Positions 1 to 64,000 of a stretch of DNA of 64,000 nt are shown piece by piece. The translations under genes and the position numbers were made by a program. Origin of the DNA: a virus (lineage: Duplodnaviria; Caudoviricetes); the IMG/VR virus record IMGVR_UViG_3300025154_000056, positions 32,001 through 96,000 of that record, one strand, 5' to 3'. The stretch's first letter is position 1, and each line of letters begins with the position of its first letter. The notes beneath the pieces were generated by a model. That model was not told the origin of the DNA. It was given only the letters and a program-made list of their open reading frames with translations, and searched no databases.

Positions 1-7
1 CCAATGG

Positions 8-517
8 ATGCAGAAGCAGAAGGGGCTAGCTGCTGACGCTAGCAAGCGTAGGACGGCTACTGAAAAGCAAAACAAAGCTGATCAAAAGTCGTCTCAGAAG
101 GCAAAGACCCAGCAGCAAAAGCAAGACTCTAAATCCATCAAGTCTGTTGTGAAGTCCGTCCAGAAGAACGAGCGCAAATCTGCTGTGACAGAAGCTGCAA
201 ATAGGCGGTCTGCAGTCAAAACAGTAAAGGCAGCAGCGAAGACTGCTGATGCTCGTAAGAAGAAGGCTGCTTCTCAGGTGCAAAAGCAGCACAACAAAAA
301 GGTATCCGAGGCGCGGCGCAAGTTGGCTGAATCTGGGATTCGGCAGCATGTAGCAGCTGATCGGGCTCGTAGGACGAAGGACACAGCTGTTCGCGCAGCT
401 GGATTGGTGACACGAGCGGCAAAGGCTACTATCGGAGGCGGTAAGAGCTTGGAGACGTCGCTGCGACACGGGCATGGGCAGGGTAAATCCCTAACGTCTA
501 TTTTCAACCGGAGATAG
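8..517 (+). CDS. Highly basic Lys/Ala/Arg-rich protein, probably 5'-truncated by the window edge
   Basis: ORF track; frame is open back to position 2; low-complexity K/A/R/Q composition. Confidence 0.6.
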   Translation: MQKQKGLAADASKRRTATEKQNKADQKSSQKAKTQQQKQDSKSIKSVVKSVQKNERKSAVTEAANRRSAVKTVKAAAKTADARKKKAASQVQKQHNKKVSEARRKLAESGIRQHVAADRARRTKDTAVRAAGLVTRAAKATIGGGKSLETSLRHGHGQGKSLTSIFNRR

Positions 518-518
518 C

Positions 519-1049
519 GTGTACCATATTCGATACTACGAAAAACGCATCCACCCAGACGCCCTCAAGGGTGCTTTGGGTTTCTTTGTATTTGTTCTAA
601 ACTGGATCAGGTGGAAGTTGGAAGTCCTGGTTCAGAGTCTCATGCTCAGGTACTTAGTCAAGGTAGGCGGCATTCCCAGAGACAAAGAGATTCAATTGAG
701 GAGGATGTTCTCAATGGATGTTCAGGCAGAGAAGCTCGACATGGCTCGTACTTCTCCGAATAACTCAATCATCCAAGAAGACTTCCCTACCATTGAGCGT
801 ACTGATCATTCTGAAGGCCGCTTTGGAAATGCACTGACGTCTGTGGACGATGAATCTGAAAAAGAAACAACAGTCAATAGACCAGGCTCAATTCAAGATA
901 TGATTTCTCGGTATTCTGCCCCAAAAAGAGTTAGAGGCTATGCTAGTAGGCACGAATACTTCGTGCATGACGTAACGGACGACAACGGAGAGGAGGGCGG
1001 TTTTAGAGGGATTGTCTCAGTAGGAAGAGGAGGCAAATATGGTGGATGA
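519..1049 (+). CDS. Hypothetical protein
   Basis: GGAG upstream of GTG; abuts both neighbours. Confidence 0.55.
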   Translation: MYHIRYYEKRIHPDALKGALGFFVFVLNWIRWKLEVLVQSLMLRYLVKVGGIPRDKEIQLRRMFSMDVQAEKLDMARTSPNNSIIQEDFPTIERTDHSEGRFGNALTSVDDESEKETTVNRPGSIQDMISRYSAPKRVRGYASRHEYFVHDVTDDNGEEGGFRGIVSVGRGGKYGG

Positions 1050-1749
1050 TGGTCTACATGAGGATTCCTCAGGTAATCATAAGGACCGATTTCCGTGCTT
1101 GATGCACGCTAAAGATATCCAAGATCTCAAATCCCGCACAACCCGTTTAGAGAGCGGGATGTTGGAAGTATTAGCGGAGTCGTCTGCTAGCAGGAATGCT
1201 GCTGAGGGTGCAAAGGTAGAGGCAAAAGCAACAAAGGAAATAGCCACTAAGGTATTCAACTCAATAGGTGAATTCCGAGGTGACTTTCGAGAGTACCAAA
1301 AGCAGCAGAGGCAATCCTGTAGTACCATCCATGATGGTGTGTCTGAGAGGCTAAAGTCTCTTGAAGCCAAAGACCCAGACGACATTGGGTCTGGTATCCG
1401 TTATGTCGACGAGCCAGAGCTATTAGCGGCAAAGTATGACGTCAAGTCCAAGGCTTTGGATGAATTGAAGGAGCGTCTTTCTGGTATGGAGGGCGTAGTC
1501 AGGTCCCTGGAAGACGACCGAGAAGATGCTAAGGCGGCAGCAATTCAAGCAAAAGAAGATGCTAGATCGGCAGAAGAGCAGGCTAGAGCAGATAGACGAG
1601 CAGCGGCTGAGGCTCGGAATGCTGCTGATGCTCTGATGCTGACCACGCAGTCGCAACTCAAGACTGCTAGGTACGGTATGTGGGGAGCTATTGCCACGGC
1701 GATTATCGTCGGGGTATTCGGTGTGGTTCAGGCTTTGTACGGAGGCTGA
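1039..1749 (+). CDS. Coiled-coil protein with a C-terminal transmembrane helix
   Basis: GAGG RBS; A/E/K/R heptads; terminal hydrophobic GMWGAIATAIIVGVFGVVQALY. Confidence 0.7.
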   Translation: MVDDGLHEDSSGNHKDRFPCLMHAKDIQDLKSRTTRLESGMLEVLAESSASRNAAEGAKVEAKATKEIATKVFNSIGEFRGDFREYQKQQRQSCSTIHDGVSERLKSLEAKDPDDIGSGIRYVDEPELLAAKYDVKSKALDELKERLSGMEGVVRSLEDDREDAKAAAIQAKEDARSAEEQARADRRAAAEARNAADALMLTTQSQLKTARYGMWGAIATAIIVGVFGVVQALYGG

Positions 1750-1750
1750 T

Positions 1751-2962
1751 ATGAGTAACGCGTATAGCAACAAGACTTCTGAGTCGGTACGATCGGTTTT
1801 GCAATCTGTGATGCACGCTGCTGGCGTGACTACATTGGATTTGTCCAATTCACCGTCCTTCAAATTGGTTCTTGAGAGTAGGGACGGGCAAAGTCTGTCG
1901 TACTCCCTTACTCCCTATGGTGCTGGGCAGTCGATGTCTGGGCTTGTCCGTGGAGCATATCTGGCTGTCCCTGGCTCTGGTGGTGCCGCAGATCTGGATG
2001 GCGCTTACGGAACCGGTGTCATGGTCGGCAATACTTTGGACATCACAGTACCTGCCACACCTGAGGGGCTGGATCCGGTACCCGCTGATGCCATCATCTA
2101 CGCAGTCAAGACCACGGCTGGCGGCAAACCAAAGTCTTTGAATGCTGTTCGGTTGTCGGCCACGCAGATTCGTGTGTACTCCGATGGTACCGGGTACAGC
2201 GGGCCCAATGAAGTTGATACAGTACCCGCGACTCTGGTGGCTGGTACCAGAGACATCACGACCAACGTCGCGCCTGCTACGACCGACCTACTGTTCGTGG
2301 AGCAGGTGACTGCTGGTGGCGGGGCTGCACAGCATTATGCAGCATTTCGAAAAGACGCCACGGATATTACTATTCAGGCGTATAGCGCTGCTGGCGCTTT
2401 GGTTGCGACGAATACCGCTACTGTTCGGGCACACAAGTTCCCGGTCGGAGCTGCTGCTGCTGCTACTGCTACCGGTACTCTGGTTGCTGGTGTGGCTACG
2501 ATTGCGCTCACCAATGCAGCTGGCGATATTCTCTTGGTCAAGCAGGAGACCGCTGGTGGCACGGCGGCGAATCACTTCTCCGTAGTTCGCGTTGACAACA
2601 ACTCAGTGAAGGTCTACGCACACACGGTTGCAGGGGCTCTGCAAGCACTCAACACCTCGGCAGTGCGCGTGTACAACATGGGCGCAGTCAAGGCAGCAGC
2701 GAGTACCTTGGTGGCTGGTACCATGGACATCCTTCTGACAGTGGCTGCTGCTGATCGGCTTTCCGTGAAAGAGATCACGGCGGGAGGCGACCCGGCTACT
2801 AGTTTCGTTGTATTCCGAAAGGATGCGGACGAAGTCACTGTCGTTGCTTTGGATGCGACTCCTGCGAAGGTGGCAACGAATACGTCTGTCGTCCAGGTAT
2901 ATAACCACGGTCAGTCCGGGGCTGAGACGTCGACCATTCGTTGGGCTGTCGTTCGACCGTAG
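1751..2962 (+). CDS. Repeat-containing beta-rich putative virion fibre/decoration protein
   Basis: GGAGG then ATG 1751; three ~75-aa repeats TLVAG...TAGG...NTS/AxVxVY; Ala/Thr/Val-rich. Confidence 0.7.
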   Translation: MSNAYSNKTSESVRSVLQSVMHAAGVTTLDLSNSPSFKLVLESRDGQSLSYSLTPYGAGQSMSGLVRGAYLAVPGSGGAADLDGAYGTGVMVGNTLDITVPATPEGLDPVPADAIIYAVKTTAGGKPKSLNAVRLSATQIRVYSDGTGYSGPNEVDTVPATLVAGTRDITTNVAPATTDLLFVEQVTAGGGAAQHYAAFRKDATDITIQAYSAAGALVATNTATVRAHKFPVGAAAAATATGTLVAGVATIALTNAAGDILLVKQETAGGTAANHFSVVRVDNNSVKVYAHTVAGALQALNTSAVRVYNMGAVKAAASTLVAGTMDILLTVAAADRLSVKEITAGGDPATSFVVFRKDADEVTVVALDATPAKVATNTSVVQVYNHGQSGAETSTIRWAVVRP

Positions 2963-3007
2963 GCGGCGCAGTACAGTCCAGTCCAAAGGCACTGAGCAGA
3001 GGTAATT

Positions 3008-3793
3008 ATGGGATTTTCATTTGACGTAACTAGGACAGTTCCTGCGGCAGCTGTGGAAGCACAGCCAGTAGACAACAACGACCCTATCGTACAGAAGCTT
3101 CCTGGGCTGGACGCAGAAGATATTGACTCTTTGCTTATGTCGGCTGTAGGGGCTGACATGACTTACGAGTTGGGAGTCTGGGACACCACAGCAGCAGTAG
3201 ACACTTGGATTGTGGTAGACACTGGTACTCTATTGAATGGGGTACCTTATGAGGTGGCGTTCCAGTACTTCTCAAAAGAAGGAACTCAAATATACTGCAG
3301 GGCTACGGTAGCGCCAGCAGCGGACGTGTCTCTACGCATCAAAGAAGTGACTGGCAGCGGTACTTCTGCTGGCCCGCTGCCTTTGGGTGCGGCTACTGAG
3401 ACAAAACAAGATGCCCAAATAGTACTTGAAACAGCTATCAGTAGTAAGCTCCCTGCCACCCTAGGCGCCAAAGCCGGCGCGGCCTCCCTCTCGGTGGTCC
3501 CCGCGACGGACTCGGGGCTGGCGACTTCGGGGAAACAAGACACGCTGCAAACCGCGATCAACCTGATCAAGCCCGGCTTGAGCGGCCCCGTGGTCGACTA
3601 CTCGGGGGGCGACGTCACCTACGCGGGAGGCGTGCAGCTCTTCGTCGCAGTCGCCGGAACGCTGAAGTACGACGACGCGAATGGCAACGCGGCGCAAGTG
3701 CTGAGCGACATTCCGGCAGGCGTCACGACTCCGTGGCTCGTGACTAAGGTGTACAAGGTCGGCACGTCGGCTGTCCTGGTGGCGGTGTCCTGA
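3008..3793 (+). CDS. Putative virion protein, chimeric (3' half belongs to a high-GC segment)
   Basis: GAGG RBS; ATxxKQD motif twice; base composition changes near 3460. Confidence 0.65.
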   Translation: MGFSFDVTRTVPAAAVEAQPVDNNDPIVQKLPGLDAEDIDSLLMSAVGADMTYELGVWDTTAAVDTWIVVDTGTLLNGVPYEVAFQYFSKEGTQIYCRATVAPAADVSLRIKEVTGSGTSAGPLPLGAATETKQDAQIVLETAISSKLPATLGAKAGAASLSVVPATDSGLATSGKQDTLQTAINLIKPGLSGPVVDYSGGDVTYAGGVQLFVAVAGTLKYDDANGNAAQVLSDIPAGVTTPWLVTKVYKVGTSAVLVAVS

Positions 3794-5514
3794 TGGCGTC
3801 GCGCTCTGCTCGTGGTCGTGGACGCGTGTTCGGCGCCGCCCCCGTCTGGCCCACCACGCTACCCAGCGCGTCGATGGGTCCGTTTTCAAACACCGCCTAT
3901 ATCACCGGGGATACGCAGCCCGCGTTCGACGACGAGGAAACGTTCGTGCTGCTATTCGAAATGCCCGCAGCGGTTAGCGCTGGCGCGTACGAGTTTTTGT
4001 GGTGTTGTGAGAACGCGGACTTGACCAAGGGCTTTTCGATTATAGCGTATGGCGACGCAGGTTCTGCGTTGATCGCTGTTCGGCCCGGGGGCTTTTACTT
4101 CAAGCCGCTCACGTGGCGCATTGGGCTAAATTGTCTAGTGCTCACCAGGAAGGCAGCGGGCGAGATACGATACTCGCTCAACGGCGCCGCCGCCGCGCAA
4201 TGGGTAGCGAGCGCGGCGGCGTCGACTGTCGACGTGACGTGCGTGCAGCAGATCGGCGCGCTCAACGGCGCATACGCGACAGAAGACTGGCGTATGCTGG
4301 AGGTCGCTCACATCGGCGTTGAAACGTCGGACGCGGACATGGCGCTATGGTCCAACGTCGTCAACGAGGACGATCGCTACCACCTGTCATCCGCTGTCCG
4401 AGAGCACGCCTCGCTCGTGTCCAATTGGTCGGCTGATCGGGATTGGGACGGAGGAGCCTCTACCGTATCAGGGCTAGGGTCTGCCCCCACTACGTGGACC
4501 CTTACAGATACAATTGTGCGCAATACGATCGAGTCCGAATGGCTGCTGACCGAAAGGCAAGCGTGGTGGCACGACTCGCACACATACGAAGACGAAACGA
4601 CGCACAACCGGCGGAACATCTTCGCCCGCGCTCGGATCATCACTGATGCAACGCGGATCGTCGTCGACGCCTACAACACGATCTTCACAGCGTTTCCGGC
4701 GTACGCCGGGGTCGGAGTCTACGTGGGAGGCGCGTACGATGATCAGGCGCTGGCAAACAAGGTCAACGCGAGCACCGCAAAGGACCTAGCGTTTGCGGCG
4801 GGTAGTAAGACGCTGGACTTCGTCGACGGTTTACAAACCAACCCGCCTGGGACAGTGCTCGGAACATACACTACACGCGTGCGAATTCCCAAAAGCGCGT
4901 CCTATTCGGTCGTGCTTGCGTCTCCGCCAGCCGATAGGCTGGTGGTCTATGGCGACTCGATCGCCAGCGGCGGCACCGCGACAATCGGCGTGCGCGACGC
5001 GTGGCCGTTGCTCGTGCGTGGCGACTATTCGGGCGGAGTATTGGTGGAGTCTTGGGGTTACCGGTCTTTGTACGACGACGCGAACACCGCTGGACTTCGC
5101 GCCGCGTTCGTTGCGCAACTTGTGGCGCTTTGCGATGGCACTTCGTCAAACACGCTATGGCTGGCGATTGGGACCAACGACTACGGCCTAAGCAAGTGGA
5201 CGGCAGCAGCCTTCGGCGTGGCGTATGCTGCGCTACTGGACGACTTGCACACCGCGCTACCGGCGTTGACGATCTATTGCCAGACGCCGCTCACGCGTGG
5301 CACAGAGACCGCTAACGGTAGCGGGTCGACGTTGCCAGAGTATCGCGCGGAGATCGCGACGGCGGTGTCTACGCGTGGGGCGTATTGCACGCTGGTGGAC
5401 GGGACGACGCTCACGACGTACCCAGGCACAGACTATGACGCTGACACCATCCACCTGACAACAGCGGGACACGCGTCCTACAAGGCAGCCGTAAAGGCGG
5501 TATTGGGATACTAG
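3793..5514 (+). CDS. SGNH/GDSL hydrolase (esterase) with N-terminal LamG/concanavalin-like beta-sandwich
   Basis: SGNH blocks: VVYGDSIA, IGTNDY, DTIHLTTAGH; TGATG coupling to upstream gene; the LamG call is tentative. Confidence 0.85.
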   Translation: MASRSARGRGRVFGAAPVWPTTLPSASMGPFSNTAYITGDTQPAFDDEETFVLLFEMPAAVSAGAYEFLWCCENADLTKGFSIIAYGDAGSALIAVRPGGFYFKPLTWRIGLNCLVLTRKAAGEIRYSLNGAAAAQWVASAAASTVDVTCVQQIGALNGAYATEDWRMLEVAHIGVETSDADMALWSNVVNEDDRYHLSSAVREHASLVSNWSADRDWDGGASTVSGLGSAPTTWTLTDTIVRNTIESEWLLTERQAWWHDSHTYEDETTHNRRNIFARARIITDATRIVVDAYNTIFTAFPAYAGVGVYVGGAYDDQALANKVNASTAKDLAFAAGSKTLDFVDGLQTNPPGTVLGTYTTRVRIPKSASYSVVLASPPADRLVVYGDSIASGGTATIGVRDAWPLLVRGDYSGGVLVESWGYRSLYDDANTAGLRAAFVAQLVALCDGTSSNTLWLAIGTNDYGLSKWTAAAFGVAYAALLDDLHTALPALTIYCQTPLTRGTETANGSGSTLPEYRAEIATAVSTRGAYCTLVDGTTLTTYPGTDYDADTIHLTTAGHASYKAAVKAVLGY

Positions 5515-5688
5515 ATGACCACCAAGCCCCCGGCCGACGATCGATCGTCAAGGAGATAGCCAAGTGACCGACGTACTATCCACAATCCAATCCGCAGCAG
5601 TCTACGCTGTAATCGTGGTCGCCACCGTCGAGGCCGCTGTCTGTTGACCTCTCGCTCACTGCTTCTGTAACTAAAGGAATGATTTGTA

Positions 5689-7908
5689 ATGCCTCTAGCT
5701 TTTTTCAACACTGGTACAAGCGCTGGCGGGGCCATTCCTTTTCAGCGGGTAGTAGAACCGCAACAGCTGGGGATGTTTCTGAACCTGGAACAGGCAGAGC
5801 TACTCAGGATTCAGCGATACAATGAAGGCTGGAGGTTTTACTTCGGGAAGCATTGGCTGTTTACCAGGAGTGATGGTGAACCTCTAGTCACGGTCAATTA
5901 CTTCAGGAAGATTATCGATAAGTCGGTGAGCTTCCTGGTGGGTAAAAGCTTCACAGTCCAGGTACCCGAGGCGGTGGAACAAGTCACGAAGCCGTTCATC
6001 GACGAAGTGTGGAAATACAATAAGCGAGATATGTTCGCTTATGACTCGGCTACCATGGGTGCGGTGACCGGCGACGTGTTTGTGCTCATCACTTCAGAGC
6101 AGCCTTCGATCATGCAGCGTAGAATCAACCCGTACTCAAAGGGTCGTATTCGTATAAACCTACTTGGCAGCGAGCAAGTATTCCCGTCTTGGGATCCAGT
6201 GGATATGGACACCATGACGTCTGCGCGTATAGAGACAATCTATTATGCAGAACGTGGTGTTGATAACCCTGCAGTAGACGGCAGACAAATTGTGACTCGT
6301 AGATTCACACAGACGATCACAGCTGACCGAATCATCAAGCAGTACCATGGTCAGATGCCCGTCATAGAGGCGAATAGACTTGGCGAGATTCCAGTAGTTC
6401 ACATCAAGAACATGCCCATACCTAGGGAGTACTATGGTCTTCCTGATGGGCTCGATGTTGTTGATCTCCAACGTGAGTACAATGAGAAGAGCACTGACAT
6501 ATCAGACTCTATCAATTATCATAGTAGCCCCGTGACTGTGGTGTTTGGCGCGAAGGCAAAGCAACTACAACGTGGTGCAAAGCAGGTGTGGTCGGGGCTC
6601 CCGACTGACGCCAGGGTTGAGACACTCAAGCTCGAAGGCGACATGACTGCTGCTGTGAACTACCTCGATCGGGTGAAGAAGAGTATCCACGAGGTCAGCG
6701 ACATCCCCGAAGGCACTCTTGGTACAATGCAGCCCATCTCCAACACGTCGGGCGTTGCACTGCACACGCAGTACCAGCCTCTCATTGAGAAGACTGCGCG
6801 CAAGCGAACGATGTACAAGGACGGCTTCGAACAAATCAACTACTTCATCCTCCGTATTGGCATGTCTCTTGGTCAGCTTTATGTTCCGTTTGATTTGTGT
6901 AAGTCGTGCGGTGGCAGGATTGTTGAGGTCATCAATCCTAATAAGACGCAACCTATGTGGAACGTAGAGACTGAGTCTTACGACCAGGTCCCTGTGCGGG
7001 AAAAGAAGTGCTATCACATTGATAAGCAGACGCTTGAATTCAACGAGCCAGACGACATGCGGATCAAGTTCTGGCGCAACTACGGATTCGGGCGTGAGCT
7101 GCGAGAGATGCGGTTCAAGGACATCAAGGTGGAGATGCAGCGAGAGGGCTCCTTCTGGGACTACACCAAGCTCCTAGACGCCCTGAAGTCTGACTTTGCA
7201 CGCAGGTGGGTGCAGCAGAACCCTCATCTGTTCCCGGAGCCTGTGGATGTCCTTCCTGACGGTAGGGTGGTGGGTCTACCTCGCCCGCCCCAGCAGCCTC
7301 AGGTCGACGCCATGGGCAATGATATGCCACTACCTGATCAGACCATGGGGCCTGACGGCAACCCAGCAGCACCTAGCCAGGTTCCGTACCCTGAGTGGAT
7401 GCAGCAGGATATCATCCCTGAAGAAGAGATTGATATACCTGAAGAGCCTGAGCATGTACTAGTGGTGAATACACTGGTTCACCCAGAGTCTGGTCAGATA
7501 GTTGGTGAGGAATTGACAGAGAAGTTCATTGTCCCTACTGGGTGCAGGAACCCTCAATACCTCAACCCGTTTGAGACTGACGTCTCTTTCCAAGATGTGT
7601 TGCCCAAGGATAGGGCAATGGAAGCTCAGCTATTCGCACAGTACCAAGAGAATGGTTGGACTGATGCGTATTGGGCCCAAGAGCAAATCCCTGAGATTGC
7701 AGAGTCTGTGGCGGAGATTCGAAAGCGAATGAAGTCCGCAGCAAATGCACCTGGCATGCAGCCCGGTGTTGCCCCAGGGCAGGTTGCTAACCAGCCTCAG
7801 CCTATGTCCAACCCCTTTGAGACTCAACTATCACCTACGGCCACCCCCGCAGCGTCGGTACCCGGGCTGAGAGGTAATCCGACGCTACTGACTCAGCAGC
7901 CCATGTGA
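5689..7908 (+). CDS. Portal protein (SPP1 gp6-like) with a large internal insertion
   Basis: NYFRKIIDKSVSFLVGK, GEIPVVHIKN, GLPD...DLQREYN, SNTSGVAL, VSFQDVLPKD; position upstream of scaffold and capsid. Confidence 0.88.
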   Translation: MPLAFFNTGTSAGGAIPFQRVVEPQQLGMFLNLEQAELLRIQRYNEGWRFYFGKHWLFTRSDGEPLVTVNYFRKIIDKSVSFLVGKSFTVQVPEAVEQVTKPFIDEVWKYNKRDMFAYDSATMGAVTGDVFVLITSEQPSIMQRRINPYSKGRIRINLLGSEQVFPSWDPVDMDTMTSARIETIYYAERGVDNPAVDGRQIVTRRFTQTITADRIIKQYHGQMPVIEANRLGEIPVVHIKNMPIPREYYGLPDGLDVVDLQREYNEKSTDISDSINYHSSPVTVVFGAKAKQLQRGAKQVWSGLPTDARVETLKLEGDMTAAVNYLDRVKKSIHEVSDIPEGTLGTMQPISNTSGVALHTQYQPLIEKTARKRTMYKDGFEQINYFILRIGMSLGQLYVPFDLCKSCGGRIVEVINPNKTQPMWNVETESYDQVPVREKKCYHIDKQTLEFNEPDDMRIKFWRNYGFGRELREMRFKDIKVEMQREGSFWDYTKLLDALKSDFARRWVQQNPHLFPEPVDVLPDGRVVGLPRPPQQPQVDAMGNDMPLPDQTMGPDGNPAAPSQVPYPEWMQQDIIPEEEIDIPEEPEHVLVVNTLVHPESGQIVGEELTEKFIVPTGCRNPQYLNPFETDVSFQDVLPKDRAMEAQLFAQYQENGWTDAYWAQEQIPEIAESVAEIRKRMKSAANAPGMQPGVAPGQVANQPQPMSNPFETQLSPTATPAASVPGLRGNPTLLTQQPM

Positions 7909-7916
7909 GGTGTGTT

Positions 7917-8282
7917 ATGCGAGTGCCCAATGGATTTGAACCGTCTGAATTCTCAAAGATGATTCTGGCTGACACAGAGAGTGCACTTGCGGAGAAGCGA
8001 GAGCGGACCTCGTCTGGAGGGGATAGGGCAGTAGGCAGGAACGAGCAGTACATGGCTGAGGCTGAGGGCCAGGTGGCCCCGTTCCTACTCAAGAGTATTG
8101 AGAGGGACGCGCAGCGGCGCAATTACTACATTGTACCTGGCGGGGCCCGTATCTGGACTGATAAAGACGAACTTGAATTCGAAGACGGGAAGGTTGAATT
8201 TGAAGATTACTCATATGATGCCCCTGATGAGCACGAAGCTTTGGGACACGACAAGGTACCGTCGGTAGGGCCCAGACAATGA
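7917..8282 (+). CDS. Hypothetical protein (head cluster)
   Basis: GAGGT RBS before ATG 7917; ATGA coupling to next gene. Confidence 0.6.
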   Translation: MRVPNGFEPSEFSKMILADTESALAEKRERTSSGGDRAVGRNEQYMAEAEGQVAPFLLKSIERDAQRRNYYIVPGGARIWTDKDELEFEDGKVEFEDYSYDAPDEHEALGHDKVPSVGPRQ

Positions 8283-8527
8283 GTGATGTAACCCGAAGCA
8301 GGCGCAAGCGAGTCAAGCGGCTCTTGACTGAGTCTGGCGTCCCAGAAAGAGCCCACAAGGCATTCCTTGATAGGGACAGTAAGGAGCATGGCATGAAGGG
8401 TAAGAAGACCAAGAAGAAGCACGGCATGACAGGAGCGGTGAAGCCCTCAGGTGTACCAGCTGGTGGAGGTGACCAGGTACATGGCAAAGGAAAAAAGAAG
8501 ACGATGAAAAAGAAGGGGAAGTGCTAA
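8279..8527 (+). CDS. Small very basic protein
   Basis: K/R-rich, KHGM repeated; coupled to upstream gene. Confidence 0.6.
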   Translation: MSDVTRSRRKRVKRLLTESGVPERAHKAFLDRDSKEHGMKGKKTKKKHGMTGAVKPSGVPAGGGDQVHGKGKKKTMKKKGKC

Positions 8528-8545
8528 TACAGAAAGAGCAGTCCA

Positions 8546-8716
8546 ATGACAGGTACACTCGACCCGCATATGGAAGAGATTGATATCGGCCCCAAAAGCC
8601 CGCTCAAACGTAGAGAAACACCGATGACTCACGCGGACTATGAGATGGAAGAGATGGAGCGGGAATTTGAAGCTGAACCTGGGTTTACTTGGCAAGAACG
8701 GCAAGATGGGGTATAA
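8546..8716 (+). CDS. Small acidic hypothetical protein (56 aa; not in ORF track)
   Basis: Manual translation MTGTLDPHMEEIDIGPKSPLKRRETPMTHADYEMEEMEREFEAEPGFTWQERQDGV; fills the gap between genes. Confidence 0.55.
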   Translation: MTGTLDPHMEEIDIGPKSPLKRRETPMTHADYEMEEMEREFEAEPGFTWQERQDGV

Positions 8717-8728
8717 CGGTAGGTGGAT

Positions 8729-9061
8729 ATGGATGTACTATCTTCAAGCGTTATACCTGGAGAGGTAATTGAAGTCTCTCCTGGTGAATTTGTGGAAGTC
8801 ACTACGTACGACGGCGATCCGATTCATTTCGAAGGTGGGTCAAAAGCTCCAGCCAATTACTCACCTGAACTACCTTCAGATCCAAAGACCATCAAATACC
8901 CTGGCAGCTATTCTGGCAGGGTAGTGAACGTAAAGGGACGCGAGAACGGTACAGTCGTGTCGGGTTTCAAGTGTCCGGTTTGTCCGTTCTGCGCAAAGAG
9001 CGCTACTGGGTTTCGACGCCACATGCGGGCGAAACACGGCTCACGGTTTTTTGAATACTGA
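8729..9061 (+). CDS. Protein with C-terminal C2H2-type zinc finger
   Basis: FKCPVCPFCAKSATGFRRHMRAKH. Confidence 0.7.
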   Translation: MDVLSSSVIPGEVIEVSPGEFVEVTTYDGDPIHFEGGSKAPANYSPELPSDPKTIKYPGSYSGRVVNVKGRENGTVVSGFKCPVCPFCAKSATGFRRHMRAKHGSRFFEY

Positions 9062-9073
9062 AGGAGCAATTGA

Positions 9074-9361
9074 ATGAATACGAGCAAGGCCGGAAGCGGC
9101 AACTACCAGAACCTGGGTGTGGGCAACTCGTCCTCACACTCCCTGAGTGCCACCATCAAGGGCAAGTACCCGACCCCTCCGGGCGGGCACACCAGCCAGG
9201 GCGAGACTCCTGGTGCTGGGTCCATCTACTCGGCTCAACTCAATGAGCGTCCGAACATCTCCAACACGCGTAATCGCGGCCCGGAGCGTTCTCCCTCTAT
9301 CGCAGGGGCGAAGTCGATGCCCATCGTGACCGCGAGTCAGCGGAACACCGGCAAGATCTAG
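9074..9361 (+). CDS. Small Gly/Ser/Pro-rich protein
   Basis: AAGGAG RBS; strongly C/G-ending codons like the capsid gene. Confidence 0.65.
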   Translation: MNTSKAGSGNYQNLGVGNSSSHSLSATIKGKYPTPPGGHTSQGETPGAGSIYSAQLNERPNISNTRNRGPERSPSIAGAKSMPIVTASQRNTGKI

Positions 9362-9399
9362 CTCTCCTATCTTTGGACTCATATCTCTAGGAGACTAAT

Positions 9400-10731
9400 A
9401 TGACAATCTCAAATACCAATTCTGAAGGTACTGGCGGCGTTCCCGCTGGTGCAGACGCAGCGCAAGTCAAATCCAACGACGCGAAACCCGAAGAGTCAAT
9501 TACTTCCATGATGGAGAAAGTCCGTCAGGAAGAAAAGAAAAAGCTCTACTCTCAGATTGAGCGAGAGAAGCAGTCGAATCACGACTTGCGTACTCGCACA
9601 GCGGCTTTGGAGCAGGAACTGCAGGAGCAGAAGCTCGCGAAGCTGCCCCCAGACGAGGCATACAAAGAGCGTCTCGCTCAATTGGAAGCACAGAATAGGC
9701 GCCTCACTGACGAGGCGAATACCGCACGTATCCAGGCAGAGCAGCGCGCTCGGGCTGCCCAGGTTCTGGCGTACAGAGAGCGGGCCATTCGTGGTGCTAG
9801 AGATAACGGGCGTGGAATTGTGTTGGAGATGGTTGTAGGAAGTAGCGAAGAGGAGATTGATCGAGCAATCGAACTCTCTGCTGCTGAGTACAGACGTATC
9901 GAAGACAGAATTCGGGAACAGCTCGCGGCAGAGATGGCTCAGAGGCACCAGCAGCAATTCGTTCCCACGCAATATGCTCCTCAGCCTCCGCAGAATCCTG
10001 CGTATGTACCACAACAGCAATTCCAACCAGGGGCGGGGATGCCACAAGTTGTCAATCCTGCTCCTGTGACCGAGCAAGGACCGCCCACCGCACCTGACAT
10101 CTCAGCTCTTACGAATGAGCACGCTATCAGGTCCGGTATCTATGGTGGCGAAACAAGAGCCCATCTATTGGCGCAAATCCAGCGGATGGGTAACCCGCAG
10201 TCTACCACTGTGGGGAACTTCCCTCGTTCGTGGTCTCCAGCGCAACAGGTGCAGCAGCCCATGCCCTACATGCAGCAGCAACAGCTCCCTGGTGGAGCGG
10301 TGCAGCCTCATGGGAACCCGATTGCGGCTCCGCAGCACCCTCGCATGGTTCAGCAACCGATGCAGCCCTGGCCCGCTCAGGCCCCGCAGCATCCGTCGTA
10401 TCCGCAGCAGCCTCAACAGTACCCCCAACAGGTGCCGCAGCCTCAATATCCGCAGTACCCACAGTACCCGCAGCAGATGCCCCCGCAGCAGCCCCAGCAG
10501 CCCGCTGGTGCCCCTATGGTGGATCCCGCGCGTATGGCGGCTCAAGAGGCTATCAACCGCACCTTGCAGGGAAACAACCCGGTGATGGGGGATAATCCTG
10601 GGGCGGCGCAAGCCCTCCAAGAGGCTCATCAGTATGGGCAGTACCATGGGGTGACACCGAATACGGCGCACGCACAGAGGTTTGCTGCGAGTCCTCCGAT
10701 TCCGGTAGGGCCACCAGGATCACAACAGTAG
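9400..10731 (+). CDS. Capsid scaffolding protein with long Pro/Gln-rich tail
   Basis: AGGAG RBS; KVRQEEKKKLY then coiled coil; directly upstream of the major capsid gene. Confidence 0.75.
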   Translation: MTISNTNSEGTGGVPAGADAAQVKSNDAKPEESITSMMEKVRQEEKKKLYSQIEREKQSNHDLRTRTAALEQELQEQKLAKLPPDEAYKERLAQLEAQNRRLTDEANTARIQAEQRARAAQVLAYRERAIRGARDNGRGIVLEMVVGSSEEEIDRAIELSAAEYRRIEDRIREQLAAEMAQRHQQQFVPTQYAPQPPQNPAYVPQQQFQPGAGMPQVVNPAPVTEQGPPTAPDISALTNEHAIRSGIYGGETRAHLLAQIQRMGNPQSTTVGNFPRSWSPAQQVQQPMPYMQQQQLPGGAVQPHGNPIAAPQHPRMVQQPMQPWPAQAPQHPSYPQQPQQYPQQVPQPQYPQYPQYPQQMPPQQPQQPAGAPMVDPARMAAQEAINRTLQGNNPVMGDNPGAAQALQEAHQYGQYHGVTPNTAHAQRFAASPPIPVGPPGSQQ

Positions 10732-10788
10732 GAGTTCCCTGCAGGTGTATTTAGGCTTCAGTATTTGAACCTGTAAGGAGTCAGAGAT

Positions 10789-11778
10789 ATGGGATCCGTT
10801 CTAAATAGCGCAGTCCAGACCGGTGCTGGGTTTTCGCAGCAAGTCAACTCCGTGCGAGACGTCTTCTCGGCGGAGATTTGGTATTCAGCACTTCCTATTC
10901 TGAAGTTTGACCAATTCAGTACGAAGAAGACTGAGCTTGGTGTTCAACCGGGCAGGACGATTCAGCTGCCCAAGTTCGGCAACATCAAGCGTGGTGGTCG
11001 GCTCACTGAGGGTGTTCGTCTTCAGACGCGCGGCATGTCGATGTCGCAACAGTCCCTGACGGTGTGGGAGAACGGTAACGCCATCGGGTTTACCGAGTAC
11101 CTGCTCCAGACTGCGTTCTTCGACCAGCTCGCGGCGGCTTCGCTGCTTCTGGGTCGGGACATGGCAGTCGTGCTTGATCTGCAGCTTCGTGCTGCGATCA
11201 TGCTCGCAACGAATACCGTCTTCGCAAATGGCAAGGCGTCTAGGGATCTGCTTGTGGCGGCGGATGTCATGGACACCCGTTCGATCAAGGATGCAGTTGA
11301 GATCCTCGAAACGACCAACAGCCCCAAGTGGGCTGGGGATCACTACATCTGCTTCCTGCACCCCCACCAGGGTCGAGGACTGCGAGATGACAACGACTGG
11401 ATCAATGCGTCGTTGTACGCTGGCTCCCAGCAGATCTACACTGGAGAAATCGGTCGATACGAAGACGTCCGATTCATCGTCACTACGGTGATGCCCAATG
11501 GCGCGAATAACGCTGTTGATACAAGCACTGGTGACTTCGTGGATCCTGGCTACGATGCGAATCTTCGCGTCGGTGCTGGCGTTCCTGCGAACCAAGTCAA
11601 CGTCTACCAGTCGGTCATGTTCGGTGAGTACGCGTACGGCCATGCTACGTCGCTGCCCGTCGAGCTGCGCGACAACGGTACAGAGGACTACGGTCGCGAG
11701 CACGGGCTTGCGTGGTACTCCATCTGGGGAGAGGGTCTCCTGGAGACAGACAACTCGGTCGTCATTGAGACGGCGTAG
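10789..11778 (+). CDS. Major capsid protein (N4-gp56-like, HK97 fold)
   Basis: PGRTIQLPKF...LTEG, YICFLHPHQ..L..D..W, GEIGRYEDVRF, EDYGR; AAGGAG RBS. Confidence 0.92.
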   Translation: MGSVLNSAVQTGAGFSQQVNSVRDVFSAEIWYSALPILKFDQFSTKKTELGVQPGRTIQLPKFGNIKRGGRLTEGVRLQTRGMSMSQQSLTVWENGNAIGFTEYLLQTAFFDQLAAASLLLGRDMAVVLDLQLRAAIMLATNTVFANGKASRDLLVAADVMDTRSIKDAVEILETTNSPKWAGDHYICFLHPHQGRGLRDDNDWINASLYAGSQQIYTGEIGRYEDVRFIVTTVMPNGANNAVDTSTGDFVDPGYDANLRVGAGVPANQVNVYQSVMFGEYAYGHATSLPVELRDNGTEDYGREHGLAWYSIWGEGLLETDNSVVIETA

Positions 11779-11806
11779 TAGCAAGCGGCAATAGGAGATA
11801 TCTGTA

Positions 11807-12142
11807 ATGGCAAATCAGACTAAGTCGGGCATCGACCACATTGGCCTCAATGCCAGCAACATTCGCTACGTCGCAGCTACTGTGAACGCGGCTGGTATTG
11901 CGGCTGGTGAGACTTTCACGATCACGCTTCCTGAGGACCTGGACGTCAACTACGTCCCTATCATGCTGTCGCATTGGCGCGGCGCTGGTGGTGTGTGGTC
12001 CCCCATCGCTGCTGGTTCCATCGTTGTCACCAGCTATACCCCCGCTACTCGGACCCTCCTCCTCACCGCTGCAGGTGCTGGGTGCAACGCTGCTGACGAA
12101 CTCATCATGCTGTTCGCTGCTACGGAAGCTGTGATCTCGTAG
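11807..12142 (+). CDS. Putative capsid decoration/minor head protein
   Basis: Small beta-rich ORF after capsid gene; AGGAG RBS. Confidence 0.55.
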   Translation: MANQTKSGIDHIGLNASNIRYVAATVNAAGIAAGETFTITLPEDLDVNYVPIMLSHWRGAGGVWSPIAAGSIVVTSYTPATRTLLLTAAGAGCNAADELIMLFAATEAVIS

Positions 12143-12170
12143 ACGTGGGCAGAATTGAAGGAGCGATATT

Positions 12171-12533
12171 ATGTCGAAGCAACCTCAAAACGTCCCCGGA
12201 CGTGTTTCAGTGTCCGCTGAACCGATGGAAGAAGTAGTGGAAAACAAGGGCGCATTCCAGTCAGAGACTGCTCGTAAGGCTGCGGAAGCCGCTGACCTAT
12301 CAGAGAGAACTGACGTCAGCGAACCGAAGTCCGCACTCGTTGGCGCAAACGACACCCCCATAGCCATCGATGTGCAGAAGGTGGACGGCAATCGAGAGGT
12401 TGTTGTTCGTCCTCTGAAGACGGTCTCTCGCCTGTGGTTCGGCCGCGAGCAGTACAGTCTCGTTGCTGGAAAGAAGGCGAAGGTTCCTCTGCGTGTGGCA
12501 AACATCCTTCGTCAGAAGGGTATTGTCGCGTAG
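12171..12533 (+). CDS. Hypothetical head-associated protein
   Basis: AAGGAG RBS; C-terminal GKKAKVPLRVANILRQKG. Confidence 0.6.
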   Translation: MSKQPQNVPGRVSVSAEPMEEVVENKGAFQSETARKAAEAADLSERTDVSEPKSALVGANDTPIAIDVQKVDGNREVVVRPLKTVSRLWFGREQYSLVAGKKAKVPLRVANILRQKGIVA

Positions 12534-12557
12534 TCTCTGGGAGGCACCAGACTGGAT

Positions 12558-12600
12558 GGGCCATTCTCGGGGGACACTCTGAGATGGCCCTTCTGTTTAT
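12558..12600 (+). terminator. Probable intrinsic terminator after capsid operon
   Basis: GGGCCAT(T)CTC...GAGATGGCCC stem followed by TTCTGTTTAT. Confidence 0.6.
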
Positions 12601-12619
12601 CGGCTCGCAGGAGAATTAG

Positions 12620-14044
12620 ATGAGTTCGATTATTGACAGCTTGAGAGAACGAATCAAGGATGAGCAATACGCACAACGTGCGTTCGGACTCGCAATCTCC
12701 GATGAGAACGTTCAACGTGCCCTCGCAGAGATCACTAACAATCACTTGATTGTTACAATTTCTAGCGGCTCAGGGGCGAAAGCTAGAGGCATCGACTTCG
12801 ACCTATCGGACGCGAGATACGACACTATTGGTAAGCTGTACCAGGCTGTGTCGCGCATGGAGGGGTACCAGGCGAACCTGGACGAAGACGCCTCCATGTC
12901 CCACCCATCAATTGACTTGGAGCACTTCGGCCCCATGGACATTGCTGGCGTAGGGCTAGATATGAAACACCACGTCTTCTCCGATGCTGAGTTGGAGAGG
13001 TACCTTGGGTTTGCGGTCAAGCGTCACAACCCAGGGCTGACCATGGATACCTTACCCGATGGTGAGATAATCTTAGTCATCTATTTGGCATCAGCGGATA
13101 TATGCAGGATCCAAGCCCACGACGCAACCAAACGTAAGGGAATGGATTCGGAGATATTCTACCTGCTTGAGATGGCGAACAATTTCGACAGGGCGTACCA
13201 GAAGGATGCGAAGCGCCTCAGTCGAGCCATCGTCTCTCCGAAGGAGTCTCCTCGCAACGACATGCGAGAGGGTGACGTAGTACTAGGTAGTCTGATGCGT
13301 AGGAGCATGCGTACCGGGCTCATCTCTCCTATGTCGCAGAACCTGCCCCCTAGTCCAGCAGAGTTGTTTGACCCCAATGATGAGGACGTGGAAGACACGT
13401 TCGTTCGAGTTAGGTGGATGCGCAATAGAGACCTGGACTATTACAGCTTTGAGCTTTGGATGGACTCTAGGCCAGATGTTGCGCGTACTCGGGAAGCGCT
13501 GCTGGCGGCTGAGCAAACATACTCAGCGCATGGGGACGCGCAGATGCTGAGGCAGTCCACGAGCAAGCTGGTGTACAGGTCTATGGGGCCCAACACCCGT
13601 GGGTCTGCTCAATTCACACCTACTGCATTCATTGGTGGCAACGGCAGCCAGGTAACAAACTACGTTGTTGATAGTCTGGAGCCCGACACTACGTACTATT
13701 TTAGGGCGTACATATTCGACCTGAACGATGAGTCTGTGGCTTCGAACGTAGCGGAGTTCAGGACTAAGTCACTGCGTACTCGATTCACTGAGACTGGTAC
13801 CGTAGTTCCTGTGCACGGCGTGGCTACTGATTTGGTATTAGTCAACTTCGATTCGACCTTCGGGCCAATTACTGCTAGCCACCAATTGAAGATGGGAGAA
13901 AAGACTCTTGCCTTTACGGTTATTACTCCCACGCAGGCTCAAATTACTGTACCTTCTTTTTTGAACAAGGGTCTGAAAGACCTTGTCGTCATATCGCCCA
14001 ACAGCTTGATCAACATCCGTCGTAACATTTTCGAGGTGAGGTAA
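12620..14044 (+). CDS. Putative head-tail adaptor with fibronectin-III and Ig/IPT-like C-terminal domains
   Basis: FSDAELERYL adaptor-like segment; FN3 motif DSLEPDTTYYFRAY; position between capsid and tail genes. Confidence 0.6.
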   Translation: MSSIIDSLRERIKDEQYAQRAFGLAISDENVQRALAEITNNHLIVTISSGSGAKARGIDFDLSDARYDTIGKLYQAVSRMEGYQANLDEDASMSHPSIDLEHFGPMDIAGVGLDMKHHVFSDAELERYLGFAVKRHNPGLTMDTLPDGEIILVIYLASADICRIQAHDATKRKGMDSEIFYLLEMANNFDRAYQKDAKRLSRAIVSPKESPRNDMREGDVVLGSLMRRSMRTGLISPMSQNLPPSPAELFDPNDEDVEDTFVRVRWMRNRDLDYYSFELWMDSRPDVARTREALLAAEQTYSAHGDAQMLRQSTSKLVYRSMGPNTRGSAQFTPTAFIGGNGSQVTNYVVDSLEPDTTYYFRAYIFDLNDESVASNVAEFRTKSLRTRFTETGTVVPVHGVATDLVLVNFDSTFGPITASHQLKMGEKTLAFTVITPTQAQITVPSFLNKGLKDLVVISPNSLINIRRNIFEVR

Positions 14045-14487
14045 TGGGCTTCATCCTGAAGTGGACTGAGCGGGCGAAACAGACCATTCGCAAAGTCACG
14101 CAGATACCCGATCGTTACGACGATGCTGCGGAGGCGTACGCTAAGGCGTTGGCTGAGGAGACCGTAAAGCAAGTCCGAGAGCGCATACTGTCTGGGTCGA
14201 TTACTCCGGGTCTCAAAGCGTCAACGTTACAATCCAAGAGGAGTAAGGGGCAAGACCCTCGCGTTCTGGTCATGACTAGAGCGTATGTAGATGGTATGGA
14301 AGCTGTACCCGCATCTGGGAAGCACTCATGGGGAGTTCGAGCAGACCCAGACAAATTCAGAATGCTTGAATATGGTACCCCGAAAATGCCCCCTCGTCCC
14401 CACATGATTAGTGTGGCTCAAGTAAAGAGGAGGGATGTACGACTCAAGGCTAAGTTCTTCAAAGACATGCTAGGGTTTGGTGAATAG
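14044..14487 (+). CDS. Neck/tail-completion protein (HK97 gp10-like)
   Basis: MLEYGTPKMPPRP motif. Confidence 0.75.
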   Translation: MGFILKWTERAKQTIRKVTQIPDRYDDAAEAYAKALAEETVKQVRERILSGSITPGLKASTLQSKRSKGQDPRVLVMTRAYVDGMEAVPASGKHSWGVRADPDKFRMLEYGTPKMPPRPHMISVAQVKRRDVRLKAKFFKDMLGFGE

Positions 14488-14489
14488 AG

Positions 14490-15401
14490 ATGCTCTTTCT
14501 AGAGCTAGACCTAGCAATCTTCGAGCGTCTCACAGGGGCTCCGCTAGATGATAAGGGGCGCCCGAAGATGGGCCCAGATAATCTCCCTGTCAATCGGTGC
14601 ATCCCTGGGCCACCGAAGATGAACGGGGAACTACAGCCTTCATGGGGAATAAGAATACCCCAATTGAAGGCACCATTCGATACGTACCACGGTCTGACCT
14701 CAAACGACCCAATGGCGTATCGCATGTTCGAGAAGGGCTTCAGCCCTAGCTCGTTCAGACAAGTACCGGTGTTCGACGAGAACATCGAGAATCGTAAGTG
14801 GTCGGACGTGTGGCCCTGCGTGACATTTAGTCTGCAGGACTTCTACCATCAAACTGCAACATCATCGTACGGTAGCTACGGCTCCGAGTTTGACCCTAAG
14901 TCTGACCCAGCAGAGATCAGGAACAGCAGTGGTGAGGTTGTAGCCAGCGGCAGACAGAACAAATTGATTTCTCCCCACCCGGAGTCGTGGGACGTTACAT
15001 ACGCTATTCGGGTGTTCTCAAAGAGCAAGATTGAATTGGAGCTGATTACTTCGCAACTACTTACCAAGATGTTCCCAGGTCGAAGCGCTATTGAGGTGGG
15101 ATTCATGAACGGCACCAAGCACTGGTGCGACATGTTCTGGATCTGGTCACAGAACCTCGACCTTCGAGGGGAGAACGTGAAGAAGAGTCTGGACCCATCT
15201 GAGCAGGCACATTATTCAAGGGCATTCTTTTACAAGATCGAATCGTATATGGACAACACTGGCGACAAGTTTGGGTACGGAGAGCAGTATTCCAAACCTG
15301 TTATTTTGGGACGCATAATGGAATTGGCTAAGCTCCGTGATGGGAACCTAGTCGATGGAATCGAATACGATATCGAAGACGCAGAACAACCAGCTACCTA
15401 G
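14490..15401 (+). CDS. Putative tail terminator/completion protein
   Basis: Immediately before sheath; WPCVTF, DVTYAIRVFSK. Confidence 0.5.
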   Translation: MLFLELDLAIFERLTGAPLDDKGRPKMGPDNLPVNRCIPGPPKMNGELQPSWGIRIPQLKAPFDTYHGLTSNDPMAYRMFEKGFSPSSFRQVPVFDENIENRKWSDVWPCVTFSLQDFYHQTATSSYGSYGSEFDPKSDPAEIRNSSGEVVASGRQNKLISPHPESWDVTYAIRVFSKSKIELELITSQLLTKMFPGRSAIEVGFMNGTKHWCDMFWIWSQNLDLRGENVKKSLDPSEQAHYSRAFFYKIESYMDNTGDKFGYGEQYSKPVILGRIMELAKLRDGNLVDGIEYDIEDAEQPAT

Positions 15402-15424
15402 GTTGCTACAGGAGAAAAAGGGCA

Positions 15425-17902
15425 ATGGTCGAATACAAGAGTCCCAACTTTCGTTGGACGGAGAAAAAGGTTGGAGCGAGCCCGGTGATCTTCACTGGGG
15501 CTCAATCTGATGCTGTTTGCGGCTTCAGCGGCTACGCGTATCGTGGACCGACTGAGCCGTATGCTGTTGCTAGCATGGGGGAATTCGAGGAAGTCTATGG
15601 CGGGCGACCCGATAATTTCACGTACCCAGGTAGTTGCTACCTCTTCGATAGCGTCGAAGGGTTCTTCAAGCAGGTTGGCTCTGGCGTCGTGTATGTGCAG
15701 CGTTTCGTTGGCGCTGGCGCAGCTGCGGCACAGAGAGTCCTGGGTGTAAGCGGTGGCCCGGCTACCGTTGGTAGCATCACCAGTGACCCCGCGTCGTTCC
15801 CAGTGGCACTGGCGCCTGGGGACACGTTCATCGGTAACGTGGATAGCGACGCTATGGGCCCTGCGACGCTGACCATCGCTGCTACTCCTGCAGAGTACGT
15901 CGGTCCTGGGGTACCTGGAGCTACGTACGCAGCTTGCGTCGCTACCAATGAGGTGGTTATTGCCATCGCTGGATATGCAAATCAAACTATTCAATGCACG
16001 GGTGCTGAGAACACCCAAGCGCTGTGGCACGATCTGCTCAACGCCAATTTGATTGGAGCATACGTCATCAACGATGGTGGCGAATCCAAGATCGTCACTG
16101 ACCAGAAGGGCTCTGGAGCGGCTGGCTCCATTGTGTCTGGAGACGTAGACGTCCTGGCAGCTTTGGGCTGGGTAGCAGCTGCACCCCTCGTGAACGCTGG
16201 CCCCAACAACGTTGCTGACGTGCTCGCTGTAGGTGCCCTGGAATGGGCAGGAGAATGGGGTGGAGCGCTTGCTGGTCTCGGTGGTGGTACCTCCATCGCC
16301 ATCAATGCAGACGACTCCATTACCTGGACTTCTTTGGCGACAGGCGTCGCTGCGAACGTGCAATTCACTGGTGGCACTGGTCTTGCGAAGATTGCTGGTC
16401 TCGCCATCGGTACCTACTCTGGTGCTGCCAGCTCCACTATTGGAGCTGTTCAACTGGACGCATCGAGTGTGGGCACTTGGGGCGACGACATGCGCACCTC
16501 TGTGAGCCACAACGACATCACAGGTCCCCTGGTTTCTGGGGCGCTCGCTGCGGGGGCACAGACTCGCATCCCCGTTGCTAGCATCAACAAGATCTCTATT
16601 GGTGATCAGATCTCTATCACCAAGGGTGTCGACGTGCAGCGCGGTGTGGTCAAGTACTTGGAGCGCACCACTCCCCCAGCCATTGTGCTGGAGAGTGCCA
16701 TCACGGTTCCTGGCGGTGGTTACGCTGGCACCGAGACAGTGAAAATCGAGACATGGAATTTGTCTATCTACGACAGCAACATGAGTCTCGTCACTACGTA
16801 TGCAAACATCCGTATGTCTGCGCTTGCTGGCGCCAACTACGTGGTGAACAAGATCAACTCCGTCCCGCTTACGTGGGTCGAGGCGACGGTTCTTGGCACC
16901 CTCCCGGCGATTCCGGCTGACCAGCGACCGTTGGCTGATGCCAGCCCTGTGAGCCTCGCAGGGGGCAACGACGGAGCGGCAGTGGCCCAGGCTGATGTCC
17001 AGGGTAGCAGCAGTGCAAAGACTGGGCTCTACGCATGGCTGAAGGTCGACGAGTTGGACATCGCAGCCATCCCAGGTCTCTCTGAGATGGGGCTCTCCAA
17101 CGCGGCAGTGTCTCAAATCATCTCTGATGCAGAGGCGATTGCTGAGGCAGTGGGTGAGTGGCAGTGGATTTGGGACCTCAAGGATGGGCTGCTCCCGAAC
17201 CTCTCTGCTGGTCAAATCGTTGATTGGAAATCGGTCACAATGGGCATCGACTCGTCGCACTCGATGTGTTGGTTCCCGTGGTTGGTCAAGGCAGTCAACG
17301 GTATTGAAGTGAATGTTCCCAATTCTGGGTACGTCCTCGGCACTATCTCTCGTACGTGGCGCAGCCGTTCGTTCGGCAAAGCTCCTGCGGGCACTGTCGA
17401 CGGCAAGATCGAGGGGATCATCAGGCGGGCGTACGACCTGGATCAAGACTCGTACAACTACCTGTACCCGAATGGCATCAACGGTATTATGTCATTCAAG
17501 AACATCGGGGTCGTGGGGTGGGGCAACAACACCGCTGACGCTCTTGGTGTATTTGCTGCACTCAATGAGCGCTTTGTGTTCAACCGTGCAAAGCGGGCAG
17601 TTCGTGAAATCATTCGTGCGTATTCGTTCGAGTACAACGACGATGACACTCGAAGCATGCTCAAGATGCTGGTCGATGACCTCATGGCAGAGTGGCAGGG
17701 TAAGAAGATCCTCGCTGGGCAAGGCATGGCGGAAGGCTGGTACTTCCTCTGCGATAGGAACCTCAACACTGCCTCGGTGATCAAGGCGCGTAAGATCAGA
17801 TTCACGCTTGGCCTTGCTGCGAATCAAGCGGCTGAATTTGTCGAGGGCACCATCGAGCAAGACTTGCGGGCACTCTCGTCTGAGATGACGGCAACTGTCT
17901 GA
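15425..17902 (+). CDS. Contractile tail sheath protein with inserted accessory domains
   Basis: RGPTEP..V.S..EF..VYG, LAGGNDG, IAAIPG, FPW, KAPAG, LYPNGINGI, VGWG, AAEFV. Confidence 0.93.
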   Translation: MVEYKSPNFRWTEKKVGASPVIFTGAQSDAVCGFSGYAYRGPTEPYAVASMGEFEEVYGGRPDNFTYPGSCYLFDSVEGFFKQVGSGVVYVQRFVGAGAAAAQRVLGVSGGPATVGSITSDPASFPVALAPGDTFIGNVDSDAMGPATLTIAATPAEYVGPGVPGATYAACVATNEVVIAIAGYANQTIQCTGAENTQALWHDLLNANLIGAYVINDGGESKIVTDQKGSGAAGSIVSGDVDVLAALGWVAAAPLVNAGPNNVADVLAVGALEWAGEWGGALAGLGGGTSIAINADDSITWTSLATGVAANVQFTGGTGLAKIAGLAIGTYSGAASSTIGAVQLDASSVGTWGDDMRTSVSHNDITGPLVSGALAAGAQTRIPVASINKISIGDQISITKGVDVQRGVVKYLERTTPPAIVLESAITVPGGGYAGTETVKIETWNLSIYDSNMSLVTTYANIRMSALAGANYVVNKINSVPLTWVEATVLGTLPAIPADQRPLADASPVSLAGGNDGAAVAQADVQGSSSAKTGLYAWLKVDELDIAAIPGLSEMGLSNAAVSQIISDAEAIAEAVGEWQWIWDLKDGLLPNLSAGQIVDWKSVTMGIDSSHSMCWFPWLVKAVNGIEVNVPNSGYVLGTISRTWRSRSFGKAPAGTVDGKIEGIIRRAYDLDQDSYNYLYPNGINGIMSFKNIGVVGWGNNTADALGVFAALNERFVFNRAKRAVREIIRAYSFEYNDDDTRSMLKMLVDDLMAEWQGKKILAGQGMAEGWYFLCDRNLNTASVIKARKIRFTLGLAANQAAEFVEGTIEQDLRALSSEMTATV

Positions 17903-17917
17903 TAGAAGGAGTTCACT

Positions 17918-18406
17918 ATGGCTCGCATTACGTACGAAGATCCTATCAAGGTGTTCCGATACCGAGTCCTGGTTCCTGGCTGGGACCAAGGTGCTGGGTT
18001 CAGTGAGTGCCTCGGCTTGAACGTGGAGAACGATGTCGTTGAGTACCGCGAGGGCGGCATGCTGGACACTCCGCAGAAGTCTCCAGGGCTGCAGAAGTTC
18101 GGTGACATTACGCTGCGGCGTGGGCAATTCTTCTCTGGGAAATCACGGGACTCGGAGTTCATCATTTGGTGCCAGAGTGTCAACCGAGTGACCCTCGGCT
18201 TGGGCGGTACTGATCTTGTTCTTCGAAAGGAGCTGGTCATTCGTCAATACAACAACAGGAATGAGGCTGTTGTTGATTGGTACATCAAAGAGGCGTGGCC
18301 CCGTACCTACAAGCCCATGTCGGATATGAACGGCAACTCGTCTGAGAACAGCATCGAAGAGCTTGTGCTCACTCACGAAGGCTTCACTCAGACACGATTC
18401 ATGTAA
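17918..18406 (+). CDS. Tail tube protein (T4 gp19-like)
   Basis: AGFSECLGL, EYREGG, PGLQKFGDITLRRG, AWP, IEELVLTHEG. Confidence 0.93.
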   Translation: MARITYEDPIKVFRYRVLVPGWDQGAGFSECLGLNVENDVVEYREGGMLDTPQKSPGLQKFGDITLRRGQFFSGKSRDSEFIIWCQSVNRVTLGLGGTDLVLRKELVIRQYNNRNEAVVDWYIKEAWPRTYKPMSDMNGNSSENSIEELVLTHEGFTQTRFM

Positions 18407-18438
18407 GACACAATTTGCGTCGACTAGGAGAAAGATAA

Positions 18439-19239
18439 ATGGCGTCCGTTATTCAGCTACCCTGCGCGATCAAAGACACTTCGGGTAATTGGACCCGAGA
18501 AGTAGAGCTGGACGAAATCACAGGCATTGAAGAAGACATTCTGGCTGACACTCGTATGGCGGCGGATGGCAGTGGGCTACCCGCGAAATCTGGGTCTGCC
18601 CGGATTACGGAGATTCTATCCCGCTGCACTATCCGCATTGGCAATTCTGTGAGGCCCGAGGGAATGGACCGATTCACCTCCCCGAAGTTCTTCGAGGAGT
18701 GCTGGTGGAATGCATACCTAGCTGACCGGTCCTACTCTGTTGTGCAATTGAGAAGGCTCTCATTAGGAGATGACTTCTCTTTCACGGAGAATTGCCCCGC
18801 GTGCAAACAGGAGATTCCAAACATCAGTGTGGATTTGTCTACGTTGACTATCACCGAGGCAGACCAGGAGGCGGCTCGAAAGGCTGTGCACCCCCTGGAG
18901 CTGCCCTCCGGTAACACGTTCTCCTGGAGGATGTTCACGGGCAGGGATGAAGACAAGATTCACAGCATTCAGCGCAACCATCAGGAAGATATGAGGACAG
19001 CTCTATTGTTCTTGAGGTGCGTGCAGCTGAACGATCTGACTAGCCCTGTTGAGATTCAAGAGACTATTCGACGTATGGGTATTCGTGATCGCACGACCAT
19101 TCGTAACGCTATGTCGAAGGTCGAGGGCGGCATTGAGCAGGACCACAAGATCACGTGTCCTCACGCCATGTGCCACACGCAGTTCACGCTGCGGCTCGAC
19201 CCAGGCAAACCGTCTTTTTTCTTCCCATCGGAAATCTGA
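18439..19239 (+). CDS. Tail assembly chaperone / T4 gp26-like hub assembly protein
   Basis: EEDIL, DR...LRRLSLG, CPAC and CPHAMC, terminal SFFFP; between tube and tape measure. Confidence 0.8.
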   Translation: MASVIQLPCAIKDTSGNWTREVELDEITGIEEDILADTRMAADGSGLPAKSGSARITEILSRCTIRIGNSVRPEGMDRFTSPKFFEECWWNAYLADRSYSVVQLRRLSLGDDFSFTENCPACKQEIPNISVDLSTLTITEADQEAARKAVHPLELPSGNTFSWRMFTGRDEDKIHSIQRNHQEDMRTALLFLRCVQLNDLTSPVEIQETIRRMGIRDRTTIRNAMSKVEGGIEQDHKITCPHAMCHTQFTLRLDPGKPSFFFPSEI

Positions 19240-19463
19240 TTACACTGGAGTCGGACCTTTTAGCGCACTTGGATATATGGAACCAACCTATGGAAGTGAC
19301 ACGGAGGCTACCATACGGTCGTAGGCGCAGGGCGCTTAGATGGAAGACCAAGATCCAGGAATACAAACGAAGTAAGATGCGCAACAAGGACGACTCACCT
19401 ATCCAGCTAACGGGCGACGACATCAGATTCATTTGGGGCGACCCGTCTAAGTACAAGTTCTAG
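19215..19463 (+). other. -1 programmed frameshift site (T TTT TTC, 19215-19221) and chaperone extension
   Basis: X XXY YYZ heptamer five codons before the stop; -1 frame open to 19463, just before tape measure RBS. Confidence 0.75.
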
Positions 19464-19472
19464 GAGACAGCC

Positions 19473-22259
19473 ATGGACTCACTCGACCTTCCCATCATCT
19501 TCTCTGTGACTGGACCTGGGCAGGCCCAGCTTCGAGCCATAGGGCAGGGGCTGAACATGATGGCTGCACAGGCTGGCATGGTCGGGTCAGCCACTGGCAA
19601 GTCTTCGCAAGTGATGGGTTTGTTTTCGGACAAAACCCATTCCTCTGAGCTTCGTATGCTCCAAATGGCGCGTGCTGCGTTGTCCTTTCAGTACGCGTTC
19701 CAAGGTATGGCAAACGTAGGGACCGGGCTCATGGACATTGGTGTTGGCATCATGGAGGGCTTCCAGAACGCAGCCACACTGATGCTCGAAGAAATGGGTG
19801 AAGTGGAATTGTCCATCACCCGTATCGCGGCTTTGTCTAACACCTCTCAGAAGGAAGCCCGAGTCACAGCTGAGAAGGTGTTGGATATTGCATTCCAGCT
19901 TCCTGGCACCATGAGGGACCTCACGAACCTCACTGCGAACTTGGCAGAAGCTGGTCTCAATGCGACTACTGTTATTGGCACGTATGCAAGTCTCTCCCAA
20001 AAAGGGGCAGTCAATAAGGAGTCCTTGAAACTTGCTGAGGGGCTTACCAGTGAGGCAGAGAAGCAAGTGACCTTGGCCTCCTCCGTGGTCGACTTGGCTG
20101 CGGCTATGGGCGAGACCGGGTCTCGATTCAGTATGTTCCAATATCTATTCTCTGATTACCTAAAGACAGGTCTGTCACAGAAGATTCGAGGACGTCTGAC
20201 ATTCGAGGCACGCGACGCCATCAGCAAGGAAGCAAAGAAAGGCGGCGGGTGGGATCCGAAGGCAGCAGTCGAGGGCTTCCTCAAGTATATGGGTACCAAG
20301 GGTTTGTTTGGCTCAGGTCTCATCGCAGCCCGTACATGGGAAGGTATCAAGGAGAAGTTTGCGGACCTCCCTCGATACTTTGCAAAGCTGATAGGTGGCA
20401 TGCCCGGTACTGGAGGCATGTTCGATCAGTTGGTCAGTTCTCTGTATGAGATTCAGCAGCTTCTATTTCAGACGTTCGACGACCCGAAGTTTGCTAAGTC
20501 AATTCAAGGAGCCATCATTCCTGCGTTCAGGATAATGGTGGGAATCACGAAGCAACTGGCTGCAGCCTTAGGTGGTCTGTTCCAATTCATTGCTGAGTTC
20601 CCGATCCTAACAAAGCTTGCTGTCGCTCTTACTGGCGTCGCAGGAGTTGTGCTTACGTTCGTCGGAGCTGTCATAGCTTTGGTGGGGTCACTCGGAGCGT
20701 TCGCTGCTCTGATCATGCTTCTGTCTGATGTTATCCTCCCGGCCCTAGCCATAGCAATAGGAACTGTTGTAATAGGGTTTCAAGTCCTAGTCCCCATACT
20801 TGCTGTAGCCACTGCTGCTGGCGCCGCTTTCTACGCTGTGTGGACCTCCGACTTTGGGGGAATCAGAACCACAATACAGAACCTGTTTGTTCTTGGTTCT
20901 GCTCTCATGGAGGTAATTGAGAATCTTGATAAGTTTGGTGATGGCTGGTCAGCCATTGAGGAAGACACCTTCAAGGATCTAGAAGACCAAGGTTTGCTAA
21001 ACACATTCAGCAATATGGTCCAGTGGATTGCGCGAGCCCATGAGGCGTACAAGACGTTCATGGGCACGTTCACCATGGGGTGGTCCAAAGCTGGAGGACT
21101 CGGGGAGCGATTCTCCAACGTGTGGGTCAGGCTCAGTGAAGCCATGCTTCGTGTAGGCACTGCTGTGCAGCAAGTACTTGTGGCTTTGAACCTAATCCCG
21201 GAGACGGGATCTGACTCAATGGACAACGCTGCTGAAGCAGGGCACGGGTTCGCTAATGCTCTACTCCGCATCCTGGATTTGGTCGCAAAGGTTTCTGAGG
21301 GATTTGCTGACTGGGTCGACGCTACTACAGGTGACGTGCCCAGGATGATGACCCAAATGAATCAGTTCTACTCATCGGTACTGATGATAAAGAACGCATT
21401 CGATATGCTAGTCGACTCTGCATTGATGTTCGGAGGCATGCTATTGATGGGGCTGGGCCCGGTCTTGGGAATGCTTGTGGCAATTACTGCAACAACTACC
21501 AGGTGGCTGTCTTTGATGGCTGCATTTGCTACAGGTGACTTCAAAGGCATTGGCAAGATCCTGGCAGGACCATCTATGGTGGACGACATGAAGCTAGGTA
21601 TGGACATAGCTGGTGCGTTCAGCGGCATGGGCATGAAGGCTCTAGGGTACGGGATGACAGAGCTGCCCAAAGATGCAATGGAATTCAGAGACGCGCAATT
21701 GGCTATGGGCACTGGGCAGAATGCTGTTAGAGGGCGGGCAGACGACCTGGCTAACGACCCATTCTCTGTGGATAACATTGTTAGGCAGAACCGAAAGACA
21801 GGGTGGCTGCCTCAGTTCGACAAAAAGAACAAGGTTGTATACGAGGGAGACATGTACTCGTCTGCTGAGGGTAGCGTAGCTAATGCAGACATAGAGATGA
21901 TGCGACAGTTGGGCCTGGCTCCGACAGCTGACGAAGTACCATCGTCTGCGAAGTACGATATGGAGACTGGCGGTCAGATGAGTGCTGATGCTATTGAGAA
22001 TGCTGTGCGCAACGGCATGACTGACAGTCTCATGAGCTTCGAGCAAAACAGGCAGTCCGTATATGTAACGTCCCCAGGTGCCGGTCAGCCAGTTGGCAGA
22101 TCGATTACTAAAAGGGCTATTGAAGTCGTGCTGGAGTTGGACGGTAGACAGCTATTGAAGAAGATCATCGATATCGCTGAGAACGAAGACGAGCGCGCTG
22201 ACTACGCGGGTTATTTCTCAGGTGCAGGTATTCTGAATAAGCTGGCTGGAGGAGCATAA
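19473..22259 (+). CDS. Tape measure protein
   Basis: Long helical A/G/L/M-rich ORF with central hydrophobic stretch; C-terminal LELDGRQL. Confidence 0.88.
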   Translation: MDSLDLPIIFSVTGPGQAQLRAIGQGLNMMAAQAGMVGSATGKSSQVMGLFSDKTHSSELRMLQMARAALSFQYAFQGMANVGTGLMDIGVGIMEGFQNAATLMLEEMGEVELSITRIAALSNTSQKEARVTAEKVLDIAFQLPGTMRDLTNLTANLAEAGLNATTVIGTYASLSQKGAVNKESLKLAEGLTSEAEKQVTLASSVVDLAAAMGETGSRFSMFQYLFSDYLKTGLSQKIRGRLTFEARDAISKEAKKGGGWDPKAAVEGFLKYMGTKGLFGSGLIAARTWEGIKEKFADLPRYFAKLIGGMPGTGGMFDQLVSSLYEIQQLLFQTFDDPKFAKSIQGAIIPAFRIMVGITKQLAAALGGLFQFIAEFPILTKLAVALTGVAGVVLTFVGAVIALVGSLGAFAALIMLLSDVILPALAIAIGTVVIGFQVLVPILAVATAAGAAFYAVWTSDFGGIRTTIQNLFVLGSALMEVIENLDKFGDGWSAIEEDTFKDLEDQGLLNTFSNMVQWIARAHEAYKTFMGTFTMGWSKAGGLGERFSNVWVRLSEAMLRVGTAVQQVLVALNLIPETGSDSMDNAAEAGHGFANALLRILDLVAKVSEGFADWVDATTGDVPRMMTQMNQFYSSVLMIKNAFDMLVDSALMFGGMLLMGLGPVLGMLVAITATTTRWLSLMAAFATGDFKGIGKILAGPSMVDDMKLGMDIAGAFSGMGMKALGYGMTELPKDAMEFRDAQLAMGTGQNAVRGRADDLANDPFSVDNIVRQNRKTGWLPQFDKKNKVVYEGDMYSSAEGSVANADIEMMRQLGLAPTADEVPSSAKYDMETGGQMSADAIENAVRNGMTDSLMSFEQNRQSVYVTSPGAGQPVGRSITKRAIEVVLELDGRQLLKKIIDIAENEDERADYAGYFSGAGILNKLAGGA

Positions 22260-22261
22260 AG

Positions 22262-22897
22262 ATGACCGTTGTTTATGCAGGTAAGCTAGGTAATACCGGC
22301 ACGCTGTCAGACCAGTACAAGGCAAGCGGTGTCTCATTCGGCCATACCAGTACTCCTGTGAAGGGTCGTATTGACGTACCTGACTACATTGGTGTCGGTA
22401 TGCCCGGCTGGTACGCATTCATGTTCAATCCAGCAGAGGTAACAGAAAAGAAAGAAGTCAACTACGGAGAGACACCGGTACCAGGTGCGTCCCATCCTGT
22501 ACACCAGTTTGGCAGCGGTGGGGCCAGAGTCATTTCATTTGACTTGTTTCTAGACGGAGACAGGGGAAAGTTCGCAGCTAAGAATAAGACGCAGAGTGTA
22601 TTCACCATCGAGGAGATGGACAAGTACACTAGCGTCAAACCTGACGTCTTGTACTGGCAGTCACTGATGCTACCCATGGAATACGGTAGAGACCAGTTTG
22701 CTAAAGTAAAACCCCCTCACGTCATATTCAACTTTGGGAATCTGTACAAGAATGTGGTGTGCTTGGTGAAGCGAGCAGATCCTAGGTGGACGCATTTCAA
22801 CCTACGAATGGTTCCTATTAGAGCCACTCTATCTGTTCAACTGGACGAAGACATCGACCAAAGCATTACTGGGCCTGAGTTCTACAGGGCAGGGTAA
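22262..22897 (+). CDS. Tail tube initiator / CIS tube-like protein
   Basis: FMFNPAE, PG...P..QF..G..R.ISFDLFLD, PPHVIFNFG, PIRATLSVQL. Confidence 0.8.
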   Translation: MTVVYAGKLGNTGTLSDQYKASGVSFGHTSTPVKGRIDVPDYIGVGMPGWYAFMFNPAEVTEKKEVNYGETPVPGASHPVHQFGSGGARVISFDLFLDGDRGKFAAKNKTQSVFTIEEMDKYTSVKPDVLYWQSLMLPMEYGRDQFAKVKPPHVIFNFGNLYKNVVCLVKRADPRWTHFNLRMVPIRATLSVQLDEDIDQSITGPEFYRAG

Positions 22898-22901
22898 GAG
22901 C

Positions 22902-23222
22902 ATGATCTTCAAAGGCAGTAGGTGGGAGTCGGTAGACATGATCCTGGTGATTGACCCAGCCACCAGGCAACCACTCACTCACGTCTACCCGGATCTGCGT
23001 CAGCGAGTCGTGGCGGGTGACAGTGAGGATAGGTTCATCACACCCCAGGGTTTCGAGGCCCAGTGGCCTCAAATGGGTATTCGGTATTTATCTGATGCGA
23101 AGTCGTGGTGGGCCATAGCTGACCTATCAGATGTTGTAGACCCATTCACTGAGATCAGCACGGAGACAGAGCTGCGTGTACCCAGCCAGCACAGGTTTTA
23201 CTTCGAGCTTGTGAGTAAGTGA
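22902..23222 (+). CDS. Baseplate LysM-like/tail X protein
   Basis: RYL....WWAIAD...DP......LRVP. Confidence 0.7.
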   Translation: MIFKGSRWESVDMILVIDPATRQPLTHVYPDLRQRVVAGDSEDRFITPQGFEAQWPQMGIRYLSDAKSWWAIADLSDVVDPFTEISTETELRVPSQHRFYFELVSK

Positions 23223-24595
23223 TGGGACGCCCTATCAGAGTATACAATGATGTCTATCAGCCCAGGCTATTCCTGGATGCTGGTAGCGACAAAGTGGATA
23301 AGGACCTAGCTGCGGCCCTAGAGTCTGCTGTGTATCAATTTGAGTACCTGGAAGGTGATAGCAAAATAGCTGAGGCTAAATTCAGTATCGAGAATAAAGC
23401 CATGAGGTTCTTGGAGGGTGAGTTCGCGGACAAGTTGTCGCAGGCTGGGCTTGTGTTCAACTTCCGGTTCGGCTACCCAGGTAGACTCACTCCTATTCGA
23501 CGAGCTGTATTGACTAAAGCAAAACCTTCTTTCCCACAACAGGGCATGCCCACACTTGAGCTAGTGGCTTACGACCCCAGAGTCACCATGCAGTTGGCTA
23601 CTCCTAAGACGTGGGGCAAGGTGTCCTCAAGTGAGGTAGCAGTCAAGCTAGCAGAGGAGTGGGGCCTTCTTACGGAGGTTGAGGATTCTGGGGATAGGGG
23701 GGAAGACTCAAAGGTACAGCCCGCGAGTCTTTCTGACATAGAGTACCTGCGTAAGCTGGCTGTGGGTATCGGGTTCGAGTGCTATGTAGAAGACGGTGTT
23801 TTGCATTTTCATTCACCTAGACTAGATGCTGTACCTAGTTTTGATTTTGACTACTTCTCTGATGCCAGATCTACAGTGCTGACATTCGACCCACAGGTGA
23901 AGATGGGCCCACCCTCTACTAACATAGCGAGTGCTAAACCAAAAGATGGCACCGCTAATGAAGCTGCGGCGGTTAGGAGGGAGATTAGACTTCACGCTGT
24001 GCACGTGGAGCGAGGGGCTATTTACGGTGGGGCGGCTGAGGCTAGGAAATCAGAACGTATGAATTCTGATCCAACTGTGGATGAGAATACCGCTAAGAAA
24101 AAGGCGGCGGCTGTTCGTCTGAAGCTAGACATGAAGGCCATTGAGGCCAGTGCGACTGTGATTGGGGAACCTGGGCTTAGGGCGTACACTACGATCAACA
24201 TCTTTGGTGTAGGTACGTACTCTGGTAGGTGGTATGTCAAAGAAGTGCGCCATGTGATCAAAGCAAAAGGAAATGACATATACGTGTGTCATCTGTCACT
24301 CACGCGCACCAACCTATTGGCTGTGAAGAAGCAAAAAGAAGACGAGAAAAAGAAGAAGGATGCTGAGGCTGAGGCCAGGGCTAAGGGTGAGGCTGTGAAT
24401 TTAGTCAAGGTGAATACACCTACTGGTAGTGTGTACGTCAACAGACCAGGCGTGTCGTCTATGTCGGTTGGTACGGCCACACCTGTTACAGCCACGAACT
24501 ACAGCACAGGTGATCCTGGCGTACCACCAGGCACTGTATCGACTGTGATACCGATCATGTCCAGCGAGTACACCGTACCAAAGTCAGGGTTGTGA
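23222..24595 (+). CDS. Baseplate hub (P2 gpD/late control D-like)
   Basis: RFGYPG, SDIEYLRKLA...GFECYVEDGVLHF, IGEPGLRA, YSGRWYVKEVRH. Confidence 0.85.
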   Translation: MGRPIRVYNDVYQPRLFLDAGSDKVDKDLAAALESAVYQFEYLEGDSKIAEAKFSIENKAMRFLEGEFADKLSQAGLVFNFRFGYPGRLTPIRRAVLTKAKPSFPQQGMPTLELVAYDPRVTMQLATPKTWGKVSSSEVAVKLAEEWGLLTEVEDSGDRGEDSKVQPASLSDIEYLRKLAVGIGFECYVEDGVLHFHSPRLDAVPSFDFDYFSDARSTVLTFDPQVKMGPPSTNIASAKPKDGTANEAAAVRREIRLHAVHVERGAIYGGAAEARKSERMNSDPTVDENTAKKKAAAVRLKLDMKAIEASATVIGEPGLRAYTTINIFGVGTYSGRWYVKEVRHVIKAKGNDIYVCHLSLTRTNLLAVKKQKEDEKKKKDAEAEARAKGEAVNLVKVNTPTGSVYVNRPGVSSMSVGTATPVTATNYSTGDPGVPPGTVSTVIPIMSSEYTVPKSGL

Positions 24596-25185
24596 TGCCT
24601 TACTACGGCAAATACAAAGCGTTCGTTAGAGACAATGACGACCCAACTAGTAGGGGTCGTCTTCGTCTTTATTGCCCCCAGGTGATGGGAATGTCCGACA
24701 ACCCAGATCAGTGGCTACCGTGGGCTGAGCCCATGTTCCCTTGGATGGGCGGACTATCTACAATTGATTTTGGTGTACCACCGACACCAAATCAAACAGA
24801 TAGTAAACGAGACGAGTATGTCGTGTGGGTAGAGTTCGAGGCGGGTGATCCAGCCTACCCTCTATGGGTAGGTGTGACTCCTATTGCTCCGACCACAGCG
24901 GCTGAGACCACTCAGATGAAACCTGAGGATGCAGTAGGTAGGCACGGCGGTACGCTAATCGATGACCCACCAACTGGTGCTTTGGTAGGCCCACTGAACG
25001 AGCCAGCCCCTCTGGTTCCAGAAAGAGAGACTCGAATTCTTGCGAAGAAGGGGCGTGATATCATCATCGGGTCAAAGGGCGGTGGGTATCTCCTGCTAGG
25101 GCCCAGCGGAGCACATCTAGTAGGTGTCTTCGTAACTGTGAACGGCAAGATAATTGAGGCTGACCCCTCCCAACCAGTGGGATAG
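24595..25185 (+). CDS. Baseplate spike (gpV/gp5 N-terminal OB fold)
   Basis: YGKYKAFVRDNDDP..RGRLRL..P, WAEP, VWVEFEAGDP.YPLWVG. Confidence 0.88.
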   Translation: MPYYGKYKAFVRDNDDPTSRGRLRLYCPQVMGMSDNPDQWLPWAEPMFPWMGGLSTIDFGVPPTPNQTDSKRDEYVVWVEFEAGDPAYPLWVGVTPIAPTTAAETTQMKPEDAVGRHGGTLIDDPPTGALVGPLNEPAPLVPERETRILAKKGRDIIIGSKGGGYLLLGPSGAHLVGVFVTVNGKIIEADPSQPVG

Positions 25186-25187
25186 AC

Positions 25188-26984
25188 ATGGCGCGAAACA
25201 TCTGCATGGGTCCGTGTGATCTTAGCGTCTCTACATATAAGAGCTTTACGTTTCCTGTTCCAGGATTCCCTCCAGGTTACGGAGTGAAGGCACCAGCGTC
25301 GATGTCGTTTGAGGCTGACTGTGAAGGCTGTAGCCTCAGTGCGAACTTCCTCCTAATGATTCAGCCTCTAATGCTGAGCCTGGGCCTGCCCCTGTGTTTG
25401 CTTACCTGCCTCCTCGCTATGGTAGGCGTGGCACAGAAGCTAGTGGGTCAGGATGGGGCGCACGCTGTACTCAACGCTGACCCGACGCTGAAGATCACCC
25501 TGGACCCGAGTCTGCAGATACCTTTCTTCAATTTCGAGGCCATTGCTAAGGACTATACAGACGACCCGTCCTTGATCAAGCGCATCGTCAAGGTCCTGGT
25601 AGATTGTGCATGTCTATTTGACCTGCTTCTTCCATTCAAGTGGATCTGCATGATCAAAGCGTTGGTTATGGTGGTAATTGCTCTAGTCAATTGTGTCATC
25701 AGCTTACTCAACCACCTGATTACGCTGGAGCTGCGACTGTCTTTGATGCTGTCTGACCCAGACATTAGCATCCAAAAGTCTGCAGTGTGTTTGGCAGGAT
25801 TCATTCAAGTAGAGACTTCCAATTTGGCAGTCAAGCTGGACGTCATCACGCAGCTATTCAAGCTAGTGGACTTGGTGTTCAAGATTCTGACTCCCTTAGG
25901 CGTCCCTACACCCCCGGGTCTGGCTGACGTGCAGATAGCAATAGATGCCATCGTCAATATGATTGGTAACAACCCAGTCACCGCCACACTACTGACTGCG
26001 TTGCAGCAACTCAAAGGCGCATTAGAGGTTCTCTATTGTGCCTTGAATGCTATGTCGTTTGGGCTATGCCCAATGGAGTTGGATTGTAGTGCTTGTGGTG
26101 CGGCTAACACCTCTGGCTTCCAAGCGTCGTGGGATGGGGCATTCCCTGTGGCGTTTGCGGACGGAGAGTTCTTCGAGGCTGAGGTAGATGGAGCCCCTGT
26201 AGGTACCGTTACCATCCTAGGGCAGAGGGCTACAGCAATCGGTGCTGGTGCGACGTACGTCATCCCGCCCACCTCAGTGACCGTGGGTCTGCAGCCAGCA
26301 GGCAATACATTTGAGGTTGATTCGGTAGTGGGCTGGTCCGTGGGTGATGCTGTTGTGGTGAAGGACGGCGTCTATGTCCTGCGCACCACCATTGCATCTA
26401 CCTCCCTGTTGCCTGATACCATCGAGCTGAATGCGGTTACTACGCAAGCGCTGTCCAATGGGGCACAGTTTATCAAACCAGCCAGGCTATACATCGACAT
26501 CAGCACTCCTAGCGGAACCAATACGTACAGCACTACGTTTGACGTTGAGAGTAATCAGGTCGAGTTCATCAACGCAATCAACAGCAACCTAATTGGTGCT
26601 GTGGCTCAGGCAGAGGGGGCAGAGATTCGCATTTCTACAGAAGGGTACGGCTCTGCCTACGCTGGGCTAGTGCATGGTACGGCTAACCCTGTACCGTCTA
26701 GTGCTAATGCTACCATGGCTATTGGATACTTCGGGGCAGGAGACTTCACGCTGATAAACCCAGGCCCCAATACTGTAGCAGATCTGAACTCTGTGCTGTC
26801 GTCAGAAATAAAGGCGTTGTTTGACGCAGCTTTCCCAGGGTCTACTGTTACAGATAACACTAGCAGCATTGTGTGGGCCTCGGATTCGACTGGGTCAGGA
26901 TCCTGTGTCCGTATGGTGACTGGCTCTACTGGTACAAATAAGATTGGTTTTGATTGGGCCTCACATTGTGGCACCCAATGCTAA
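25188..26984 (+). CDS. Cys-rich hydrophobic protein fused to a paralogue of the sheath accessory domain
   Basis: N-terminal hydrophobic helices with many Cys; C-terminal half aligns by eye to sheath residues encoded at about 15785-16423. Confidence 0.7.
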   Translation: MARNICMGPCDLSVSTYKSFTFPVPGFPPGYGVKAPASMSFEADCEGCSLSANFLLMIQPLMLSLGLPLCLLTCLLAMVGVAQKLVGQDGAHAVLNADPTLKITLDPSLQIPFFNFEAIAKDYTDDPSLIKRIVKVLVDCACLFDLLLPFKWICMIKALVMVVIALVNCVISLLNHLITLELRLSLMLSDPDISIQKSAVCLAGFIQVETSNLAVKLDVITQLFKLVDLVFKILTPLGVPTPPGLADVQIAIDAIVNMIGNNPVTATLLTALQQLKGALEVLYCALNAMSFGLCPMELDCSACGAANTSGFQASWDGAFPVAFADGEFFEAEVDGAPVGTVTILGQRATAIGAGATYVIPPTSVTVGLQPAGNTFEVDSVVGWSVGDAVVVKDGVYVLRTTIASTSLLPDTIELNAVTTQALSNGAQFIKPARLYIDISTPSGTNTYSTTFDVESNQVEFINAINSNLIGAVAQAEGAEIRISTEGYGSAYAGLVHGTANPVPSSANATMAIGYFGAGDFTLINPGPNTVADLNSVLSSEIKALFDAAFPGSTVTDNTSSIVWASDSTGSGSCVRMVTGSTGTNKIGFDWASHCGTQC

Positions 26985-26993
26985 GGAGGCGGA

Positions 26994-27419
26994 ATGGCTA
27001 CTTCAATGTTTGGTCGTGGCCCAGCGTACCCGTTCCGAAAGGATCTAACTGGAGCCCGAGCTTTGGTGGTGAGTGAAGAGGAGAATGTACTCTCTTGTAT
27101 TCGTCACATCATCAAGACTCCCATGTACTCTCGTCCGTTCACTGCAAAGAACGGGGTGCTATTTGGTACTAGAATCCAGAGAGCCTTGTTCGAGCCAGAA
27201 GAGACAGCAGAATCTATTGCTGTGTATGACGTGACTAACGCTCTTGCTGTATGGGAGCCCAGGATCATCGTCACCAGCGTGACCGCTGGGTGGGCCAACT
27301 CTGGCATCAAGAACAGGCGTGCTTTGGTAGTCACAGTCTTTTTTGTATTCAGAAAGACAAATAGACCTGACAATCTTGTGGTCCCTTTCTATCAGGGATC
27401 CGGTAGGGAGGCTGCGTAA
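26994..27419 (+). CDS. Baseplate wedge protein (gp25/GpW family)
   Basis: G..YPF, I..I..T...R, FGT....LFEP, WEPRI. Confidence 0.9.
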   Translation: MATSMFGRGPAYPFRKDLTGARALVVSEEENVLSCIRHIIKTPMYSRPFTAKNGVLFGTRIQRALFEPEETAESIAVYDVTNALAVWEPRIIVTSVTAGWANSGIKNRRALVVTVFFVFRKTNRPDNLVVPFYQGSGREAA

Positions 27420-29581
27420 TGGCTGCTGGCGATTCCAATTCACCTGTCTTCGACTTCACTACTGCAGACTACCCATCCTGCTACGCAGACCTGGAGAGGT
27501 TTGCTATATCCAGGTTCCCTACTGAGCTGTGGACTGACTTCAACGCATCGAACACTGGGACGTACCACCTAGAATTGATGTCGTATGTATTCGACCTCGG
27601 TACTTATCAACGAAACGCTAGCGTATTGGAATCTGTACCCATCCTCATTCGGAGGGAGCAGAACTTCCGTAATGCGACCAAGACGTTCGACTTCAAGATG
27701 TCTAGTGCTGCACCTGCAGTTACTAAATTGATGTTCTACAATCTGCCCGCAGGCCATGTGTTCACCTCTCACACCCACATCCAAGTTGCAGATAGCAACG
27801 GGTACGTATTCCAACCTACTGAAGAGAAGTACGTGGACACGGACCTACTTGTTGTCGACCCGACGTACGGTAGGTACTATGAGGTGACAGCTGAGCAAGG
27901 AGCTGAGTACTTCCAATCTGCTACAGGTAACGGCTCCGCTAAGCAGGAGATCCAGCTGACTCAGTTGTGGGTAATAGACGGGAGCATTTTGGTTACCGTA
28001 AACGGAACCACCTACACTGAGGTCACCAACATCATCGAAGCAGGGCCCACCCAGCCTGTGTACATCTGGGAATCAGACGACCAAGGAAATACCACCATCA
28101 TCTTTGGGGATGGGACTAACGGTAGCGTTCCTAATATCGGTGCTGATATTCAGATACGGTACAAAGTCGGTGGAGGTATCGAGACCAACGTACCCACTGG
28201 CGCGATAACCAGTATCTATGGTTCCAGCTACCCTACGGTTTACCCGCTTCCTACCGCATTGCAGGATGCCTCTGTTCGTAATTCTGAGGCTGCGGTTGAC
28301 GGTGGCCCAAGGCAAACATTGGCGCAAGCTAAGGCCATACTACCTGGCAGCATTAGAGCTAATCACAGGTGCGTCAATTTGTTGGACTACCCTCCGGTAG
28401 CGAAGGAGCTGGTACCTAATATACTGCATTGTATTGCACTTGACGGTAAGGCAATCGGCGGTACCGTCCCGGTACTGTTGTTCGTTGTCCCGCAAGGTGG
28501 TGGCGCCGTTACGTCTGCGCTGCGCAACGTGATTGTGAACGCGCTATCCCCGTACAAGATGAGTAGTAAGCGCGTGTACGTTCGAGATGGGTACTATGTC
28601 TATCTAGACATCGTTGTGGACGCGTACTGCAAGGACTCTGCTCTGGCTGCTGAGGTCAAGAGCCGCGTGTCCTCGGTACTGGCTAGCGCATATAGTCTAT
28701 CTTCTATGGCGTTTGGCAGTCTACTGGATCTGCAGGCTGCATACGACAGACTGTCCCCCAGCTTGGTGGCTGGTCTGCGACGTGTGTACTTTGAGAAGTT
28801 TTCAATTGTACCAACAGCTGGTACCCACATCAACACAACAAATACTGGTGATGGTACGATCGGTAATATCGTGATCGATGAAGAGGAAGTTCTTCGGCGC
28901 GAGTGGCTGGTTCGAATAGGGCCCACGCCCACGCAATACACAGTACTTGAAAGACAGATTGGTAATATCTCTTATCTCACTGATTCAACGGTCACCGACG
29001 AGGCGGCAAGCTATGACTCAAATGAACTGGCCGGGTGGGCGTTTCATCCCGTTCCTGAAATCCAACCTGATACTCGCATTATCACCGACAATACAGCGAC
29101 GTCTTTTACGACTGTTGGTGGGAACTTCGTTCTGGCTACTCCAGGCGACCCGTACGTTGTCGAACGTACCGCTGGTACGGGGAAAGCCATACTCTCTACT
29201 TCGACAGCTGTCGCAGTGGTTGGTGCAAGTACGATCACAGTTGATTCTACAGTTGGTTGGGTTGCTGGGGATCGAGTCATACTGACGTCCGGTTCATACA
29301 CGCTGACCACCACTGTGCAGTCTATTGGGGCCGGTACTGTCGTTCTCAATGCTGTAGTTACGGAGCTGTGCCCTGTTGGAACCACCCTTCACTACATGTG
29401 GCAGGACTCAAATGCAACTGTGTCTTTTGCTGTGGCTCCTGGACCTACGGCGTTTGCCACCAACGATGAGTTGTACGTAGACACGTTCAGGAAATCGGCA
29501 GACATCCAAGTCAGAGGAGAGCAATTCATCCGGTACAGTGTCAGCAACATCGTGGTCAACACAATCGGTGGGGTGAAGTAA
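27419..29581 (+). CDS. Baseplate J/gp6-like wedge protein with extra domains
   Basis: WTDFNASN.G...LE, IIFGDG.NG.VP, YKVGGG...N, RCV...DY. Confidence 0.9.
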   Translation: MAAGDSNSPVFDFTTADYPSCYADLERFAISRFPTELWTDFNASNTGTYHLELMSYVFDLGTYQRNASVLESVPILIRREQNFRNATKTFDFKMSSAAPAVTKLMFYNLPAGHVFTSHTHIQVADSNGYVFQPTEEKYVDTDLLVVDPTYGRYYEVTAEQGAEYFQSATGNGSAKQEIQLTQLWVIDGSILVTVNGTTYTEVTNIIEAGPTQPVYIWESDDQGNTTIIFGDGTNGSVPNIGADIQIRYKVGGGIETNVPTGAITSIYGSSYPTVYPLPTALQDASVRNSEAAVDGGPRQTLAQAKAILPGSIRANHRCVNLLDYPPVAKELVPNILHCIALDGKAIGGTVPVLLFVVPQGGGAVTSALRNVIVNALSPYKMSSKRVYVRDGYYVYLDIVVDAYCKDSALAAEVKSRVSSVLASAYSLSSMAFGSLLDLQAAYDRLSPSLVAGLRRVYFEKFSIVPTAGTHINTTNTGDGTIGNIVIDEEEVLRREWLVRIGPTPTQYTVLERQIGNISYLTDSTVTDEAASYDSNELAGWAFHPVPEIQPDTRIITDNTATSFTTVGGNFVLATPGDPYVVERTAGTGKAILSTSTAVAVVGASTITVDSTVGWVAGDRVILTSGSYTLTTTVQSIGAGTVVLNAVVTELCPVGTTLHYMWQDSNATVSFAVAPGPTAFATNDELYVDTFRKSADIQVRGEQFIRYSVSNIVVNTIGGVK

Positions 29582-32067
29582 TGGCTGGCGGCTATGGTGG
29601 CGGTGGGTGGGGAGTGCTCCCTTGGGGCGCTCCTATAGTCCTCACGTTCAATTTGACTGGTGCTTCTGCGGGTACTGTGACCCAAGTAGACTTGACGTTC
29701 GATGCTATGGTCATGCCAGACCTCACTGCGCTGAGCCCTGGTTCTTACGCCATAAATAAGAGCATCGTAGTTCTAGGTGTAGTGTTCGTTGGGCCTAATG
29801 TAGTGAGGCTGTACACGTCTCCTATGACGAGTGGTGTGGAGTACACAGCCACGGTATCTATGACTGTCCAGAGCCTGTTGGGTGGTGCTCTGATCATCAA
29901 TGAGTCCAACTTTATTGCACCAGCCACCACGGCTGCGTACACGGTCAGTGACCTGGCGGGCTCATCTCTGTGTCAGGGCAATTCAACCAGACTCAATTGG
30001 ACAAACCCATCTGGCGCAACATGGAACAAGATCGTCCGCAGGGTCAGGGCATGGCCCTTTGATTTGACGGACGACCACGTTGTTGTTTACAGCGGCTTGC
30101 CCATAGAGGAGTTTATTGATACAGGTGTAATGCATCCAGTGACTCATCTAGCTGCTGACGCCACAGTTGGGGCCACAGCGATCACCGTTGTGGACGATTC
30201 GGACATCGCTCCAGGTATGCTACTGAAGCTGGAACAGTTCACAGAGCTGAGGCAGACCGAGATAGTGACTGTGGGCTCGCTAGGTGGTGGGGGCGTGGTA
30301 AACCTCACGACTGCTCTTCAGCACAGCTGGGTCACCGGAGATAGGGCTGCACAGAAGTCCCTGCTCACCGACACTACGTACTACTATTACCTAGTATTGG
30401 TTTCGGACTTGCCCCCACCAGTCTCTGATGACACGTACTACATCACGGAGGATACCCGGACGTACGCTTTGAGTATTGCCACGTTTGATTCGTTGCAGTG
30501 GCTCAGGGATCACGCCCCAGGTAACTACCTAGACGATGACGCGCTGCCAACCGAAGAGGGTGGTGGGGATGGCTTCCTAGGAGATTGGCTGGAGATCTAC
30601 GCGTGTTGGTTGAACCTCATTCGTGGAGAGAATCTCGCCCTGCTCACTATGGCGGACGACAATAACGCGCCCTATCATATGCTTGAACCCAAGTCGTTGT
30701 CCTTAGGTCACGTTCCTGAGGGCGATAGCTATGACTTCGACATTATGAGGCGCTCTATTCTAGCGCTGACTTATGTGTATCAGCGTCGAGGCACATGCCC
30801 AGGTTCCATTGTAGCTTTGCGCATGCTTACGAAGTGGGACTCGTCTTGCCTCAGTCTTGGGTACAGCGAATGCCACACAGGGCCCTCTACCCTGCAGACT
30901 TGGGACGATATATCTGAAGTGGAATACGGCACAGGCCCGCAGTCGGGCCCTAACATCGCACAGAGTACTCCAGATAACACGTTTCAAGACACGACCAAGA
31001 CATGGGATGATTCGCTGTGGTTGAACGGCGAGCTGTACTCAAACCTAGGCTTTATTTCCTGCGTCGATGATAACGTAAACAACGTTGTTCAATTGAGGGA
31101 TAGACCGCAGGAAGCTACCACCACTACTGTGCTGGCTATTGGTAACAATGTGGTGCAGGTGAGCGACCTATCCATATTCCAGGTTGGTATGTTCATTCAG
31201 CTGACTCTAGCGGATGGTTCGGCTGCAGAGGTGCATCAAATCAATTCTATTGTCCTACCGGACCAGCTACTGTTCGAAGAGAATGCAACGGTCGGTATGC
31301 CCATAGGATCTGTGGTGTCTGTGGCAATCAGTAACCACGAATATGAGCGACTCCTTCCTGGTGTCGGGGCGGGCAACGTTATTTCCAACGTAGCTTGGGA
31401 CTTCGTACCTAATCAATGGGTTGGGTTCCAGGTCATGGACATGAACGACGTCGAGCACTCTGTCGTGTCGAATGACGAGACCTCTATTACAGTGGACGGC
31501 GCAGCTCTACCGATCGGTGCTACTACGGTGTCTATGGCGTACGACTTCAATGGAGCCACTTGGGTAGCTCGTGATCCCATCATCCGGTACAGACTTAGCA
31601 CTGGGGGCTCGTCTACTCTGTTTGATCCCATGATGGATTACACCCTACGAGGAACTAAATACGATCCGTTCGATTATCTGTACGTGGGCCCAGGTATCAA
31701 TCTGCTAGGTTCTTGGGGCCCTGCAGATGTTGGGTTCTACGTCGAAGGTGACATCCCTGAGCACATTGGCAGGGCGCAAAGCGCAGTAGGTAATGTATTC
31801 ACACTAGACCCCAGCAGGCCCGCACCAGCTGTAAATGAATACGTTGGGATGTTCCTGAACCCGAACCAAAACCAAGACAACCTATTCGAGGTAGTGGCGA
31901 ATGATGCTACAACCGTAACAGTTGCTGGTGATTGCAGCCCACTGGTAGTAGCTGGGCAGTACTACTTCATTCTCAAGGTGCGGGACGCGCGTAGGTACCA
32001 GCGGCTAGCTGCACGTATGCCCGAGTTCATGGATGGGGACGCAGTCCCCCATATCTTGTTCGTCTAG
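29581..32067 (+). CDS. Baseplate wedge/tail protein (P2 gpI-like core) with multiple accessory beta domains
   Basis: RR.I......YQRRGT..I...L..LT.W core; follows gpJ. Confidence 0.7.
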   Translation: MAGGYGGGGWGVLPWGAPIVLTFNLTGASAGTVTQVDLTFDAMVMPDLTALSPGSYAINKSIVVLGVVFVGPNVVRLYTSPMTSGVEYTATVSMTVQSLLGGALIINESNFIAPATTAAYTVSDLAGSSLCQGNSTRLNWTNPSGATWNKIVRRVRAWPFDLTDDHVVVYSGLPIEEFIDTGVMHPVTHLAADATVGATAITVVDDSDIAPGMLLKLEQFTELRQTEIVTVGSLGGGGVVNLTTALQHSWVTGDRAAQKSLLTDTTYYYYLVLVSDLPPPVSDDTYYITEDTRTYALSIATFDSLQWLRDHAPGNYLDDDALPTEEGGGDGFLGDWLEIYACWLNLIRGENLALLTMADDNNAPYHMLEPKSLSLGHVPEGDSYDFDIMRRSILALTYVYQRRGTCPGSIVALRMLTKWDSSCLSLGYSECHTGPSTLQTWDDISEVEYGTGPQSGPNIAQSTPDNTFQDTTKTWDDSLWLNGELYSNLGFISCVDDNVNNVVQLRDRPQEATTTTVLAIGNNVVQVSDLSIFQVGMFIQLTLADGSAAEVHQINSIVLPDQLLFEENATVGMPIGSVVSVAISNHEYERLLPGVGAGNVISNVAWDFVPNQWVGFQVMDMNDVEHSVVSNDETSITVDGAALPIGATTVSMAYDFNGATWVARDPIIRYRLSTGGSSTLFDPMMDYTLRGTKYDPFDYLYVGPGINLLGSWGPADVGFYVEGDIPEHIGRAQSAVGNVFTLDPSRPAPAVNEYVGMFLNPNQNQDNLFEVVANDATTVTVAGDCSPLVVAGQYYFILKVRDARRYQRLAARMPEFMDGDAVPHILFV

Positions 32068-32078
32068 GAGAGAGTCAA

Positions 32079-35000
32079 ATGTGCGCGGACATTATCAAGG
32101 ATAGTTTTTCGGAAGCCCAACAGCACACCGATGTGATCTTTCAGAAGGGGCGCTTCGTCATTGACTTCGAGCTGAATGAGCCGCAAATCATTCAAAAGGT
32201 GGCAACACAGCGCTCCTTGTGGGGTTTGATCCACCATGCTGAGAGGCTGAGCGGGGTCGATGACTACCAGGTTCTGGCAGCTGAGGACGGCTGGCTGGTT
32301 GTCGGTACTGCTGCGGATGATCAGGTCAGTATCACAGGCGGCACCGCTACAAAACCAAAGTTCCTATTCCTAGATGGCATGCCCATTCCCATTTTTGCGT
32401 CTACTACTCTTGCCTGTCCTGCTGCTCCCGGTGCTGGTAGTAGGGAAGATATTGTGTACGCGGAGATCTACGAGCAGGAGATCACTGACCCCAACCTAGT
32501 GATGAAGCTCGGAGAGACAACGAAGCGACATCGATTGGTGGTGCAGCTTGCTGTGTCTATCATCGGCTCCATCCCTGCGAATGGGGATGGTATGATTTGG
32601 ACTGGGGCGCACCGTTACTACGAGATTGCTCGTATCACTAGGTACGCTGGGCAAGCTGCTATCAACCCCAATGACGTGGTGGACTCCAGACGCAAGGCCC
32701 CCGGTACGTTGCTGGCGCAGCTGACCAAGCAAAGCAACCACGTGACATTTGGTAATTACCTGGTGACCAATAAAATCGCCACACCTGATGGCACGTACAA
32801 GGCTGAGTCGGCTACGATGACGATTCACCTTGATGAGGCTGGTACATACACAGGAGTCATCGATAGATCTCTGGTGCTACAGTCTGGGGTCCTTCCGTAC
32901 AAGCGGATCCTCAAGGCGACAGAGACGGCTGTCCCCAACCCGGACGATGCTCCTAGCTTCGTCGAGGCAGGGCAAGGGGCTGCATTCTCTGGTGACTCGA
33001 TCTCGAACGAGCCACTGCGTCTCACAGACAAAAATTACCGTGGGGGTCAGGTCGCTGGTGCGAAGCGCTACGTGGAGCTGTCGTCGAGTGTTGGCGCAAA
33101 CGGAGACCAAACCACCAGACTCAACGATATACCGATCACTGCTGGATTTGAACAGCCGCTATTGAGGCTGCTCAATTCTCAGGAGAAGATTGTACTAGGC
33201 GACGGGATGTTTACATTCGGCCATTTCAATGGGGCCACTGCTCTGCAAGACGCTCTAGACTGGTTGGTGGCTGAGGGTACGTTTCGCACCAGCTGGCATA
33301 TCTATTTGAAGGCTGGGATTTACACCCTAGCCAGCGCTGTGACTGTACCGGTAGGCGTGTCTCTGATTCTGGAGGGGCCCGCGTCTCCTACGGGGCTCAC
33401 TAGTGCTATTGTCACCTGTGAGGATTCTATTACGCTGTCTGACGGTTGTGGATTCACAGCAGTGTACGTGAGCTTCTACAACGACCCGGCGAATTCTACG
33501 CACTGCGTGGTAGGGTCTAGTAACAATAGAGTAAATCTAACTGGGTGCAAGTTTGACAATGCTCCAGTGAAGCTGACTATCCCTAGTCTGTTCACTGCAG
33601 AGAATTGCTGGCTTCAAGGTCAAGGTGCGGGTAATCCTGACTACCTAGTGCACTTTGATCTAGACCCAGATGGTAGTGACGCGGATGTGCTTGAAGCGTA
33701 CAAATTCAATAACTGCTTCTTCTACGGAACAGCTGTGGGTGTTGCTGCTGTAGGTGCAGTAGTTCCAGCAGGAGTAGGGGCGGGGCTTACCGTTACTCTC
33801 AAGGGTATTGAGTTTTACGGTTGTACGTACATTCAGGCCGCAGCCTCTGCTTCTGCTCTTGTCGGCGGCAACCGCGCACATTACGGATTCGCGCACGTGA
33901 GTCCTGGCACTAGTGGGTGCGCAGTTACGATTGGTAAGTACAAGTTTGTTGATTGTGACGTGATTGTGGGCGCACCAGGGGCTGGCAATGGAACAGCTCT
34001 GTTTTTCTTCAGAGGGTTGTGGTCTGGGCCTTCGACGGTGTCTGTGGGTGAGATGCACATAGTCAGAAGCAAGTTCGTGGCTGACTATGGCGCATGGCCC
34101 GTGTCTCCTGTGTACCTAGGGAACGGTACCAAAGCAACTGACGACTCGCTTACTGGGTACGTAAACGAGCTGTACATTTCTGATTCTGAGTTCTCGTATA
34201 GCTACGACACACCAGCGGGAGCAGTCGTGCACAGCACAGGCGGGGCCCCTGAGACATTCTATGCTTCTCCGTACGGTGCGGAAGAGTGGTTCTCTTGTGT
34301 GTTCTGTGCAGAGAACATACATATCAGAGACACTCTATTCAACAACTGGTTGTACAGAGGGGGAGTTGGTGTTGTTTGGGTGCGCAGCAACGGCTTGTAT
34401 TGGTCTGGCAGCACCGTGAAGATGAACAGATTGTCTTGGAGAGATTCTGGTACGTATGACGGACCCCACAACCTAGTCAGGGTAGACGCGAAGTCTGACA
34501 CTTCCGGGCTTACTCCTGAGAGGCGAAGGATAGTCATTGGTCTGTCGCTGGTAGGGTACGAGAGCTTCTCTCATTGGGTGGACAACCCCGCTGCGGACGC
34601 TGACGTAGCGTGTCAAATAGGCACACTAGGTTTGGTGCCTGGCGGTGATTTGGTGGTTGAGAACTGCTCGGTCAGTGGGTTTTCTGAGGTAGGTACATAT
34701 CCATGCATTTGTAATAGGGTGGCAAAGACACCAGTATCATCCACGGAAAACAATGGTCTGACGGTTCGTGGATGCAGAGTGAAGTATGGCAACGACAGCA
34801 GTATCGGCTTCTCTGCTGGGTCAGCAGCAGCCACCAGTAGCCTCAGCATGAATGGACTCTCAGTAGTGAACTGTGAGTTTAGCGATATGGGTATTGGTAT
34901 CAGCATATCGTCCACGCTGTGGACTACTATGAATGACCTTGTTGTTACTGGAAACACGACCAGAAGCCCGACAGGAATTCAAATAAGCGCGGCGAACGCC

Positions 35001-35375
35001 AGCGTCTCTAAGGCGAACATCAGCCATAACTCGGTGTACGCTGACGACAATGGGATGCTCCTTGGTTTGTATTCTGGAGACACTGTGATAATCACAGACA
35101 ACCACGTCGTGTGCGACGGTGCGTATGGGATCGAGTTCACAAGTAATACCGAGCCGTCAGGTATATTCCGTGGCAACACAGTGACCAAATCTAATGGTGA
35201 TATTTGGAAGGTGCACTTCAATTGGCTGATGCCAGGTAGTGTTTTTGCTAGGCTCCTTAGGGATACGTACGCAGGGGTGGAGGCCCCTGGGGCTGGGGGT
35301 TCAGTGGAGTACATATATACTGCGGGCTTGTTTATGGTCCATAACTACGCTGTAATAAGCAATTTGGTGGCATAA
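32079..35375 (+). CDS. Tail fibre/spike with DUF6519-like N-terminus and right-handed beta-helix repeats
   Basis: VIFQKGR..IDFELNE; ALQDALD...IYLKAGIY; repeated NCxF, VTGN, ISHN, ITDN strands. Confidence 0.8.
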   Translation: MCADIIKDSFSEAQQHTDVIFQKGRFVIDFELNEPQIIQKVATQRSLWGLIHHAERLSGVDDYQVLAAEDGWLVVGTAADDQVSITGGTATKPKFLFLDGMPIPIFASTTLACPAAPGAGSREDIVYAEIYEQEITDPNLVMKLGETTKRHRLVVQLAVSIIGSIPANGDGMIWTGAHRYYEIARITRYAGQAAINPNDVVDSRRKAPGTLLAQLTKQSNHVTFGNYLVTNKIATPDGTYKAESATMTIHLDEAGTYTGVIDRSLVLQSGVLPYKRILKATETAVPNPDDAPSFVEAGQGAAFSGDSISNEPLRLTDKNYRGGQVAGAKRYVELSSSVGANGDQTTRLNDIPITAGFEQPLLRLLNSQEKIVLGDGMFTFGHFNGATALQDALDWLVAEGTFRTSWHIYLKAGIYTLASAVTVPVGVSLILEGPASPTGLTSAIVTCEDSITLSDGCGFTAVYVSFYNDPANSTHCVVGSSNNRVNLTGCKFDNAPVKLTIPSLFTAENCWLQGQGAGNPDYLVHFDLDPDGSDADVLEAYKFNNCFFYGTAVGVAAVGAVVPAGVGAGLTVTLKGIEFYGCTYIQAAASASALVGGNRAHYGFAHVSPGTSGCAVTIGKYKFVDCDVIVGAPGAGNGTALFFFRGLWSGPSTVSVGEMHIVRSKFVADYGAWPVSPVYLGNGTKATDDSLTGYVNELYISDSEFSYSYDTPAGAVVHSTGGAPETFYASPYGAEEWFSCVFCAENIHIRDTLFNNWLYRGGVGVVWVRSNGLYWSGSTVKMNRLSWRDSGTYDGPHNLVRVDAKSDTSGLTPERRRIVIGLSLVGYESFSHWVDNPAADADVACQIGTLGLVPGGDLVVENCSVSGFSEVGTYPCICNRVAKTPVSSTENNGLTVRGCRVKYGNDSSIGFSAGSAAATSSLSMNGLSVVNCEFSDMGIGISISSTLWTTMNDLVVTGNTTRSPTGIQISAANASVSKANISHNSVYADDNGMLLGLYSGDTVIITDNHVVCDGAYGIEFTSNTEPSGIFRGNTVTKSNGDIWKVHFNWLMPGSVFARLLRDTYAGVEAPGAGGSVEYIYTAGLFMVHNYAVISNLVA

Positions 35376-35977
35376 TGAGTATGGTCCTATTCGATGTTCG
35401 AGACCCCGTAGCTGCACCAGTCCATGATGCGTGGGTGACTGTGTACTCAGGGGATACCCCTGTGGCGCAGGCGAAGACGGGGGTTGGTGGTACAGTGTCC
35501 CTGCGCCTCGAAACTGGGGCGTATACGGTCCTGTACTCGAAGCCTGGCTGGTCCTTCAGCGAGGACGCCGTCACCGTTGTTGAGCCCTCCACAACGGCGC
35601 CAGTACAGACCGGGATGCAACTAGTACCAGACGTCGCTGGGTATGCCCCAGATAAGGTGCGTGTTTACGGGCGGGTTGATGCAGCAGACCACCCCTCTCT
35701 CATGGTCCTGGTCCATGTCGAGGTCTACGCTGCACCCAATACATTCTCCCAAACACCAGCAAGTGTTGGCATCATCCAACGGAAGATTACCATACCTGCT
35801 GATTTGAACACTGGGTATTTCGAGTTCGATGTTCCACGTGGGACGCGAGTGATTGTGAAGATACCTATAACCAATTACAAGAAGTCGTTTAGAGTACCTA
35901 GTTTGACTTCAGTAACCACCATTGCTATTGAGGACGTACGAAACGTTCCTGATGGAGAAGAATTCATATGGACCTAG
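35375..35977 (+). CDS. Ig/carboxypeptidase-regulatory-like domain protein (fibre associated)
   Basis: PV.DA.VTVY...T...G.....L..G.YTV..SKPG. Confidence 0.6.
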   Translation: MSMVLFDVRDPVAAPVHDAWVTVYSGDTPVAQAKTGVGGTVSLRLETGAYTVLYSKPGWSFSEDAVTVVEPSTTAPVQTGMQLVPDVAGYAPDKVRVYGRVDAADHPSLMVLVHVEVYAAPNTFSQTPASVGIIQRKITIPADLNTGYFEFDVPRGTRVIVKIPITNYKKSFRVPSLTSVTTIAIEDVRNVPDGEEFIWT

Positions 35978-35985
35978 GAGAAAAC

Positions 35986-36216
35986 ATGAGAACACGTATT
36001 GGTTGGCTTCTGTTCTGTGCGATGGCTTGCTTGCTTGGCTGCTCGGCGGCTCAGTACGCGTGCCCCGTAATTGACCTTGCTGACAAGACATGTGAGAATG
36101 TGATCATCAAGTACGATGACGTTGATGGAGGCGAGGGCGCCTCGAAGGTGGTGAAGAAGGAGGACCTCATCGAGGCTCTCCATAACATGGAGCAAGATTC
36201 GGGCACCTCGGAGTAG
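35986..36216 (+). CDS. Small lipoprotein (possible spanin component)
   Basis: AGGAG RBS; basic N-terminus, hydrophobic core, lipobox LLGC. Confidence 0.65.
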   Translation: MRTRIGWLLFCAMACLLGCSAAQYACPVIDLADKTCENVIIKYDDVDGGEGASKVVKKEDLIEALHNMEQDSGTSE

Positions 36217-36220
36217 CTCG

Positions 36221-36601
36221 ATGGCGGATGACCAACGCACATGCAGGTACTGCGGAAAGCTAGCCACACACAGTTCCGTAGTACCACTCAAATTCTGGGT
36301 GAGCAAAGAGCCCGGCAAGAGGGGTAAGTACACAAATATAGGTGTTCAATACTGCTGCACTAAATGCAACTTCTCTGGCAGTTGGATGCCCCTAAAGGAA
36401 AAGAAGCATGTCAGATTCAGAATCAAAGCTGGAAGAAGTAGTGGCGTCAACGGAGGGATCCACTTCCGTTATCCTCCTGCAAAAAGAACAGGTGCAAAAC
36501 GTCGTAATTCGGCTGCTACAGAGCCGCAAGTTTATCGTTTTGCTCTTGTTGTGCCTCACAGGCGGGGTGCTCGTAGGCATGGGCAAGGTGTCGTGGCCTG
36601 A
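36221..36601 (+). CDS. Zn-ribbon hypothetical protein; tail overlaps the holin
   Basis: CRYC and CTKC pairs; GGAG RBS. Confidence 0.5.
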   Translation: MADDQRTCRYCGKLATHSSVVPLKFWVSKEPGKRGKYTNIGVQYCCTKCNFSGSWMPLKEKKHVRFRIKAGRSSGVNGGIHFRYPPAKRTGAKRRNSAATEPQVYRFALVVPHRRGARRHGQGVVA

Positions 36602-36686
36602 GTTCTTGGACGCGCTCAAGTGGATTGGTGGCACGTTCATCGCCTCGGTTGCGCTTGAAGATACAGCCCGTTTGCGTTCTGTTTGA
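36408..36686 (+). CDS. Putative holin (two transmembrane segments)
   Basis: SRKF followed by hydrophobic helix, second helix, terminal ED; end of the late operon. Confidence 0.7.
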   Translation: MSDSESKLEEVVASTEGSTSVILLQKEQVQNVVIRLLQSRKFIVLLLLCLTGGVLVGMGKVSWPEFLDALKWIGGTFIASVALEDTARLRSV

Positions 36687-36712
36687 CAACTTCCTACGAC
36701 CTGGCGTACACT
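36683..36712 (+). promoter_or_regulatory. Sigma70-like promoter
   Basis: TTGACA-18-TACACT. Confidence 0.55.
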
Positions 36713-36817
36713 CTACTTCGTTGTTAGTTGGGTCGCGGAGAAGTCGGCATCTTCGCCTCCACCTAACCCTCTCCTCCCTTCTCTGTTGTTGGTCGTGTGT
36801 GGTTGGTCATCCCGTTA

Positions 36818-36862
36818 GAAAACCCCTAGGGCACGCTGTGGCTCTAGGGGTTTTCGCTATTT
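36818..36862 (+). terminator. Strong hairpin, probable (possibly bidirectional) terminator
   Basis: GAAAACCCCTAG...CTAGGGGTTTTC perfect 12-bp stem. Confidence 0.7.
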
Positions 36863-36871
36863 GAGCCTCGC

Positions 36872-36921
36872 TTGACACCCAACTCGGACGGACTTACTCT
36901 AGACCGACCGGTCCGAGTTGG
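36872..36921 (+). promoter_or_regulatory. Sigma70-like promoter of the replication operon overlapped by an 11-bp inverted repeat
   Basis: TTGACA-17-TACTCT; CCAACTCGGAC (36879-36889) / GTCCGAGTTGG (36911-36921). Confidence 0.7.
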
Positions 36922-36934
36922 AGGCGGACGACCA

Positions 36935-38299
36935 ATGAAATTCAGGCTACTCAAAAAGCGCAGACGTAACCCTGCGTACTTCATCAGGAAAACGCGAGAG
37001 GCAGACGCCCTCGTCGCAGAGAAGCTGGTGTTCACGGACCCCATGTACTTTGCGAAGATGAATCGTGGGTTGCCTATTGGTGACGAAGACGGTGTGATCA
37101 AGCTGTACCGCGAGGAGGAAGGTCTGTACGTAATTCCTCGCAATCTATACGCAGACACCAACTGGTATCAGCCCACAGGTATGTCTCACGAGAGCAAGAT
37201 TACCTTACGCGACTACCAACAGAAGGCATCAGAGAGCCTCATGGCTAACCGAGGAGATAAGATCCTGTGTTTGGCATGCGGTAAAGGCAAAACAGTCGTT
37301 GCTATTGATGCAGCTTGCCGTGGTGCTCGGCTACCTATGCTGGTGGTAGTGCACACCAAAGCTCTGTTGTCACAGTGGGTCGAGCGCATCAAGGAACATG
37401 CTGGTGTCTCTGAAGATGACATAGGTATGCTCCACAGAGATAGAGCTGATTGGTATGGGAAGAAGTTCGTGGTGGCTATGTTGCACACGCTGGTTCAGCG
37501 TCAAGACACATACCCAACTGAGCTGTATGACTATTTCAACTTGGTTGTATTTGACGAATGTCACAGATTAGCAGCCCACTGGTTTTCTGATGTGTGCTGG
37601 CAGTTTGGGTGCGAGCGTTGGGGACTCACCGCTACTCCAGAGAGAGATGATAAGCTTGAATTTGTGTTCAAGTATCATCTAGGACCTATCTGCCACACAG
37701 ACACGGTTCAGGATCTGCGACCTACGATGTACTTCGTGCACACAGGCATAGACGACAAGGACGAGCGCGTGGTCCTACGTAAGCAGAGAGATGGTAGAGT
37801 ATCTCTTCCGCTACTGGTGACTTCTCTAGCTAACCACAGTGGTCGCAACGCAATCATCAACTCGTTTGTGCGTCGAGCCATCAACAAAGACAGAACTGCT
37901 TTAGTGTTGGGCGAACGGGTAGCAAGCCTCCAGTACTTGATGGGCACCCTGCAGCACGAATCAAAGTCGTTGTTCTTGGGTGGTATGAAGGAGGCAGAAG
38001 CATCAGAAGCCCTGAAGGCGCAAGTGGTGTACGCGACGCAGCAGATGGCTAAGGAAGGGCTCGACAGGCCCGCATTCGACACGCTCATTATCGCGCACCC
38101 ATTCACAGGCAAGGGTAGGCTGAAGCAGACTGGCGGGCGCATCCTCAGGTCCAGAGAAGGCAAACAACACCCAGTCATTTTGGTACTGCAGGATGACCTA
38201 GGAGTCAGTAAGGCCATGTGCAGCATCATGCGTCGGCACGCAGAGTCGTTCAGGTGGAGAGTCAAGCACGTGGACTCGAACGGTAAGAGGGTTCGATGA
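36935..38299 (+). CDS. Superfamily 2 DEAD/DEAH-box helicase
   Basis: LRDYQ, ACGKGKT, DECH, LTATPER, EGLD, QTGGRILR; GGAGG RBS before ATG 36935. Confidence 0.93.
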   Translation: MKFRLLKKRRRNPAYFIRKTREADALVAEKLVFTDPMYFAKMNRGLPIGDEDGVIKLYREEEGLYVIPRNLYADTNWYQPTGMSHESKITLRDYQQKASESLMANRGDKILCLACGKGKTVVAIDAACRGARLPMLVVVHTKALLSQWVERIKEHAGVSEDDIGMLHRDRADWYGKKFVVAMLHTLVQRQDTYPTELYDYFNLVVFDECHRLAAHWFSDVCWQFGCERWGLTATPERDDKLEFVFKYHLGPICHTDTVQDLRPTMYFVHTGIDDKDERVVLRKQRDGRVSLPLLVTSLANHSGRNAIINSFVRRAINKDRTALVLGERVASLQYLMGTLQHESKSLFLGGMKEAEASEALKAQVVYATQQMAKEGLDRPAFDTLIIAHPFTGKGRLKQTGGRILRSREGKQHPVILVLQDDLGVSKAMCSIMRRHAESFRWRVKHVDSNGKRVR

Positions 38300-38718
38300 T
38301 CAAGTTCAAGAAGAAGATTAGGGATGTTGAGGGTTACGACCCTAAGAAGCGCACGAAGCCGGTCATGCATACCGTGGAGAGATCCGGTAGAGTGTTCCAG
38401 ATCGGGAATGAAGACATTGAATTGTTCCCGATAGGTGTGCTGGCTGAGGCGTTGGATCGTAGTGCTCACACAATCAAGCTTCTGGAATTGAAGGGCGAGT
38501 TTCCTAAGCCCATGTTCCGTGTGGCTGGCTCTAGGACCAAGCGTTGGTATTCAGCAGCTCAGGTTATCAACCTGCATCGTTTGATGTACCTCAAGAATGG
38601 CGGCAGGAAGTACTTCCAAGATAGAGAGCTGTATGAACTCTGGACTAAAGAAGTGAAAGAGTTGTTCTACAAAAGAACTGTGGTGATTGACGAACAAGGC
38701 AACAGAACGGAGGGCTAA
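38296..38718 (+). CDS. MerR-like helix-turn-helix DNA-binding protein
   Basis: IGVLAEALDRSAHTIKLLE..G.FP.P.......RWYS. Confidence 0.7.
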   Translation: MIKFKKKIRDVEGYDPKKRTKPVMHTVERSGRVFQIGNEDIELFPIGVLAEALDRSAHTIKLLELKGEFPKPMFRVAGSRTKRWYSAAQVINLHRLMYLKNGGRKYFQDRELYELWTKEVKELFYKRTVVIDEQGNRTEG

Positions 38719-39038
38719 TGCGGACACTGATATTCGCGTACACACTCAGGATCGCTGACCAGCGTCTGAAGTACGATGTAGTCCCAGGAATTCCAGGTGT
38801 GGAAGACATGACCGTGATGGACCTTACGCTGTGGTTTCAACGGGTTGTGCCACGCCTCAAGGAAAGTATTCCCAAGGCAGTTGTTGGGGTAGACTCTAAC
38901 GACATGAATCTGGTGGAGACTCGATTCGTCGAGTCAGTCAGTCAGACAATTGATAAGTCCTTCTCTCCGGCTCGTGTAGTGGTTATGCGAGCAGAGGCTG
39001 TGGCGAACATGATCAACAACGGAGTTACTGACCCATGA
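38718..39038 (+). CDS. Hypothetical protein
   Basis: GGAGG RBS; coupled on both sides. Confidence 0.6.
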   Translation: MRTLIFAYTLRIADQRLKYDVVPGIPGVEDMTVMDLTLWFQRVVPRLKESIPKAVVGVDSNDMNLVETRFVESVSQTIDKSFSPARVVVMRAEAVANMINNGVTDP

Positions 39039-39478
39039 CACACTCATTCAAGTCCAGCATTATGCAGCAGCTCGGTCGTGCCCGACCCATTCTCCGAAAT
39101 GACCCAGTGACAATGGGAGACCTCGACGACCTGTCCCTTGTGATTGAGGAAGTCTACACCAAGAACTTTACTGTGGTGGAGAACACGTTGAACAAGTTCC
39201 ACGAGGGAATCCTGCGGATGGAGCGTACCACCAATGGTATGTGGAATACGATGAATGTCATTGTGTCCCTCATGCTGGATAACGATCAAATCAAAGAGAA
39301 TGAAATCGTCAACAAGGGTAAGCAGCTGTATGTGGAGGCGAGGGAGAACTTCGACAAGTTGCGAGAGGCGACACGGAAGGGGGTCAAGCCTCCGCCCCTC
39401 AAGCGTACCGCTCTTGAGGCCATCATCGCTACCATCTCCGAAGTGAACAAGGGAGAGTCCGAAGGGAAGCCATCATGA
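39035..39478 (+). CDS. Hypothetical helical protein
   Basis: ATGA overlaps; GGAG RBS. Confidence 0.6.
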   Translation: MTHSFKSSIMQQLGRARPILRNDPVTMGDLDDLSLVIEEVYTKNFTVVENTLNKFHEGILRMERTTNGMWNTMNVIVSLMLDNDQIKENEIVNKGKQLYVEARENFDKLREATRKGVKPPPLKRTALEAIIATISEVNKGESEGKPS

Positions 39479-39840
39479 GATTGAAGACCAAGACACCGAA
39501 GCGCTCTACCATCGAAGCAGAGAGTACGATCACCGACCGTCGTTCAAAGGAGGTGGTGCACACGAAGGCCACCAAGAAGCTCGGTAAGCCCATCAAGCCC
39601 GTCGAGGGTAAGGTGGTGGGCTACGTGAGGTTCGGGGACAACCTCAAGATTACGAAGAAGTACCAGAGCACGGGCACAGAGATCACAGCAGAGGTCCCAT
39701 TCATGATGACACCAGGGGACCTGAGCGAACTTCCTAGTCAGATTGAGGAAGTGATGGAAGTCATTGACGACGTACTGGCTGAGCACCTCAAGGACCTGAA
39801 GGAGGCGCTATCCCAGCTGGCGAAAGAGGATGGGAGATGA
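39475..39840 (+). CDS. Hypothetical protein
   Basis: ATGA overlaps; phage-like codon usage. Confidence 0.6.
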   Translation: MRLKTKTPKRSTIEAESTITDRRSKEVVHTKATKKLGKPIKPVEGKVVGYVRFGDNLKITKKYQSTGTEITAEVPFMMTPGDLSELPSQIEEVMEVIDDVLAEHLKDLKEALSQLAKEDGR

Positions 39841-40313
39841 TGATATTTCGTCTTCGAATTCACAAGCCTCAAAAAGCATTGCTTATGTCGCAGCGCTTTT
39901 TCGGTACTCCGGTTCCTACCAAGAAGATCATGTACGCTACCCAAGCATACGAAGACTACAAGACAGGTAGCGAGCCCGTAGGGGCCGTACCTCTGTTGGG
40001 TATGTACCTGGCCCTGTACGCCCGTAGGTTTGGCTTCCAGTGGGTAGGCACGTTGAAGCTTATTGAAGAAGAGCTAAAGGTGTTCATGCAGTTGGTGAGG
40101 CAGTTCGAGGCTAGAGCCTTTGACATCGTTCGAATTCTGATGCTGCATAAAGACCTAGCGTGGGTGACTACATCTCACACTAGGTTCCTATCCAATACAG
40201 ACAACGTGATCAAGTACATCGTACCTCTGGTCAAGACTAGGCGACGCGGAGAGCAGAGCGAGTTCACTGCTGAGCGAGCTGCTGCCCGAAGTTCAAAGAG
40301 AGTCACACTATGA
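39837..40313 (+). CDS. Hypothetical protein, possible replication initiator partner of the loader
   Basis: Position directly before DnaC-like ATPase; function inferred from position only. Confidence 0.5.
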   Translation: MMIFRLRIHKPQKALLMSQRFFGTPVPTKKIMYATQAYEDYKTGSEPVGAVPLLGMYLALYARRFGFQWVGTLKLIEEELKVFMQLVRQFEARAFDIVRILMLHKDLAWVTTSHTRFLSNTDNVIKYIVPLVKTRRRGEQSEFTAERAAARSSKRVTL

Positions 40314-40903
40314 GGATGCGTGTCCCCCAGAGGGTAGGCACAGCCCGCATCAAGCAATTGGATGATGACCAATTCGACATGGTGCTCGACTACGCGAAGA
40401 ACCTCCATGCACGACGCGGCAAGGGCACCGGGTTGCTGTTGTCCGGCCCCCCAGGTATTGGCAAGAGTTGGGCTCTGGCTGCCCTCACCCGGTATGCTGT
40501 AGTGCGGAGCGAGAAGGAAGGCTACAGGCTCGACTACGAGTACATCAGCGCACCGGAGGTCTTCGAGAACTTCGGCGTCGTTGGTGGGGGCGCCGAGCAG
40601 GACGAGTGGCGTGGTCAGTCCTGGCGTAGGACGTTCGACACCGTACCCTGGTTGGTGATCGATGACCTCGGCAAGGAGTACCGGGGAGGGAAGCTTGCTG
40701 AGCAGGTACCGTACCTGCTGGGTAGGATTGTGCGAAAACGAACTATGAATATGCTGGTTACCCACATAAGTACAAACCTACCTATTGCCACCGAGACCGA
40801 TGACAGTGTGAGTAGCATCTACGGAGAATCAATCATCTCTCTTTTGAAGGACGCCACTGAGATGTTCGAGATTCAGGGGGACGACCGGAGGGGAGATGGT
40901 TGA
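40310..40903 (+). CDS. DnaC/IstB-like AAA+ helicase loader
   Basis: GLLLSGPPGIGKS, LVIDDLGKE, ISTNL. Confidence 0.88.
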   Translation: MRMRVPQRVGTARIKQLDDDQFDMVLDYAKNLHARRGKGTGLLLSGPPGIGKSWALAALTRYAVVRSEKEGYRLDYEYISAPEVFENFGVVGGGAEQDEWRGQSWRRTFDTVPWLVIDDLGKEYRGGKLAEQVPYLLGRIVRKRTMNMLVTHISTNLPIATETDDSVSSIYGESIISLLKDATEMFEIQGDDRRGDG

Positions 40904-42188
40904 TTATCATGAAGAATGGGCGGTACTCAATAAGGTACTGCTAACCAAGGACCTGAAGTCTGTCGTCAATGCTGGCGTAGACGAAGCTTTCTTCGAGGGA
41001 ATAGATACTAAAGAAGTCTTTGAATTCATAACAGACAGCTACGCTAGGTTCCAGGCTGTGCCATCTAGGGTCACAGTCAAACAAGAGTTCCCGGCGTTTG
41101 TGTCAGTACCTACCAAGGAGGACACACTACCCATCCTGATAGATAGGCTGCGGGAGAAGGCTATCTACCGTGGCATGCGTGAGGTCCAGAAGAAGGCGGC
41201 GAACCGAGCGAAGGTCAAGCCCTCTGCTGGGCTGACTGTCATGCAGAGTGGGGTAATCAACCTCAGCAATAGATTCACTAGAGCCACAGCCAGGGATGCG
41301 CGCAAAGAGACTGGTAACATTCTAGCGAAGTACGAACGCATCAAGGAGTCTGGAGGCATCATTGGAATCCCAACCCCCTGGGACGAGCTGACCAGAGTCA
41401 CCAAAGGTGCACAGCCTGGCGTAGTGAAGTGCTACTACGGCCACACCGGCACAATGAAGACGTTTCTTTTGCTGCATGAAGCTAACCACTGCCACAAAGA
41501 GTGGGGCCAGATTCCTCTATTCCTCACCAAGGAGATGTCTGTCGAGCAGATCCTGTGGCGCTACGCTGGTATGCTCGCTAAGGTTGATTACGAGAAGCTC
41601 AATTCAGGCGCCCTTAGCGAAGAGGATGAGAAGAAGTTCAAGGAGCACCTCGAACAGCTGGTCGACGATCCACCATTCTGGATTGACACTATCGTTCAGA
41701 CAGGGCCTGGTGCTTTGCTTGAGCTGCAAGCGAAGATTGACCAGTACGGACCAGACCGCGTGTTTCTGGATGGTATGTACTTCCTCGCTGACAACCCATC
41801 CGACTGGGGACAGATGGCTGTCATCAACAACGGAATCAAGCAGTGTTCATTACGTAACAACATTGCGTTCGATGTCAGTACGCAGCGTAACTACGACAAC
41901 ACCAAAAAGCAATCCACTGATTCGTCAGACGCAGGAGACGTCGGCTACGGTAAGTCTCTAGCGCAGGCAGTGGACTACCTGATTCGTGTGGTTCGGGAGA
42001 AGCAACACATTGAAAACAAGGAGCTGCTATTAGTACTTCCGAAGGCACGTGAATCCCTCGCGTCAACACTAGTGCTACACGCGAAGCCTTGTGCTGACTT
42101 CTCACAAAAAGCTGTCATCTCTATTGGTGGTGAAGACTACGGTGACTCCACTGAGGGGGATGGCGACGAAGACGAAGAGATACTGTAG
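40896..42188 (+). CDS. dnaB: DnaB-like replicative helicase
   Basis: GIPTPWDEL...T.G, variant Walker A GHTGTMKT, FLTKEM, VFLDGMY, STQ, KARE. Confidence 0.85.
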   Translation: MVDYHEEWAVLNKVLLTKDLKSVVNAGVDEAFFEGIDTKEVFEFITDSYARFQAVPSRVTVKQEFPAFVSVPTKEDTLPILIDRLREKAIYRGMREVQKKAANRAKVKPSAGLTVMQSGVINLSNRFTRATARDARKETGNILAKYERIKESGGIIGIPTPWDELTRVTKGAQPGVVKCYYGHTGTMKTFLLLHEANHCHKEWGQIPLFLTKEMSVEQILWRYAGMLAKVDYEKLNSGALSEEDEKKFKEHLEQLVDDPPFWIDTIVQTGPGALLELQAKIDQYGPDRVFLDGMYFLADNPSDWGQMAVINNGIKQCSLRNNIAFDVSTQRNYDNTKKQSTDSSDAGDVGYGKSLAQAVDYLIRVVREKQHIENKELLLVLPKARESLASTLVLHAKPCADFSQKAVISIGGEDYGDSTEGDGDEDEEIL

Positions 42189-42196
42189 GACCAACC

Positions 42197-42421
42197 ATGG
42201 CGAGAACAAAGAGCGGTAGGTTGTGGATCAAGGCTGGTAGGCCCAAGCTGGACCCACTACTAGACCCAGCACATGCATTATCAGCTGACGAATTCAAGGC
42301 TATGTGGGTAAGGATGACCCAAGAGCAACAAAACAGAGTGCAGGACAGAGCCAGTCATGAATGCATGAGTCTGTGGGCAGTGCTCAATAACTGGGCTGAC
42401 TTGCGCATCCCGGTGAGCTGA
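42197..42421 (+). CDS. Hypothetical protein
   Basis: AGGA RBS; TGATG coupling to primase. Confidence 0.55.
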   Translation: MARTKSGRLWIKAGRPKLDPLLDPAHALSADEFKAMWVRMTQEQQNRVQDRASHECMSLWAVLNNWADLRIPVS

Positions 42422-43431
42422 TGTCAGTTCGTCAGATTCAACGCATCATGGAGGAGGGTGGCTGTGAGAAGATTCGCCACAGCGGCGACGGCAGCAACCT
42501 AGTTAGCACGTGTCCGTTCCATGAAGGATCGGTAGGCCACAGCGGTAGGAAGCACAACCCATCATTCGCTATGCATATAGAGACTGGTGTATACGTGTGC
42601 TACTCAGGCAACTGTGGCGCGACTGGTACCCTCATCGACTTCATGATGGACACCATTGGGTACGACTTCCAACGCGCTGCGAAGCTGGCGAATAGTATCG
42701 TTACTACGGTGGGGGAAGATGAGGAGGATGAGGACCTGTTCCCCGATTGGGAGAACAGGCACGACAAGAAGTCCAATAGAAGAGTTCTAAAGGACTCCAT
42801 ACTAGGTCTGTACTCGTTCGTTCCTAAGTACATGCTTCGACGTGGGTTCTCTCGGACTACCCTCAAGCGTTGGGAGATTGGTTACGACATCCACAGAAAG
42901 CAGGTAACGATACCTGTCAGAGACATAGATAATAAACTTATAGGTATTAGCAGGAGGCAACGAGATGGTGTGTTGCCCAAGTACCTGCACCTTGGGTTCC
43001 CTAAGAGTCAGACGATCTATGGGGCGTTCAAAAAAGGAGAAGTCAAGACGGCGTGGGTAGGTGAAGGACAGCTCGACGCAGTAGGTCTAGACGTCATGCT
43101 GCGGTCCGTACGTGCTCTCCGTGGTGACTTGGGGGTTCCGGTATCCCCTATGGGATCTAAGGTCAGCAAGAGGCAGGTAGAGCTGCTTGCGGAGAACTTC
43201 GATAGGGTCATGCTGGCCCTTGATGACGACGCGGCGGGTAAGGCGGCTAGAGACTACATCGGCAACAACCTGACTGACAGATGGATGGACCCAAAACGAA
43301 TAATGACAGTATCTAATTGGAGGGGGTGGCATGACCCAGCGCAGATAGTAGAAGAAGGTAGCTATAAAGACTACCTTCTATTGATTGATTCCATGCGACC
43401 TTGGGTTGACGTGACGTACGGAGAGCGGTAA
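42421..43431 (+). CDS. dnaG: DNA primase (CHC2 zinc finger + TOPRIM)
   Basis: CPFH...PSF...CYSGNC; PKY; EGQLD; LDDDAAG; DP. Confidence 0.9.
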   Translation: MSVRQIQRIMEEGGCEKIRHSGDGSNLVSTCPFHEGSVGHSGRKHNPSFAMHIETGVYVCYSGNCGATGTLIDFMMDTIGYDFQRAAKLANSIVTTVGEDEEDEDLFPDWENRHDKKSNRRVLKDSILGLYSFVPKYMLRRGFSRTTLKRWEIGYDIHRKQVTIPVRDIDNKLIGISRRQRDGVLPKYLHLGFPKSQTIYGAFKKGEVKTAWVGEGQLDAVGLDVMLRSVRALRGDLGVPVSPMGSKVSKRQVELLAENFDRVMLALDDDAAGKAARDYIGNNLTDRWMDPKRIMTVSNWRGWHDPAQIVEEGSYKDYLLLIDSMRPWVDVTYGER

Positions 43432-43434
43432 ACT
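43406..43434 (+). promoter_or_regulatory. Sigma70-like promoter upstream of SSB gene
   Basis: TTGACG-17-TAAACT. Confidence 0.55.
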
Positions 43435-43490
43435 CCCCGCAACCCTAAGAGTCTGCGAATTCAGACTCAACGAACGAAAGGTAATTGAAA

Positions 43491-44612
43491 ATGCGACGCG
43501 GACTGGCTGCTGTAAAGCAGGTCAAAGAAGAGATGGATCAGAATGCTGGGGCGAATAGCTACGTCCCTCATTTCACTCTGGAGGACGGTGAGTCAGCCAT
43601 CGTTGGACTCACAGGAGACAGGGACCAAGAACCTGTAATCCTCGAAGAGCACAGTATCAAGCAAGGGAACAACTTCACCACCATCATCTGTAGTGCGGAC
43701 CGACCCAAGTTCAAGGGGAAGTGCGTTTCTTGCCACACGAATGCGAGTGGCAATAGGCAGGTGAACCGGACCAACAATAGAGCCGCGTTCAATGTGTACG
43801 ATTTCCGACTCGTGCATCCTGTGAAGAACAAGGAGAAGTCGAAGAAGTACGGGCGTGACATTTTTGACAAGGTTCTTTGCACAGGAGAGGTGAAGTGCAA
43901 GCGCTGTCGGAACGGGAAGGAACCAGAGTACTGGGGTGAGAAGCAGTGGAAGCTGTCTATGACCTGGGCGGCTATCTTGGCTGCTCTCAATGACGATGAG
44001 CGTGCTAGGTGCAAGTGTGGCGGCAAGATCACCGTTACTGGGTACCTGGACCCAGAAAACGACAAGGTCTACAAGCATGTCGATGAGGATATGGACACGG
44101 ACGGGTTTGAGGAGATCCTCGAATGCTCCAAGTGCGAGGAGCCTGACCCGTACACCATCTTTGACTTTCCAATCAAGGTGAGGCGTAGCGGTAAAAACAA
44201 GTCCACTGCGTATGCAATCAGTATTGTCAAGGACGACCCTGAGATACAAGAGATCTTCGACGCCCTAAAGGAAGATGGTGAATTGAAGCCCGCTGACTTG
44301 GAGAAGATCAACTCTCCCCTGTCTCTGCAAAAACAAGCTGAGCTTATCGGCGTGGTCAACCCCTACAGCAGCAAGTCCGACCGCTCGGAAGACTATGACG
44401 ATGACGAGGAGGAGGATGATTACGAAGAGACCGAGGATGAAGACGACGACATGATGGAGGACGAAGATGAAGATGAAGATGATGAGGATGATGACGATGA
44501 CGATGACGAAGATGATCCTCCTCGCCGCCCTGCTACTCGTCGAGGTACGAAGAAGAAGGCTGCTAAGAAGCCCACCAAAGGTGCGAAGCGTAGCCTCAGA
44601 CTGAAGAAGTGA
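43491..44612 (+). CDS. gp32-like single-stranded DNA-binding protein with Zn-binding Cys clusters, acidic tract and basic tail
   Basis: F.LEDGESA.V, C...CVSC, FNVYD, IKVRRSG...T.Y; long D/E tract; between primase and polymerase (alternative TTG start 43485). Confidence 0.75.
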   Translation: MRRGLAAVKQVKEEMDQNAGANSYVPHFTLEDGESAIVGLTGDRDQEPVILEEHSIKQGNNFTTIICSADRPKFKGKCVSCHTNASGNRQVNRTNNRAAFNVYDFRLVHPVKNKEKSKKYGRDIFDKVLCTGEVKCKRCRNGKEPEYWGEKQWKLSMTWAAILAALNDDERARCKCGGKITVTGYLDPENDKVYKHVDEDMDTDGFEEILECSKCEEPDPYTIFDFPIKVRRSGKNKSTAYAISIVKDDPEIQEIFDALKEDGELKPADLEKINSPLSLQKQAELIGVVNPYSSKSDRSEDYDDDEEEDDYEETEDEDDDMMEDEDEDEDDEDDDDDDDEDDPPRRPATRRGTKKKAAKKPTKGAKRSLRLKK

Positions 44613-44971
44613 TGGAACGTCTCCGACCATTTTTCGATGACCTGTGGCGCTGGTCTGTTGGCGCTGAGCGACGTCTCAATAGTAGAGTATGGGTGGATCC
44701 TGACAAGCAGTGGAGCCACGCCTTTGAGGGTGCTATGCGCCGTCGCATCCTTGTCGGGGCTTACCGTTACGGTCCGTTGGGGGCGACTGGCAAGCCCAGG
44801 TACGACCGAATGGGCAGCATCATTAGCAGAGCTGCTGAGTACCAGCGAACAGGCAATCTAGAGCTGCTAGTCGACATCGCGAATCTTTGCCTGCTGGAGT
44901 TCGTGGAGGGAAAGCACCCTAAGAGGCACTTCCACGCCCAGGACGACAGTAAACACGTGGAGGTATTGTAA
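44612..44971 (+). CDS. Hypothetical protein, possible all-alpha nucleotide pyrophosphohydrolase
   Basis: GAYRYG...TGNLELLVDIANLCLLEF resembles MazG-like/dATP-dGTP diphosphohydrolase motifs. Confidence 0.45.
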   Translation: MERLRPFFDDLWRWSVGAERRLNSRVWVDPDKQWSHAFEGAMRRRILVGAYRYGPLGATGKPRYDRMGSIISRAAEYQRTGNLELLVDIANLCLLEFVEGKHPKRHFHAQDDSKHVEVL

Positions 44972-45219
44972 TGAGCGAAGAGAGGGTGATCAGTCTGAGC
45001 GCTGCTATGGGTAAGGTACACAAGGAAGTCTGTGAGTGTGCGCAAGACAATAGCCTCATATACGATTACGGTAGAATCAGACTGTGCTTGATTTGTGGGC
45101 AGGCATACTCTGAGATGAAATACCAGGCTGCAAAAAACAGAATCCCGTCATGCAGTGCAGAGTACTTGGGCGAGAAGTACAAGCTGGCTGACGGGTCCTT
45201 CGTTCTGGTTACGAAATGA
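44971..45219 (+). CDS. Small Cys-containing hypothetical protein
   Basis: CEC...CLICG; GGAGG RBS. Confidence 0.55.
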   Translation: MSEERVISLSAAMGKVHKEVCECAQDNSLIYDYGRIRLCLICGQAYSEMKYQAAKNRIPSCSAEYLGEKYKLADGSFVLVTK

Positions 45220-45251
45220 GGCGGTTCAATCTACTGTACGTGGAGGGGTGA
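45216..45251 (+). pseudogene. Orphaned original 5' end of the MT-A70 methyltransferase (MRRFNLLYVEG*)
   Basis: 8 of first 9 residues identical to the start of the 45732 gene; ATGA-coupled to upstream gene. Confidence 0.8.
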
Positions 45252-45252
45252 A

Positions 45253-45735
45253 ATGGGTCGTCCGTTCGGCACACGTAGGAGACTGGCTGACCGTTTCTGG
45301 GAAAAGGTAGACGTCCGAGGACCGGACGACTGCTGGGAGTGGACAGCTAGTCTAAACCCCAAGGGGTACGGACAAATCTCCGTAGGAAGGAAGCCCATAT
45401 CGGCGCATATACTATCTTACGAAATGAACGTGGACCCAGTACCCGAAAACATGCTTGTCTGTCACACGTGTGACAACAGAAAGTGTGTCAATCCCAAGCA
45501 CCTGTATGTTGGGACACCGAAGAGCAACTCCCAGGATATGGTGGATAGGGGCCGTAGCGGCCGTAGCACTATAGGTGAAAAGAATCCAGCGGCTAAATTG
45601 ACTGAACTTGATGTACTAAAAATTCGTAGCTTAGTGGCAGGTGGGTTGTCTAGGCTTGAAGTAGCTACTGTATTTGGTGTGCAAATAGGCGCAGTAGGTA
45701 AGATAGTCAGGCGAGAGAGGTGGAAGCACGTATGA
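45253..45735 (+). mobile_element. Free-standing HNH homing endonuclease with C-terminal HTH
   Basis: RFWEKV...CWEW...GYG...AH...VCHTCDNRKCVNPKHL..GT...N..D; AT-richer 3' half. Confidence 0.92.
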
Positions 45736-46325
45736 GACAATTTAATTTATTGTATGTGGATCCACCATGGCAGTACCAAAGTAAGCGCACTGGCGGGTCC
45801 ATGTCTAGCGGCTCTGACCAGCAGTACGAAACAATATCCACAAAGGAATTGTTGACTACGTCCATAGAGCCCCTCTGCATGGACGATGCATACCTGTGTC
45901 TGTGGGCTACAGTGCCCATGATGGAGGAAGCTTTCGCCTTGATGCGTCAATGGGACTTTACTTATAAGACGAAGCTTAGCTGGCGGAAAAAGCAAGCTAG
46001 ACTAGGTATGGGTTACTACTTTCGAGGAGAGGTGGAAGACCTACTGCTAGGAGTGCGCGGCAAGGTGAAGGCCCCCAGGGTCCAGGAACGAAACTGGATA
46101 GACCCACCCCCGACCAAGCATTCTCGGAAGCCAGAAGAGATGCGTCTGTTGGTGGAGAAGGCAGCCATCAACTCTTTCGGCAAGAGCAAGGTACGTGCGC
46201 TGGAGATGTTCGCCACACACAAAGAGGGTAAAGGAGTATTGGATTGGTCTTATTGGGGTAACACAATAGAGTCAGACATAGTGTTCGATATATTGAAGCG
46301 TAAGCGCTTCCTACTGAGGGCGTAA
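45732..46325 (+). CDS. MT-A70 family adenine methyltransferase
   Basis: YVDPPW, LCLWAT, W.F.Y...W.K, GMGYYFRG..E.LL.G.RG, HSRKP, LEMFA. Confidence 0.92.
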   Translation: MRQFNLLYVDPPWQYQSKRTGGSMSSGSDQQYETISTKELLTTSIEPLCMDDAYLCLWATVPMMEEAFALMRQWDFTYKTKLSWRKKQARLGMGYYFRGEVEDLLLGVRGKVKAPRVQERNWIDPPPTKHSRKPEEMRLLVEKAAINSFGKSKVRALEMFATHKEGKGVLDWSYWGNTIESDIVFDILKRKRFLLRA

Positions 46326-48460
46326 TGCGGCTCAGGCTTATCTCTCCTCCGATGACTACCGCCATTGTGAAGTGGCAGCAGGGCGAGCTTGACTTCTCCA
46401 CGCCCAAAAGCGTGGTGACGTACAGGCTGCGCAAGTCAGCGAAGTCTACGTTCCTATCCTTTGAGCAGAAGCACCCACACTGCATCGTAGCTGACACACC
46501 AAAGAAGGTGGCAAAAGCACTTGCTCTAATGGAGCGAGTACCACTCCTCGGGTTCGACGTTGAGACCATTGGCTCAGATGTCGGTGAGGAGCACCCAATT
46601 GGTAAGGCTAAGGTGCTGTCACTCCAGTTGGCTGGTCGAGTCGACGGGGTGATGTGGGCTGTCTTCGTACCCAACTGGGGCAAGTACGCAGGCACTCTGC
46701 GGAAATTCAAGGCGCTCCTTGAGGGCGACAAAGACAAAACTGCCCACAACGGTAAGTACGACATCCACGCTTTGTTGAACCACGGCGTCTCAGTCGATGG
46801 GTTCCTCCACGATACGCTAATTACTGACAAGCTATTCGCAACACAAGAGATGCTGCATGGCTTGAAGGAATGCATGCGTAGGTACTTCGGTAGGGATGCA
46901 AAGGATTACAAGGAAGTCTTCAAGACTCCGTACATCAAGAAGAACGGTCAGCCAGGCAAGCGCATGGTGCTCCAGCCGCTTGAAGAAGTCATCAAGACTC
47001 AGGCTGGCATCTGGAAGCTGATCGACTACGCCATAAAAGACCCAATCTATTCTGTAGAGCTAGCTGAATACCTACAGAAGAAGCTTGAGAAGGTGGAGTG
47101 GAGCAAGCGTGGATCCTACTGGGACTACTACGTAGGATTCGAAGAGCCTTTCATTCGTGTGTTGGTAGATGTCGAGCGCAACGGCATGTACATCGACCAG
47201 CCCAAACTAAATGCCATTCGTGTAGAGATAGAGGAGGCGCTCACCAAAGCTGAGTGGGCGTTTATGAAGGCGTGTGTTTCTGCTGGAGTCCCAGCAGAGT
47301 TCATGGAGTCCTTCAACCTCAACTCGCAAAAGCAACTGGCTGCATTGTTCCAGAAGCTTGGTGCGAAGATTGTTGACCTCACACCCACTGGGCTACCCAA
47401 AGTCGATGAGGCGTCTCTCAAGAAGATCAAGGGTGGCAAGAAGGTCAAGAAGGTCATCAAAGCACTGCTAGAGTGCAGACGACTGCTCAAGAGCCTCACC
47501 ACCTACGTTGACCCGCTGCTCAAGTACAGCAAAGAGTATGGCGGGCGAGTACACACTGATCTGAAGCATGCTGGCACAGCCACCTGGCGGCTGTCGTCTG
47601 CAAATCCAAACTTCCAAAATGTGCCCACAGGGGCAAAGGATACGTACTCCATACGTGGGTGCATCATCGCTGAATTCTCAACCCACGTGATCGCAGACAT
47701 CGACTTGTCACAGATTGAGATGCGTCTAATGGCGCACTTCAGTCGAGACAAGCGGATGCTGCAAGCTATCAGAGACGGTTGGGATCTCCACTCCCTCGCG
47801 GCGTGGAACCTAGCACAGCACGGACTCTTCCCGGAGATCAAGGCGCACTTCGGTGCTAGAGAGCTAAGCAAAGAGGTCCTGGCTGAGCTGGCTGAGGTGT
47901 TCCCAGACCAGCGTAAGAAAGCAAAGACTATCAATTTCGGCGTGGGTTACGGTATGGGGCCGACCCGCTACGCAGTGATGACTGGGTCCTCCATGGACGA
48001 GGGACGCAGGGCCATTCAAGCGTTCTTCAAGGGCTTCCCAGGGCTCAAATACAACATCGAGAATGTACGCAAGTACGCTCATGAGCACGGGCACATCCGT
48101 ACCCTGCTGCGTAAGTACGTTGGTATCCCGTTCATCAATCACCCCGATGAAGGGCTGCGCGCTGCTGGTGAGAGGCAGGCATACAACTACCTGATTCAAG
48201 GGAGTGCAGCAGAGCTACTCAAGATGAGTATGATTCTAATCCACAATGATGAGGTGCTGCGTGGTCTAGGTGTCAAGATGATCATGCAGATTCATGACGA
48301 GCTTCTGTTCGAGATGCCTCTGGCATCTATGGCTGAAGCTACGCCCATCATCGAGGACTACGTCAGCCACCCATACAGGTACTTCGGGATGAAAGACCTT
48401 CTGGTGGATACACCGGCTGACCTCGGCAGTGGCATTTCTTGGGCAGAAGCGAAGCACTGA
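46325..48460 (+). CDS. polA: Family A DNA polymerase with 3'-5' exonuclease
   Basis: FDVET, HNGKYD, YAIKD; RLSSANPNFQN; DLSQIEMR; KTINFGVGYG; QIHDELLFE. Confidence 0.96.
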   Translation: MRLRLISPPMTTAIVKWQQGELDFSTPKSVVTYRLRKSAKSTFLSFEQKHPHCIVADTPKKVAKALALMERVPLLGFDVETIGSDVGEEHPIGKAKVLSLQLAGRVDGVMWAVFVPNWGKYAGTLRKFKALLEGDKDKTAHNGKYDIHALLNHGVSVDGFLHDTLITDKLFATQEMLHGLKECMRRYFGRDAKDYKEVFKTPYIKKNGQPGKRMVLQPLEEVIKTQAGIWKLIDYAIKDPIYSVELAEYLQKKLEKVEWSKRGSYWDYYVGFEEPFIRVLVDVERNGMYIDQPKLNAIRVEIEEALTKAEWAFMKACVSAGVPAEFMESFNLNSQKQLAALFQKLGAKIVDLTPTGLPKVDEASLKKIKGGKKVKKVIKALLECRRLLKSLTTYVDPLLKYSKEYGGRVHTDLKHAGTATWRLSSANPNFQNVPTGAKDTYSIRGCIIAEFSTHVIADIDLSQIEMRLMAHFSRDKRMLQAIRDGWDLHSLAAWNLAQHGLFPEIKAHFGARELSKEVLAELAEVFPDQRKKAKTINFGVGYGMGPTRYAVMTGSSMDEGRRAIQAFFKGFPGLKYNIENVRKYAHEHGHIRTLLRKYVGIPFINHPDEGLRAAGERQAYNYLIQGSAAELLKMSMILIHNDEVLRGLGVKMIMQIHDELLFEMPLASMAEATPIIEDYVSHPYRYFGMKDLLVDTPADLGSGISWAEAKH

Positions 48461-48483
48461 CATAATTGAAAGGAGGAATTCAC

Positions 48484-48777
48484 GTGATTCGAGGATGCAT
48501 CCCAGCCAGGACCGACGGACCCAGGGCATTCGCTGTGGACATCAACCTGAGGGAGATTCTATCCCTTGTGCGAAAGATGGACATGGTATTCAACAGCAGG
48601 ACGCAGGTGCTACGTGTCACATGCACGATCCACCACTCGGAGGGCGAGGAGGGATACGATATCGGCGTATCGTCGATTGTCTCTAACGGAGAGTCAACAC
48701 TGTCGAAACTTCTACGTGTCGTGTGCATCGGACCACTTTCACGCTTACGTCAGGAGCCGCAACGGGATAGTGAGTGA
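48484..48777 (+). CDS. Hypothetical protein
   Basis: AAGGAGG RBS before GTG 48484. Confidence 0.55.
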   Translation: MIRGCIPARTDGPRAFAVDINLREILSLVRKMDMVFNSRTQVLRVTCTIHHSEGEEGYDIGVSSIVSNGESTLSKLLRVVCIGPLSRLRQEPQRDSE

Positions 48778-48894
48778 GGGATACTGGAAGGGCTGGGGCC
48801 TGACGATGCTGCTTCGACACCTGCACGCCCGCAAGCATCTCATCGTCGAGTGCCCCATGCTCACAGTCTTCCGATTACGAGTGAGGAGAGCTAA

Positions 48895-50142
48895 ATGGGT
48901 ACCCTAGAGATACTAGACGCGATCGAGGAGGCACAAGGACGCAAAGAGAAGACAGCTATTCTCAAGGCGAACAGTGGCAACAGCAACCTGACACGTACCC
49001 TGTACTACGGAATGAACCCGTACATGACCTACTGGTTCAGCGACGCACCTACTTGGTCCTCCCTACCAATGTCGCATTCCGGCAGGTTCATTCAGTTCGA
49101 GCCATTCTTTGCTTTGCTGGAGGCAATCAACCGCAGGCAGTACACAGGCAAGGCACTGCATAATAAAGTAGGTTTATTCTTCGATGACCTACACCCCAAG
49201 GCCAAGAAGTGGTTCGGTCGTGTGCTGCAGAAGAACATGCGGCTTGGTATCTCCTACTCCAGCGTCAACAAGGTGATCCCAGGACTTGTTCCTGGGTTTG
49301 CTGTGCAGCTAGCCCACCCGCTGAAGGTGCCTCTGGAAGACCTACAGTACCCACTAATCATGGACGCGAAGATGGATGGCATCCGATGTGTGGTTAGCAA
49401 GACACGCAAGGGTGTAGTGGAGATGCGAACCCGTAAGGGGTTCCTAATCGATACCCTACCTACCATAAAGAGATTGTTTGAAAGATGCCCATTCAGTGAC
49501 TTCGTCATCGACGGAGAAGCAAAGGGAGCAGACTGGAACGAGAGCCAGTCAGTAATCGGGTCGAGTGTCAACAAGAAGCTAGATGAAAAGATTGTATTCT
49601 GGGCGTTCGATTACGTGAAGCTCGACACATTCATCAATCAGACGATTTCTATTCCATACAAGGACCGGCTTGTTATTCTTCGAAAAATCATCGGAGAGAT
49701 TACGAGCGCTCGCGTCACAGTGGTCCGAGGTAAGGTAGTTAGGAACGCAGCAGAGGCGGGCGCGCTCTACCAAGAGTTCCTCGATGAGGGGCACGAAGGT
49801 GGGATGCTCAAGGACCCAAATGCACCGTATCAATTCACCAGAACCAAGGCAGTCCAGAAGCTCAAGCCACGCGAGTCGTGGACTGGCATTGTTGTGGGGC
49901 TCACAGAGGGTACAGGTAAGCACAAGGGCACTCTCGGGGCCCTGCTTGTGTCCATCGGTGGAAAGGTCACCAGCGTGGGCTCAGGCTTCTCTGATGAGGT
50001 ACGCAGACAGGTGTGGTACGACCCTGGTAGCGCCATGCAGAAGCTTGTCGAAGTGGTCGGGCAGGACATGACAGGAGATGGTAAGATCCGATTCCCAATC
50101 TTCAAGGGATGGAGAGCTACACAGGATGTAGAGGTGGACTAA
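48895..50142 (+). CDS. ATP-dependent DNA ligase
   Basis: KMDGIR, IDGE, FD, EGGMLK, KLK, VGSGFSD, RFPIF..WR. Confidence 0.95.
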   Translation: MGTLEILDAIEEAQGRKEKTAILKANSGNSNLTRTLYYGMNPYMTYWFSDAPTWSSLPMSHSGRFIQFEPFFALLEAINRRQYTGKALHNKVGLFFDDLHPKAKKWFGRVLQKNMRLGISYSSVNKVIPGLVPGFAVQLAHPLKVPLEDLQYPLIMDAKMDGIRCVVSKTRKGVVEMRTRKGFLIDTLPTIKRLFERCPFSDFVIDGEAKGADWNESQSVIGSSVNKKLDEKIVFWAFDYVKLDTFINQTISIPYKDRLVILRKIIGEITSARVTVVRGKVVRNAAEAGALYQEFLDEGHEGGMLKDPNAPYQFTRTKAVQKLKPRESWTGIVVGLTEGTGKHKGTLGALLVSIGGKVTSVGSGFSDEVRRQVWYDPGSAMQKLVEVVGQDMTGDGKIRFPIFKGWRATQDVEVD

Positions 50143-50921
50143 TGCACGTAACCAAATTCAAAGACGGGATTGTGATCTGCGGTAGCTTCCCTAGCGAGGC
50201 TGTAGTGGTTCGCATTGCAAAGGAGCTTGCGGAGAAGCATGACCACAGGTTGCCTCTTGTTGTTGCGGACCCGCCCTACGGAAATGTCACAAAGAACGAC
50301 TGGGATAAAGTCAAGCTCACAGACGCAGCTTACGCCATGAAGTTGGTCGAGGGTATGCAAGAGCTTGAAGGTCTGCAGTCCCACGGAGATGTAGCCTATT
50401 GGTGGGGAGGTATTGGTAAGCCCGGCTTCCGACCCTTCTTCAAGTTTATCTCCTCGACCGAAACCCATACTGCATATCAGATGGTGGACCTGGTCACGTG
50501 GAAAAAGAAACGTGGTTATGGTGTACAGAACAAGTACCTGTTCGTTAGAGAGGAGTTGGCTTACTTCTGTCTCGGTGGAACCAAACCCAATGTATTCAAC
50601 ATACCGCTCCTAGACAAGGAGAGGGGCTACGCGGGCTATAACGAAAAATATCCGGCTAAGAGTAAATACCTTAGGAGGACTAATGTGTGGGATGACATCA
50701 CCGAGATACTACGTGGTAAGACCCACGATGCGGAAAAGCCTGTGGCGCTTAGTGGCATCCTTATTACTGCGCACACTAAGCCAGGAGACGTCGTGCTCGA
50801 CCTGTACTCGGCAAGTGGATCGTGCTCTATCGCAGCTAGGAGTCTAGGTCGTCAGTTCATAGCTGTTGAGAGAGACCCGGCTGAGTACGCAAAGATTGTG
50901 GCTAAATTGAGGAGAAACTAA
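50142..50921 (+). CDS. N6-adenine/N4-cytosine DNA methyltransferase (beta class)
   Basis: ADPPYG precedes NVW...H..EKP and VLDLYSASGS...GRQFIAVE. Confidence 0.9.
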   Translation: MHVTKFKDGIVICGSFPSEAVVVRIAKELAEKHDHRLPLVVADPPYGNVTKNDWDKVKLTDAAYAMKLVEGMQELEGLQSHGDVAYWWGGIGKPGFRPFFKFISSTETHTAYQMVDLVTWKKKRGYGVQNKYLFVREELAYFCLGGTKPNVFNIPLLDKERGYAGYNEKYPAKSKYLRRTNVWDDITEILRGKTHDAEKPVALSGILITAHTKPGDVVLDLYSASGSCSIAARSLGRQFIAVERDPAEYAKIVAKLRRN

Positions 50922-51205
50922 TGGATATCGAAACCCCCAACCTCGTGATTGAAGACAACACCACAGCAGGACGAGTTGCAAATCAGCAGCGTGGTATTCC
51001 ATGGCGCGTGGTCAAGCCTGGGAACGTCTTCCCTAGTAGGCACGACCGGCTGAAGAGTGAAGCTATCGCCCGTAACGCCAGCCACCATGACCTCACCCTC
51101 AAGGAGGAGAGTCGAATCAACCGCAACGCTATTCGTAAGTATCGACAGGCTCGTAAGGCAGCTCGTCGAGCACTGCGCCTCGCTCACTTCCACGGTGGCG
51201 AATGA
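50921..51205 (+). CDS. Small Arg-rich hypothetical protein
   Basis: GAGGAG RBS; coupled on both sides. Confidence 0.55.
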   Translation: MDIETPNLVIEDNTTAGRVANQQRGIPWRVVKPGNVFPSRHDRLKSEAIARNASHHDLTLKEESRINRNAIRKYRQARKAARRALRLAHFHGGE

Positions 51206-52278
51206 AAGTCCGACTCACAGCAGAGCCATCCCCCGAGAAGAAGAGGGTGGCAGCTCTAAAGAAGCTTACTGTCGACATCAACAAGGCACTTGGGGTCGAA
51301 GGCAAGCTAGTATTGGGCAGTGACCATGCTGGTATAATCAGGGTTCCTATTGGGGTTCTGGGTCTCGACGTGATCACAGGTGGTGGGCTACCACGAGGCA
51401 ACATGGTCGAGCTGTACGGAGCAGAGTCCTCAGGTAAGACCCTGTTCACCATGAATATGGTGAAAGCTATTCAGAAGCTCGGAGAACCAGTCGTGTGGCT
51501 CAAGGGTGAGGGATTCGACAAGCCATGGATGGAAAAGAATGGCGTTGATTTGAGCCTCTTGTACCTAGCTGAGGCCAAGGCAGGAGACAAGGCACTGGAG
51601 GCAGTACTCACTGCCCTGGAGAGCGGCTTGGTTGGTGGTGTCGTGGTCGACTCTGTACAGAGCCTTGCTACCTCCCGAGAGATGTCCGACTCAGTAGAGC
51701 AGGAGAGCTATGGAGGAGGCGGCTCGGGCCAGATGTGGGGCAGGGTCATGCGCAAAGCCTATGCGTACGCGAACAGCGGCAAGGCAGCGAACACATGCTT
51801 CATCACCATTTCACAGGTGCGGGAGGCTATCGGCAGCTTCGGCAAACACAAGCCCGCCCCCAAGCCCACCGGCATCCGGTCCATTAGGCATTGGAAAGCC
51901 ATCTCTTTGGAGTGCAAAGCAAGCGAACCGTTCTTCATCAATGAAAAGATTGATGAACGCAAGTTGATGTACGCTCGTGAGTTCGTAGTCAGGTGTAGGA
52001 AAAACAAGACTTCAATTCCAGAGCGCTCAGCCACCATCCGGTACTACTTCCGAAAGCATGAAGGAGTACCGTTTGGTGTGGACCACGCAGACCAGATTTT
52101 CAGGTACGCAAAAGCGTATGATCTGCTGGAGGTCAGCGGCTCCTGGTACAACATCGGAGAAGACTTCAAAGCTCAAGGCAAGGAACCCTTCCTGGAGGAG
52201 TTGAGGAAGCACCCAGCATATATGAAGAAACTCTACAACCAGATACTCAAGCTCGTAGACAAGGAGGCAAACGGGTGA
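51202..52278 (+). CDS. recA: RecA-like recombinase
   Basis: GGLPRG..VELYGAESSGKT, VVVDSV, ISQVR, KNKT, GSWY, QGKE. Confidence 0.95.
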   Translation: MKVRLTAEPSPEKKRVAALKKLTVDINKALGVEGKLVLGSDHAGIIRVPIGVLGLDVITGGGLPRGNMVELYGAESSGKTLFTMNMVKAIQKLGEPVVWLKGEGFDKPWMEKNGVDLSLLYLAEAKAGDKALEAVLTALESGLVGGVVVDSVQSLATSREMSDSVEQESYGGGGSGQMWGRVMRKAYAYANSGKAANTCFITISQVREAIGSFGKHKPAPKPTGIRSIRHWKAISLECKASEPFFINEKIDERKLMYAREFVVRCRKNKTSIPERSATIRYYFRKHEGVPFGVDHADQIFRYAKAYDLLEVSGSWYNIGEDFKAQGKEPFLEELRKHPAYMKKLYNQILKLVDKEANG

Positions 52279-52661
52279 TCCAAGAGAAGGAAGACAAGCA
52301 TCTTTGGCGTCTGAACTACGTCACTCCAGACGCGGCTAGGGTATTTGTGGGGTATGTGCTGGCTCAGACGTGGTTCCTGGCTAGGCAGGCAGCGGAGCCT
52401 CTCTTTCGTCGCAGCTACAAGGAAGCGTGGCCCGTTGTGCACGCTGACCATGATGGGAATGAAGCTCCTTTCATTATCAACAGCGTAAAGGTGAAGCAAA
52501 TTGAGGAAGCCCAAGTTGTTGAGCCCCAAACGCCCCTCCACGGAGCGCATACGGAAGTCGAGAAAGCAAGAGCAGGATCTAGCGAGCAGGCTTTCAGGTG
52601 GCTCCCGAGTACCAGGCAGTGGGAACCAGTGGCACTCGAAAGGCGACGTAAAAAGCGATGA
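52275..52661 (+). CDS. Hypothetical protein (3' part overlaps next gene)
   Basis: AAGGAGG RBS; GTGA coupling to recA. Confidence 0.45.
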   Translation: MIQEKEDKHLWRLNYVTPDAARVFVGYVLAQTWFLARQAAEPLFRRSYKEAWPVVHADHDGNEAPFIINSVKVKQIEEAQVVEPQTPLHGAHTEVEKARAGSSEQAFRWLPSTRQWEPVALERRRKKR

Positions 52662-52839
52662 ACTATTGGTGGAGTGTAAGACCACCGAAAAGGCTTCGTA
52701 CAGGCTATCGCTGGATACATTGAAGACCGCCGAGTTAGACGCTATAATGGCAGGCAAACTCGGAGTGCTACAGCTGGAGATGCAGGGTAGGAAGTACGCT
52801 GTACTGAGCTGGGACGAATTCGAAAGGTTGATAAAGTGA
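52501..52839 (+). CDS. Small PD-(D/E)XK nuclease (resolvase-like)
   Basis: E...A..L.G.R.PGSG....KGDV....LVECK. Confidence 0.8.
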   Translation: MRKPKLLSPKRPSTERIRKSRKQEQDLASRLSGGSRVPGSGNQWHSKGDVKSDELLVECKTTEKASYRLSLDTLKTAELDAIMAGKLGVLQLEMQGRKYAVLSWDEFERLIK

Positions 52840-53630
52840 AACGACTTAGCGACTTGATCAGAGGAGAGCGCCCCCGCCTTGGCGCCTCCCGACGAAAGAA
52901 GGATGCCCCTGAAGCGGTCGCATCCTTGTTTGATGTTGAGAAGTTCATTGGGCTGGACCACCAAGAAGAGCCACCGAACCTGATCGAGGTCATGCAAGAC
53001 TGTCAGACGCAGATGAATGCGGAGTTGAACTTCTTCCGCCCGTCTGGCTTGTTTAGGTGCGAAAGAGCCGCAGTGTTTTCGTACAGGAATGCAAAGAAGA
53101 GTAGGGCCCAGACGGACCCTACTCTCATGCGTATCTTGGACGAGGGTACTGCAGTGCACACAGTAGTGCAGAGGTACTTGGGGAATGACAGACACAAGTA
53201 CTACTTTGTGCCAGAGGCACGGAGCTACACCAAGATTGGTCCTTATGCATTCAGCGGAAGCTGCGATGGCATTCTCATCCGGCGTAGTGACAATTACCGT
53301 TGGGCAATTGAGATCAAAACCATCTCCGAGAAGGGCTTCGACAAGCTAGGTCGCAAAGCGAAGCGAGAGCACGAGCGGCAGGCGGTCCTATACGCCCTTG
53401 CTCACAAGGTTTGGTGGGTCTCCTTCCTCTACTGGAATAAGAGCAATGGAACTGTCAAGACCTTCAACTTCAAAGCGGATCAGAAGACGGTACTAGAGTG
53501 TACCGCTCGCATGGATCATCTCTACGCTTTCGTCAAGGCAAACAAGCTGCCTCAATTCGACGCCAGGCAGTGCAACCCAGGCATGTGCCCTCACGTTGAG
53601 ATCTGCAAAAAGAACGGAGGTAATCCGTGA
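52836..53630 (+). CDS. Cas4/AddB-like PD-(D/E)XK exonuclease with four Cys
   Basis: PS....C.R, GTAVH, G..DG, IEIKT, Q..LY, C....CP...IC. Confidence 0.85.
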   Translation: MKRLSDLIRGERPRLGASRRKKDAPEAVASLFDVEKFIGLDHQEEPPNLIEVMQDCQTQMNAELNFFRPSGLFRCERAAVFSYRNAKKSRAQTDPTLMRILDEGTAVHTVVQRYLGNDRHKYYFVPEARSYTKIGPYAFSGSCDGILIRRSDNYRWAIEIKTISEKGFDKLGRKAKREHERQAVLYALAHKVWWVSFLYWNKSNGTVKTFNFKADQKTVLECTARMDHLYAFVKANKLPQFDARQCNPGMCPHVEICKKNGGNP

Positions 53631-53872
53631 AAGTCGTTGAGTTGCTGAAGCCAGAGCCTGACCAGGCAATCATCGCCATGCTTGAGGACCTGTTGTCGAA
53701 GGCAAAGCAAGGTGATGTGACAGCTATAGCTGTCGCAGCACAAGTACGCATCGATGGAGACTCGGGTACGCTTGTGGGCTACGACCTAGGGCAGAACGGA
53801 GACATTGCTCACCTGGTGTGCGCAATAGAAAGAACCAAACTAGCCCTGCTGAGGGCAGGGAATGAGGATTGA
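53627..53872 (+). CDS. Hypothetical protein
   Basis: GGAGG RBS; coupled. Confidence 0.6.
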   Translation: MKVVELLKPEPDQAIIAMLEDLLSKAKQGDVTAIAVAAQVRIDGDSGTLVGYDLGQNGDIAHLVCAIERTKLALLRAGNED

Positions 53873-54069
53873 TCATGATGAAGGTTGGAGAGAGGTACGA
53901 GACGGAGATCACTAACGCTCATACTGGTGAGAGCCACCGTGTTTGGGTAACGCTAGAAGCCCTGAGAGAAGATGGCACGATGGTGCTGAAAGTAGATGAA
54001 GATTCAATCTACAAGCCAGGTGTTTGTTTTGACATCGCGCCAGTGGTTGTAGGTAAAGGAGCAAATTGA
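53869..54069 (+). CDS. Hypothetical protein
   Basis: GAGG RBS; coupled. Confidence 0.5.
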   Translation: MIMMKVGERYETEITNAHTGESHRVWVTLEALREDGTMVLKVDEDSIYKPGVCFDIAPVVVGKGAN

Positions 54070-54263
54070 TGCCTCGTATTGAGAGCTTGTTTGACGAACC
54101 TGAAGACCTCGATGAGGATTTCGACAACACCACTCGTTCGCTGAGAGACCTCATGGACGGAGGTGACTGCCTTGCTTGTGACAGCGTGGATGAGCTGGAG
54201 TCAGAGCCTGGTGTGTGCTGGGGTGACGGCGCGCTGTCAGGTGTTGGAGGTAGGAACTACTGA
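54069..54263 (+). CDS. Small acidic hypothetical protein
   Basis: AAGGAG RBS. Confidence 0.45.
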   Translation: MPRIESLFDEPEDLDEDFDNTTRSLRDLMDGGDCLACDSVDELESEPGVCWGDGALSGVGGRNY

Positions 54264-54335
54264 TCCTGTCATCGAAATTCTGAGCGGACCCAATTTTGGC
54301 TTATGGGTCGCCGACAAACTGAAGGACTTGGCGTA

Positions 54336-54731
54336 ATGAAAGACATTGAGATTGACCACTTCGGCACTCCAGGTAACCCGACAACCCCCCGGTCGGAAAC
54401 CCCTGATGTAGTTCGGGCACCCTTCACCGAGAACTCCATGCTCGGTCAAATCACTGTTGGTGAATTCATCACAGTGATGACGCACCTTGAGCAAACCAAG
54501 CAGTACGCAAATGCAAAGAAGGAACACGAAATCGCAAGTCGAGTGTTCCAAGACGTAGTGGGGATCACAGCCACTGCCGCTCACCCTTTCCGAATCAAGA
54601 CCTTAGACGACGTGGAGAAGCTCCACGAGATGCTCACCAAGGCCATGAAGGAGGGTGTAGAGGGTGATGAAATTGCTGTGATGCTCGCTATAGTCAGCCC
54701 TCCAGCGCAGCCCACGTACAAGGGTGTGTGA
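54336..54731 (+). CDS. Hypothetical protein
   Basis: AAGGA RBS before ATG 54336. Confidence 0.55.
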   Translation: MKDIEIDHFGTPGNPTTPRSETPDVVRAPFTENSMLGQITVGEFITVMTHLEQTKQYANAKKEHEIASRVFQDVVGITATAAHPFRIKTLDDVEKLHEMLTKAMKEGVEGDEIAVMLAIVSPPAQPTYKGV

Positions 54732-55207
54732 TGGCTCGAAAGAGCGCTATTTACCAGTGTCCTGTTTGTGGTCGCGGGATTGCGGCTACAACACAGGACC
54801 CTGTCGTTTCTAGTAGTCAAACAGGAAGATTCTATTACCACAAGAAGTGCTACACAGCACTGTGGAGATACCTCCGTGAAGATCCGTCTTACCGAGAAAC
54901 AAAACCCATCACAAAAGGTGACCTCTCGAAAGCCCTCAAAGCTGTCGCGAAAAAGACTCGATTCGATTCGCGAAAAAGCAGCGCAGGCCCATCTAGAGGT
55001 CACAAAAGGATTCGCCTCGTTGCAGGTGCGGGTACCCCCCAGGCCAGCACTCAAAAACGGGCAGCTACTCGAACCTCTGCTACCAGAAGATCTGACGGTG
55101 CTAAACGATGTCCTGTTGGGTCGTCTGTTTTCAGAGTTCGCCTGCATGGCACAGTACGTTCAACTCCATCTAGCAGCGAAGTCCGTCAACACGGCGATAA
55201 AGCGTAG
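54731..55207 (+). CDS. Zn-finger-like hypothetical protein overlapping next gene
   Basis: CPVCG...HKKC; coupled to upstream gene. Confidence 0.45.
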   Translation: MARKSAIYQCPVCGRGIAATTQDPVVSSSQTGRFYYHKKCYTALWRYLREDPSYRETKPITKGDLSKALKAVAKKTRFDSRKSSAGPSRGHKRIRLVAGAGTPQASTQKRAATRTSATRRSDGAKRCPVGSSVFRVRLHGTVRSTPSSSEVRQHGDKA

Positions 55208-55442
55208 GATTGAGCGACATATCAGAGCGTCTGTCAGGCTTGAGAAGGATGGGACAGTCGAAGACAAGACAGCACAGGTGGATGTCGACATACGGTCGAT
55301 TGACATCTCCTTCGATTTGGCTGTCGCAGAAGGCGTCGAAGTGATGACAAAAGGAGTGATGGATATGTACGTCTCAGGGCGTGATGCCATCTCCAGAGAG
55401 ATCACTAGGCGTCAGATGATTCTGAAAGAGAGAGCGCTATGA
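54876..55442 (+). CDS. Putative recombination mediator (UvsY-like helical protein)
   Basis: GGAG before GTG 54876; helical, ends ISREITRR; near recA; family call tentative. Confidence 0.5.
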   Translation: MKIRLTEKQNPSQKVTSRKPSKLSRKRLDSIREKAAQAHLEVTKGFASLQVRVPPRPALKNGQLLEPLLPEDLTVLNDVLLGRLFSEFACMAQYVQLHLAAKSVNTAIKRRIERHIRASVRLEKDGTVEDKTAQVDVDIRSIDISFDLAVAEGVEVMTKGVMDMYVSGRDAISREITRRQMILKERAL

Positions 55443-55750
55443 CGGATATCAATAGTACCCCTGATATGGAACTCCGTGTCAAGAACACTACCAATGTGCA
55501 GCACCTCGCCACTTCGATCGTCAAGAACATCGAAGAGGGGCGTAAGGTCTTTATGTCTTGTATCGGTGTGCAGTCCATCTCTCAGGCCACCAAGAGCCTC
55601 GCCATTGCGAATGGTAAGGTGGCCCCAACTGGTTACATGCTGTGTTGCATACCTGCTTTTCATCATGAGGTGCTTAGCAGTGAGGATGGAGGCGACGAAA
55701 AGAAGACAATCATTCATCTGCGTCTGCGCAAAATCAATCTAGGTGATTGA
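55439..55750 (+). CDS. spoVS: SpoVS-family (Alba-like fold) protein
   Basis: LRV....LA.SI...IGVQSISQATKSLAIANGKVAPTGYMLCCIPAF matches SpoVS pattern IGAGALNQAVKAVAIARGFVAPSGxDLICIPAF. Confidence 0.85.
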   Translation: MTDINSTPDMELRVKNTTNVQHLATSIVKNIEEGRKVFMSCIGVQSISQATKSLAIANGKVAPTGYMLCCIPAFHHEVLSSEDGGDEKKTIIHLRLRKINLGD

Positions 55751-56365
55751 ATGGGACGCTCGCAGAGGCAAAAAGGTGCTCGTGGGGAGCGCAGGGTAGC
55801 GAATGAGCTGCGTGAACTGCTTGCGCCTCACTTCCCAGAGCTGGTGGACCACATACGGCGTGGTGCTCAGTCTCGGGAAGGTGACGACAATGCAGACGTA
55901 GAGGGCATTCCTGGCCTTTGGTTCGAGGTGAAGCACGGGAAGCTACCAAACCCTCGTGCTGCCCTCGACCAAGCCACTACAGCGTCTGCTGGGAGGCGTA
56001 CGCCCCTAGCAGTCATCATCGACGACCGAAAACCCCCCTTCGTAGTGATGTGGTGGGACGACATACAGCAATTCATACTGACCTATTTGGAGAAGACCTA
56101 TGTACGACAGGGATTTGTACATGCCCGGCCCGGACGGGACGATGTTTCAGATCACGCGGGATCTGGACGGCACAACGACAGCAACCCCAGTGACCGACCC
56201 CGAAGCGAAATTCATCGAGGTAACGGAAAAGGATCTGTCGGGCAACGTGAAGTCAACGGGGTGGTACCACCTAGCGCAGGACATCGAAGAGGCGAAGAAG
56301 CAAGCGGAGGACAACAGTCACAGGTTGTTTTTCGGTATCGAAGAAAACGAGAAAGACCCTGCTAA
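55751..56365 (+). CDS. Holliday junction resolvase-like PD-(D/E)XK nuclease with overlapping C-terminal extension
   Basis: SQRQKGARGER, ADV......EVK, A..QA. Confidence 0.8.
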   Translation: MGRSQRQKGARGERRVANELRELLAPHFPELVDHIRRGAQSREGDDNADVEGIPGLWFEVKHGKLPNPRAALDQATTASAGRRTPLAVIIDDRKPPFVVMWWDDIQQFILTYLEKTYVRQGFVHARPGRDDVSDHAGSGRHNDSNPSDRPRSEIHRGNGKGSVGQREVNGVVPPSAGHRRGEEASGGQQSQVVFRYRRKRERPC

Positions 56366-56807
56366 AATCAAGCAGAGGTTTAGGCGTGTCGACCAACTGC
56401 AGAGTCTGCTCACCCAAATCACTATGGATAGGATGAGTCCAGTTGGTATTCCTCAGGTCCGCTACGTCAAAGACGAGATGTTCATGGACTTGATGAATAT
56501 GTACAAGAAGGCAACGCTTGATGGCAAGCAGAAGGATTGTGAATTCCAACCTCTCAATACGTACATGCACAAGCTGGTTCTCAAGACCGGTAAGCAGTTG
56601 CGCCCTGTCCTGGTTGGTGAAGTCGGGATGATTGGACCTGAGATTCTGTGCCTCGAACAAGGCTATGGCGGCACTGTGTTCTCGGTCTCCGCTGCCATCT
56701 CCAGAGACCAAGAAGAGCAACGTAAGGCTCGGGAGGCTGAGGCCGCCCCCACTACCCAGCGTAACTCTGGTGAGGATTGGGAGTACGCGGATGAGGAGGA
56801 GGAATGA
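56100..56807 (+). CDS. Hypothetical protein
   Basis: GGAG RBS; phage-like codon usage; acidic C-terminus. Confidence 0.65.
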   Translation: MYDRDLYMPGPDGTMFQITRDLDGTTTATPVTDPEAKFIEVTEKDLSGNVKSTGWYHLAQDIEEAKKQAEDNSHRLFFGIEENEKDPAKIKQRFRRVDQLQSLLTQITMDRMSPVGIPQVRYVKDEMFMDLMNMYKKATLDGKQKDCEFQPLNTYMHKLVLKTGKQLRPVLVGEVGMIGPEILCLEQGYGGTVFSVSAAISRDQEEQRKAREAEAAPTTQRNSGEDWEYADEEEE

Positions 56808-57001
56808 GTCGGCGTACGGTTACTGTGTATACGTGTAGTCGTTGTGGTATTGAAGACGACGGCGATGATACAATACCTCCAGATGAATGGAACCAACTAA
56901 CAGATGTGAACGACAAGGTAGTCGACCTGTGCCGCTTGTGTGCTGTCTCCTATGACCGATGGTTCAGGATGATAGACAGCAATGCAGAGGAGTCGAAATG
57001 A
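56804..57001 (+). CDS. Small Zn-binding protein
   Basis: CSRCG...P..W...DLCRLC. Confidence 0.65.
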   Translation: MSRRTVTVYTCSRCGIEDDGDDTIPPDEWNQLTDVNDKVVDLCRLCAVSYDRWFRMIDSNAEESK

Positions 57002-57249
57002 AAACGTACGACCCAGATGCAGACGAGACAAATGCACCCAAGGCACCTTGTAGTGGGTGTGGCAACGATGCACAAAACATCGCTACAGCATGTCAAATCA
57101 TGGTAAATGCACACACCATGATTTCATTCATGTACAAGGGGCTGGCTGACAAGGCGAGGACACCAGACGACAAGCAAAAGTACATGGCTGAATTCCATAA
57201 GCACAAGTCCATGGCAGAGATGTCAGGGAAAGTCGTGCTGCCAGACTGA
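56998..57249 (+). CDS. Hypothetical protein
   Basis: GAGGAG RBS; CSGC. Confidence 0.55.
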   Translation: MKTYDPDADETNAPKAPCSGCGNDAQNIATACQIMVNAHTMISFMYKGLADKARTPDDKQKYMAEFHKHKSMAEMSGKVVLPD

Positions 57250-57258
57250 GGTACAACA

Positions 57259-58110
57259 ATGAAGCCTCTTACTAAGAGAACTCATACTGACAAGATCATA
57301 CAGATGGCCCTAGACGGGACTCTTGAAGAGCACGGGGAGGATATTGAATACAAGCTAGTTCATTTGTGGGGCGCAAACGGCTGCCCAGACGGACTGACAT
57401 TCGACCCCAGGATCTACCGAGAGTGTGCAATCAAGCTAGCTGCTTATGCATGTCGTGATGGTCTGATCATCCATGGTGACCCTCTGTTTGAGGAGGTTAC
57501 TGAGGGTCGACAGACCGACATGATCAAGTGGAAGAAGCTCTATTCATCGTGCGGAGACTTACCTCATTGGATGCTGAAGATGCTTGGTTGCAGGAATGAG
57601 AAGCTCGTCAATAGGAATGACGATGGTGGTGAGATTCCGTGGGTGGTTGGGGCAAACCTGTCACGCATCATCTACAGCGCACAAGGTTCATTCATCTGGT
57701 CTCGACAGAACAAGCTCAGGTTCCCCAAGAATGGCGACGTGGTCTACCTGGGGTACCCAGAGCACGTTGGTGTAGTGCTTGGCAGGTCCGGTAGCCTCAA
57801 CGTCGGCGAAATCCCGGAGGCGGTCATACTCGCTGAGTACGGGCAAGTCGATGATATCAAAAAGGGCCGCACACCAACCTTCAAACCGGCTGGCAAGGTC
57901 CGAGTCCACCTCGTCAGTCGTCAGTACAATGGTGACATTCTGATTGGTGAACGCAGTCTCTTTGGCTGGCTCGACATTACCACAGTTGGTAATGACGTAC
58001 CTGCTACCGTACCCAAGTCGTTCAACATCGGTACCCCCTACAGAGATGATAACAACCCCTACATTTACCCTCCTGAGCATGGCTTTGGGGCTGAGGACGA
58101 TGAGTCATGA
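57259..58110 (+). CDS. Putative CHAP/NlpC-P60-like Cys-His amidase
   Basis: SSCGDLPHWML..LG and P..GDVVY....EHVGVV. Confidence 0.5.
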   Translation: MKPLTKRTHTDKIIQMALDGTLEEHGEDIEYKLVHLWGANGCPDGLTFDPRIYRECAIKLAAYACRDGLIIHGDPLFEEVTEGRQTDMIKWKKLYSSCGDLPHWMLKMLGCRNEKLVNRNDDGGEIPWVVGANLSRIIYSAQGSFIWSRQNKLRFPKNGDVVYLGYPEHVGVVLGRSGSLNVGEIPEAVILAEYGQVDDIKKGRTPTFKPAGKVRVHLVSRQYNGDILIGERSLFGWLDITTVGNDVPATVPKSFNIGTPYRDDNNPYIYPPEHGFGAEDDES

Positions 58111-58496
58111 AACAGTTCAAGTACACTCTCACCAAGAAGTTCGAATTCCACGCAGCTCATTCACTCAAGGGAGCTGTACCGGACTCCCACAAGTGTGCTG
58201 TGCTTCATGGGCACACATACAAGGGAGAGATGAAGCTGCATGCGGTGGACCTAGAAGATCATCTTGTGGTTGATGCTGGCATATTGAGCGCAGTCATATC
58301 GCAGCTTGACCACAAGAACCTCAACGATGTCCTGCATCACCCGGCGTCAGTAGAGAACATCGCACGATGGATTGCTGAGGCAACCCTCAACACCCTGTTC
58401 AAGCTCGGTATTGAGAACTCAGTACAGTTCGATTACGTTGAATTGTGGGAGACGGATTCTCTCTCGTGCAGAGTCACGTTGGAGGACGTAGAGTGA
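58107..58496 (+). CDS. queD: 6-carboxy-5,6,7,8-tetrahydropterin synthase
   Basis: FHAAH.L...KC..LHGHTY, LDH..LND, ENIA.WI, LWET. Confidence 0.95.
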   Translation: MKQFKYTLTKKFEFHAAHSLKGAVPDSHKCAVLHGHTYKGEMKLHAVDLEDHLVVDAGILSAVISQLDHKNLNDVLHHPASVENIARWIAEATLNTLFKLGIENSVQFDYVELWETDSLSCRVTLEDVE

Positions 58497-59266
58497 TGGA
58501 CCCCAGTCCCATGGTCAAGCTGGCGCAACAGGACCCGTTCGTCGCCACCATACAGGGCGAAGGGGATTACGTCGGCGAGCCCGCTGTGTTCATACGTCTG
58601 TTCGGCTGCACCACCATGTGCTCGTGGTGTGACACCAAGTACGCATGGCAAGAAGGCCACGGCTACTTTGAGTTGATGCCTGATGACATAGTCAAGACTG
58701 TCAATAGAGATTTCCCCAATATACGTCACATCGTGCTGACTGGTGGTAATCCGTACGTACAAGGCGAGAAGATGCCACGTATGGCGTTCATGCTTAGCCA
58801 GCCATCTCATCCCAATAGCAGGCTGCGACGCCACGTTAGTATCGAAACAGAAGGCAGCATTTATTACGACAAGCTTTCTCACAGCGTGTCGTCGATTACC
58901 TTGTCCCCCAAACTTTGGTGCTGGCCCGATAAAGTCATCGCCATGTTCTATGCCCACCACTACCAGAAGATCACTACCAAGATCGTGGTGGGCTCCAAGG
59001 ACGACGTGTCGGAGGCCATCGACAAGCTACTTGAAATCCACACCCTGTATTCTGTCGGAGACACTGGCGGTATGAATTACATCCTGCAGCCTAAGGCTGT
59101 AGTTCCCAGTGAGTTCTCTACTCAAGAGAGCACGGCTGTGTACATAGAGCAGGTGTCCATGCAAGTGGTGGACTGGGTCTTGGACTACATCAGCATGCTC
59201 GACAAGCCACTGCCTTTTAGACTTCGAGTAATTCCACAAGTGCATCGACTCTTGGGGCTCCCATGA
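58496..59266 (+). CDS. queE: 7-carboxy-7-deazaguanine synthase (radical SAM)
   Basis: TIQGEG...G.PAVFIRL.GCTTMCSWCDT, LTGGNP, IETEG, LSPK, LQP, PQVH. Confidence 0.95.
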   Translation: MDPSPMVKLAQQDPFVATIQGEGDYVGEPAVFIRLFGCTTMCSWCDTKYAWQEGHGYFELMPDDIVKTVNRDFPNIRHIVLTGGNPYVQGEKMPRMAFMLSQPSHPNSRLRRHVSIETEGSIYYDKLSHSVSSITLSPKLWCWPDKVIAMFYAHHYQKITTKIVVGSKDDVSEAIDKLLEIHTLYSVGDTGGMNYILQPKAVVPSEFSTQESTAVYIEQVSMQVVDWVLDYISMLDKPLPFRLRVIPQVHRLLGLP

Positions 59267-59532
59267 GCTACAATACCGGGTCAGATGTCATTATCCAGGT
59301 GGTCAATAAGTCCACTGGAGAAGTGGAAGAGACCTTCGACGTCAATGCGGCTGTTCTGGTTACTGTAGAAGATGACACGGTAGACCAGTCGTACACTGTC
59401 GAAGTGCACTCCTTCGGTCTAGAAGAGGAGGAAGTATGTGTGATTCTGGAGACTGCGCTGGACGCTGCGGGGATCGAGGACCAGGAGGATGTGGACAGTG
59501 CTCCTGCGGAGAAGGAAAAATTCATCTGCTGA
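59263..59532 (+). CDS. Small acidic hypothetical protein
   Basis: ATGA coupling to queE; D/E/V-rich. Confidence 0.55.
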   Translation: MSYNTGSDVIIQVVNKSTGEVEETFDVNAAVLVTVEDDTVDQSYTVEVHSFGLEEEEVCVILETALDAAGIEDQEDVDSAPAEKEKFIC

Positions 59533-60092
59533 AGGACTCGTACATCAATATCGTGGCTAGTATTGTTCCTGGGGACGAGCTAACTGATCCTGAATTGGAT
59601 CTGCAGCACACCCCGGATAGAGCAGCTAAAGCCATGGTCGAGCTGCTTGGAACCTACTCAATAGGTGCTCTACAGGATCTAGATGCACAATGGAAGCAGT
59701 TTGATTCTAGGTGGGTACGGGAGGGCACACCAGTAGTTCAGAATGGAATTAGGTTCTATTCTATGTGTGCTCACCATATGCTACCGTTCTTTGGGTATTT
59801 CGATGTCCAGTATGTGGTTGGACCGGGGCGGCAGATCGCAGGGCTAAGCAAGCTGGCTCGTACCATCAACTACTTCAGCGCGATGCTCCAGACCCAAGAG
59901 CGGCTGACTACTATGGTGCATGACTACCTAGCCTCGAAGCTCAGCCCCACAAGGCTCCAGGTCCATACAATCGCCCGCCACCTGTGCATGGAGATGCGAG
60001 GGGTGCACAACGACGCTTGTACCGAGGTCATGATCGCGTCAGGCGACGGCACAGATCTGGACATGTTTCAGACGACTCTCGACAGACCTTGA
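59436..60092 (+). CDS. folE: GTP cyclohydrolase I
   Basis: TPDR, SMCAHHMLPF.G, GLSKLAR, QERLT, HLCMEMRGV; GAGGAGG before ATG 59436. Confidence 0.93.
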   Translation: MCDSGDCAGRCGDRGPGGCGQCSCGEGKIHLLKDSYINIVASIVPGDELTDPELDLQHTPDRAAKAMVELLGTYSIGALQDLDAQWKQFDSRWVREGTPVVQNGIRFYSMCAHHMLPFFGYFDVQYVVGPGRQIAGLSKLARTINYFSAMLQTQERLTTMVHDYLASKLSPTRLQVHTIARHLCMEMRGVHNDACTEVMIASGDGTDLDMFQTTLDRP

Positions 60093-60117
60093 CGACGTCG
60101 AATAGACGACGTAGATT
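60089..60117 (+). promoter_or_regulatory. Sigma70-like promoter
   Basis: TTGACG-17-TAGATT. Confidence 0.55.
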
Positions 60118-60134
60118 TAGCGACGGAGGTGAAC

Positions 60135-60554
60135 ATGAAACGGAGTCGGATGAATGCGAGAAGCAACCCGAACCGCACCAACCCCGACTTCTGGTGGGTG
60201 GAAGTCGATGGCAAAAAGACTTGGACAGGGCCCGTGTCGAACGCAGAGTGGGCTGCCAAGTTCAGTAAGGTGCAGGGTTACAAACAAGCACCACAATATA
60301 ACCTGTGCTGGGCCTCGAACGAGATGCGGCATCAGGACGTGTGCGCCGCGAAGCTCTACGAAGAGTGCGACCGGTGCAATGTCAACAGGTTGTATAAGTA
60401 CAGATTGCCAGTGAAATCGGAGCTGGTGTTCAGATTCAACGCACTCGTTGAAATAATAGCTCTGGAGACACGGCGGAAGGGTGCTAAATTGCGGAGTCCA
60501 ATATTCCGCTTGACACTGAAAAACATCGGACGTAAATTGGCTGGACCAAAGTGA
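60135..60554 (+). CDS. Hypothetical protein
   Basis: GGAGGT RBS before ATG 60135. Confidence 0.6.
   Translation: MKRSRMNARSNPNRTNPDFWWVEVDGKKTWTGPVSNAEWAAKFSKVQGYKQAPQYNLCWASNEMRHQDVCAAKLYEECDRCNVNRLYKYRLPVKSELVFRFNALVEIIALETRRKGAKLRSPIFRLTLKNIGRKLAGPK
60510..60538 (+). promoter_or_regulatory. Sigma70-like promoter for the H1-like operon
   Basis: TTGACA-17-TAAATT. Confidence 0.65.
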
Positions 60555-60590
60555 ACGGACATTTTCCCCCGTCACAAGGAGACGTATATC

Positions 60591-61100
60591 ATGGCAGTGA
60601 AGAAGACAGCGAAGAAGAGCACGAAGAAGACGGCCACCAAGAAGACCACCAAGAAGGCAGCGCCCAAGACGGAGAAGAAGGCGACCAAGAAGGTGGCTGA
60701 GCCCAAGAAGGCGACCAAGAAGGCAGCAGCGGAGCCCAAGAAGGCCACGAAGAAGGCGACCAAGAAGATCACCCCGAAGAAGCCCGCTGAGGTCACCAAG
60801 AAGGCAGCAACGAAGAAGGAACCCAAGGAGAAGGCTGCCCGCAAGGGGCGCCCGAGTGCCATGCTGGCGTGGTCCGACGTCAGCGACAAGGCAAAGAAGC
60901 TGATCACCAAGGTGGAAGGCTTCGAGGAGCAGATCGAGCAGCTCAAGAAGGACATCTCTGACACGCTGACGAACCTCATGGATACAATGGACGCTGCTTC
61001 TTTTGACCATCCGAAGCGCGGTCCGCTGTCTATCATGGTGCGGGGGGATCTGACTTACTGGCGTGCGAAGCCGGTTGGCCGTGCTGGGGGTAAGAAGTAA
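60591..61100 (+). CDS. Histone H1-like protein (KKAT/KKAA repeats) with small C-terminal folded domain
   Basis: AAGGAG RBS; about 85 aa of K/A/T/P/E repeats, then coiled coil and short beta segment. Confidence 0.8.
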   Translation: MAVKKTAKKSTKKTATKKTTKKAAPKTEKKATKKVAEPKKATKKAAAEPKKATKKATKKITPKKPAEVTKKAATKKEPKEKAARKGRPSAMLAWSDVSDKAKKLITKVEGFEEQIEQLKKDISDTLTNLMDTMDAASFDHPKRGPLSIMVRGDLTYWRAKPVGRAGGKK

Positions 61101-61113
61101 GGGGGCTTGGTGG

Positions 61114-61383
61114 ATGATCTTCCGGCTCAAGATCACAAAGAGGCTTCCGGGTCACTGGGTAAAAGCCTCTAGCACTTGCCGGTTCGAAAGTATCGCCACC
61201 AAGTTTGAGAGGGGGAAAGTCGCATCTCTTTTGTATGAGCATGTTGTACAGATAAGAGAGCGGCGACGCGGTGGTATCTGGGTTCGACTAATTGAACCTA
61301 CTAGTTCGTGGGACAGAGAGTTACTTGATGTCAGCTTTGAAGATGCTGGTATCACAATAGAAAGGGATGAAGCACATGGCTAA
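61114..61383 (+). CDS. Hypothetical protein starting MIFRLKI
   Basis: Fills gap; overlaps start of next gene. Confidence 0.55.
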   Translation: MIFRLKITKRLPGHWVKASSTCRFESIATKFERGKVASLLYEHVVQIRERRRGGIWVRLIEPTSSWDRELLDVSFEDAGITIERDEAHG

Positions 61384-62401
61384 CAACAACGGTAAATACG
61401 AAGACATGCCTCTCTCCGAGCTTCGCAAGCTGGCGAAGAGCCTGAAGGTCAATCCTTCTGGAAAGGGTCGCAACATGCTCATTCGAGCAATTCAGAAGGC
61501 TCAATTGGCGAAGGAAGGGAAGTCGACGGCGGCAGACCCCGGTGCGTCGAAGCGCGCAGCTACCAAGAAGCCCGCAGCGACGAAGGCTACTGCCACCAAG
61601 AAGCCCGCTGCCAAGGCAAAGAAGGAAGAGCCCGAAGAGGAAGAGGACGACCTTGCCACCCTCGTGAAGAAGCTGACGAAGGAGGTCGCCAAGCTCGGCA
61701 AGCGGCTGGATGCGCTGGAGGAGGCAGAGCCTGAGACCGAAGAGGAAGAGGAGGAGCCCGAGGAGGAGGACGCAGAGGAAGCCGCCGAGGACGAAGAGGA
61801 AGAGGAAGAAGAGACCGAGGAGGAGGAAGAAGAAGAGACTGAGGACGAAGAAGAGGAGGAGGAGGAGTCCGAGGAAGAGGCTGAGGAAGAGGAGTCCGAG
61901 GAGGAGGAAGAGGACGAGCCCGAAGAGGAGGAGGAAGAAGAGACGGTTGATATCAGCCTCGCTGAGATTGAATCCGCGAAGCTCGACCGGCTCACCGAAG
62001 TCGCGAACTTGATCAACACCAATGGTGGCAAGATCAAGCTGACAAAGAAGACTGAGGTATTGCGTCAGTCGATCGTCAACTTCCTGCAGGAGAATGCGGA
62101 GAAGGTGGTCGAGGATGCCCCCGCGTCGAAGGAAACTCCCGCTGACAACAGCGGAGAGGTGTACGAGGTGGGCGACAAGGTGGAGGTGATGTTCCTGGAC
62201 GAAGACGAGGCAGAGGTCTGGGAAGAAGGCACCGTGGTGAAGATCAAGAAGAACGTCGTGGTCGTCGACATCGGTGACGGGGAAGTCGCCGACGCTCCGT
62301 TCGACTCGGTTCGTCGCCCGGCGAAGAAGAAGGCTACCAAGAAGCCCGCAGCGAAGCCTGCGGCTACGAAGAAGGCCACGAAGAAGACCACCAAGAAGTG
62401 A
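61376..62401 (+). CDS. Multidomain acidic/basic protein: Rho-N/HeH-like, KKPAA repeats, coiled coil, Glu tract, Tudor/SH3-like barrel
   Basis: MPLSELRKLAKSL.V...G.....LI.AI; long E tract; YEVGDKVEV...W.EGTVVKI....VVV...DG......SVRRP. Confidence 0.75.
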   Translation: MANNNGKYEDMPLSELRKLAKSLKVNPSGKGRNMLIRAIQKAQLAKEGKSTAADPGASKRAATKKPAATKATATKKPAAKAKKEEPEEEEDDLATLVKKLTKEVAKLGKRLDALEEAEPETEEEEEEPEEEDAEEAAEDEEEEEEETEEEEEEETEDEEEEEEESEEEAEEEESEEEEEDEPEEEEEEETVDISLAEIESAKLDRLTEVANLINTNGGKIKLTKKTEVLRQSIVNFLQENAEKVVEDAPASKETPADNSGEVYEVGDKVEVMFLDEDEAEVWEEGTVVKIKKNVVVVDIGDGEVADAPFDSVRRPAKKKATKKPAAKPAATKKATKKTTKK

Positions 62402-62421
62402 ACTACGCGTGACTCTGACCT

Positions 62422-62463
62422 AAGCGCTGCGTCCCTCAACAGGGGCCAGCGCTTTCGTCTTTT
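62422..62463 (+). terminator. Probable intrinsic terminator
   Basis: AAGCGCTG..CCC-loop-GGG..CAGCGCTT followed by TCGTCTTTT. Confidence 0.6.
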
Positions 62464-62477
62464 GGAGGGAGTTGAGA

Positions 62478-62888
62478 ATGGAGATGACAGTAATGACGAA
62501 GTACCGTATTGATGAGTTCGCAGGGTTCAGGTTCGTACTTTGCCTACGGCAAGGAGGAATACTTGTACAGCATGGTCTGGTTGGTATGAACTGCACGAAG
62601 GGGATAGTAAGCCTCACCAAGGGAGTGAGTCTACGTGACAGTCACTGGAGTCTGTATAATGATTTACAGCTCAATGACACAATGTTTATTGTGCTGTACG
62701 ACAACCAAAACGTACCAAGAACTAGGTTCGAATTTAGGTATGCTGAGGCGTACGCTTGTGGCTTGCAGTGCGATGCCATGAGCGCGGCACCAGCCTTGTT
62801 TGTAGTTGAGCTTCGTGGGGCAAAGCTCATAGATCAAAGAGTGTTGACTGAAGAGGAAACGGAGCAACTGAAGGAGGTTGGGGAATGA
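62478..62888 (+). CDS. Hypothetical protein
   Basis: GGAGGGAG RBS. Confidence 0.55.
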   Translation: MEMTVMTKYRIDEFAGFRFVLCLRQGGILVQHGLVGMNCTKGIVSLTKGVSLRDSHWSLYNDLQLNDTMFIVLYDNQNVPRTRFEFRYAEAYACGLQCDAMSAAPALFVVELRGAKLIDQRVLTEEETEQLKEVGE

Positions 62889-63124
62889 AAGCAGCAGCAC
62901 ATACGACACACGAAGTGACGTTGACCTACAAGATAGTAGCCAACGGTAGGTACTGCTCACGTAAATGCAAGCACTTGAATAGTTATAGTGAGTGTGGGCT
63001 ATTCAGGCACAATGACAAGTGGTCGTCGGCTCGAAGCCTTAGGCAATTAGGTGGCAGCAGCATTCGCTGCACACGGTGCCTCTCTGCCACCCTAACTGCT
63101 GCGGACAAGGCGGTGGCAAAATGA
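62885..63124 (+). CDS. Small Cys-rich hypothetical protein
   Basis: CSRKC..L...CGLF...RCTRC; AAGGAGG RBS. Confidence 0.55.
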   Translation: MKAAAHTTHEVTLTYKIVANGRYCSRKCKHLNSYSECGLFRHNDKWSSARSLRQLGGSSIRCTRCLSATLTAADKAVAK

Positions 63125-63744
63125 AAGCAGAGTTGGCTAGGCCACATGCCCGTGGCATCGACACAGTGCAGGTACTCAGCACCAGTAACTGTCAGTGGCT
63201 CGTGCAGAACCATTATGACTTCGTGATTAGGTACCTGTACGGTCGGTACGCCGTATCCGATCACGAGATTGACTGCATCCTGAATGCTGGTCTGGCGTTG
63301 ATGCTATGCACACCGTCTAGGTCCCCAGGATGGAGGGCCGATGGGCTAGGTAACTCCGACGGTTTTCAAGCAGTCGCGTCATTGACGTCACTGACTGTTC
63401 CGAAGAGCGTCACCACATGGATTGATCTAGAGGGCTGCATAAGCCCAGCTGTTACCACCAGTGATTGGATTGATACATTCAGCCTAGCGATCCGCAATGC
63501 AGGCCACGAGGCTGGTCTGTACGTTGGTGCAAATCCTGGTGGCCTCGATTCTGAGACGTTGTGGAAACGACCGCATGTCACACGCTATTGGCGCTCTGGG
63601 TCTCGCGTGCCTGAGCCAGCTAACAGAGGTTGGTGTATGCAGCAGCTGCGGCCCCTCGACGTCAAGCTCGGCCCGATACACGTGGACCACGACGTAATTG
63701 AGACTGACTTCAAAGGCGGTCTACCGACCTGGATAGTGAAATGA
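63121..63744 (+). CDS. DUF1906/GH25-like glycoside hydrolase (putative peptidoglycan hydrolase)
   Basis: GIDT, FVIRYL, E.......GL, WIDLEG, AGLYVG, YW, Q, VDHD. Confidence 0.75.
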   Translation: MKAELARPHARGIDTVQVLSTSNCQWLVQNHYDFVIRYLYGRYAVSDHEIDCILNAGLALMLCTPSRSPGWRADGLGNSDGFQAVASLTSLTVPKSVTTWIDLEGCISPAVTTSDWIDTFSLAIRNAGHEAGLYVGANPGGLDSETLWKRPHVTRYWRSGSRVPEPANRGWCMQQLRPLDVKLGPIHVDHDVIETDFKGGLPTWIVK

Positions 63745-63745
63745 C

Positions 63746-63817
63746 ATGAAGATTCGTCTGGTACTGAATCCGTATGTAGGCAATGTGGTGAATAAGAAAG
63801 TCTGGAGCCACATATGA
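63746..63817 (+). CDS. 23-aa micropeptide MKIRLVLNPYVGNVVNKKVWSHI
   Basis: Manual translation; starts 1 nt after upstream stop and ends in an ATGA overlap with the next gene. Confidence 0.45.
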   Translation: MKIRLVLNPYVGNVVNKKVWSHI

Positions 63818-64000
63818 CTACCGTGTTTTTGGCTGGAGGGGAGATCGAAAAGCTCTCGTTGACACTATTTGAGTGTGGCGTAAAGAACATCTTGTATTCG
63901 TACTACTACCTGTACCTGTGGAACAAGAGTGCGTTCGTAGCCCGAATGATCCGAGAAAACCCAGGTGTTAGGTTCTTCCTAGACAGCGGAGCATTCACTC
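63814..64000 (+). CDS. TGT/DpdA-like transglycosylase, N-terminal fragment (runs off window)
   Basis: Manual translation MTTVFLAGG...ILYSYYY...RFFLDSGAFT; DSGAF is the TGT-family catalytic Asp motif; GGAG RBS. Confidence 0.7.
   Translation, partial: MTTVFLAGGEIEKLSLTLFECGVKNILYSYYYLYLWNKSAFVARMIRENPGVRFFLDSGAFT

Follow-up and report, generated by a model that had tools for sequence, protein, structure and literature searches.

A Five-Residue N-Terminal Tag on Replication and Recombination Proteins of an Uncultured Groundwater Phage: A Possible Docking Peptide

A five-residue tag (Met, Lys/Ile/Arg, hydrophobic, Arg, Leu) heads seven or eight unrelated proteins of the uncultured groundwater phage IMGVR_UViG_3300025154_000056, and may serve to dock them on a partner. 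The record comprises 104,340 nt (contig completeness 82%). The window, which is the whole stretch of DNA analyzed here, covers its bases 32001–96000 (64,000 nt).

Occurrence and Composition of the Tag

The pattern M[KRI][FLVIM]RL was read from 8 of the 5592 ATG, GTG, and TTG codons on the + strand of the whole 104-kb contig, and all eight were gene starts. On the − strand it was found at 1 of the 5378 start-type codons, and truly internal [KRI][FLVIM]RL strings occurred only about six times in about 32,500 residues. With a pattern defined post hoc from the same data, seven tagged genes were seen versus 0.22 expected from the position-specific N-terminal frequencies (P = 4 × 10−9); this null was conservative, since the frequencies kept the tagged genes in. 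None of the 20,000 column shuffles gave at least seven tagged genes. Furthermore, the tag was present on none of the 35 structural genes, compared with 6 of 45 genes in the replication half (P = 0.03), in agreement with the earlier remark that the virion genes between 1 and 36 kb were free of it.

Arg4 and Leu5 were invariant in the eight tags, and the residues after R-L (the fifth/sixth positions) varied (L, R, I, T, T, K, V, and S). Six tags had a Met-basic-hydrophobic start (Met-Lys-hydrophobic in five, Met-Arg-hydrophobic in one) and two started with MIF. A Pro lay within residues 6–13 in all eight, versus 39% of all proteins. In tag codons 2–5, the pairwise identity was 0.64, 0.85, and 0.30 at the first, second, and third codon positions, respectively, and that of the flanking DNA was 0.25–0.28. 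As the third positions and flanks were random, the likeness is one of peptide, not of DNA, which points to selection at the protein level.

It is highly improbable that there is no signal at all, and that the starts reflect a Lys/Arg-rich N-terminal bias, misplaced start codons, or a nucleotide-level element. Bacterial genes often have Lys in second place and a hydrophobic residue in third, and there is less certainty about the micro-ORF and the GTG start. Against this stand the counts and shuffles, the restriction of the + strand occurrences to gene starts, the random third positions and flanks, and the preservation of the peptide at the aligned start in orthologues; in addition, the RecA gene had no alternative start codon upstream of the conserved helix. 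The sequence-only reading, a note made from the letters of this DNA before the present analysis, had itself named the K/R-rich bias as a rival, and the counts did not bear it out. The shuffled controls, the split between structural and non-structural genes, and the comparison of protein with nucleotide conservation, which it had suggested, likewise came out in its favor.

Properties of the Tagged Proteins

The seven tags of the window are listed in Table 1. They had been pointed out before as nearly identical starts on unrelated replication genes, and all seven translated as described (MKFRLL for the SF2 helicase) and at the same positions. The eighth was located outside the window, at contig position 7624, where MKFRLSKPSK tops about 240 low-complexity basic residues of a 421-aa protein.

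Table 1. Tagged genes, looser cases, and candidate partners (positions in the window).
Feature	N-terminal sequence	Position	Strand	Starts in related phages	Remarks
SF2 helicase, tag and leader	MKFRLLKKRRRNP	36935..36973	+	MLIRLKRR, MKLRFRV, MRIRYHK	gene 36935-38299, 454 aa; XPB/UvsW/RadD-like fold
157-aa protein, tag	MIFRLRIHKP	39840..39869	+	MRWKVKV, MRWKFRRPK, MALKIKFKR	gene 39840-40313; upstream of DnaC-like ATPase
PolA, tag	MRLRLISPP	46325..46351	+	MRFRL, MIFRV, MRVRV, MRWRL, MRIKY, MKWRL, MGLRWRL	family A DNA polymerase gene 46325-48460
RecA, tag	MKVRLTAEPSP	51202..51234	+	MAAKLRLK (70% identity), MVKLRV, MAAKIKIT; remaining ones MAAKKK or MPKKK	gene 51202-52278; ahead of conserved N-terminal helix
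188-aa protein, tag	V/MKIRLTEKQNP (GTG start)	54876..54908	+	MKRLKIKK, VRFKFRLPK, MPKLKTPK	gene 54876-55442; possibly UvsY-like
89-aa protein, tag	MIFRLKITKRLP (MIFRLKI start)	61114..61149	+	MRWKLRVKK, MTVFRLKF	gene 61114-61383; between H1-like gene and acidic HeH gene
23-aa micro-ORF	MKIRLVLNP	63746..63817	+		fills intergenic gap exactly
DnaC/IstB-like ATPase	MRMRVPQRV	40310..40903	+		looser case
121-aa protein	MRLKTKTPK	39475..39840	+	MPKIIKR, MKRLAKVR, MPKLKAGK	looser case; short basic N-termini kept in the family
PD-(D/E)XK nuclease	VKRLSDLIR (GTG start)	52836..53630	+	MIKIKG, MLSIKLKK, MSRLRWKL (tagged leader)	looser case, overlooked in the sequence-only reading
gp32-type single-strand DNA-binding protein (SSB)	MRRGLAAVK	43491..44612	+		candidate tag partner; zinc-rich core
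DnaB helicase		40896..42188	+		untagged; second candidate partner; acidic C-terminal tail with hydrophobic tip DEDEEIL
Acidic scaffold-like protein 61376		61376..62401	+		third candidate partner

The tag lay ahead of the conserved fold, as had been noticed from the sequence for RecA and PolA: the RecA domain begins at residue 19 (leader of about 12 residues), the exonuclease domain of PolA at residue 56 (leader of about 50 residues), and the ResIII domain of the helicase at residue 88. In the AF2 model of the helicase, for which Foldseek matched XPB and T4 UvsW, residues 1–13 fell below a pLDDT of 50 and residue 14 opened the first strand. The 157-aa protein, which starts at the second ATG of an ATGATGA overlap, matched no family in the Pfam and PHROG searches, and these gave no hit for the 188-aa protein either. 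For the latter, a weak UvsY lead was obtained in a protein atlas (15% of the members of one cluster). The ribosome site of the micro-ORF was weak and none of the relatives examined had a clear counterpart, and it is uncertain whether the micro-ORF is a real gene.

The Tag in Related Phages

The related phages are uncultured as well. Their proteins of the same families carried M-basic-hydrophobic-basic-hydrophobic starts (Table 1) even at a RecA identity of 39–52%, and N-termini of this looser class were over-represented 2–4 times in six genomes. The conservation that the sequence-only reading had made a touchstone was thus found. The same result went against its suggestion that the tag had been acquired repeatedly; since distant relatives are tagged on the same families, the tags are old and inherited per family, and not recently spread. 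This genome has done no more than sharpen the old family tags to R-L. DnaB, primase, SpoVS, the 56100 family, and FolE were never tagged in this phage or in the relatives examined, and ligase and the methyltransferases had no tag in this phage, which upheld the earlier statement on DnaB, primase, and ligase.

The looser cases behaved differently from one another. In the DnaC/IstB-like family R-V-P-x-R-F was kept, and what precedes it was tag-like in some of the relatives but not in others. The PD-(D/E)XK nuclease had about 45 residues ahead of its conserved domain. The MerR-like start MIKFKK, which had also been proposed, was rejected as a tag, because its orthologues align from residue 2 and it belongs to the conserved fold. 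C-terminal look-alikes, earlier pointed out as similar strings, were not enriched (7 versus 3.25 expected, P = 0.05, and five relatives without excess).

An explanation that we consider rather unlikely is that of a non-specific affinity arm, a basic and partly hydrophobic N-terminal tail that would concentrate enzymes on DNA or anionic membrane with no dedicated protein partner. The leaders are basic, long Lys-rich N-terminal stretches are found on the RecA of relatives, and every tagged protein of known function binds DNA. Moreover, H1-like KKAT/AKK tails are common in the clade (60591, both ends of 61376, the SSB tail, and the 421-aa protein, among many). However, charge would account neither for the invariance of Leu5 nor for a hydrophobic residue at position 3 and the strict placement at Met1 in all eight tags; DnaB, primase, ligase, and the methyltransferases are DNA enzymes without the tag, and the Lys-rich repeats elsewhere differ in composition and have no alternating hydrophobics.

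Possible Docking Partners

M-[K/I/R]-hydrophobic-R-L is plausibly, and in our view still tentatively, a docking peptide on a flexible tether for one shared partner. The tag would top a flexible, Pro-bounded, mostly basic leader. Its carriers would be workers on single-stranded or SSB-coated DNA, namely PolA, RecA, and the XPB/UvsW-like helicase, joined by the neighbor of the helicase loader, the possibly UvsY-like protein and, in relatives, the PD-(D/E)XK nuclease. If a beta strand is formed, one face of it would be hydrophobic (Met1, residue 3, and Leu5) and the other basic (residue 2 and Arg4), and all tagged proteins might grip one shared partner through this strand. The likeliest partners would be the gp32-type SSB and DnaB, through C-terminal tails that are acidic and carry a hydrophobic tip.

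Several results are in agreement with docking. The invariance of Arg4 and Leu5 suggests more than charge, namely a defined contact. The tag is not part of the conserved folds, it is disordered in the helicase model, and the leaders differ greatly in length, from RecA through PolA to the 421-aa protein. The tagged set resembles the gp32 clients gp59, UvsX, UvsY, and Dda, and the untagged ligase and methyltransferases act on duplex DNA. As the 89-aa, 157-aa, and 421-aa proteins have no assigned function, the name "SSB clients" fits the tagged set as a whole only tentatively.

The acidic tract of the SSB comprises about 45 residues and is followed by a basic tail ending in KRSLRLKK, and the protein's own N-terminus is a predicted helix. 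For its AF2 model (pLDDT 76), the six best Foldseek PDB matches were all RB69/T4 gp32, with probabilities of 0.82–1.00 and modest scores (best E 2.6 × 10−3, TM 0.3–0.5). The Cys and His residues were conserved, and the model is consistent, at these modest scores, with a gp32 core fold with zinc ligands. The acidic tract was present in the SSBs of this phage and the relatives examined. The SSB tails of several relatives were acidic with a hydrophobic tip (DDDIDF, DDEVF, and EDLPY); in this phage the tip is absent and a basic end is found instead. The DnaB tail (DEDEEIL in this phage) was kept in the relatives G001–G004 (EDGLLA, EEGGIL, DDEDESI, and DEDGGIL, respectively) and was absent from the long G005 call, and the DnaB of L126 ends in EEDSGIAA.

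The proposed pairing of tag and acidic tail has no solved precedent, which counts against docking. To our knowledge, it is folded surfaces, never a five-residue peptide, that recognize the acidic tails of T4, T7, and E. coli. The tipless SSB of this phage also argues against docking on the SSB and DnaB tails, and so does the PolA of some relatives, which has no clear tag though the SSB and DnaB tails there are the same.

Docking to the acidic protein 61376 instead, by its poly-Glu tract or its Agenet/Tudor-like barrel, would bring the tagged enzymes together on DNA; we consider it improbable. The protein combines a HeH/SAP-like N-terminus, a poly-Glu tract of about 75 residues, and a weak Agenet/Tudor-like C-terminal barrel, an architecture kept in three relatives. 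The tagged small gene immediately upstream overlaps its start and has tagged counterparts in two relatives. However, the Agenet match is below the Pfam cut-off (E = 0.002, 19 bits versus 27), the middle gene in G004 and G001 starts differently and is untagged, and nothing ties 61376 functionally to RecA or PolA. A PDB sequence search with 61376 gave no match.

Comparison with Known Systems

[quoted passage not shown] Like this hub, the SSB here has a gp32 fold match and an acidic region, and the kinds of tagged protein are those of the T4 clients. In T4, however, the clients bind by folded surfaces with no common peptide, whereas a portable peptide on the clients is proposed here. The LAST motif is similar in principle only, as a basic pentapeptide at the extreme N-terminus used for docking; it belongs to the SSB and lacks alternating hydrophobics, whereas the present tags are on other proteins and have another sequence.

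The T7 replisome is tethered by the acidic C-terminal tails of gp2.5 and gp4 on basic patches of gp5. The tail of gp2.5 binds a basic patch of the polymerase, and the gp5 patch (K587, K589, R590, and R591) is inside the folded polymerase (bioRxiv 10.1101/2025.03.07.642097). The likeness lies in the acidic, hydrophobic-tipped tails on the SSB of several relatives in the clade and on DnaB, and in the basic element on a family A polymerase. Unlike the tag, the T7 element is a surface patch, neither a terminal peptide nor common to recombination proteins.

Clamp-binding peptides are the best-known short terminal peptides common to unrelated replication and repair proteins and directed to one hub. 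Their consensus is QL[SD]LF or QLxLxL, or (S/T)LDFLF at a terminus, and the T4 gp45 tails and the PIP box also belong to this kind. The tag core x-hydrophobic-R-L, with hydrophobics at 2 and 4, can be aligned with Q-L-x-L. A clamp-binding motif was nevertheless rejected, as the tags have no Gln and no conserved fifth aromatic residue or Leu, and are strongly basic. Clamp clients do not usually include RecA or mediator proteins. PF00712 (DNA_pol3_beta) and PF02916 (DNA_PPF) had no match with E up to 1 on this 82%-complete contig, a search that divergent clamps may escape.

It is improbable that the tag is read by a host AAA+ unfoldase or protease as a ClpX-type N-degron, for a timed turnover or remodeling of replication proteins like that of lambda O or MuA. 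The degron classes are N-motif-1 (lambda O) and N-motif-2 (PMC12723719), of which the latter reads NH2-Met-basic-hydrophobic-hydrophobic-hydrophobic and includes DadA (MRVVI), IscR (MRLTS), and IscS (MKLPI) (PMC9775585). The present tags are likewise unstructured, strictly N-terminal, and mostly Met-basic-hydrophobic, and among phage replication proteins lambda O is a precedent, with a ClpX tag at its N-terminus (PMC12723719). However, the N-motif-2 consensus was rejected, since all eight tags have Arg at position 4, where N-motif-2 is hydrophobic, and two have MIF starts. The relatives have Ala-Ala, Pro, or Thr after Met, so that the N-terminal residue is not kept. Moreover, the tag is on stable core enzymes, and destroying the main polymerase, recombinase, and helicase would be of no obvious gain for a lytic phage.

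The interpretation given in the sequence-only reading was partly supported overall. From the shared peptide we infer, as it did, one common receptor, be it a hub, a compartment, or a degradation system. Since related phages keep a similar peptide on these families, the tag is most likely a common docking tag on replication and recombination proteins, in which the recognition element would be portable and carried by the clients.

Occurrence and Position of the N-Terminal Tag

Every ATG, GTG, and TTG codon of the whole contig was tested for the tag M-[KRI]-[FLVIM]-R-L. On the + strand, which holds all credible genes of the phage contig, 8 of the 5592 start-type codons matched, and all eight stood at gene starts; the − strand gave one match among 5378. 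Inside proteins, the tag tetrapeptide occurred about six times in 32,500 residues. The null was deliberately generous, using the position-specific residue frequencies of the phage's own N-termini with the tagged genes counted in. Under this null, 0.22 tagged genes were expected and seven were seen (P = 4 × 10−9), while none of 20,000 column shuffles of the N-termini reached seven. Moreover, FRL was the commonest triplet at residues 3–5 of the phage proteins, and RL at residues 4–5 had ten times its frequency elsewhere. The seven best starts of the sequence-only reading were reproduced by translation. Its remark that virion genes lack the tag also held: the tag was present in 0 of 35 structural genes and in 6 of the 45 genes of the replication half. 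It is very unlikely that chance or mis-annotation produced this pattern; the tag signal is real and testable.

True start codons might have lain downstream of the tags. However, RecA offered no other start codon ahead of its conserved N-terminal helix, and the orthologues of the tagged proteins aligned from the same start. For PolA, RecA, and the 157-aa protein, the tagged start overlapped the stop codon of the gene before it, as is usual for coupled genes. The Pfam domains started at residue 19 in RecA, at 56 (exonuclease) in PolA, and at 88 in the helicase, whose fold is XPB/UvsW/RadD-like. In the AF2 model of the helicase (six orthologues), residues 1–13 had a pLDDT below 50 and the first strand began at residue 14. 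A Pro followed the tag within residues 6–13 in all eight cases, compared with 39% of all proteins. The leader between tag and body was shortest in RecA (about 12 residues) and longest in the 421-aa protein, where it comprised about 240 basic, low-complexity residues. In its build, the tag is a short linear motif carried by a flexible tether. The tag had been described as appended to RecA and PolA, and it does lie ahead of both conserved folds. Nevertheless, RecA is little lengthened by it, since a variable stretch precedes the conserved helix in bacterial RecAs as well; this stretch was reshaped in sequence, with no new segment added.

The likeness resided in the peptide and not in the DNA. 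The mean pairwise identity of tag codons 2–5 was 0.64, 0.85, and 0.30 at codon positions 1, 2, and 3, respectively, and that of the 30 nt on each side was 0.25–0.28, which is random. Even the two MIFRL genes differed at the third positions of codons 2 to 7. Because third positions and flanks were random, a start cassette spread by recombination was ruled out, as was a promoter or RNA element at the tagged starts.

Relatives of the Phage and Conservation of the Tag

The virus record is linear, 104,340 nt long, and an estimated 82% complete; the window covers its bases 32001–96000. The phage DNA was found in groundwater metagenomes of two studies; the contigs of the second yielded nothing but identical pieces of this phage at low coverage, from which near-strain variation was not readable. 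The major capsid protein shared about 51% identity with its counterpart in Bacillus phage BCD7 and about 42% with those of Streptomyces (BRock-like) and Bacteroides phages. Among cultured phages, RecA and the helicase had no relative above about 30% identity, the SSB had none by tblastn, and the PolA–RecA region gave no blastn match. This comparison suggests a mosaic ancestry, the capsid having cultured relatives versus a region of RecA, helicase, and SSB without close ones. Furthermore, RecA as a single query found no match among viral contigs, DnaB found none among metagenome contigs, and the RecA alignment matched only ordinary bacterial RecA (26–32% identity) among metagenome contigs. The nearest RecA, on a 1.7-kb contig, was 70% identical, and RecA homologues of 39–70% identity defined a clade of uncultured phages. 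Ten relatives were compared, with 20-kb neighbourhoods or whole contigs examined.

In these relatives, a Met-basic-hydrophobic-basic-hydrophobic N-terminus was the common pattern of the tagged families. PolA started with MRFRL, MIFRV, MRVRV, MRWRL, or MRIKY (MKWRL, MGLRWRL, and MWTVRLKK in further database homologues), and the helicase with MLIRLKRR, MKLRFRV, or MRIRYHK. The N-termini were MRWKVKV, MRWKFRRPK, and MALKIKFKR in the 157-aa family; MKRLKIKK, VRFKFRLPK, and MPKLK in the 188-aa family; MRWKLRVKK and MTVFRLKF in the 89-aa family; MKFVLKKTPK in the 421-aa family; and MIKIKG and MLSIKLKK in a PD-(D/E)XK nuclease family. The RecA relatives had MAAKLRLK, MVKLRV, or MAAKIKIT and were otherwise Lys-rich. 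This looser class was two to four times as frequent at N-termini as predicted from the internal rate in each of the six genomes that were complete or large. The same families are tagged in relatives, and the N-termini show this excess; the tags are therefore of long standing, passed down with each family and kept under selection, in disagreement with the earlier proposal of repeated acquisition. The studied genome has narrowed them to R-L at positions 4–5. Spellings were genome-specific, with Leu5 in 8 of 8 tags of the studied phage, Phe5 in three of four in the related genome G004, and Trp3 in three of five in G002; concerted evolution was not claimed, as the counts are too small.

The tag was never present in DnaB, primase, SpoVS, the 56100 family, or FolE of the relatives compared; its absence from DnaB, primase, and ligase had been noted before. 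Two of the looser cases were not sustained as tags: the MerR-like protein aligned with its orthologues from residue 2, and in the DnaC-like start, conservation covered R-V-P-x-R-F. Likewise, the C-terminal look-alikes on SSB, MT-A70, and 60135 were not more frequent than chance and were dropped from the system for lack of enrichment.

Tag-Linked Genes and Their Neighbourhood

The 421-aa protein had no Pfam family, and its C-terminal domain was kept in three relatives. The micro-ORF may encode a genuine tag-only peptide or may be due to chance; its conservation was not seen in relatives. The small protein of the three-gene unit was tagged in three genomes, and had another start and no tag in two. 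The acidic protein 61376 of the same unit combined a coiled coil and a poly-Glu tract with a SAP/HeH-like N-terminus and a weak Agenet-like barrel.

Several other genes were recorded. In every relative examined, the SpoVS-like gene and its 235-aa neighbour sat after the possibly UvsY-like gene. For the 7-deazaguanine pathway set, PTPS (QueD-like) and radical SAM (QueE-like) entries stood at matching places in the relatives' gene tables, and two QueC-like PP-loop genes lay upstream of the window. HNH genes related to that before the methyltransferase gene were scattered through the relatives.

Coordinates of tagged genes and other features (window positions unless marked contig)
Feature	Position	Remarks
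421-aa protein, tagged	contig 7624–8889	Outside the window; starts MKFRLSKPSK; tag tips a low-complexity region (about 240 residues) rich in Lys, Gly, Ala, and Thr
7-Deazaguanine pathway set	58107–60092; contig 25738–27148	
Major capsid protein	10789–11778	
Region of RecA, helicase, and SSB	36935–52278	
Helicase, tagged	36935 (start)	
157-aa protein, tagged	39840 (start)	
DnaB C-terminus	42140–42188	
SSB	43491–44612	
HNH endonuclease	45253–45735	Pfam HNH_3, E 1e-7; directly before the MT-A70-like methyltransferase gene
PolA, tagged	46325 (start)	
RecA, tagged	51202 (start)	
188-aa protein, tagged	54876 (start)	Possibly UvsY-like
SpoVS-like and 235-aa proteins	55439–56807	SpoVS-like: PHROG 35646, E 5e-17; 235-aa: conserved, no known family, acidic end
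FolE-like gene	59436	Identified by eye
Three-gene unit	60591–62401	H1-like KKAT-repeat protein, small protein, and acidic protein 61376; conserved in relatives
89-aa protein, tagged	61114 (start)	
Micro-ORF, 23 aa, tagged	63746–63817	Little more than the tag; begins 2 nt after the stop codon before it and overlaps the start that follows

Function and Candidate Partners of the Tag

Arg4 and Leu5 were invariant, residue 3 was always hydrophobic, and the motif always ran from Met1, which favours a defined contact with a protein over an effect of charge alone. If it formed a beta strand, the tag would have Met1, residue 3, and Leu5 along one side and two basic residues along the opposite side. An arm binding DNA or membrane non-specifically would be in agreement with the basic leaders and the clade's many H1-like tails, but the invariant Leu speaks against it, and it is unlikely. 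A ClpX-type degron is less probable: the Met-basic-hydrophobic start and the precedent of lambda O fit, whereas Arg4, the choice of stable core enzymes, and the variable N-terminal residue in relatives do not. A phage sliding clamp was set aside as the receptor, no sliding clamp family having been detected by Pfam on the 82% complete contig. N-terminal deazaguanylation by a phage QueC paralogue was rejected: in the known reaction, Met is first removed from a Gly/Ser-rich N-terminus and Gly2 is then modified (bioRxiv 10.1101/2025.04.06.647259), whereas the tags have Lys, Ile, or Arg at residue 2 and retain Met.

Every tagged protein whose function is known works on single-stranded or SSB-covered DNA; the substrate of the untagged ligase and methyltransferases is duplex DNA. 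On the preferred reading, the tag may be a common docking peptide, tentatively with the acidic tails of SSB and DnaB as its likeliest partners; about half of the weight given to this reading rests on those two tails. The SSB call was weak from sequence. Its AF2 model was confident (pLDDT 76), and the six best PDB matches were RB69 and T4 gp32, with modest scores (best E 2.6e-3, TM 0.3–0.5). The protein contained many conserved Cys and His residues (several zinc sites) and a 45-residue Asp/Glu tract followed by a Lys/Arg tail ending in KRSLRLKK. The SSB on the related contig L002 had the same acidic-then-basic order, ending in KKRLLRRRR, and several other orthologues had a classic acidic tail with a hydrophobic tip. 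The RL-containing tail might dock in cis on the SSB's own core; in the model it was disordered (pLDDT about 40). The DnaB C-terminus and its orthologues in G001–G004 and L126 had an acidic tail with a hydrophobic tip (DEDEEIL, DEDGGIL, EDGLLA), which was absent from the long gene call in G005. This tail recalls that of T7 gp4, which holds the polymerase. In previous studies, the C-terminal domain of T4 gp32 recruited gp59, UvsX, UvsY, and Dda (PMC11551737), its extreme N-terminal Lys-Arg-Lys-Ser-Thr was itself a docking peptide (PMC12893549), and the acidic tail of T7 gp2.5 anchored on a basic patch of the polymerase (bioRxiv 10.1101/2025.03.07.642097).

Docking to the acidic protein 61376 instead is an appealing idea but improbable. 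The protein is encoded after a tagged small gene and together with the H1-like protein, its architecture is conserved, and it showed a sub-threshold Agenet match; however, it has no link to RecA or PolA. More doubtful still is a reading of the tag as an address code, with the Agenet/Tudor-like barrel or poly-Glu tract of 61376 as its reader. PolA, RecA, the helicase, and the mediators would then be brought together by this scaffold in a chromatin-like replication/recombination factory on phage DNA, with the micro-ORF peptide as a competitor tuning occupancy.

A few hub contacts, such as sliding clamps and SSB tails, hold replisomes and recombination machines together, and recruitment of many replication proteins to one hub by shared terminal peptides is a known principle (clamp-binding motifs, SSB tails). 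To our knowledge, no basic-hydrophobic N-terminal pentapeptide common to PolA, RecA, an SF2 helicase, and mediator-type proteins has been described, and a limited literature search on related systems found nothing comparable. The proposed role can easily be tested with peptides and point mutants. Since the 89-, 157-, and 421-aa proteins carry the tag, it could reveal unnamed members of the machine. A portable tag of five residues on polymerase, recombinase, helicase, and mediators would wire a replication machine in a new way.

Follow-up and report, generated by a model that had tools for sequence, protein, structure and literature searches.

A free-standing HNH_3 endonuclease gene lies between a small cysteine-rich gene and an MT-A70 methyltransferase gene in an uncultured phage. 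The window, by which we mean the whole 64,000-nt stretch of DNA analysed here, is part of a 104-kb IMG/VR viral contig with a G+C content of 53%. The same phage is present in a groundwater metagenome assembly. All genes around the insert are on the + strand, and the features of the locus are collected in Table 1. The small 82-aa gene is preceded, in order, by a primase-like gene, a gene with a long acidic tail and a 120-aa ORF. Its Pfam zinc-finger match is weak and below threshold. The MT-A70 domain covers residues 4-163 of the methyltransferase.

Table 1. Features of the endonuclease locus, in window coordinates.
Feature	Position	Strand	Basis or remark
Small Cys-rich (zinc-ribbon-like) gene, 82 aa	44971..45219	+	Native left flank; ORF list
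Orphaned native methyltransferase 5' end	45216..45251	+	11-codon ORF; repeat copy 45216-45244
Shine-Dalgarno-like GGAGGGG for the HNH gene	45242..45248	+	Read from sequence; 4 nt 5' of ATG 45253
Free-standing HNH_3 (His-Me finger) endonuclease gene, 160 aa	45253..45735	+	Pfam, PHROG, AlphaFold2
Putative foreign (donor-derived) methyltransferase 5' tract	45732..45825, right end approximate	+	Contains downstream repeat copy 45732-45760
Intact MT-A70 (DPPW) DNA methyltransferase gene, probably hybrid, 197 aa	45732..46325	+	Pfam MT-A70 5.8e-18
DNA polymerase I gene, native right flank	46325..48460	+	79% / 66% identity to L101 / L102 counterparts

Two methyltransferase starts are present at the locus, and each is joined to the gene before it by an ATGA overlap. 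The TGA of the 82-aa ORF overlaps the ATG of the orphan at 45216, and the TGA of the HNH ORF overlaps the ATG of the full-length methyltransferase at 45732. An earlier reading of this DNA, made from the sequence alone, had proposed ATGA coupling at both copies, and both overlaps are real in the sequence. The orphan frame runs for 11 codons and is closed by a TGA at 45249-45251, one base 5' of the HNH ATG. The GGAGGGG motif straddles the junction: its first three bases come from the orphan and the remainder from the insert. The earlier proposal that the orphan supplies the ribosome-binding site of the HNH gene thus holds in part. The methyltransferase starts at an ATG of its own, served by a GGTGGA ribosome-binding site within the final HNH codons. 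A promoter and terminator scan returned nothing specific to the insert.

The arrangement is not an assembly artefact, because it recurs across assemblies. The exact HNH protein was found on 17 contigs, all 17 with an identical layout. One locus from an independent groundwater assembly (L106) is identical to the window over 45150-45800, and a locus from another sample (L103) has the same junction between the HNH and methyltransferase genes. Pfam DNA_pol_A was matched on the polymerase gene of L106, which is identical to that of the window.

The starts of the two methyltransferase frames form a diverged repeat. The 29-nt stretches that begin at 45216 and 45732 match at 22 of 29 positions and are offset by 516 nt, which equals 172 codons and places them in frame. 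All seven differences are transitions in which a G/C of the upstream copy corresponds to an A/T downstream. Five of these are single synonymous changes; the other two fall within one codon and change Arg to Gln, leaving 8 of 9 residues the same. Similarity ends after the second base of the Asp codon in DPPW, and the longest identical run common to the two copies is at most 5 nt. These coordinates and counts reproduce those of the sequence-only reading, including its statement that the similarity stops inside the Asp codon. The restriction to transitions is largely forced, because the codons concerned are two-fold degenerate. We considered and dropped a deamination signature, since synonymous changes in two-fold codons are necessarily transitions.

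Relatives that lack the HNH gene identify what lay at this site before. A search of 5.8 billion proteins yielded two close relatives of the methyltransferase, with 83% (P0002, from locus L101) and 71% (P0003, from locus L102) identity. Both loci are syntenic with the window, having the small gene, the methyltransferase and the polymerase without an HNH gene. The small gene of L101, at the position equivalent to the 82-aa gene, codes for 84 aa and is 42% identical to it. In L101 and L102, the TGA of the small gene overlaps the methyltransferase ATG directly (ATGA), and the DPPW codons follow directly after codon 9. P0002 has the same length as the product of the window's methyltransferase gene, which is thus full length at 197 aa. 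The HNH gene is therefore patchy in its occurrence, being missing at the same site in syntenic relatives, and it is an insertion relative to these empty sites. Both loci bear out the earlier proposal that a methyltransferase gene, here an MT-A70 gene, was invaded at its DPPW codons near the 5' end, and both are uninterrupted there, as had been predicted for HNH-free relatives. More distant searches returned less. Relatives of the methyltransferase in IMG/VR reach at most 36% identity, none of 61 IMG/VR loci with HNH relatives has an MT-A70 gene alongside, and a nucleotide search of 50,697 phage records gave no match. There is no cultured relative to compare with.

We used L101 and L102 to assign the two copies of the methyltransferase start. 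The upstream copy agrees with each of them at 24 of 29 bases, which is close to the 80% seen over the whole gene, whereas the downstream copy agrees with each at 19 of 29, a contrast that rests on few sites. The upstream copy is written in common codons typical of the genome. The downstream copy contains rare codons, such as TTA, which accounts for 3% of Leu codons in the genome, and its codons 2-9 have the lowest G+C among 129 genes, making it the most AT-rich gene start. In a three-way comparison, 17 window-specific substitutions fall in the first 90 nt of the methyltransferase gene versus 44 over the 501 nt that follow (Fisher p 0.007, or 6e-5 when set against L102-specific changes). L101 and L102 are unusually alike over these first 90 nt. 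A maximum chi-square scan placed a change-point at 45822-45828 (chi-square 15.3, permutation p 0.0025), with window-specific changes at 18 of 26 informative sites to its left and 43 of 146 to its right. Just to the right of the change-point, the window and L101 are nearly identical in nucleotides. The abnormal tract is thus about 90 nt long and extends about 60 nt beyond the repeat, and it includes amino-acid changes and transversions. Together with the 3' half of the HNH gene, the tract has a GC3 of 0.45, within the lowest 4.6% of 100-codon windows in the genome, a modest signal that is suggestive only.

These observations support the assignment of the upstream copy as the native orphan and of the downstream copy as sequence that came with the insert. 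The sequence-only reading had assigned the copies in the same way, and the relatives, the substitution tract and the codon usage bear it out. It had further described the downstream copy as a recoded replacement start. The replacement stands; the exact, recoded 29-nt duplicate does not, since the tract continues for about 90 nt, to about 45825. The stretch from about 45245 to about 45825 is best read, from its sequence, as one foreign block that comprises the HNH gene and about 30 codons of a diverged methyltransferase gene.

We looked for comparable arrangements by comparing the DNA just 5' with the DNA just 3' of the endonuclease gene at the 61 IMG/VR loci with HNH relatives. Three loci stood out. 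The first (L046; HNH protein 43% identical) has an orphan C5-cytosine methyltransferase start that extends through motif I, then the HNH gene, then the full methyltransferase gene. Its two copies share 20 codons, of which 4 are the same and the other 16 differ synonymously, with no non-synonymous change, and the host frame stays open for 164 codons, up to a single TAA. The family of this methyltransferase is very large and its members are only about 60% identical overall, yet this N-terminus hardly varies among them; a diverged donor accounts for the recoded appearance of the locus, and no special recoding is needed. The second (L045; HNH protein 39% identical) has an orphan signal-peptide start that is ATGA-coupled to the HNH gene. 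This HNH gene ends in the same final 15 nt as that of the window and is in turn ATGA-coupled to a secreted transglycosylase-like gene. The orphan and replacement N-termini of L045 differ strongly at the protein level. Since recoding cannot produce divergence of this kind, the replacement must come from another homologue. These two loci are independent cases of the same layout among distant HNH relatives. The third (L094) is a GIY-YIG gene with the same C-terminal domain, flanked by a 26/27 repeat that spans the last codons of the upstream gene and a promoter-like site.

The length of the abnormal tract and the protein-level divergence at L045 make the replacement start of the window better read as the co-converted 5' end of a diverged donor homologue. 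They also bear on the rival that survives best, a duplication in situ followed by recoding. This account holds that the insertion duplicated the 29-nt target and that the downstream copy was later changed synonymously from G/C to A/T; it invokes selection for immunity to cleavage, for protection of the insert from deletion between the repeats or for an accessible translation start. The single direction of all seven differences and the conservation of 8 of 9 residues fit this account, and the downstream copy is slightly less structured at its start. The folding difference is small, however: RNA around the starts folds at -19.6 kcal/mol for the downstream copy versus -22.4 kcal/mol for the upstream copy, and the start is unpaired with a probability of 0.44 versus 0.38. 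Recoding of a 29-nt duplicate does not account for an abnormal tract that runs on for about 60 nt with non-synonymous changes and transversions, nor for the divergence at L045, and the transition bias is the one that two-fold degenerate codons impose. We know of no homing route that makes a 29-nt target duplication, which is a further point against this account. Together with the selection that it invokes, we regard it as unlikely.

We consider it probable that the HNH_3 gene entered the first 29 nt of the MT-A70 gene in one block with about 30 donor codons. The donor would have been a phage with a diverged methyltransferase gene directly downstream of its HNH gene. Kayfunavirus phages have an HNH relative between gp15 and gp16 that overlaps the gp16 start, and by analogy we assume that the donor had this layout, with the endonuclease gene directly 5' of its neighbour. 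In a mixed infection, the enzyme would cut or nick the allele without the HNH gene, either at the DPPW codons or immediately 3' of them; we place the break there because the left junction can form only at or to the left of the break. The right-hand end would then invade the homologous methyltransferase gene of the donor, with a crossover near 45825, where the clade is almost identical in nucleotides. Synthesis would copy the start of the donor gene and the HNH gene, and an illegitimate, probably microhomology-mediated event would join the copied DNA to the broken end of the recipient. The first 29 nt of the recipient gene would be left behind as the orphan. Such an event would be homing from one species to another, guided by homology on a single side. 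When homing of T4 introns is one-sided, with one exon that lacks homology, repair is illegitimate and the junctions lie at microhomologies (review PMC2988022).

After such an event, the methyltransferase would stay intact and translationally coupled to the HNH stop codon, and the orphan would keep its native coupling to the upstream gene and pass ribosomes to the HNH gene. The new copy of the target is changed at 7 of the 29 upstream positions and at two third positions of the DPPW codons. With the old target split and the new copy altered, the locus would be immune to further cleavage. Loss of the insert by repeat-mediated deletion is unlikely, because the two copies contain no identical run longer than 5 nt. 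These features would account for the persistence of the arrangement.

In this model, the cleavage site, the immunity, repair by a one-sided route and any mobility today are presumptive. We likewise postulate the donor and the left-junction microhomology, as the nearest HNH protein among the 5.8 billion searched is at most 50% identical and searches of metagenome and viral contigs for a near-isogenic empty site, with the orphan joined directly to the DPPW codons, gave nothing. It may instead be that the whole unit, with its orphan, formed earlier in another lineage and arrived by ordinary two-sided homing. This variant is possible because the small gene on the upstream side has diverged unusually in the window too (40 window-specific sites vs 28 and 20).

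The endonuclease matches Pfam HNH_3 with 31.9 bits against a cut-off of 24.8 and PHROG endonuclease families down to 6e-34, and its residues 103-154 match a PHROG HTH DNA-binding family. In an alignment of 41 sequences of the HNH family, it keeps all nine invariant residues (C27, W28, W30, G38, H71, C73, C78, N92 and L116) and 19 of 22 nearly invariant residues, with differences at positions 52, 83 and 101. AlphaFold2 predicted a His-Me finger domain followed by a three-helix C-terminal domain with a pLDDT of 92, and the three C-terminal helices (118-152) score above 90. The best match of the model among PDB structures was I-HmuI (1U3E; probability 0.99, identity 17%, with a weak Foldseek E of 5.5e-3), and I-PpoI came second; a sequence search of the PDB gave no match at E up to 1. 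Proteins of this family are very common among phages (1,654 matching records). The gene is intact and, on its sequence and predicted fold, of the His-Me finger homing-endonuclease type.

These properties argue against the view that the insertion took place as described but that the HNH gene is now a static fossil, in neutral decay, or a domesticated nuclease with another role in the phage. No second HNH_3, HNH or GIY-YIG gene was found on the 104-kb contig, so the nuclease is the only such endonuclease in the genome and single copy. That fact favors a static element, as do the uniform layout of the 17 contigs and the failure to find a polymorphic empty site. Set against it are the open reading frame, the retained residues and the confidently predicted fold, along with close relatives that lack the HNH gene, which is consistent with a recent gain. 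We judge a fossil or domesticated nuclease to be improbable.

A self-splicing element, with the HNH gene inside a group I intron or an intein and the repeat copies as exon or extein edges, is very improbable. Nuclease relatives such as I-HmuI are encoded in introns, and the length of the insert, 516 nt, is a multiple of three. However, an Rfam scan of 44800-46500 matched no family at E up to 1, and the HNH ORF takes up all but about 33 nt of the insert. Group I introns have a U before the 5' splice site and a G at the intron end, and no position in the repeat provides a U at the exon end together with a G at the intron end. An intein is excluded, because the host frame ends in a stop after 11 codons and the HNH gene is read in another one. 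The methyltransferase also starts from its own ATG with its own ribosome-binding site. The sequence-only reading had called the insert a non-splicing cassette, and the lack of a matching intron model agrees with it.

As bare nucleotides, the 22/29 match is not significant alone: five shuffles gave 0-1 such matches each within 1 kb, so that about one per window is expected by chance, and four other 22/29 pairs occur in the window outside low-complexity DNA. The repeat is nonetheless real, because both copies start at a gene-boundary ATGA and because of the shared frame, the synonymy of the differences and, above all, the HNH-free relatives. That the upstream 29 nt are an unrelated spacer of chance resemblance, and the HNH gene merely sits between two genes, can practically be dismissed, since both copies encode 8 of 9 equal residues in frame from an ATGA boundary and the genuine gene starts of two HNH-free relatives each agree with the upstream copy at 24 of 29 bases.

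We compared the window with known insertions of homing endonucleases. The principle of its layout is known from fungal mitochondria, where mobile ORFs (mORFs) form "gene hybrids" in atp6 of Allomyces macrogynus and in atp6, atp9, cox2 and nad3 of Glomus (PMC3630166). In these hybrids, the endonuclease gene brings a foreign C-terminus, and the native C-terminus is left as an orphan that is closer to relatives (PMC3630166). Partial duplications of atp6 and cob adjoining endonuclease ORFs have also been described (PMC6279837). The mORF hybrids and the window have in common an endonuclease gene within a protein gene, without an intron or intein, a foreign gene end that is carried along, a native orphan closer to relatives and a hybrid gene that remains whole. 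They differ in that mORFs are mitochondrial, replace the C-terminus, encode LAGLIDADG or GIY-YIG enzymes and are often in frame with the host gene, whereas the window is phage DNA in which the exchanged end is the N-terminus, the HNH_3 gene occupies another frame and overlapping stop and start codons link the three ORFs. By analogy, the window layout appears to be a mirror image of the mORF hybrids that would work alike and that lies outside the described set.

Phage systems resemble the window in other respects. Stand-alone endonucleases of T4 also lie next to a conserved gene, are missing from close relatives and co-convert flanking DNA. Their usual place is between genes, where no gene start is orphaned, whereas the element in the window leaves such an orphan. 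The T4 events with homology on one side, which have microhomology junctions, were made in the laboratory; the window appears to hold a natural product fixed in a phage population. I-HmuI from Bacillus phage SPO1 has, like the HNH protein of the window, an HNH/His-Me finger nuclease domain followed by a helical DNA-binding domain, but it is a nickase encoded in a group I intron. The ShiLan-type "hidden" HNH insertions lie out of frame in DNA methylase genes of mycobacteriophages (PMC11855218). They share with the window an HNH gene inside a phage DNA methyltransferase gene, out of frame, for which no splicing element could be detected. The ShiLan methylase frame continues across the insert, and neither end of the gene is present twice, whereas in the window the frame is closed after 11 codons and a replacement N-terminus restarts the gene. 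In the literature that we covered, which was incomplete, we found no phage in which an orphaned gene start adjoins a homing endonuclease.

The locus shows how a selfish endonuclease could reside inside active-site codons without splicing, as the substitute gene start avoids harm to the target gene. It resembles a natural outcome of the one-sided, illegitimate break repair known from T4 experiments, and it suggests a concrete way for short gene pieces to pass between diverged phages. We tentatively raise the possibility, to which we give somewhat less than even odds, that the HNH_3 clade routinely moves as a two-part cassette consisting of the endonuclease gene and the coupled first codons of its target gene. 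If so, the most conserved coding sequences of phage genes could be colonised with neither an intron nor an intein. Whenever the cassette passed between diverged phages, the target protein would gain a new N-terminus, and the orphan start left behind would drive expression of the endonuclease. This would constitute a general and still active route to mosaic N-termini and to the spread of endonucleases across species boundaries. The natural empty-site alleles, together with L046 and L045, make the locus of the window a directly testable case. Standard annotation pipelines would miss both the 11-codon orphan and the hybrid origin of the methyltransferase.

Relatives of the window's HNH protein were found beside other genes in IMG/VR loci and in Kayfunavirus phages. 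One of them, 43% identical to the window protein, interrupts a C5-cytosine methyltransferase gene directly after motif I (locus L046). The orphan start of that gene and its replacement differ in 16 of 20 codons, and every difference is synonymous. The orphan ATG opens a methyltransferase frame of 164 codons that runs across the out-of-frame HNH gene and is closed by a single TAA; past this stop, a GTG resumes the methyltransferase in the same frame. This arrangement is close to the published 'hidden HNH' layout of mycobacteriophage ShiLan (PMC11855218).

A second relative (39% identical) lies between an orphan signal-peptide start and a gene for a transglycosylase-like secreted protein. The last 15 nt of this HNH gene are identical to those of the window's HNH gene. 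In Kayfunavirus phages, an HNH gene whose product is 40% identical to the window protein separates gp15 from gp16, and its overlap with the start of gp16 is 19 nt long. Escherichia phage SD6 (L105) also contains this gene, but without any annotation. The C-terminal helix-turn-helix domain of the window HNH protein is likewise found in a GIY-YIG endonuclease. The GIY-YIG gene is flanked on both sides by a direct repeat (26 of 27 positions matching), which takes in a promoter-like TTGACA site as well as the stop codon of the upstream gene and the codons just before it.

Positions of the features described at the window and at related loci
Feature	Locus	Positions	Remark
HNH relative in C5-cytosine methyltransferase gene	L046	1930-3372	orphan start from 1930
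TAA closing the orphan-ATG frame	L046	2422-2424
GTG resuming the methyltransferase	L046	2425
HNH relative at secreted-protein gene	L045	1879-2896
Orphan signal-peptide start	L045	1879-2007	ATGA-coupled to HNH gene
Transglycosylase-like secreted protein gene	L045	from 2558	N-terminus a diverged version of the orphan
Kayfunavirus HNH gene	L104	2483-2932	Salmonella phage ST20
GIY-YIG endonuclease locus	L094	2590-3335
Palindrome	window	45753-45762
Small Cys-rich gene	window	44971-45219
375-aa ORF	window	43485-44612
Dense short repeats	window	60500-62500

Within the window, the Val-Asp-Pro-Pro codons of the resident methyltransferase allele make up a perfect palindrome of 10 bp, within which lies a GGATCC site. 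The palindrome is centred on the exact point at which the repeat similarity stops. The relatives carry C rather than T at this centre and have no palindrome there. The ribosome-binding site of the methyltransferase is the GGTGGA at the 3' end of the HNH coding sequence; the predicted RNA fold allows it to base-pair with the right half of the palindrome.

Upstream lies a small Cys-rich gene with 42% protein identity to the relatives, compared with 83% for the methyltransferase and 79% for the polymerase. The window is the outlier for this gene in the three-way comparison with L101 and L102, two syntenic phage contigs that lack the HNH gene. The gene may be fast-evolving; alternatively, it may have been exchanged along with the endonuclease.

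The repeat scan was dominated by dense short in-frame direct repeats with periods in multiples of 3. Many spurious matches came from the low-complexity DNA of a 375-aa ORF. Its product has several Cys pairs, and towards the C-terminus a stretch of about 60 residues, almost entirely Asp and Glu, precedes a Lys/Arg-rich tail.

What the first reader, a model, noticed from the sequence alone, without database searches (positions are those of the whole stretch)
60510..62463. Self-contained 'chromatin-like' operon: histone H1-like protein plus acidic HeH-Tudor protein
Seen: TTGACA-17-TAAATT promoter, three genes, then a terminator. Gene 1 has about 85 aa of KKAT/KKAA/PKK repeats and a small folded C-terminus. 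Gene 2 carries the MIFRLKI tag. Gene 3 combines a Rho-N/HeH-like helix pair, KKPAA repeats, a coiled coil, a roughly 75-residue Glu tract, a possible second HeH-like unit, a Tudor/Agenet-like barrel and a basic tail. Established: H1-like repeats condense DNA, acidic tracts typify histone chaperones and DNA mimics, and Tudor barrels often bind methyl-Lys/Arg or nucleic acid. Inference: a phage DNA-compaction plus chaperone pair that packages or shields phage DNA, or silences the host nucleoid, and a plausible scaffold for the tagged proteins.
Basis: partly seen in the sequence, partly recalled or inferred. Interest (0 to 1): 0.75.

Follow-up and report, generated by a model that had tools for sequence, protein, structure and literature searches.

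The report
Phage basic–acidic DNA-binding protein cassette
An uncultured groundwater phage carries a conserved small gene cassette for a lysine-rich histone-H1-like protein and a very acidic protein with two DNA-binding HeH motifs and a Tudor barrel; it always sits inside the phage's 7-deazaguanine DNA-modification genes, and its role is probably to organise DNA, though this is untested.

Summary
Window 60510-62464 has a sigma-70-like promoter, three co-directional genes (g1 169 aa, g2 89 aa, g3 341 aa) and a strong hairpin terminator.

The domain calls are mostly right. g1 has a 92-residue K/A/T/P tail (net +30) and a confidently folded helix plus three-strand domain with no known relative. 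g3 has a Rho_N/SAP-type HeH, a Lys-rich linker, a helix, a 72-residue Glu tract (net -59), a second divergent HeH, a Tudor/Agenet barrel and a Lys-rich tail.

New here: g1 and g3 are families. They lie adjacent in every related contig that holds the DNA upstream of g3 (about 14). Wherever the contig is long enough, they lie between GTP cyclohydrolase I and the TGT/DpdA-like DNA transglycosylase. g2 is also a conserved small protein. Relatives often carry a fourth, Cys-rich gene.

Not supported: a canonical aromatic cage, charge matching between g1 and g3, or any direct sign of chaperoning or tag-scaffolding. The complex predictor was closed.

Best reading: a phage DNA-architectural basic/acidic pair acting on DNA around replication and modification. 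It is a new variant built from known domains, of moderate interest. The scan had noted this same stretch before, only in an overlapping window of this genome.

The parts
60510..60538 (+). sigma-70-like promoter TTGACA-17-TAAATT
   Evidence: 10 of 12 matches, the best site in the region. Comparable TTGACA sites lie upstream of g1 in 2 of the 7 relatives checked (3 of 8 lineages with the window). Consensus match only; function not shown.
60591..61100 (+). g1: 169-aa basic protein. Residues 1-92 form a K/A/T/P-rich H1-like disordered tail. Residues 93-167 form a conserved helix plus three-strand domain with the motif F-x-H-P-x2-G-x4-M-x-R-x5-W-R-x-K-P-x-G.
   Evidence: composition; 11 homologues, 12 invariant positions; AF2 pLDDT 90.8. 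No Pfam, PHROG, PDB or BFVD relative.
61114..61383 (+). g2: 89-aa basic protein with the N-terminal MIFRLKITK motif; a conserved small family of unknown fold.
   Evidence: Homologues in G006, L064, L070 and L071. Pairwise BLASTP to the G006 copy gives E 7e-7 over the full length. No Pfam, PHROG or Atlas hit.
61376..62401 (+). g3: 341-aa acidic protein. HeH1 13-46; Lys-rich linker 47-86; helix 91-115; Glu tract 119-190; HeH2 195-240; Tudor/Agenet barrel 262-314; Lys-rich tail 315-341.
   Evidence: Rho_N, SAP; 17-member alignment; AF2: folded parts pLDDT about 90, tracts disordered; profile hits to Agenet/Tudor repeat proteins; Tudor folds, Z up to 9.2; HeH1 against HeH2.
62422..62464 (+). intrinsic terminator: a 14-bp interrupted GC-rich stem, then UUCGUCUUUU
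   Evidence: -30.4 kcal/mol for the folded 72-nt stretch, z = -2.8. Strong hairpins follow g3 in 5 of the 7 relatives checked (6 of 8 lineages with the window).

Best explanation
g1 and g3 are a conserved pair of phage DNA-architectural ('chromatin-like') proteins. They are made from one small transcription unit inside the replication and DNA-modification half of a myovirus genome.

Inferred mechanism:
- g1 binds DNA non-specifically through its 92-residue polycationic tail and self-associates through the long amphipathic helix of its C-terminal domain. It would therefore coat, bridge or condense DNA.
- g3 binds DNA through two HeH (SAP/Rho_N-type) modules and its Lys-rich linker and tail; homologues carry AT-hooks in the linker.
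- The 72-residue poly-Glu tract of g3 acts as a disordered polyanion. It buffers or competes for the polycationic segments of g1 and of g3 itself, as prothymosin-alpha does for histone H1, or as the acidic tracts of DEK do.
- The strongly acidic Tudor barrel is a docking site for a basic peptide or protein rather than for nucleic acid.

Because the cassette always lies between the preQ0-pathway genes and the TGT/DpdA-like transglycosylase, the DNA it organises is most likely newly replicated phage DNA, around the time it is modified.

Shown: domain identities, family conservation, gene linkage and genomic context. Inferred: DNA binding, the g1-g3 interplay, timing and target.
For: - Domain identities.
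- Opposite extreme charges are conserved in all 8 complete pairs: g1 +10 to +41, g3 -31 to -72.
- g1 lies next to g3, with 0-2 small genes between, in every contig that holds the DNA upstream of g3: G000, G002, G006, G007/L066, L057, L058-60, L064/65, L061/62, L067, L070, L071, L075, L076, L077. This holds although g3 identities are only 21-39%.
- Canonical AT-hooks (RGRP) sit in the linker of several g3 homologues, where the window protein has KKPAA repeats.
- FolE lies upstream and a TGT/DpdA-like gene (phrog_887, E about 1e-27) downstream wherever the contig is long enough.
- Terminator hairpins after g3 in 6 of 8 lineages mark a discrete unit.
- The position, length and D/E make-up of the acidic tract vary (central, or C-terminal in G001 and G003), while net charge is kept. 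This is typical of a disordered polyanion, not of a folded DNA mimic.
Against:
- Net charges of g1 and g3 do not co-vary (Spearman -0.04, n = 8).
- The g1 tail matches no curated H1, Hc1 or HC2 model, so 'H1-like' is compositional only.
- The g1 fold has no relative to borrow a function from.
- All carriers belong to one phage clade (MCP 67-79% identical), so conserved synteny may partly be inheritance rather than functional coupling.
- G001 and G003 keep a g3-like gene but no recognisable g1 domain.
Confidence: 0.45

Rival explanations
1. The cassette is an accessory of the DNA-modification machinery. g3, with g1, recruits or holds the TGT/DpdA-like transglycosylase on phage DNA, or opens the DNA for base exchange. 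This would fill the role that DpdB plays for bacterial DpdA.
For: - g3 or a g3-like gene lies directly upstream of the TGT/DpdA-like gene, or within about 2-3.5 kb of it, in every lineage with enough sequence, including G001 and G003, which lack a g1 domain.
- FolE, QueD and QueE lie upstream.
- In G001 the transglycosylase itself carries a K-rich/RGR extension. This suggests that DNA-tethering tails matter for this enzyme.
- Bacterial DpdA needs DpdB (PMC10516641, read).
Against: - A strong terminator separates g3 from the downstream genes in 6 of 8 lineages.
- Unrelated genes (HNH, ligase, glycoside hydrolase) are freely inserted between g3 and the transglycosylase.
- All data come from one phage clade.
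- No 7-deazaguanine phage paper read here mentions such partners.
Confidence: 0.2
2. Host take-over pair. g1 condenses and silences the host nucleoid, as chlamydial Hc1 does when expressed in E. coli. Acidic g3 limits or directs this activity so that phage DNA is spared.
For: - Polycationic tail of g1.
- Precedent that H1-like proteins shut down transcription and replication when expressed in bacteria, as summarised in PMC12619734.
- Its own sigma-70-type promoter suggests transcription by host polymerase.
Against: - The cassette sits among replication and modification genes rather than in an obvious early take-over region.
- Nothing distinguishes host from phage DNA as the target.
Confidence: 0.15
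3. Anti-defence decoy. The poly-Glu tract of g3 mimics DNA and soaks up host DNA-binding defence or nucleoid proteins, in line with the anti-restriction role of the surrounding 7-deazaguanine genes.
For: - A 72-residue tract of net charge -59.
- Location in an anti-restriction module.
Against: - The tract is predicted disordered (pLDDT below 50). Its position, length and D/E make-up vary, unlike folded mimics such as Ocr (own knowledge).
- This reading does not explain the two HeH modules, the barrel or the conserved basic partner.
Confidence: 0.08
4. Condensate scaffold. Polycationic g1 and polyanionic g3 phase-separate with DNA. The Tudor barrel docks the short basic-hydrophobic N-terminal motif (M-K/I-F-R-L) carried by g2 and by several replication proteins.
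For: - The motif M[KRI][FLIVW][RK]L opens 7 plus-strand ORFs in the window against 1 on the minus-strand control, with different codons in each copy.
- A similar motif ends the Cys-rich middle gene in relatives.
- The barrel is strongly acidic (net -9 over 53 residues), so a basic ligand is plausible.
Against:
- The motif may simply be a common N-terminal beta-strand.
- The conserved Trp of the barrel is lost in the G007/L057 lineage.
Confidence: 0.1

Closest known systems
Bacterial and viral histone-H1-like proteins: chlamydial Hc1/Hc2, Pseudomonas AlgP, the C-terminal domain of eukaryotic H1, and the H1-like proteins reported in 'moraphages' (PMC12619734)
   Same: A long K/A/P/T-rich, low-complexity polycationic segment (37% K, 21% A over 92 residues). 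It is expected to bind and compact DNA.
   Different: There is no winged-helix globular domain and no match to the Pfam Hc1, HC2 or linker-histone models. The tail is N-terminal and fused to a novel helix plus three-strand domain. Tail length varies from about 35 to about 150 residues among homologues.
DEK, and the prothymosin-alpha/histone H1 pair (eukaryotic chromatin)
   Same: g3 resembles DEK in combining a SAP/HeH DNA-binding box, long acidic tracts and further DNA-binding segments. A polyanion encoded beside a polycation recalls the disordered ProT-alpha/H1 complex (own knowledge; DEK review PMC13088671 was seen only in the list).
   Different: There is no sequence homology beyond the HeH motif. 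g3 has a Tudor barrel and a second HeH. No binding has been shown.
Rho_N (PF07498) / SAP (PF02037) HeH domains
   Same: About 35 residues forming helix-extended loop-helix at the N-terminus. The Pfam Rho_N hit is E 7.4e-11 in a family member and 8.7e-6 in the G001 homologue. AF2 pLDDT is about 96.
   Different: The window protein itself reaches only SAP E 0.004, below Pfam's cut-off. It is not followed by Rho's cold-shock-like RNA-binding domain.
Tudor/Agenet 'royal family' barrels (PHF19, MTF2, TDRD3, SMN, 53BP1, FMRP)
   Same: Same small barrel. VIA Z is 9.2-8.0 with rmsd 1.0-2.5 Å over 49-57 residues. The family profile hits proteins made of 5-31 Agenet/Tudor repeats.
   Different: No complete conserved aromatic cage. 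The beta3-beta4 turn is the acidic D-D-G. The barrel has net charge -9. It occurs in a phage, where no methyl-lysine signalling is known.
Mu Gam / Sipho_Gp157 / TOTE domain (PF22709)
   Same: The Atlas structure comparison puts g1 residues 92-161 near this family (TM by query 0.62-0.64 over about 68 residues). Both have a long helix followed by strands.
   Different: There is no sequence support and no PDB or BFVD match. A TM score for a 70-residue part dominated by one helix means little. This is a lead only.

Membership tests
Linker histone H1 / chlamydial Hc1-HC2 | Match to the curated family model (winged-helix GH1 domain, or Pfam Hc1/HC2) | tested here: not met
   Pfam scan of g1 at E up to 0.1 lists only AIP3 and Peptidase_S64, both below cut-off. 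The resemblance is compositional.
Linker histone H1 / chlamydial Hc1-HC2 | Lys/Ala/Pro-rich polycationic tract of tens of residues | tested here: met
   Residues 1-92 hold 34 K, 19 A, 14 T and 7 P, net +30. Homologues keep a basic tail of variable length.
HeH (SAP / Rho_N) | About 35-residue helix-extended-helix motif recognised by the Pfam models | tested here: met
   Rho_N matches 3 of 5 members, best E 7.4e-11. SAP matches 4 of 5, best E 2.9e-4. The window protein itself reaches SAP E 0.0043, below cut-off. AF2 gives helices 13-22 and 32-46 with pLDDT about 96.
HeH (SAP / Rho_N), second copy | Profile similarity of residues 190-243 to the first HeH | tested here: met
   hhalign on columns of A10: probability 90%, E 1.6e-6, 35 columns. 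AF2 gives helices 195-200, 203-215 and 226-240 with pLDDT about 90.
Tudor/Agenet royal family | Five-stranded SH3-like barrel of about 55 residues, related in sequence to Agenet/Tudor | tested here: met
   VIA: PHF19 Z 9.2, MTF2 9.0, TDRD3 9.0. Foldseek: PHF20 Tudor, TM 0.79 by target, rmsd 2.0. Profile hits carry Pfam Agenet, Tudor_5 and Tudor_3. KOW barrels score only slightly lower (NusG Z 7.8).
Tudor/Agenet royal family | Aromatic cage of 3-4 residues for methyl-Lys/Arg | tested here: inconclusive
   Aromatic columns are 262 (15 of 17 members, but V in the window protein), 273 (10 of 17), 282 W (15 of 17) and 309 (14 of 17). Positions 298-301 are acidic, and none is aromatic in more than 4 of 17 members. 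Model coordinates could not be inspected. The data lean towards no canonical cage.
Histone chaperone / DNA mimic | Direct binding of a basic DNA-binding protein through the acidic region | not testable with these tools
Only the acidic tract itself is shown.
Mu Gam / Sipho_Gp157 | Match to the Pfam models, or a clear fold match | tested here: inconclusive
   Atlas TM is 0.62-0.64. No Pfam hit in 11 members at E up to 10. Best PDB Z is 4.3.

The most novel reading that the evidence does not exclude
The polycation g1 and polyanion g3 co-condense with phage DNA into a membrane-less replication and modification compartment. The acidic Tudor barrel recruits proteins that carry the short basic-hydrophobic terminal motif (MxFRLxI): g2, and in this phage a helicase, PolA, the UvsX-like recombinase and others. 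The TGT/DpdA-like enzyme would modify DNA inside the compartment, shielded from host nucleases. This would be a protein-only analogue of the jumbo-phage nucleus in a 100-kb myovirus.
Probability: 0.08. Interest if true: 0.85.

Novelty: new variant of a known kind. Interest (0 to 1): 0.55.

Why it matters
Phage-encoded nucleoid-associated proteins are few and mostly HU- or H-NS-like. Here a basic/acidic pair built from eukaryote-style chromatin modules (H1-like tail, SAP/HeH, AT-hooks in homologues, Tudor/Agenet, poly-Glu) is conserved across a clade of uncultured myoviruses. It is fixed inside the 7-deazaguanine DNA-modification locus.

If the pair organises or shields DNA during modification, it would add a missing architectural layer to phage DNA hypermodification, and it could explain how phage DpdA works without DpdB. 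The g1 C-terminal domain is a confidently folded family that Pfam, PHROGs, the PDB and BFVD do not cover. The cassette is small and self-contained, so it is easy to test by expression, EMSA and droplet assays.

Tried and rejected
- Close-relative scans of IMG/VR with g1, g3 and FolE found no syntenic relatives. Relatives were reached only through the major capsid protein.
- Word-based homologue searches with the folded parts found only the protein itself.
- Alignment-based scans of IMG/VR added nothing beyond G002, G006 and G007.
- For the g1 domain: PDB profile search gave coiled-coil noise only; Foldseek PDB best E 1.2; VIA wide best Z 4.3; BFVD best E 0.5; Pfam on 11 members gave nothing consistent.
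- The PDB profile search with HeH2 plus barrel gave nothing significant.
- PHROGs on 17 g3 members gave no consistent family.
- Representative bacterial and archaeal genomes hold no g1 motif and no g3 relative, so no host or prophage lead came from them.
- The charge co-variation test was null.
- The Atlas search for g2 gave nothing.
- G008 (40% complete) has FolE and QueC with no g1 or g3 nearby, so adjacency to FolE is not universal in more distant relatives.
- I considered that the low-complexity ORFs might be non-genes, since antisense frames are also open. I rejected this because of domain-level conservation at 21-44% identity and matching independent gene calls.
Full report
**What is there.**

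The window is bases 32001-96000 of a 104-kb IMG/VR virus record, estimated 82% complete. Identical contigs occur in groundwater metagenomes. It is a myovirus with its own replication genes: portal, major head protein, tail sheath, PolA, helicases and a UvsX-like recombinase.

At 60510-62464 I confirm the following:
- A TTGACA-17-TAAATT promoter-like site (10 of 12 matches).
- Three plus-strand genes: g1 60591-61100, g2 61114-61383 and g3 61376-62401. Independent gene calls on the public contigs agree.
- A hairpin at 62422-62454 followed by a U-run. The folded 72-nt stretch gives -30.4 kcal/mol, z = -2.8.

g1 residues 1-92 hold 34 K, 19 A, 14 T and 7 P (net +30). g3 residues 119-190 hold 55 E and 4 D (net -59). 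The g3 tail 315-341 holds 12 K.

**Domains of g3.**

- HeH1. Pfam gives the window protein only a sub-threshold SAP hit (E 0.004). Among five family members, Rho_N matches three (best E 7.4e-11) and SAP four. The G001 homologue scores Rho_N at E 8.7e-6.
- Overall fold. AlphaFold2 with a 17-sequence alignment (A10) gives confident folded parts at pLDDT about 90 or more: HeH1 (13-46), a three-helix unit (195-240) and a barrel with strands between 268 and 308. A helix at 91-115 is less confident (about 80-87). The Lys-rich and Glu-rich tracts are disordered.
- HeH2. A profile-profile comparison of the HeH1 and 190-243 columns gives probability 90%, E 1.6e-6. The 'possible second HeH' is therefore a diverged duplicate.
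- Barrel, by sequence. A three-sequence profile of HeH2 plus barrel, run against 1.84 billion representatives, hit 409 proteins. Many are long proteins that match only the barrel in 5-31 tandem stretches. Pfam calls these Agenet, Tudor_5, Tudor_3 or 53BP1-Tudor repeats.
- Barrel, by structure. The best PDB matches are Tudor domains: PHF19 Z 9.2, MTF2 9.0, TDRD3 9.0, SMN 8.0. KOW is slightly lower at 7.8. Foldseek agrees.
- Aromatic cage. Four columns are mostly aromatic across the family: 262, 273, 282 and 309. The window protein has Val at 262. The G007/L057 lineage lacks the Trp at 282. The beta3-beta4 turn is the acidic D-D-G. I could not inspect coordinates, so a canonical methyl-lysine cage is not supported but not excluded.
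- Charge. The barrel itself is very acidic (net -9). This argues for a basic protein ligand rather than nucleic acid (inference).

**Domains of g1.**

The C-terminal 75 residues form a conserved family with 11 distinct sequences and 12 invariant positions. The motif is F-x-H-P-x2-G-x4-M-x-R-x5-W-R-x-K-P-x-G. AF2 predicts one long helix and a three-strand meander at pLDDT 90.8.

No Pfam, PHROG, PDB-sequence, Foldseek-PDB, VIA or BFVD relative was found. The only lead is an Atlas structural neighbour, the Mu Gam/Sipho_Gp157/TOTE domain (TM 0.62-0.64), with no sequence support. The basic tail matches no H1, Hc1 or HC2 model, so 'H1-like' describes composition only.

**g2.**

g2 is a real, conserved small protein. 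Homologues occur in G006, L064, L070 and L071, and pairwise E to the G006 copy is 7e-7. Its fold and function are unknown.

**Relatives and linkage.**

Relatives were reached through the major capsid protein (67-79% identity). More came from the g1 profile, a degenerate DNA pattern for the g1 motif and the genomic contexts of distant g3 representatives.

- In every contig that holds the DNA upstream of g3, a g1 homologue lies just before it with 0-2 small genes between. These are G002, G006, G007/L066, L057, L058-60, L064/65, L061/62, L067, L070, L071, L075, L076 and L077. g3 identities are only 21-39%.
- The fullest form is a four-gene cassette g1-gX-g2-g3 (L064, L070, L071). gX is a Cys-rich protein that is absent from the window. 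The G002, G007 and L057 lineages keep gX but lack g2.
- Hairpin terminators follow g3 in 6 of 8 lineages. A TTGACA promoter precedes g1 in 3 of 8. The 'self-contained operon' therefore holds reasonably well.
Linkage is strong.

**Context.**

Wherever the contig is long enough, the cassette lies downstream of the QueD/QueE/FolE genes and upstream of a TGT/DpdA-like transglycosylase (phrog_887, E about 1e-27).

The transglycosylase follows g3 directly in L057, L066 and L067. Elsewhere small or mobile genes intervene: an HNH gene in G002, a ligase in G006, and a glycoside hydrolase and others in the window.

G001 (98% complete) and G003 lack a recognisable g1 domain. They still have a g3-like protein (HeH, helix, HeH2, Tudor, with the acidic tract moved to the C-terminus) just upstream of the transglycosylase. 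In G001 the transglycosylase ORF itself carries a K-rich/RGR extension.

All carriers belong to one clade, a terminator separates the units, and G008 has FolE without the cassette. Inheritance therefore cannot be told apart from function.

**Tests of the chaperone idea.**

g1 is always net positive (+10 to +41) and g3 always net negative (-31 to -72). The two charges do not co-vary (Spearman -0.04, n = 8). The acidic tract varies in place, length and D/E content. This fits a disordered polyanion, not a folded DNA mimic. The complex predictor was closed, so g1-g3 binding is untested.

**Comparison with known systems.**

The parts are known kinds: H1-like tails as in Hc1, AlgP or the moraphage H1-like proteins (PMC12619734); HeH/SAP/Rho_N; and Tudor/Agenet. 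The closest functional analogies are DEK (SAP plus acidic tracts plus DNA binding) and the prothymosin-alpha/H1 pair (own knowledge).

The combination is not described in Pfam or PHROGs, nor in the 7-deazaguanine phage literature I read or listed. It was not found in representative bacterial genomes.

**Verdict.**

- Observation: confirmed.
- Interpretation: partly supported. Domains and linkage hold. The cage, the chaperone role and the scaffold role are not shown.
- Best explanation (0.45): a phage DNA-architectural basic/acidic pair acting on DNA during replication and modification.
- Rivals: DpdA accessory (0.2), host-nucleoid silencing (0.15), condensate or tag scaffold (0.1), DNA-mimic decoy (0.08).
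- Novelty: a new variant of a known kind.
- Interest: 0.55.

Noticed in passing
window 36935, 39840, 46325, 51202, 54876, 61114, 63746 (+ strand starts): Seven ORFs, including a helicase, PolA, the UvsX-like recombinase and g2, start with M[KRI][FLIVW][RK]L. The minus-strand control has one such start. The codons differ between copies, so the signal is at the protein level. A like motif (KKFRLRVIK, KKFRLTIA, VRFRLVRRK) ends the Cys-rich middle gene gX in relatives.
   Followed up: partly
window 60129-60554 (+): The 141-aa ORF just upstream of g1 has a Cys motif (C-x10-C-x2-C) and no Pfam or PHROG hit. It is conserved at the same position in G002 (150 aa), G007 (164 aa) and L067 (137 aa). The g1 promoter lies in its 3' end.
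   Followed up: partly
L064 4214-4600; L070 1003-1392; L071 392-730; L052 5211-5570; L044 5781-6131: Relatives carry a fourth cassette gene, gX (about 112-129 aa, several Cys pairs, motif RRIVYC near the N-terminus), between g1 and g2 or g3. It is missing from the window. One representative (P0137) has a gX-like Cys-rich extension fused to g3.
   Followed up: partly
L072 15354-17498 (G001); L073 956-3217 (G003): In the two relatives without a g1 domain, the TGT/DpdA-like ORF is 714 and 753 aa long. In G001 the C-terminal extension holds a K-rich stretch and an RGR-type stretch.
   Followed up: no
L072 12263-13207 and 2629-3363 (G001): There are further modular proteins of the same building blocks. 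One has the permuted order Tudor-like barrel, acidic tract, basic tract, C-terminal HeH. Another has an acidic tract, HeH, K-rich tract and a Cys motif.
   Followed up: no
g3 residues 50-55 (window about 61523-61540) and homologues: The short motif GKGT(A/P)ADP directly after HeH1 is conserved in most g3 members; it is GKSTAADP in the window. Several homologues have canonical AT-hooks (RGRP) in the linker where the window protein has KKPAA repeats.
   Followed up: no
window 44399-44482 and about 44548-44573, inside ORF 43485-44612: Another gene of the replication half contains GAG/GAA-rich stretches similar to the g3 acidic tract (74-92% nucleotide identity over short pieces). This is a second acidic tract in the genome.
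   Followed up: no
L044 3463-4221 (G002); L051 5378-6619 (G006): The interval between g3 and the TGT/DpdA-like gene is a hot spot for insertions: an HNH-type endonuclease-like ORF in G002 and an ATP-dependent-ligase-like ORF in G006 and L074. Both identities were judged by eye from the sequence only.
   Followed up: no
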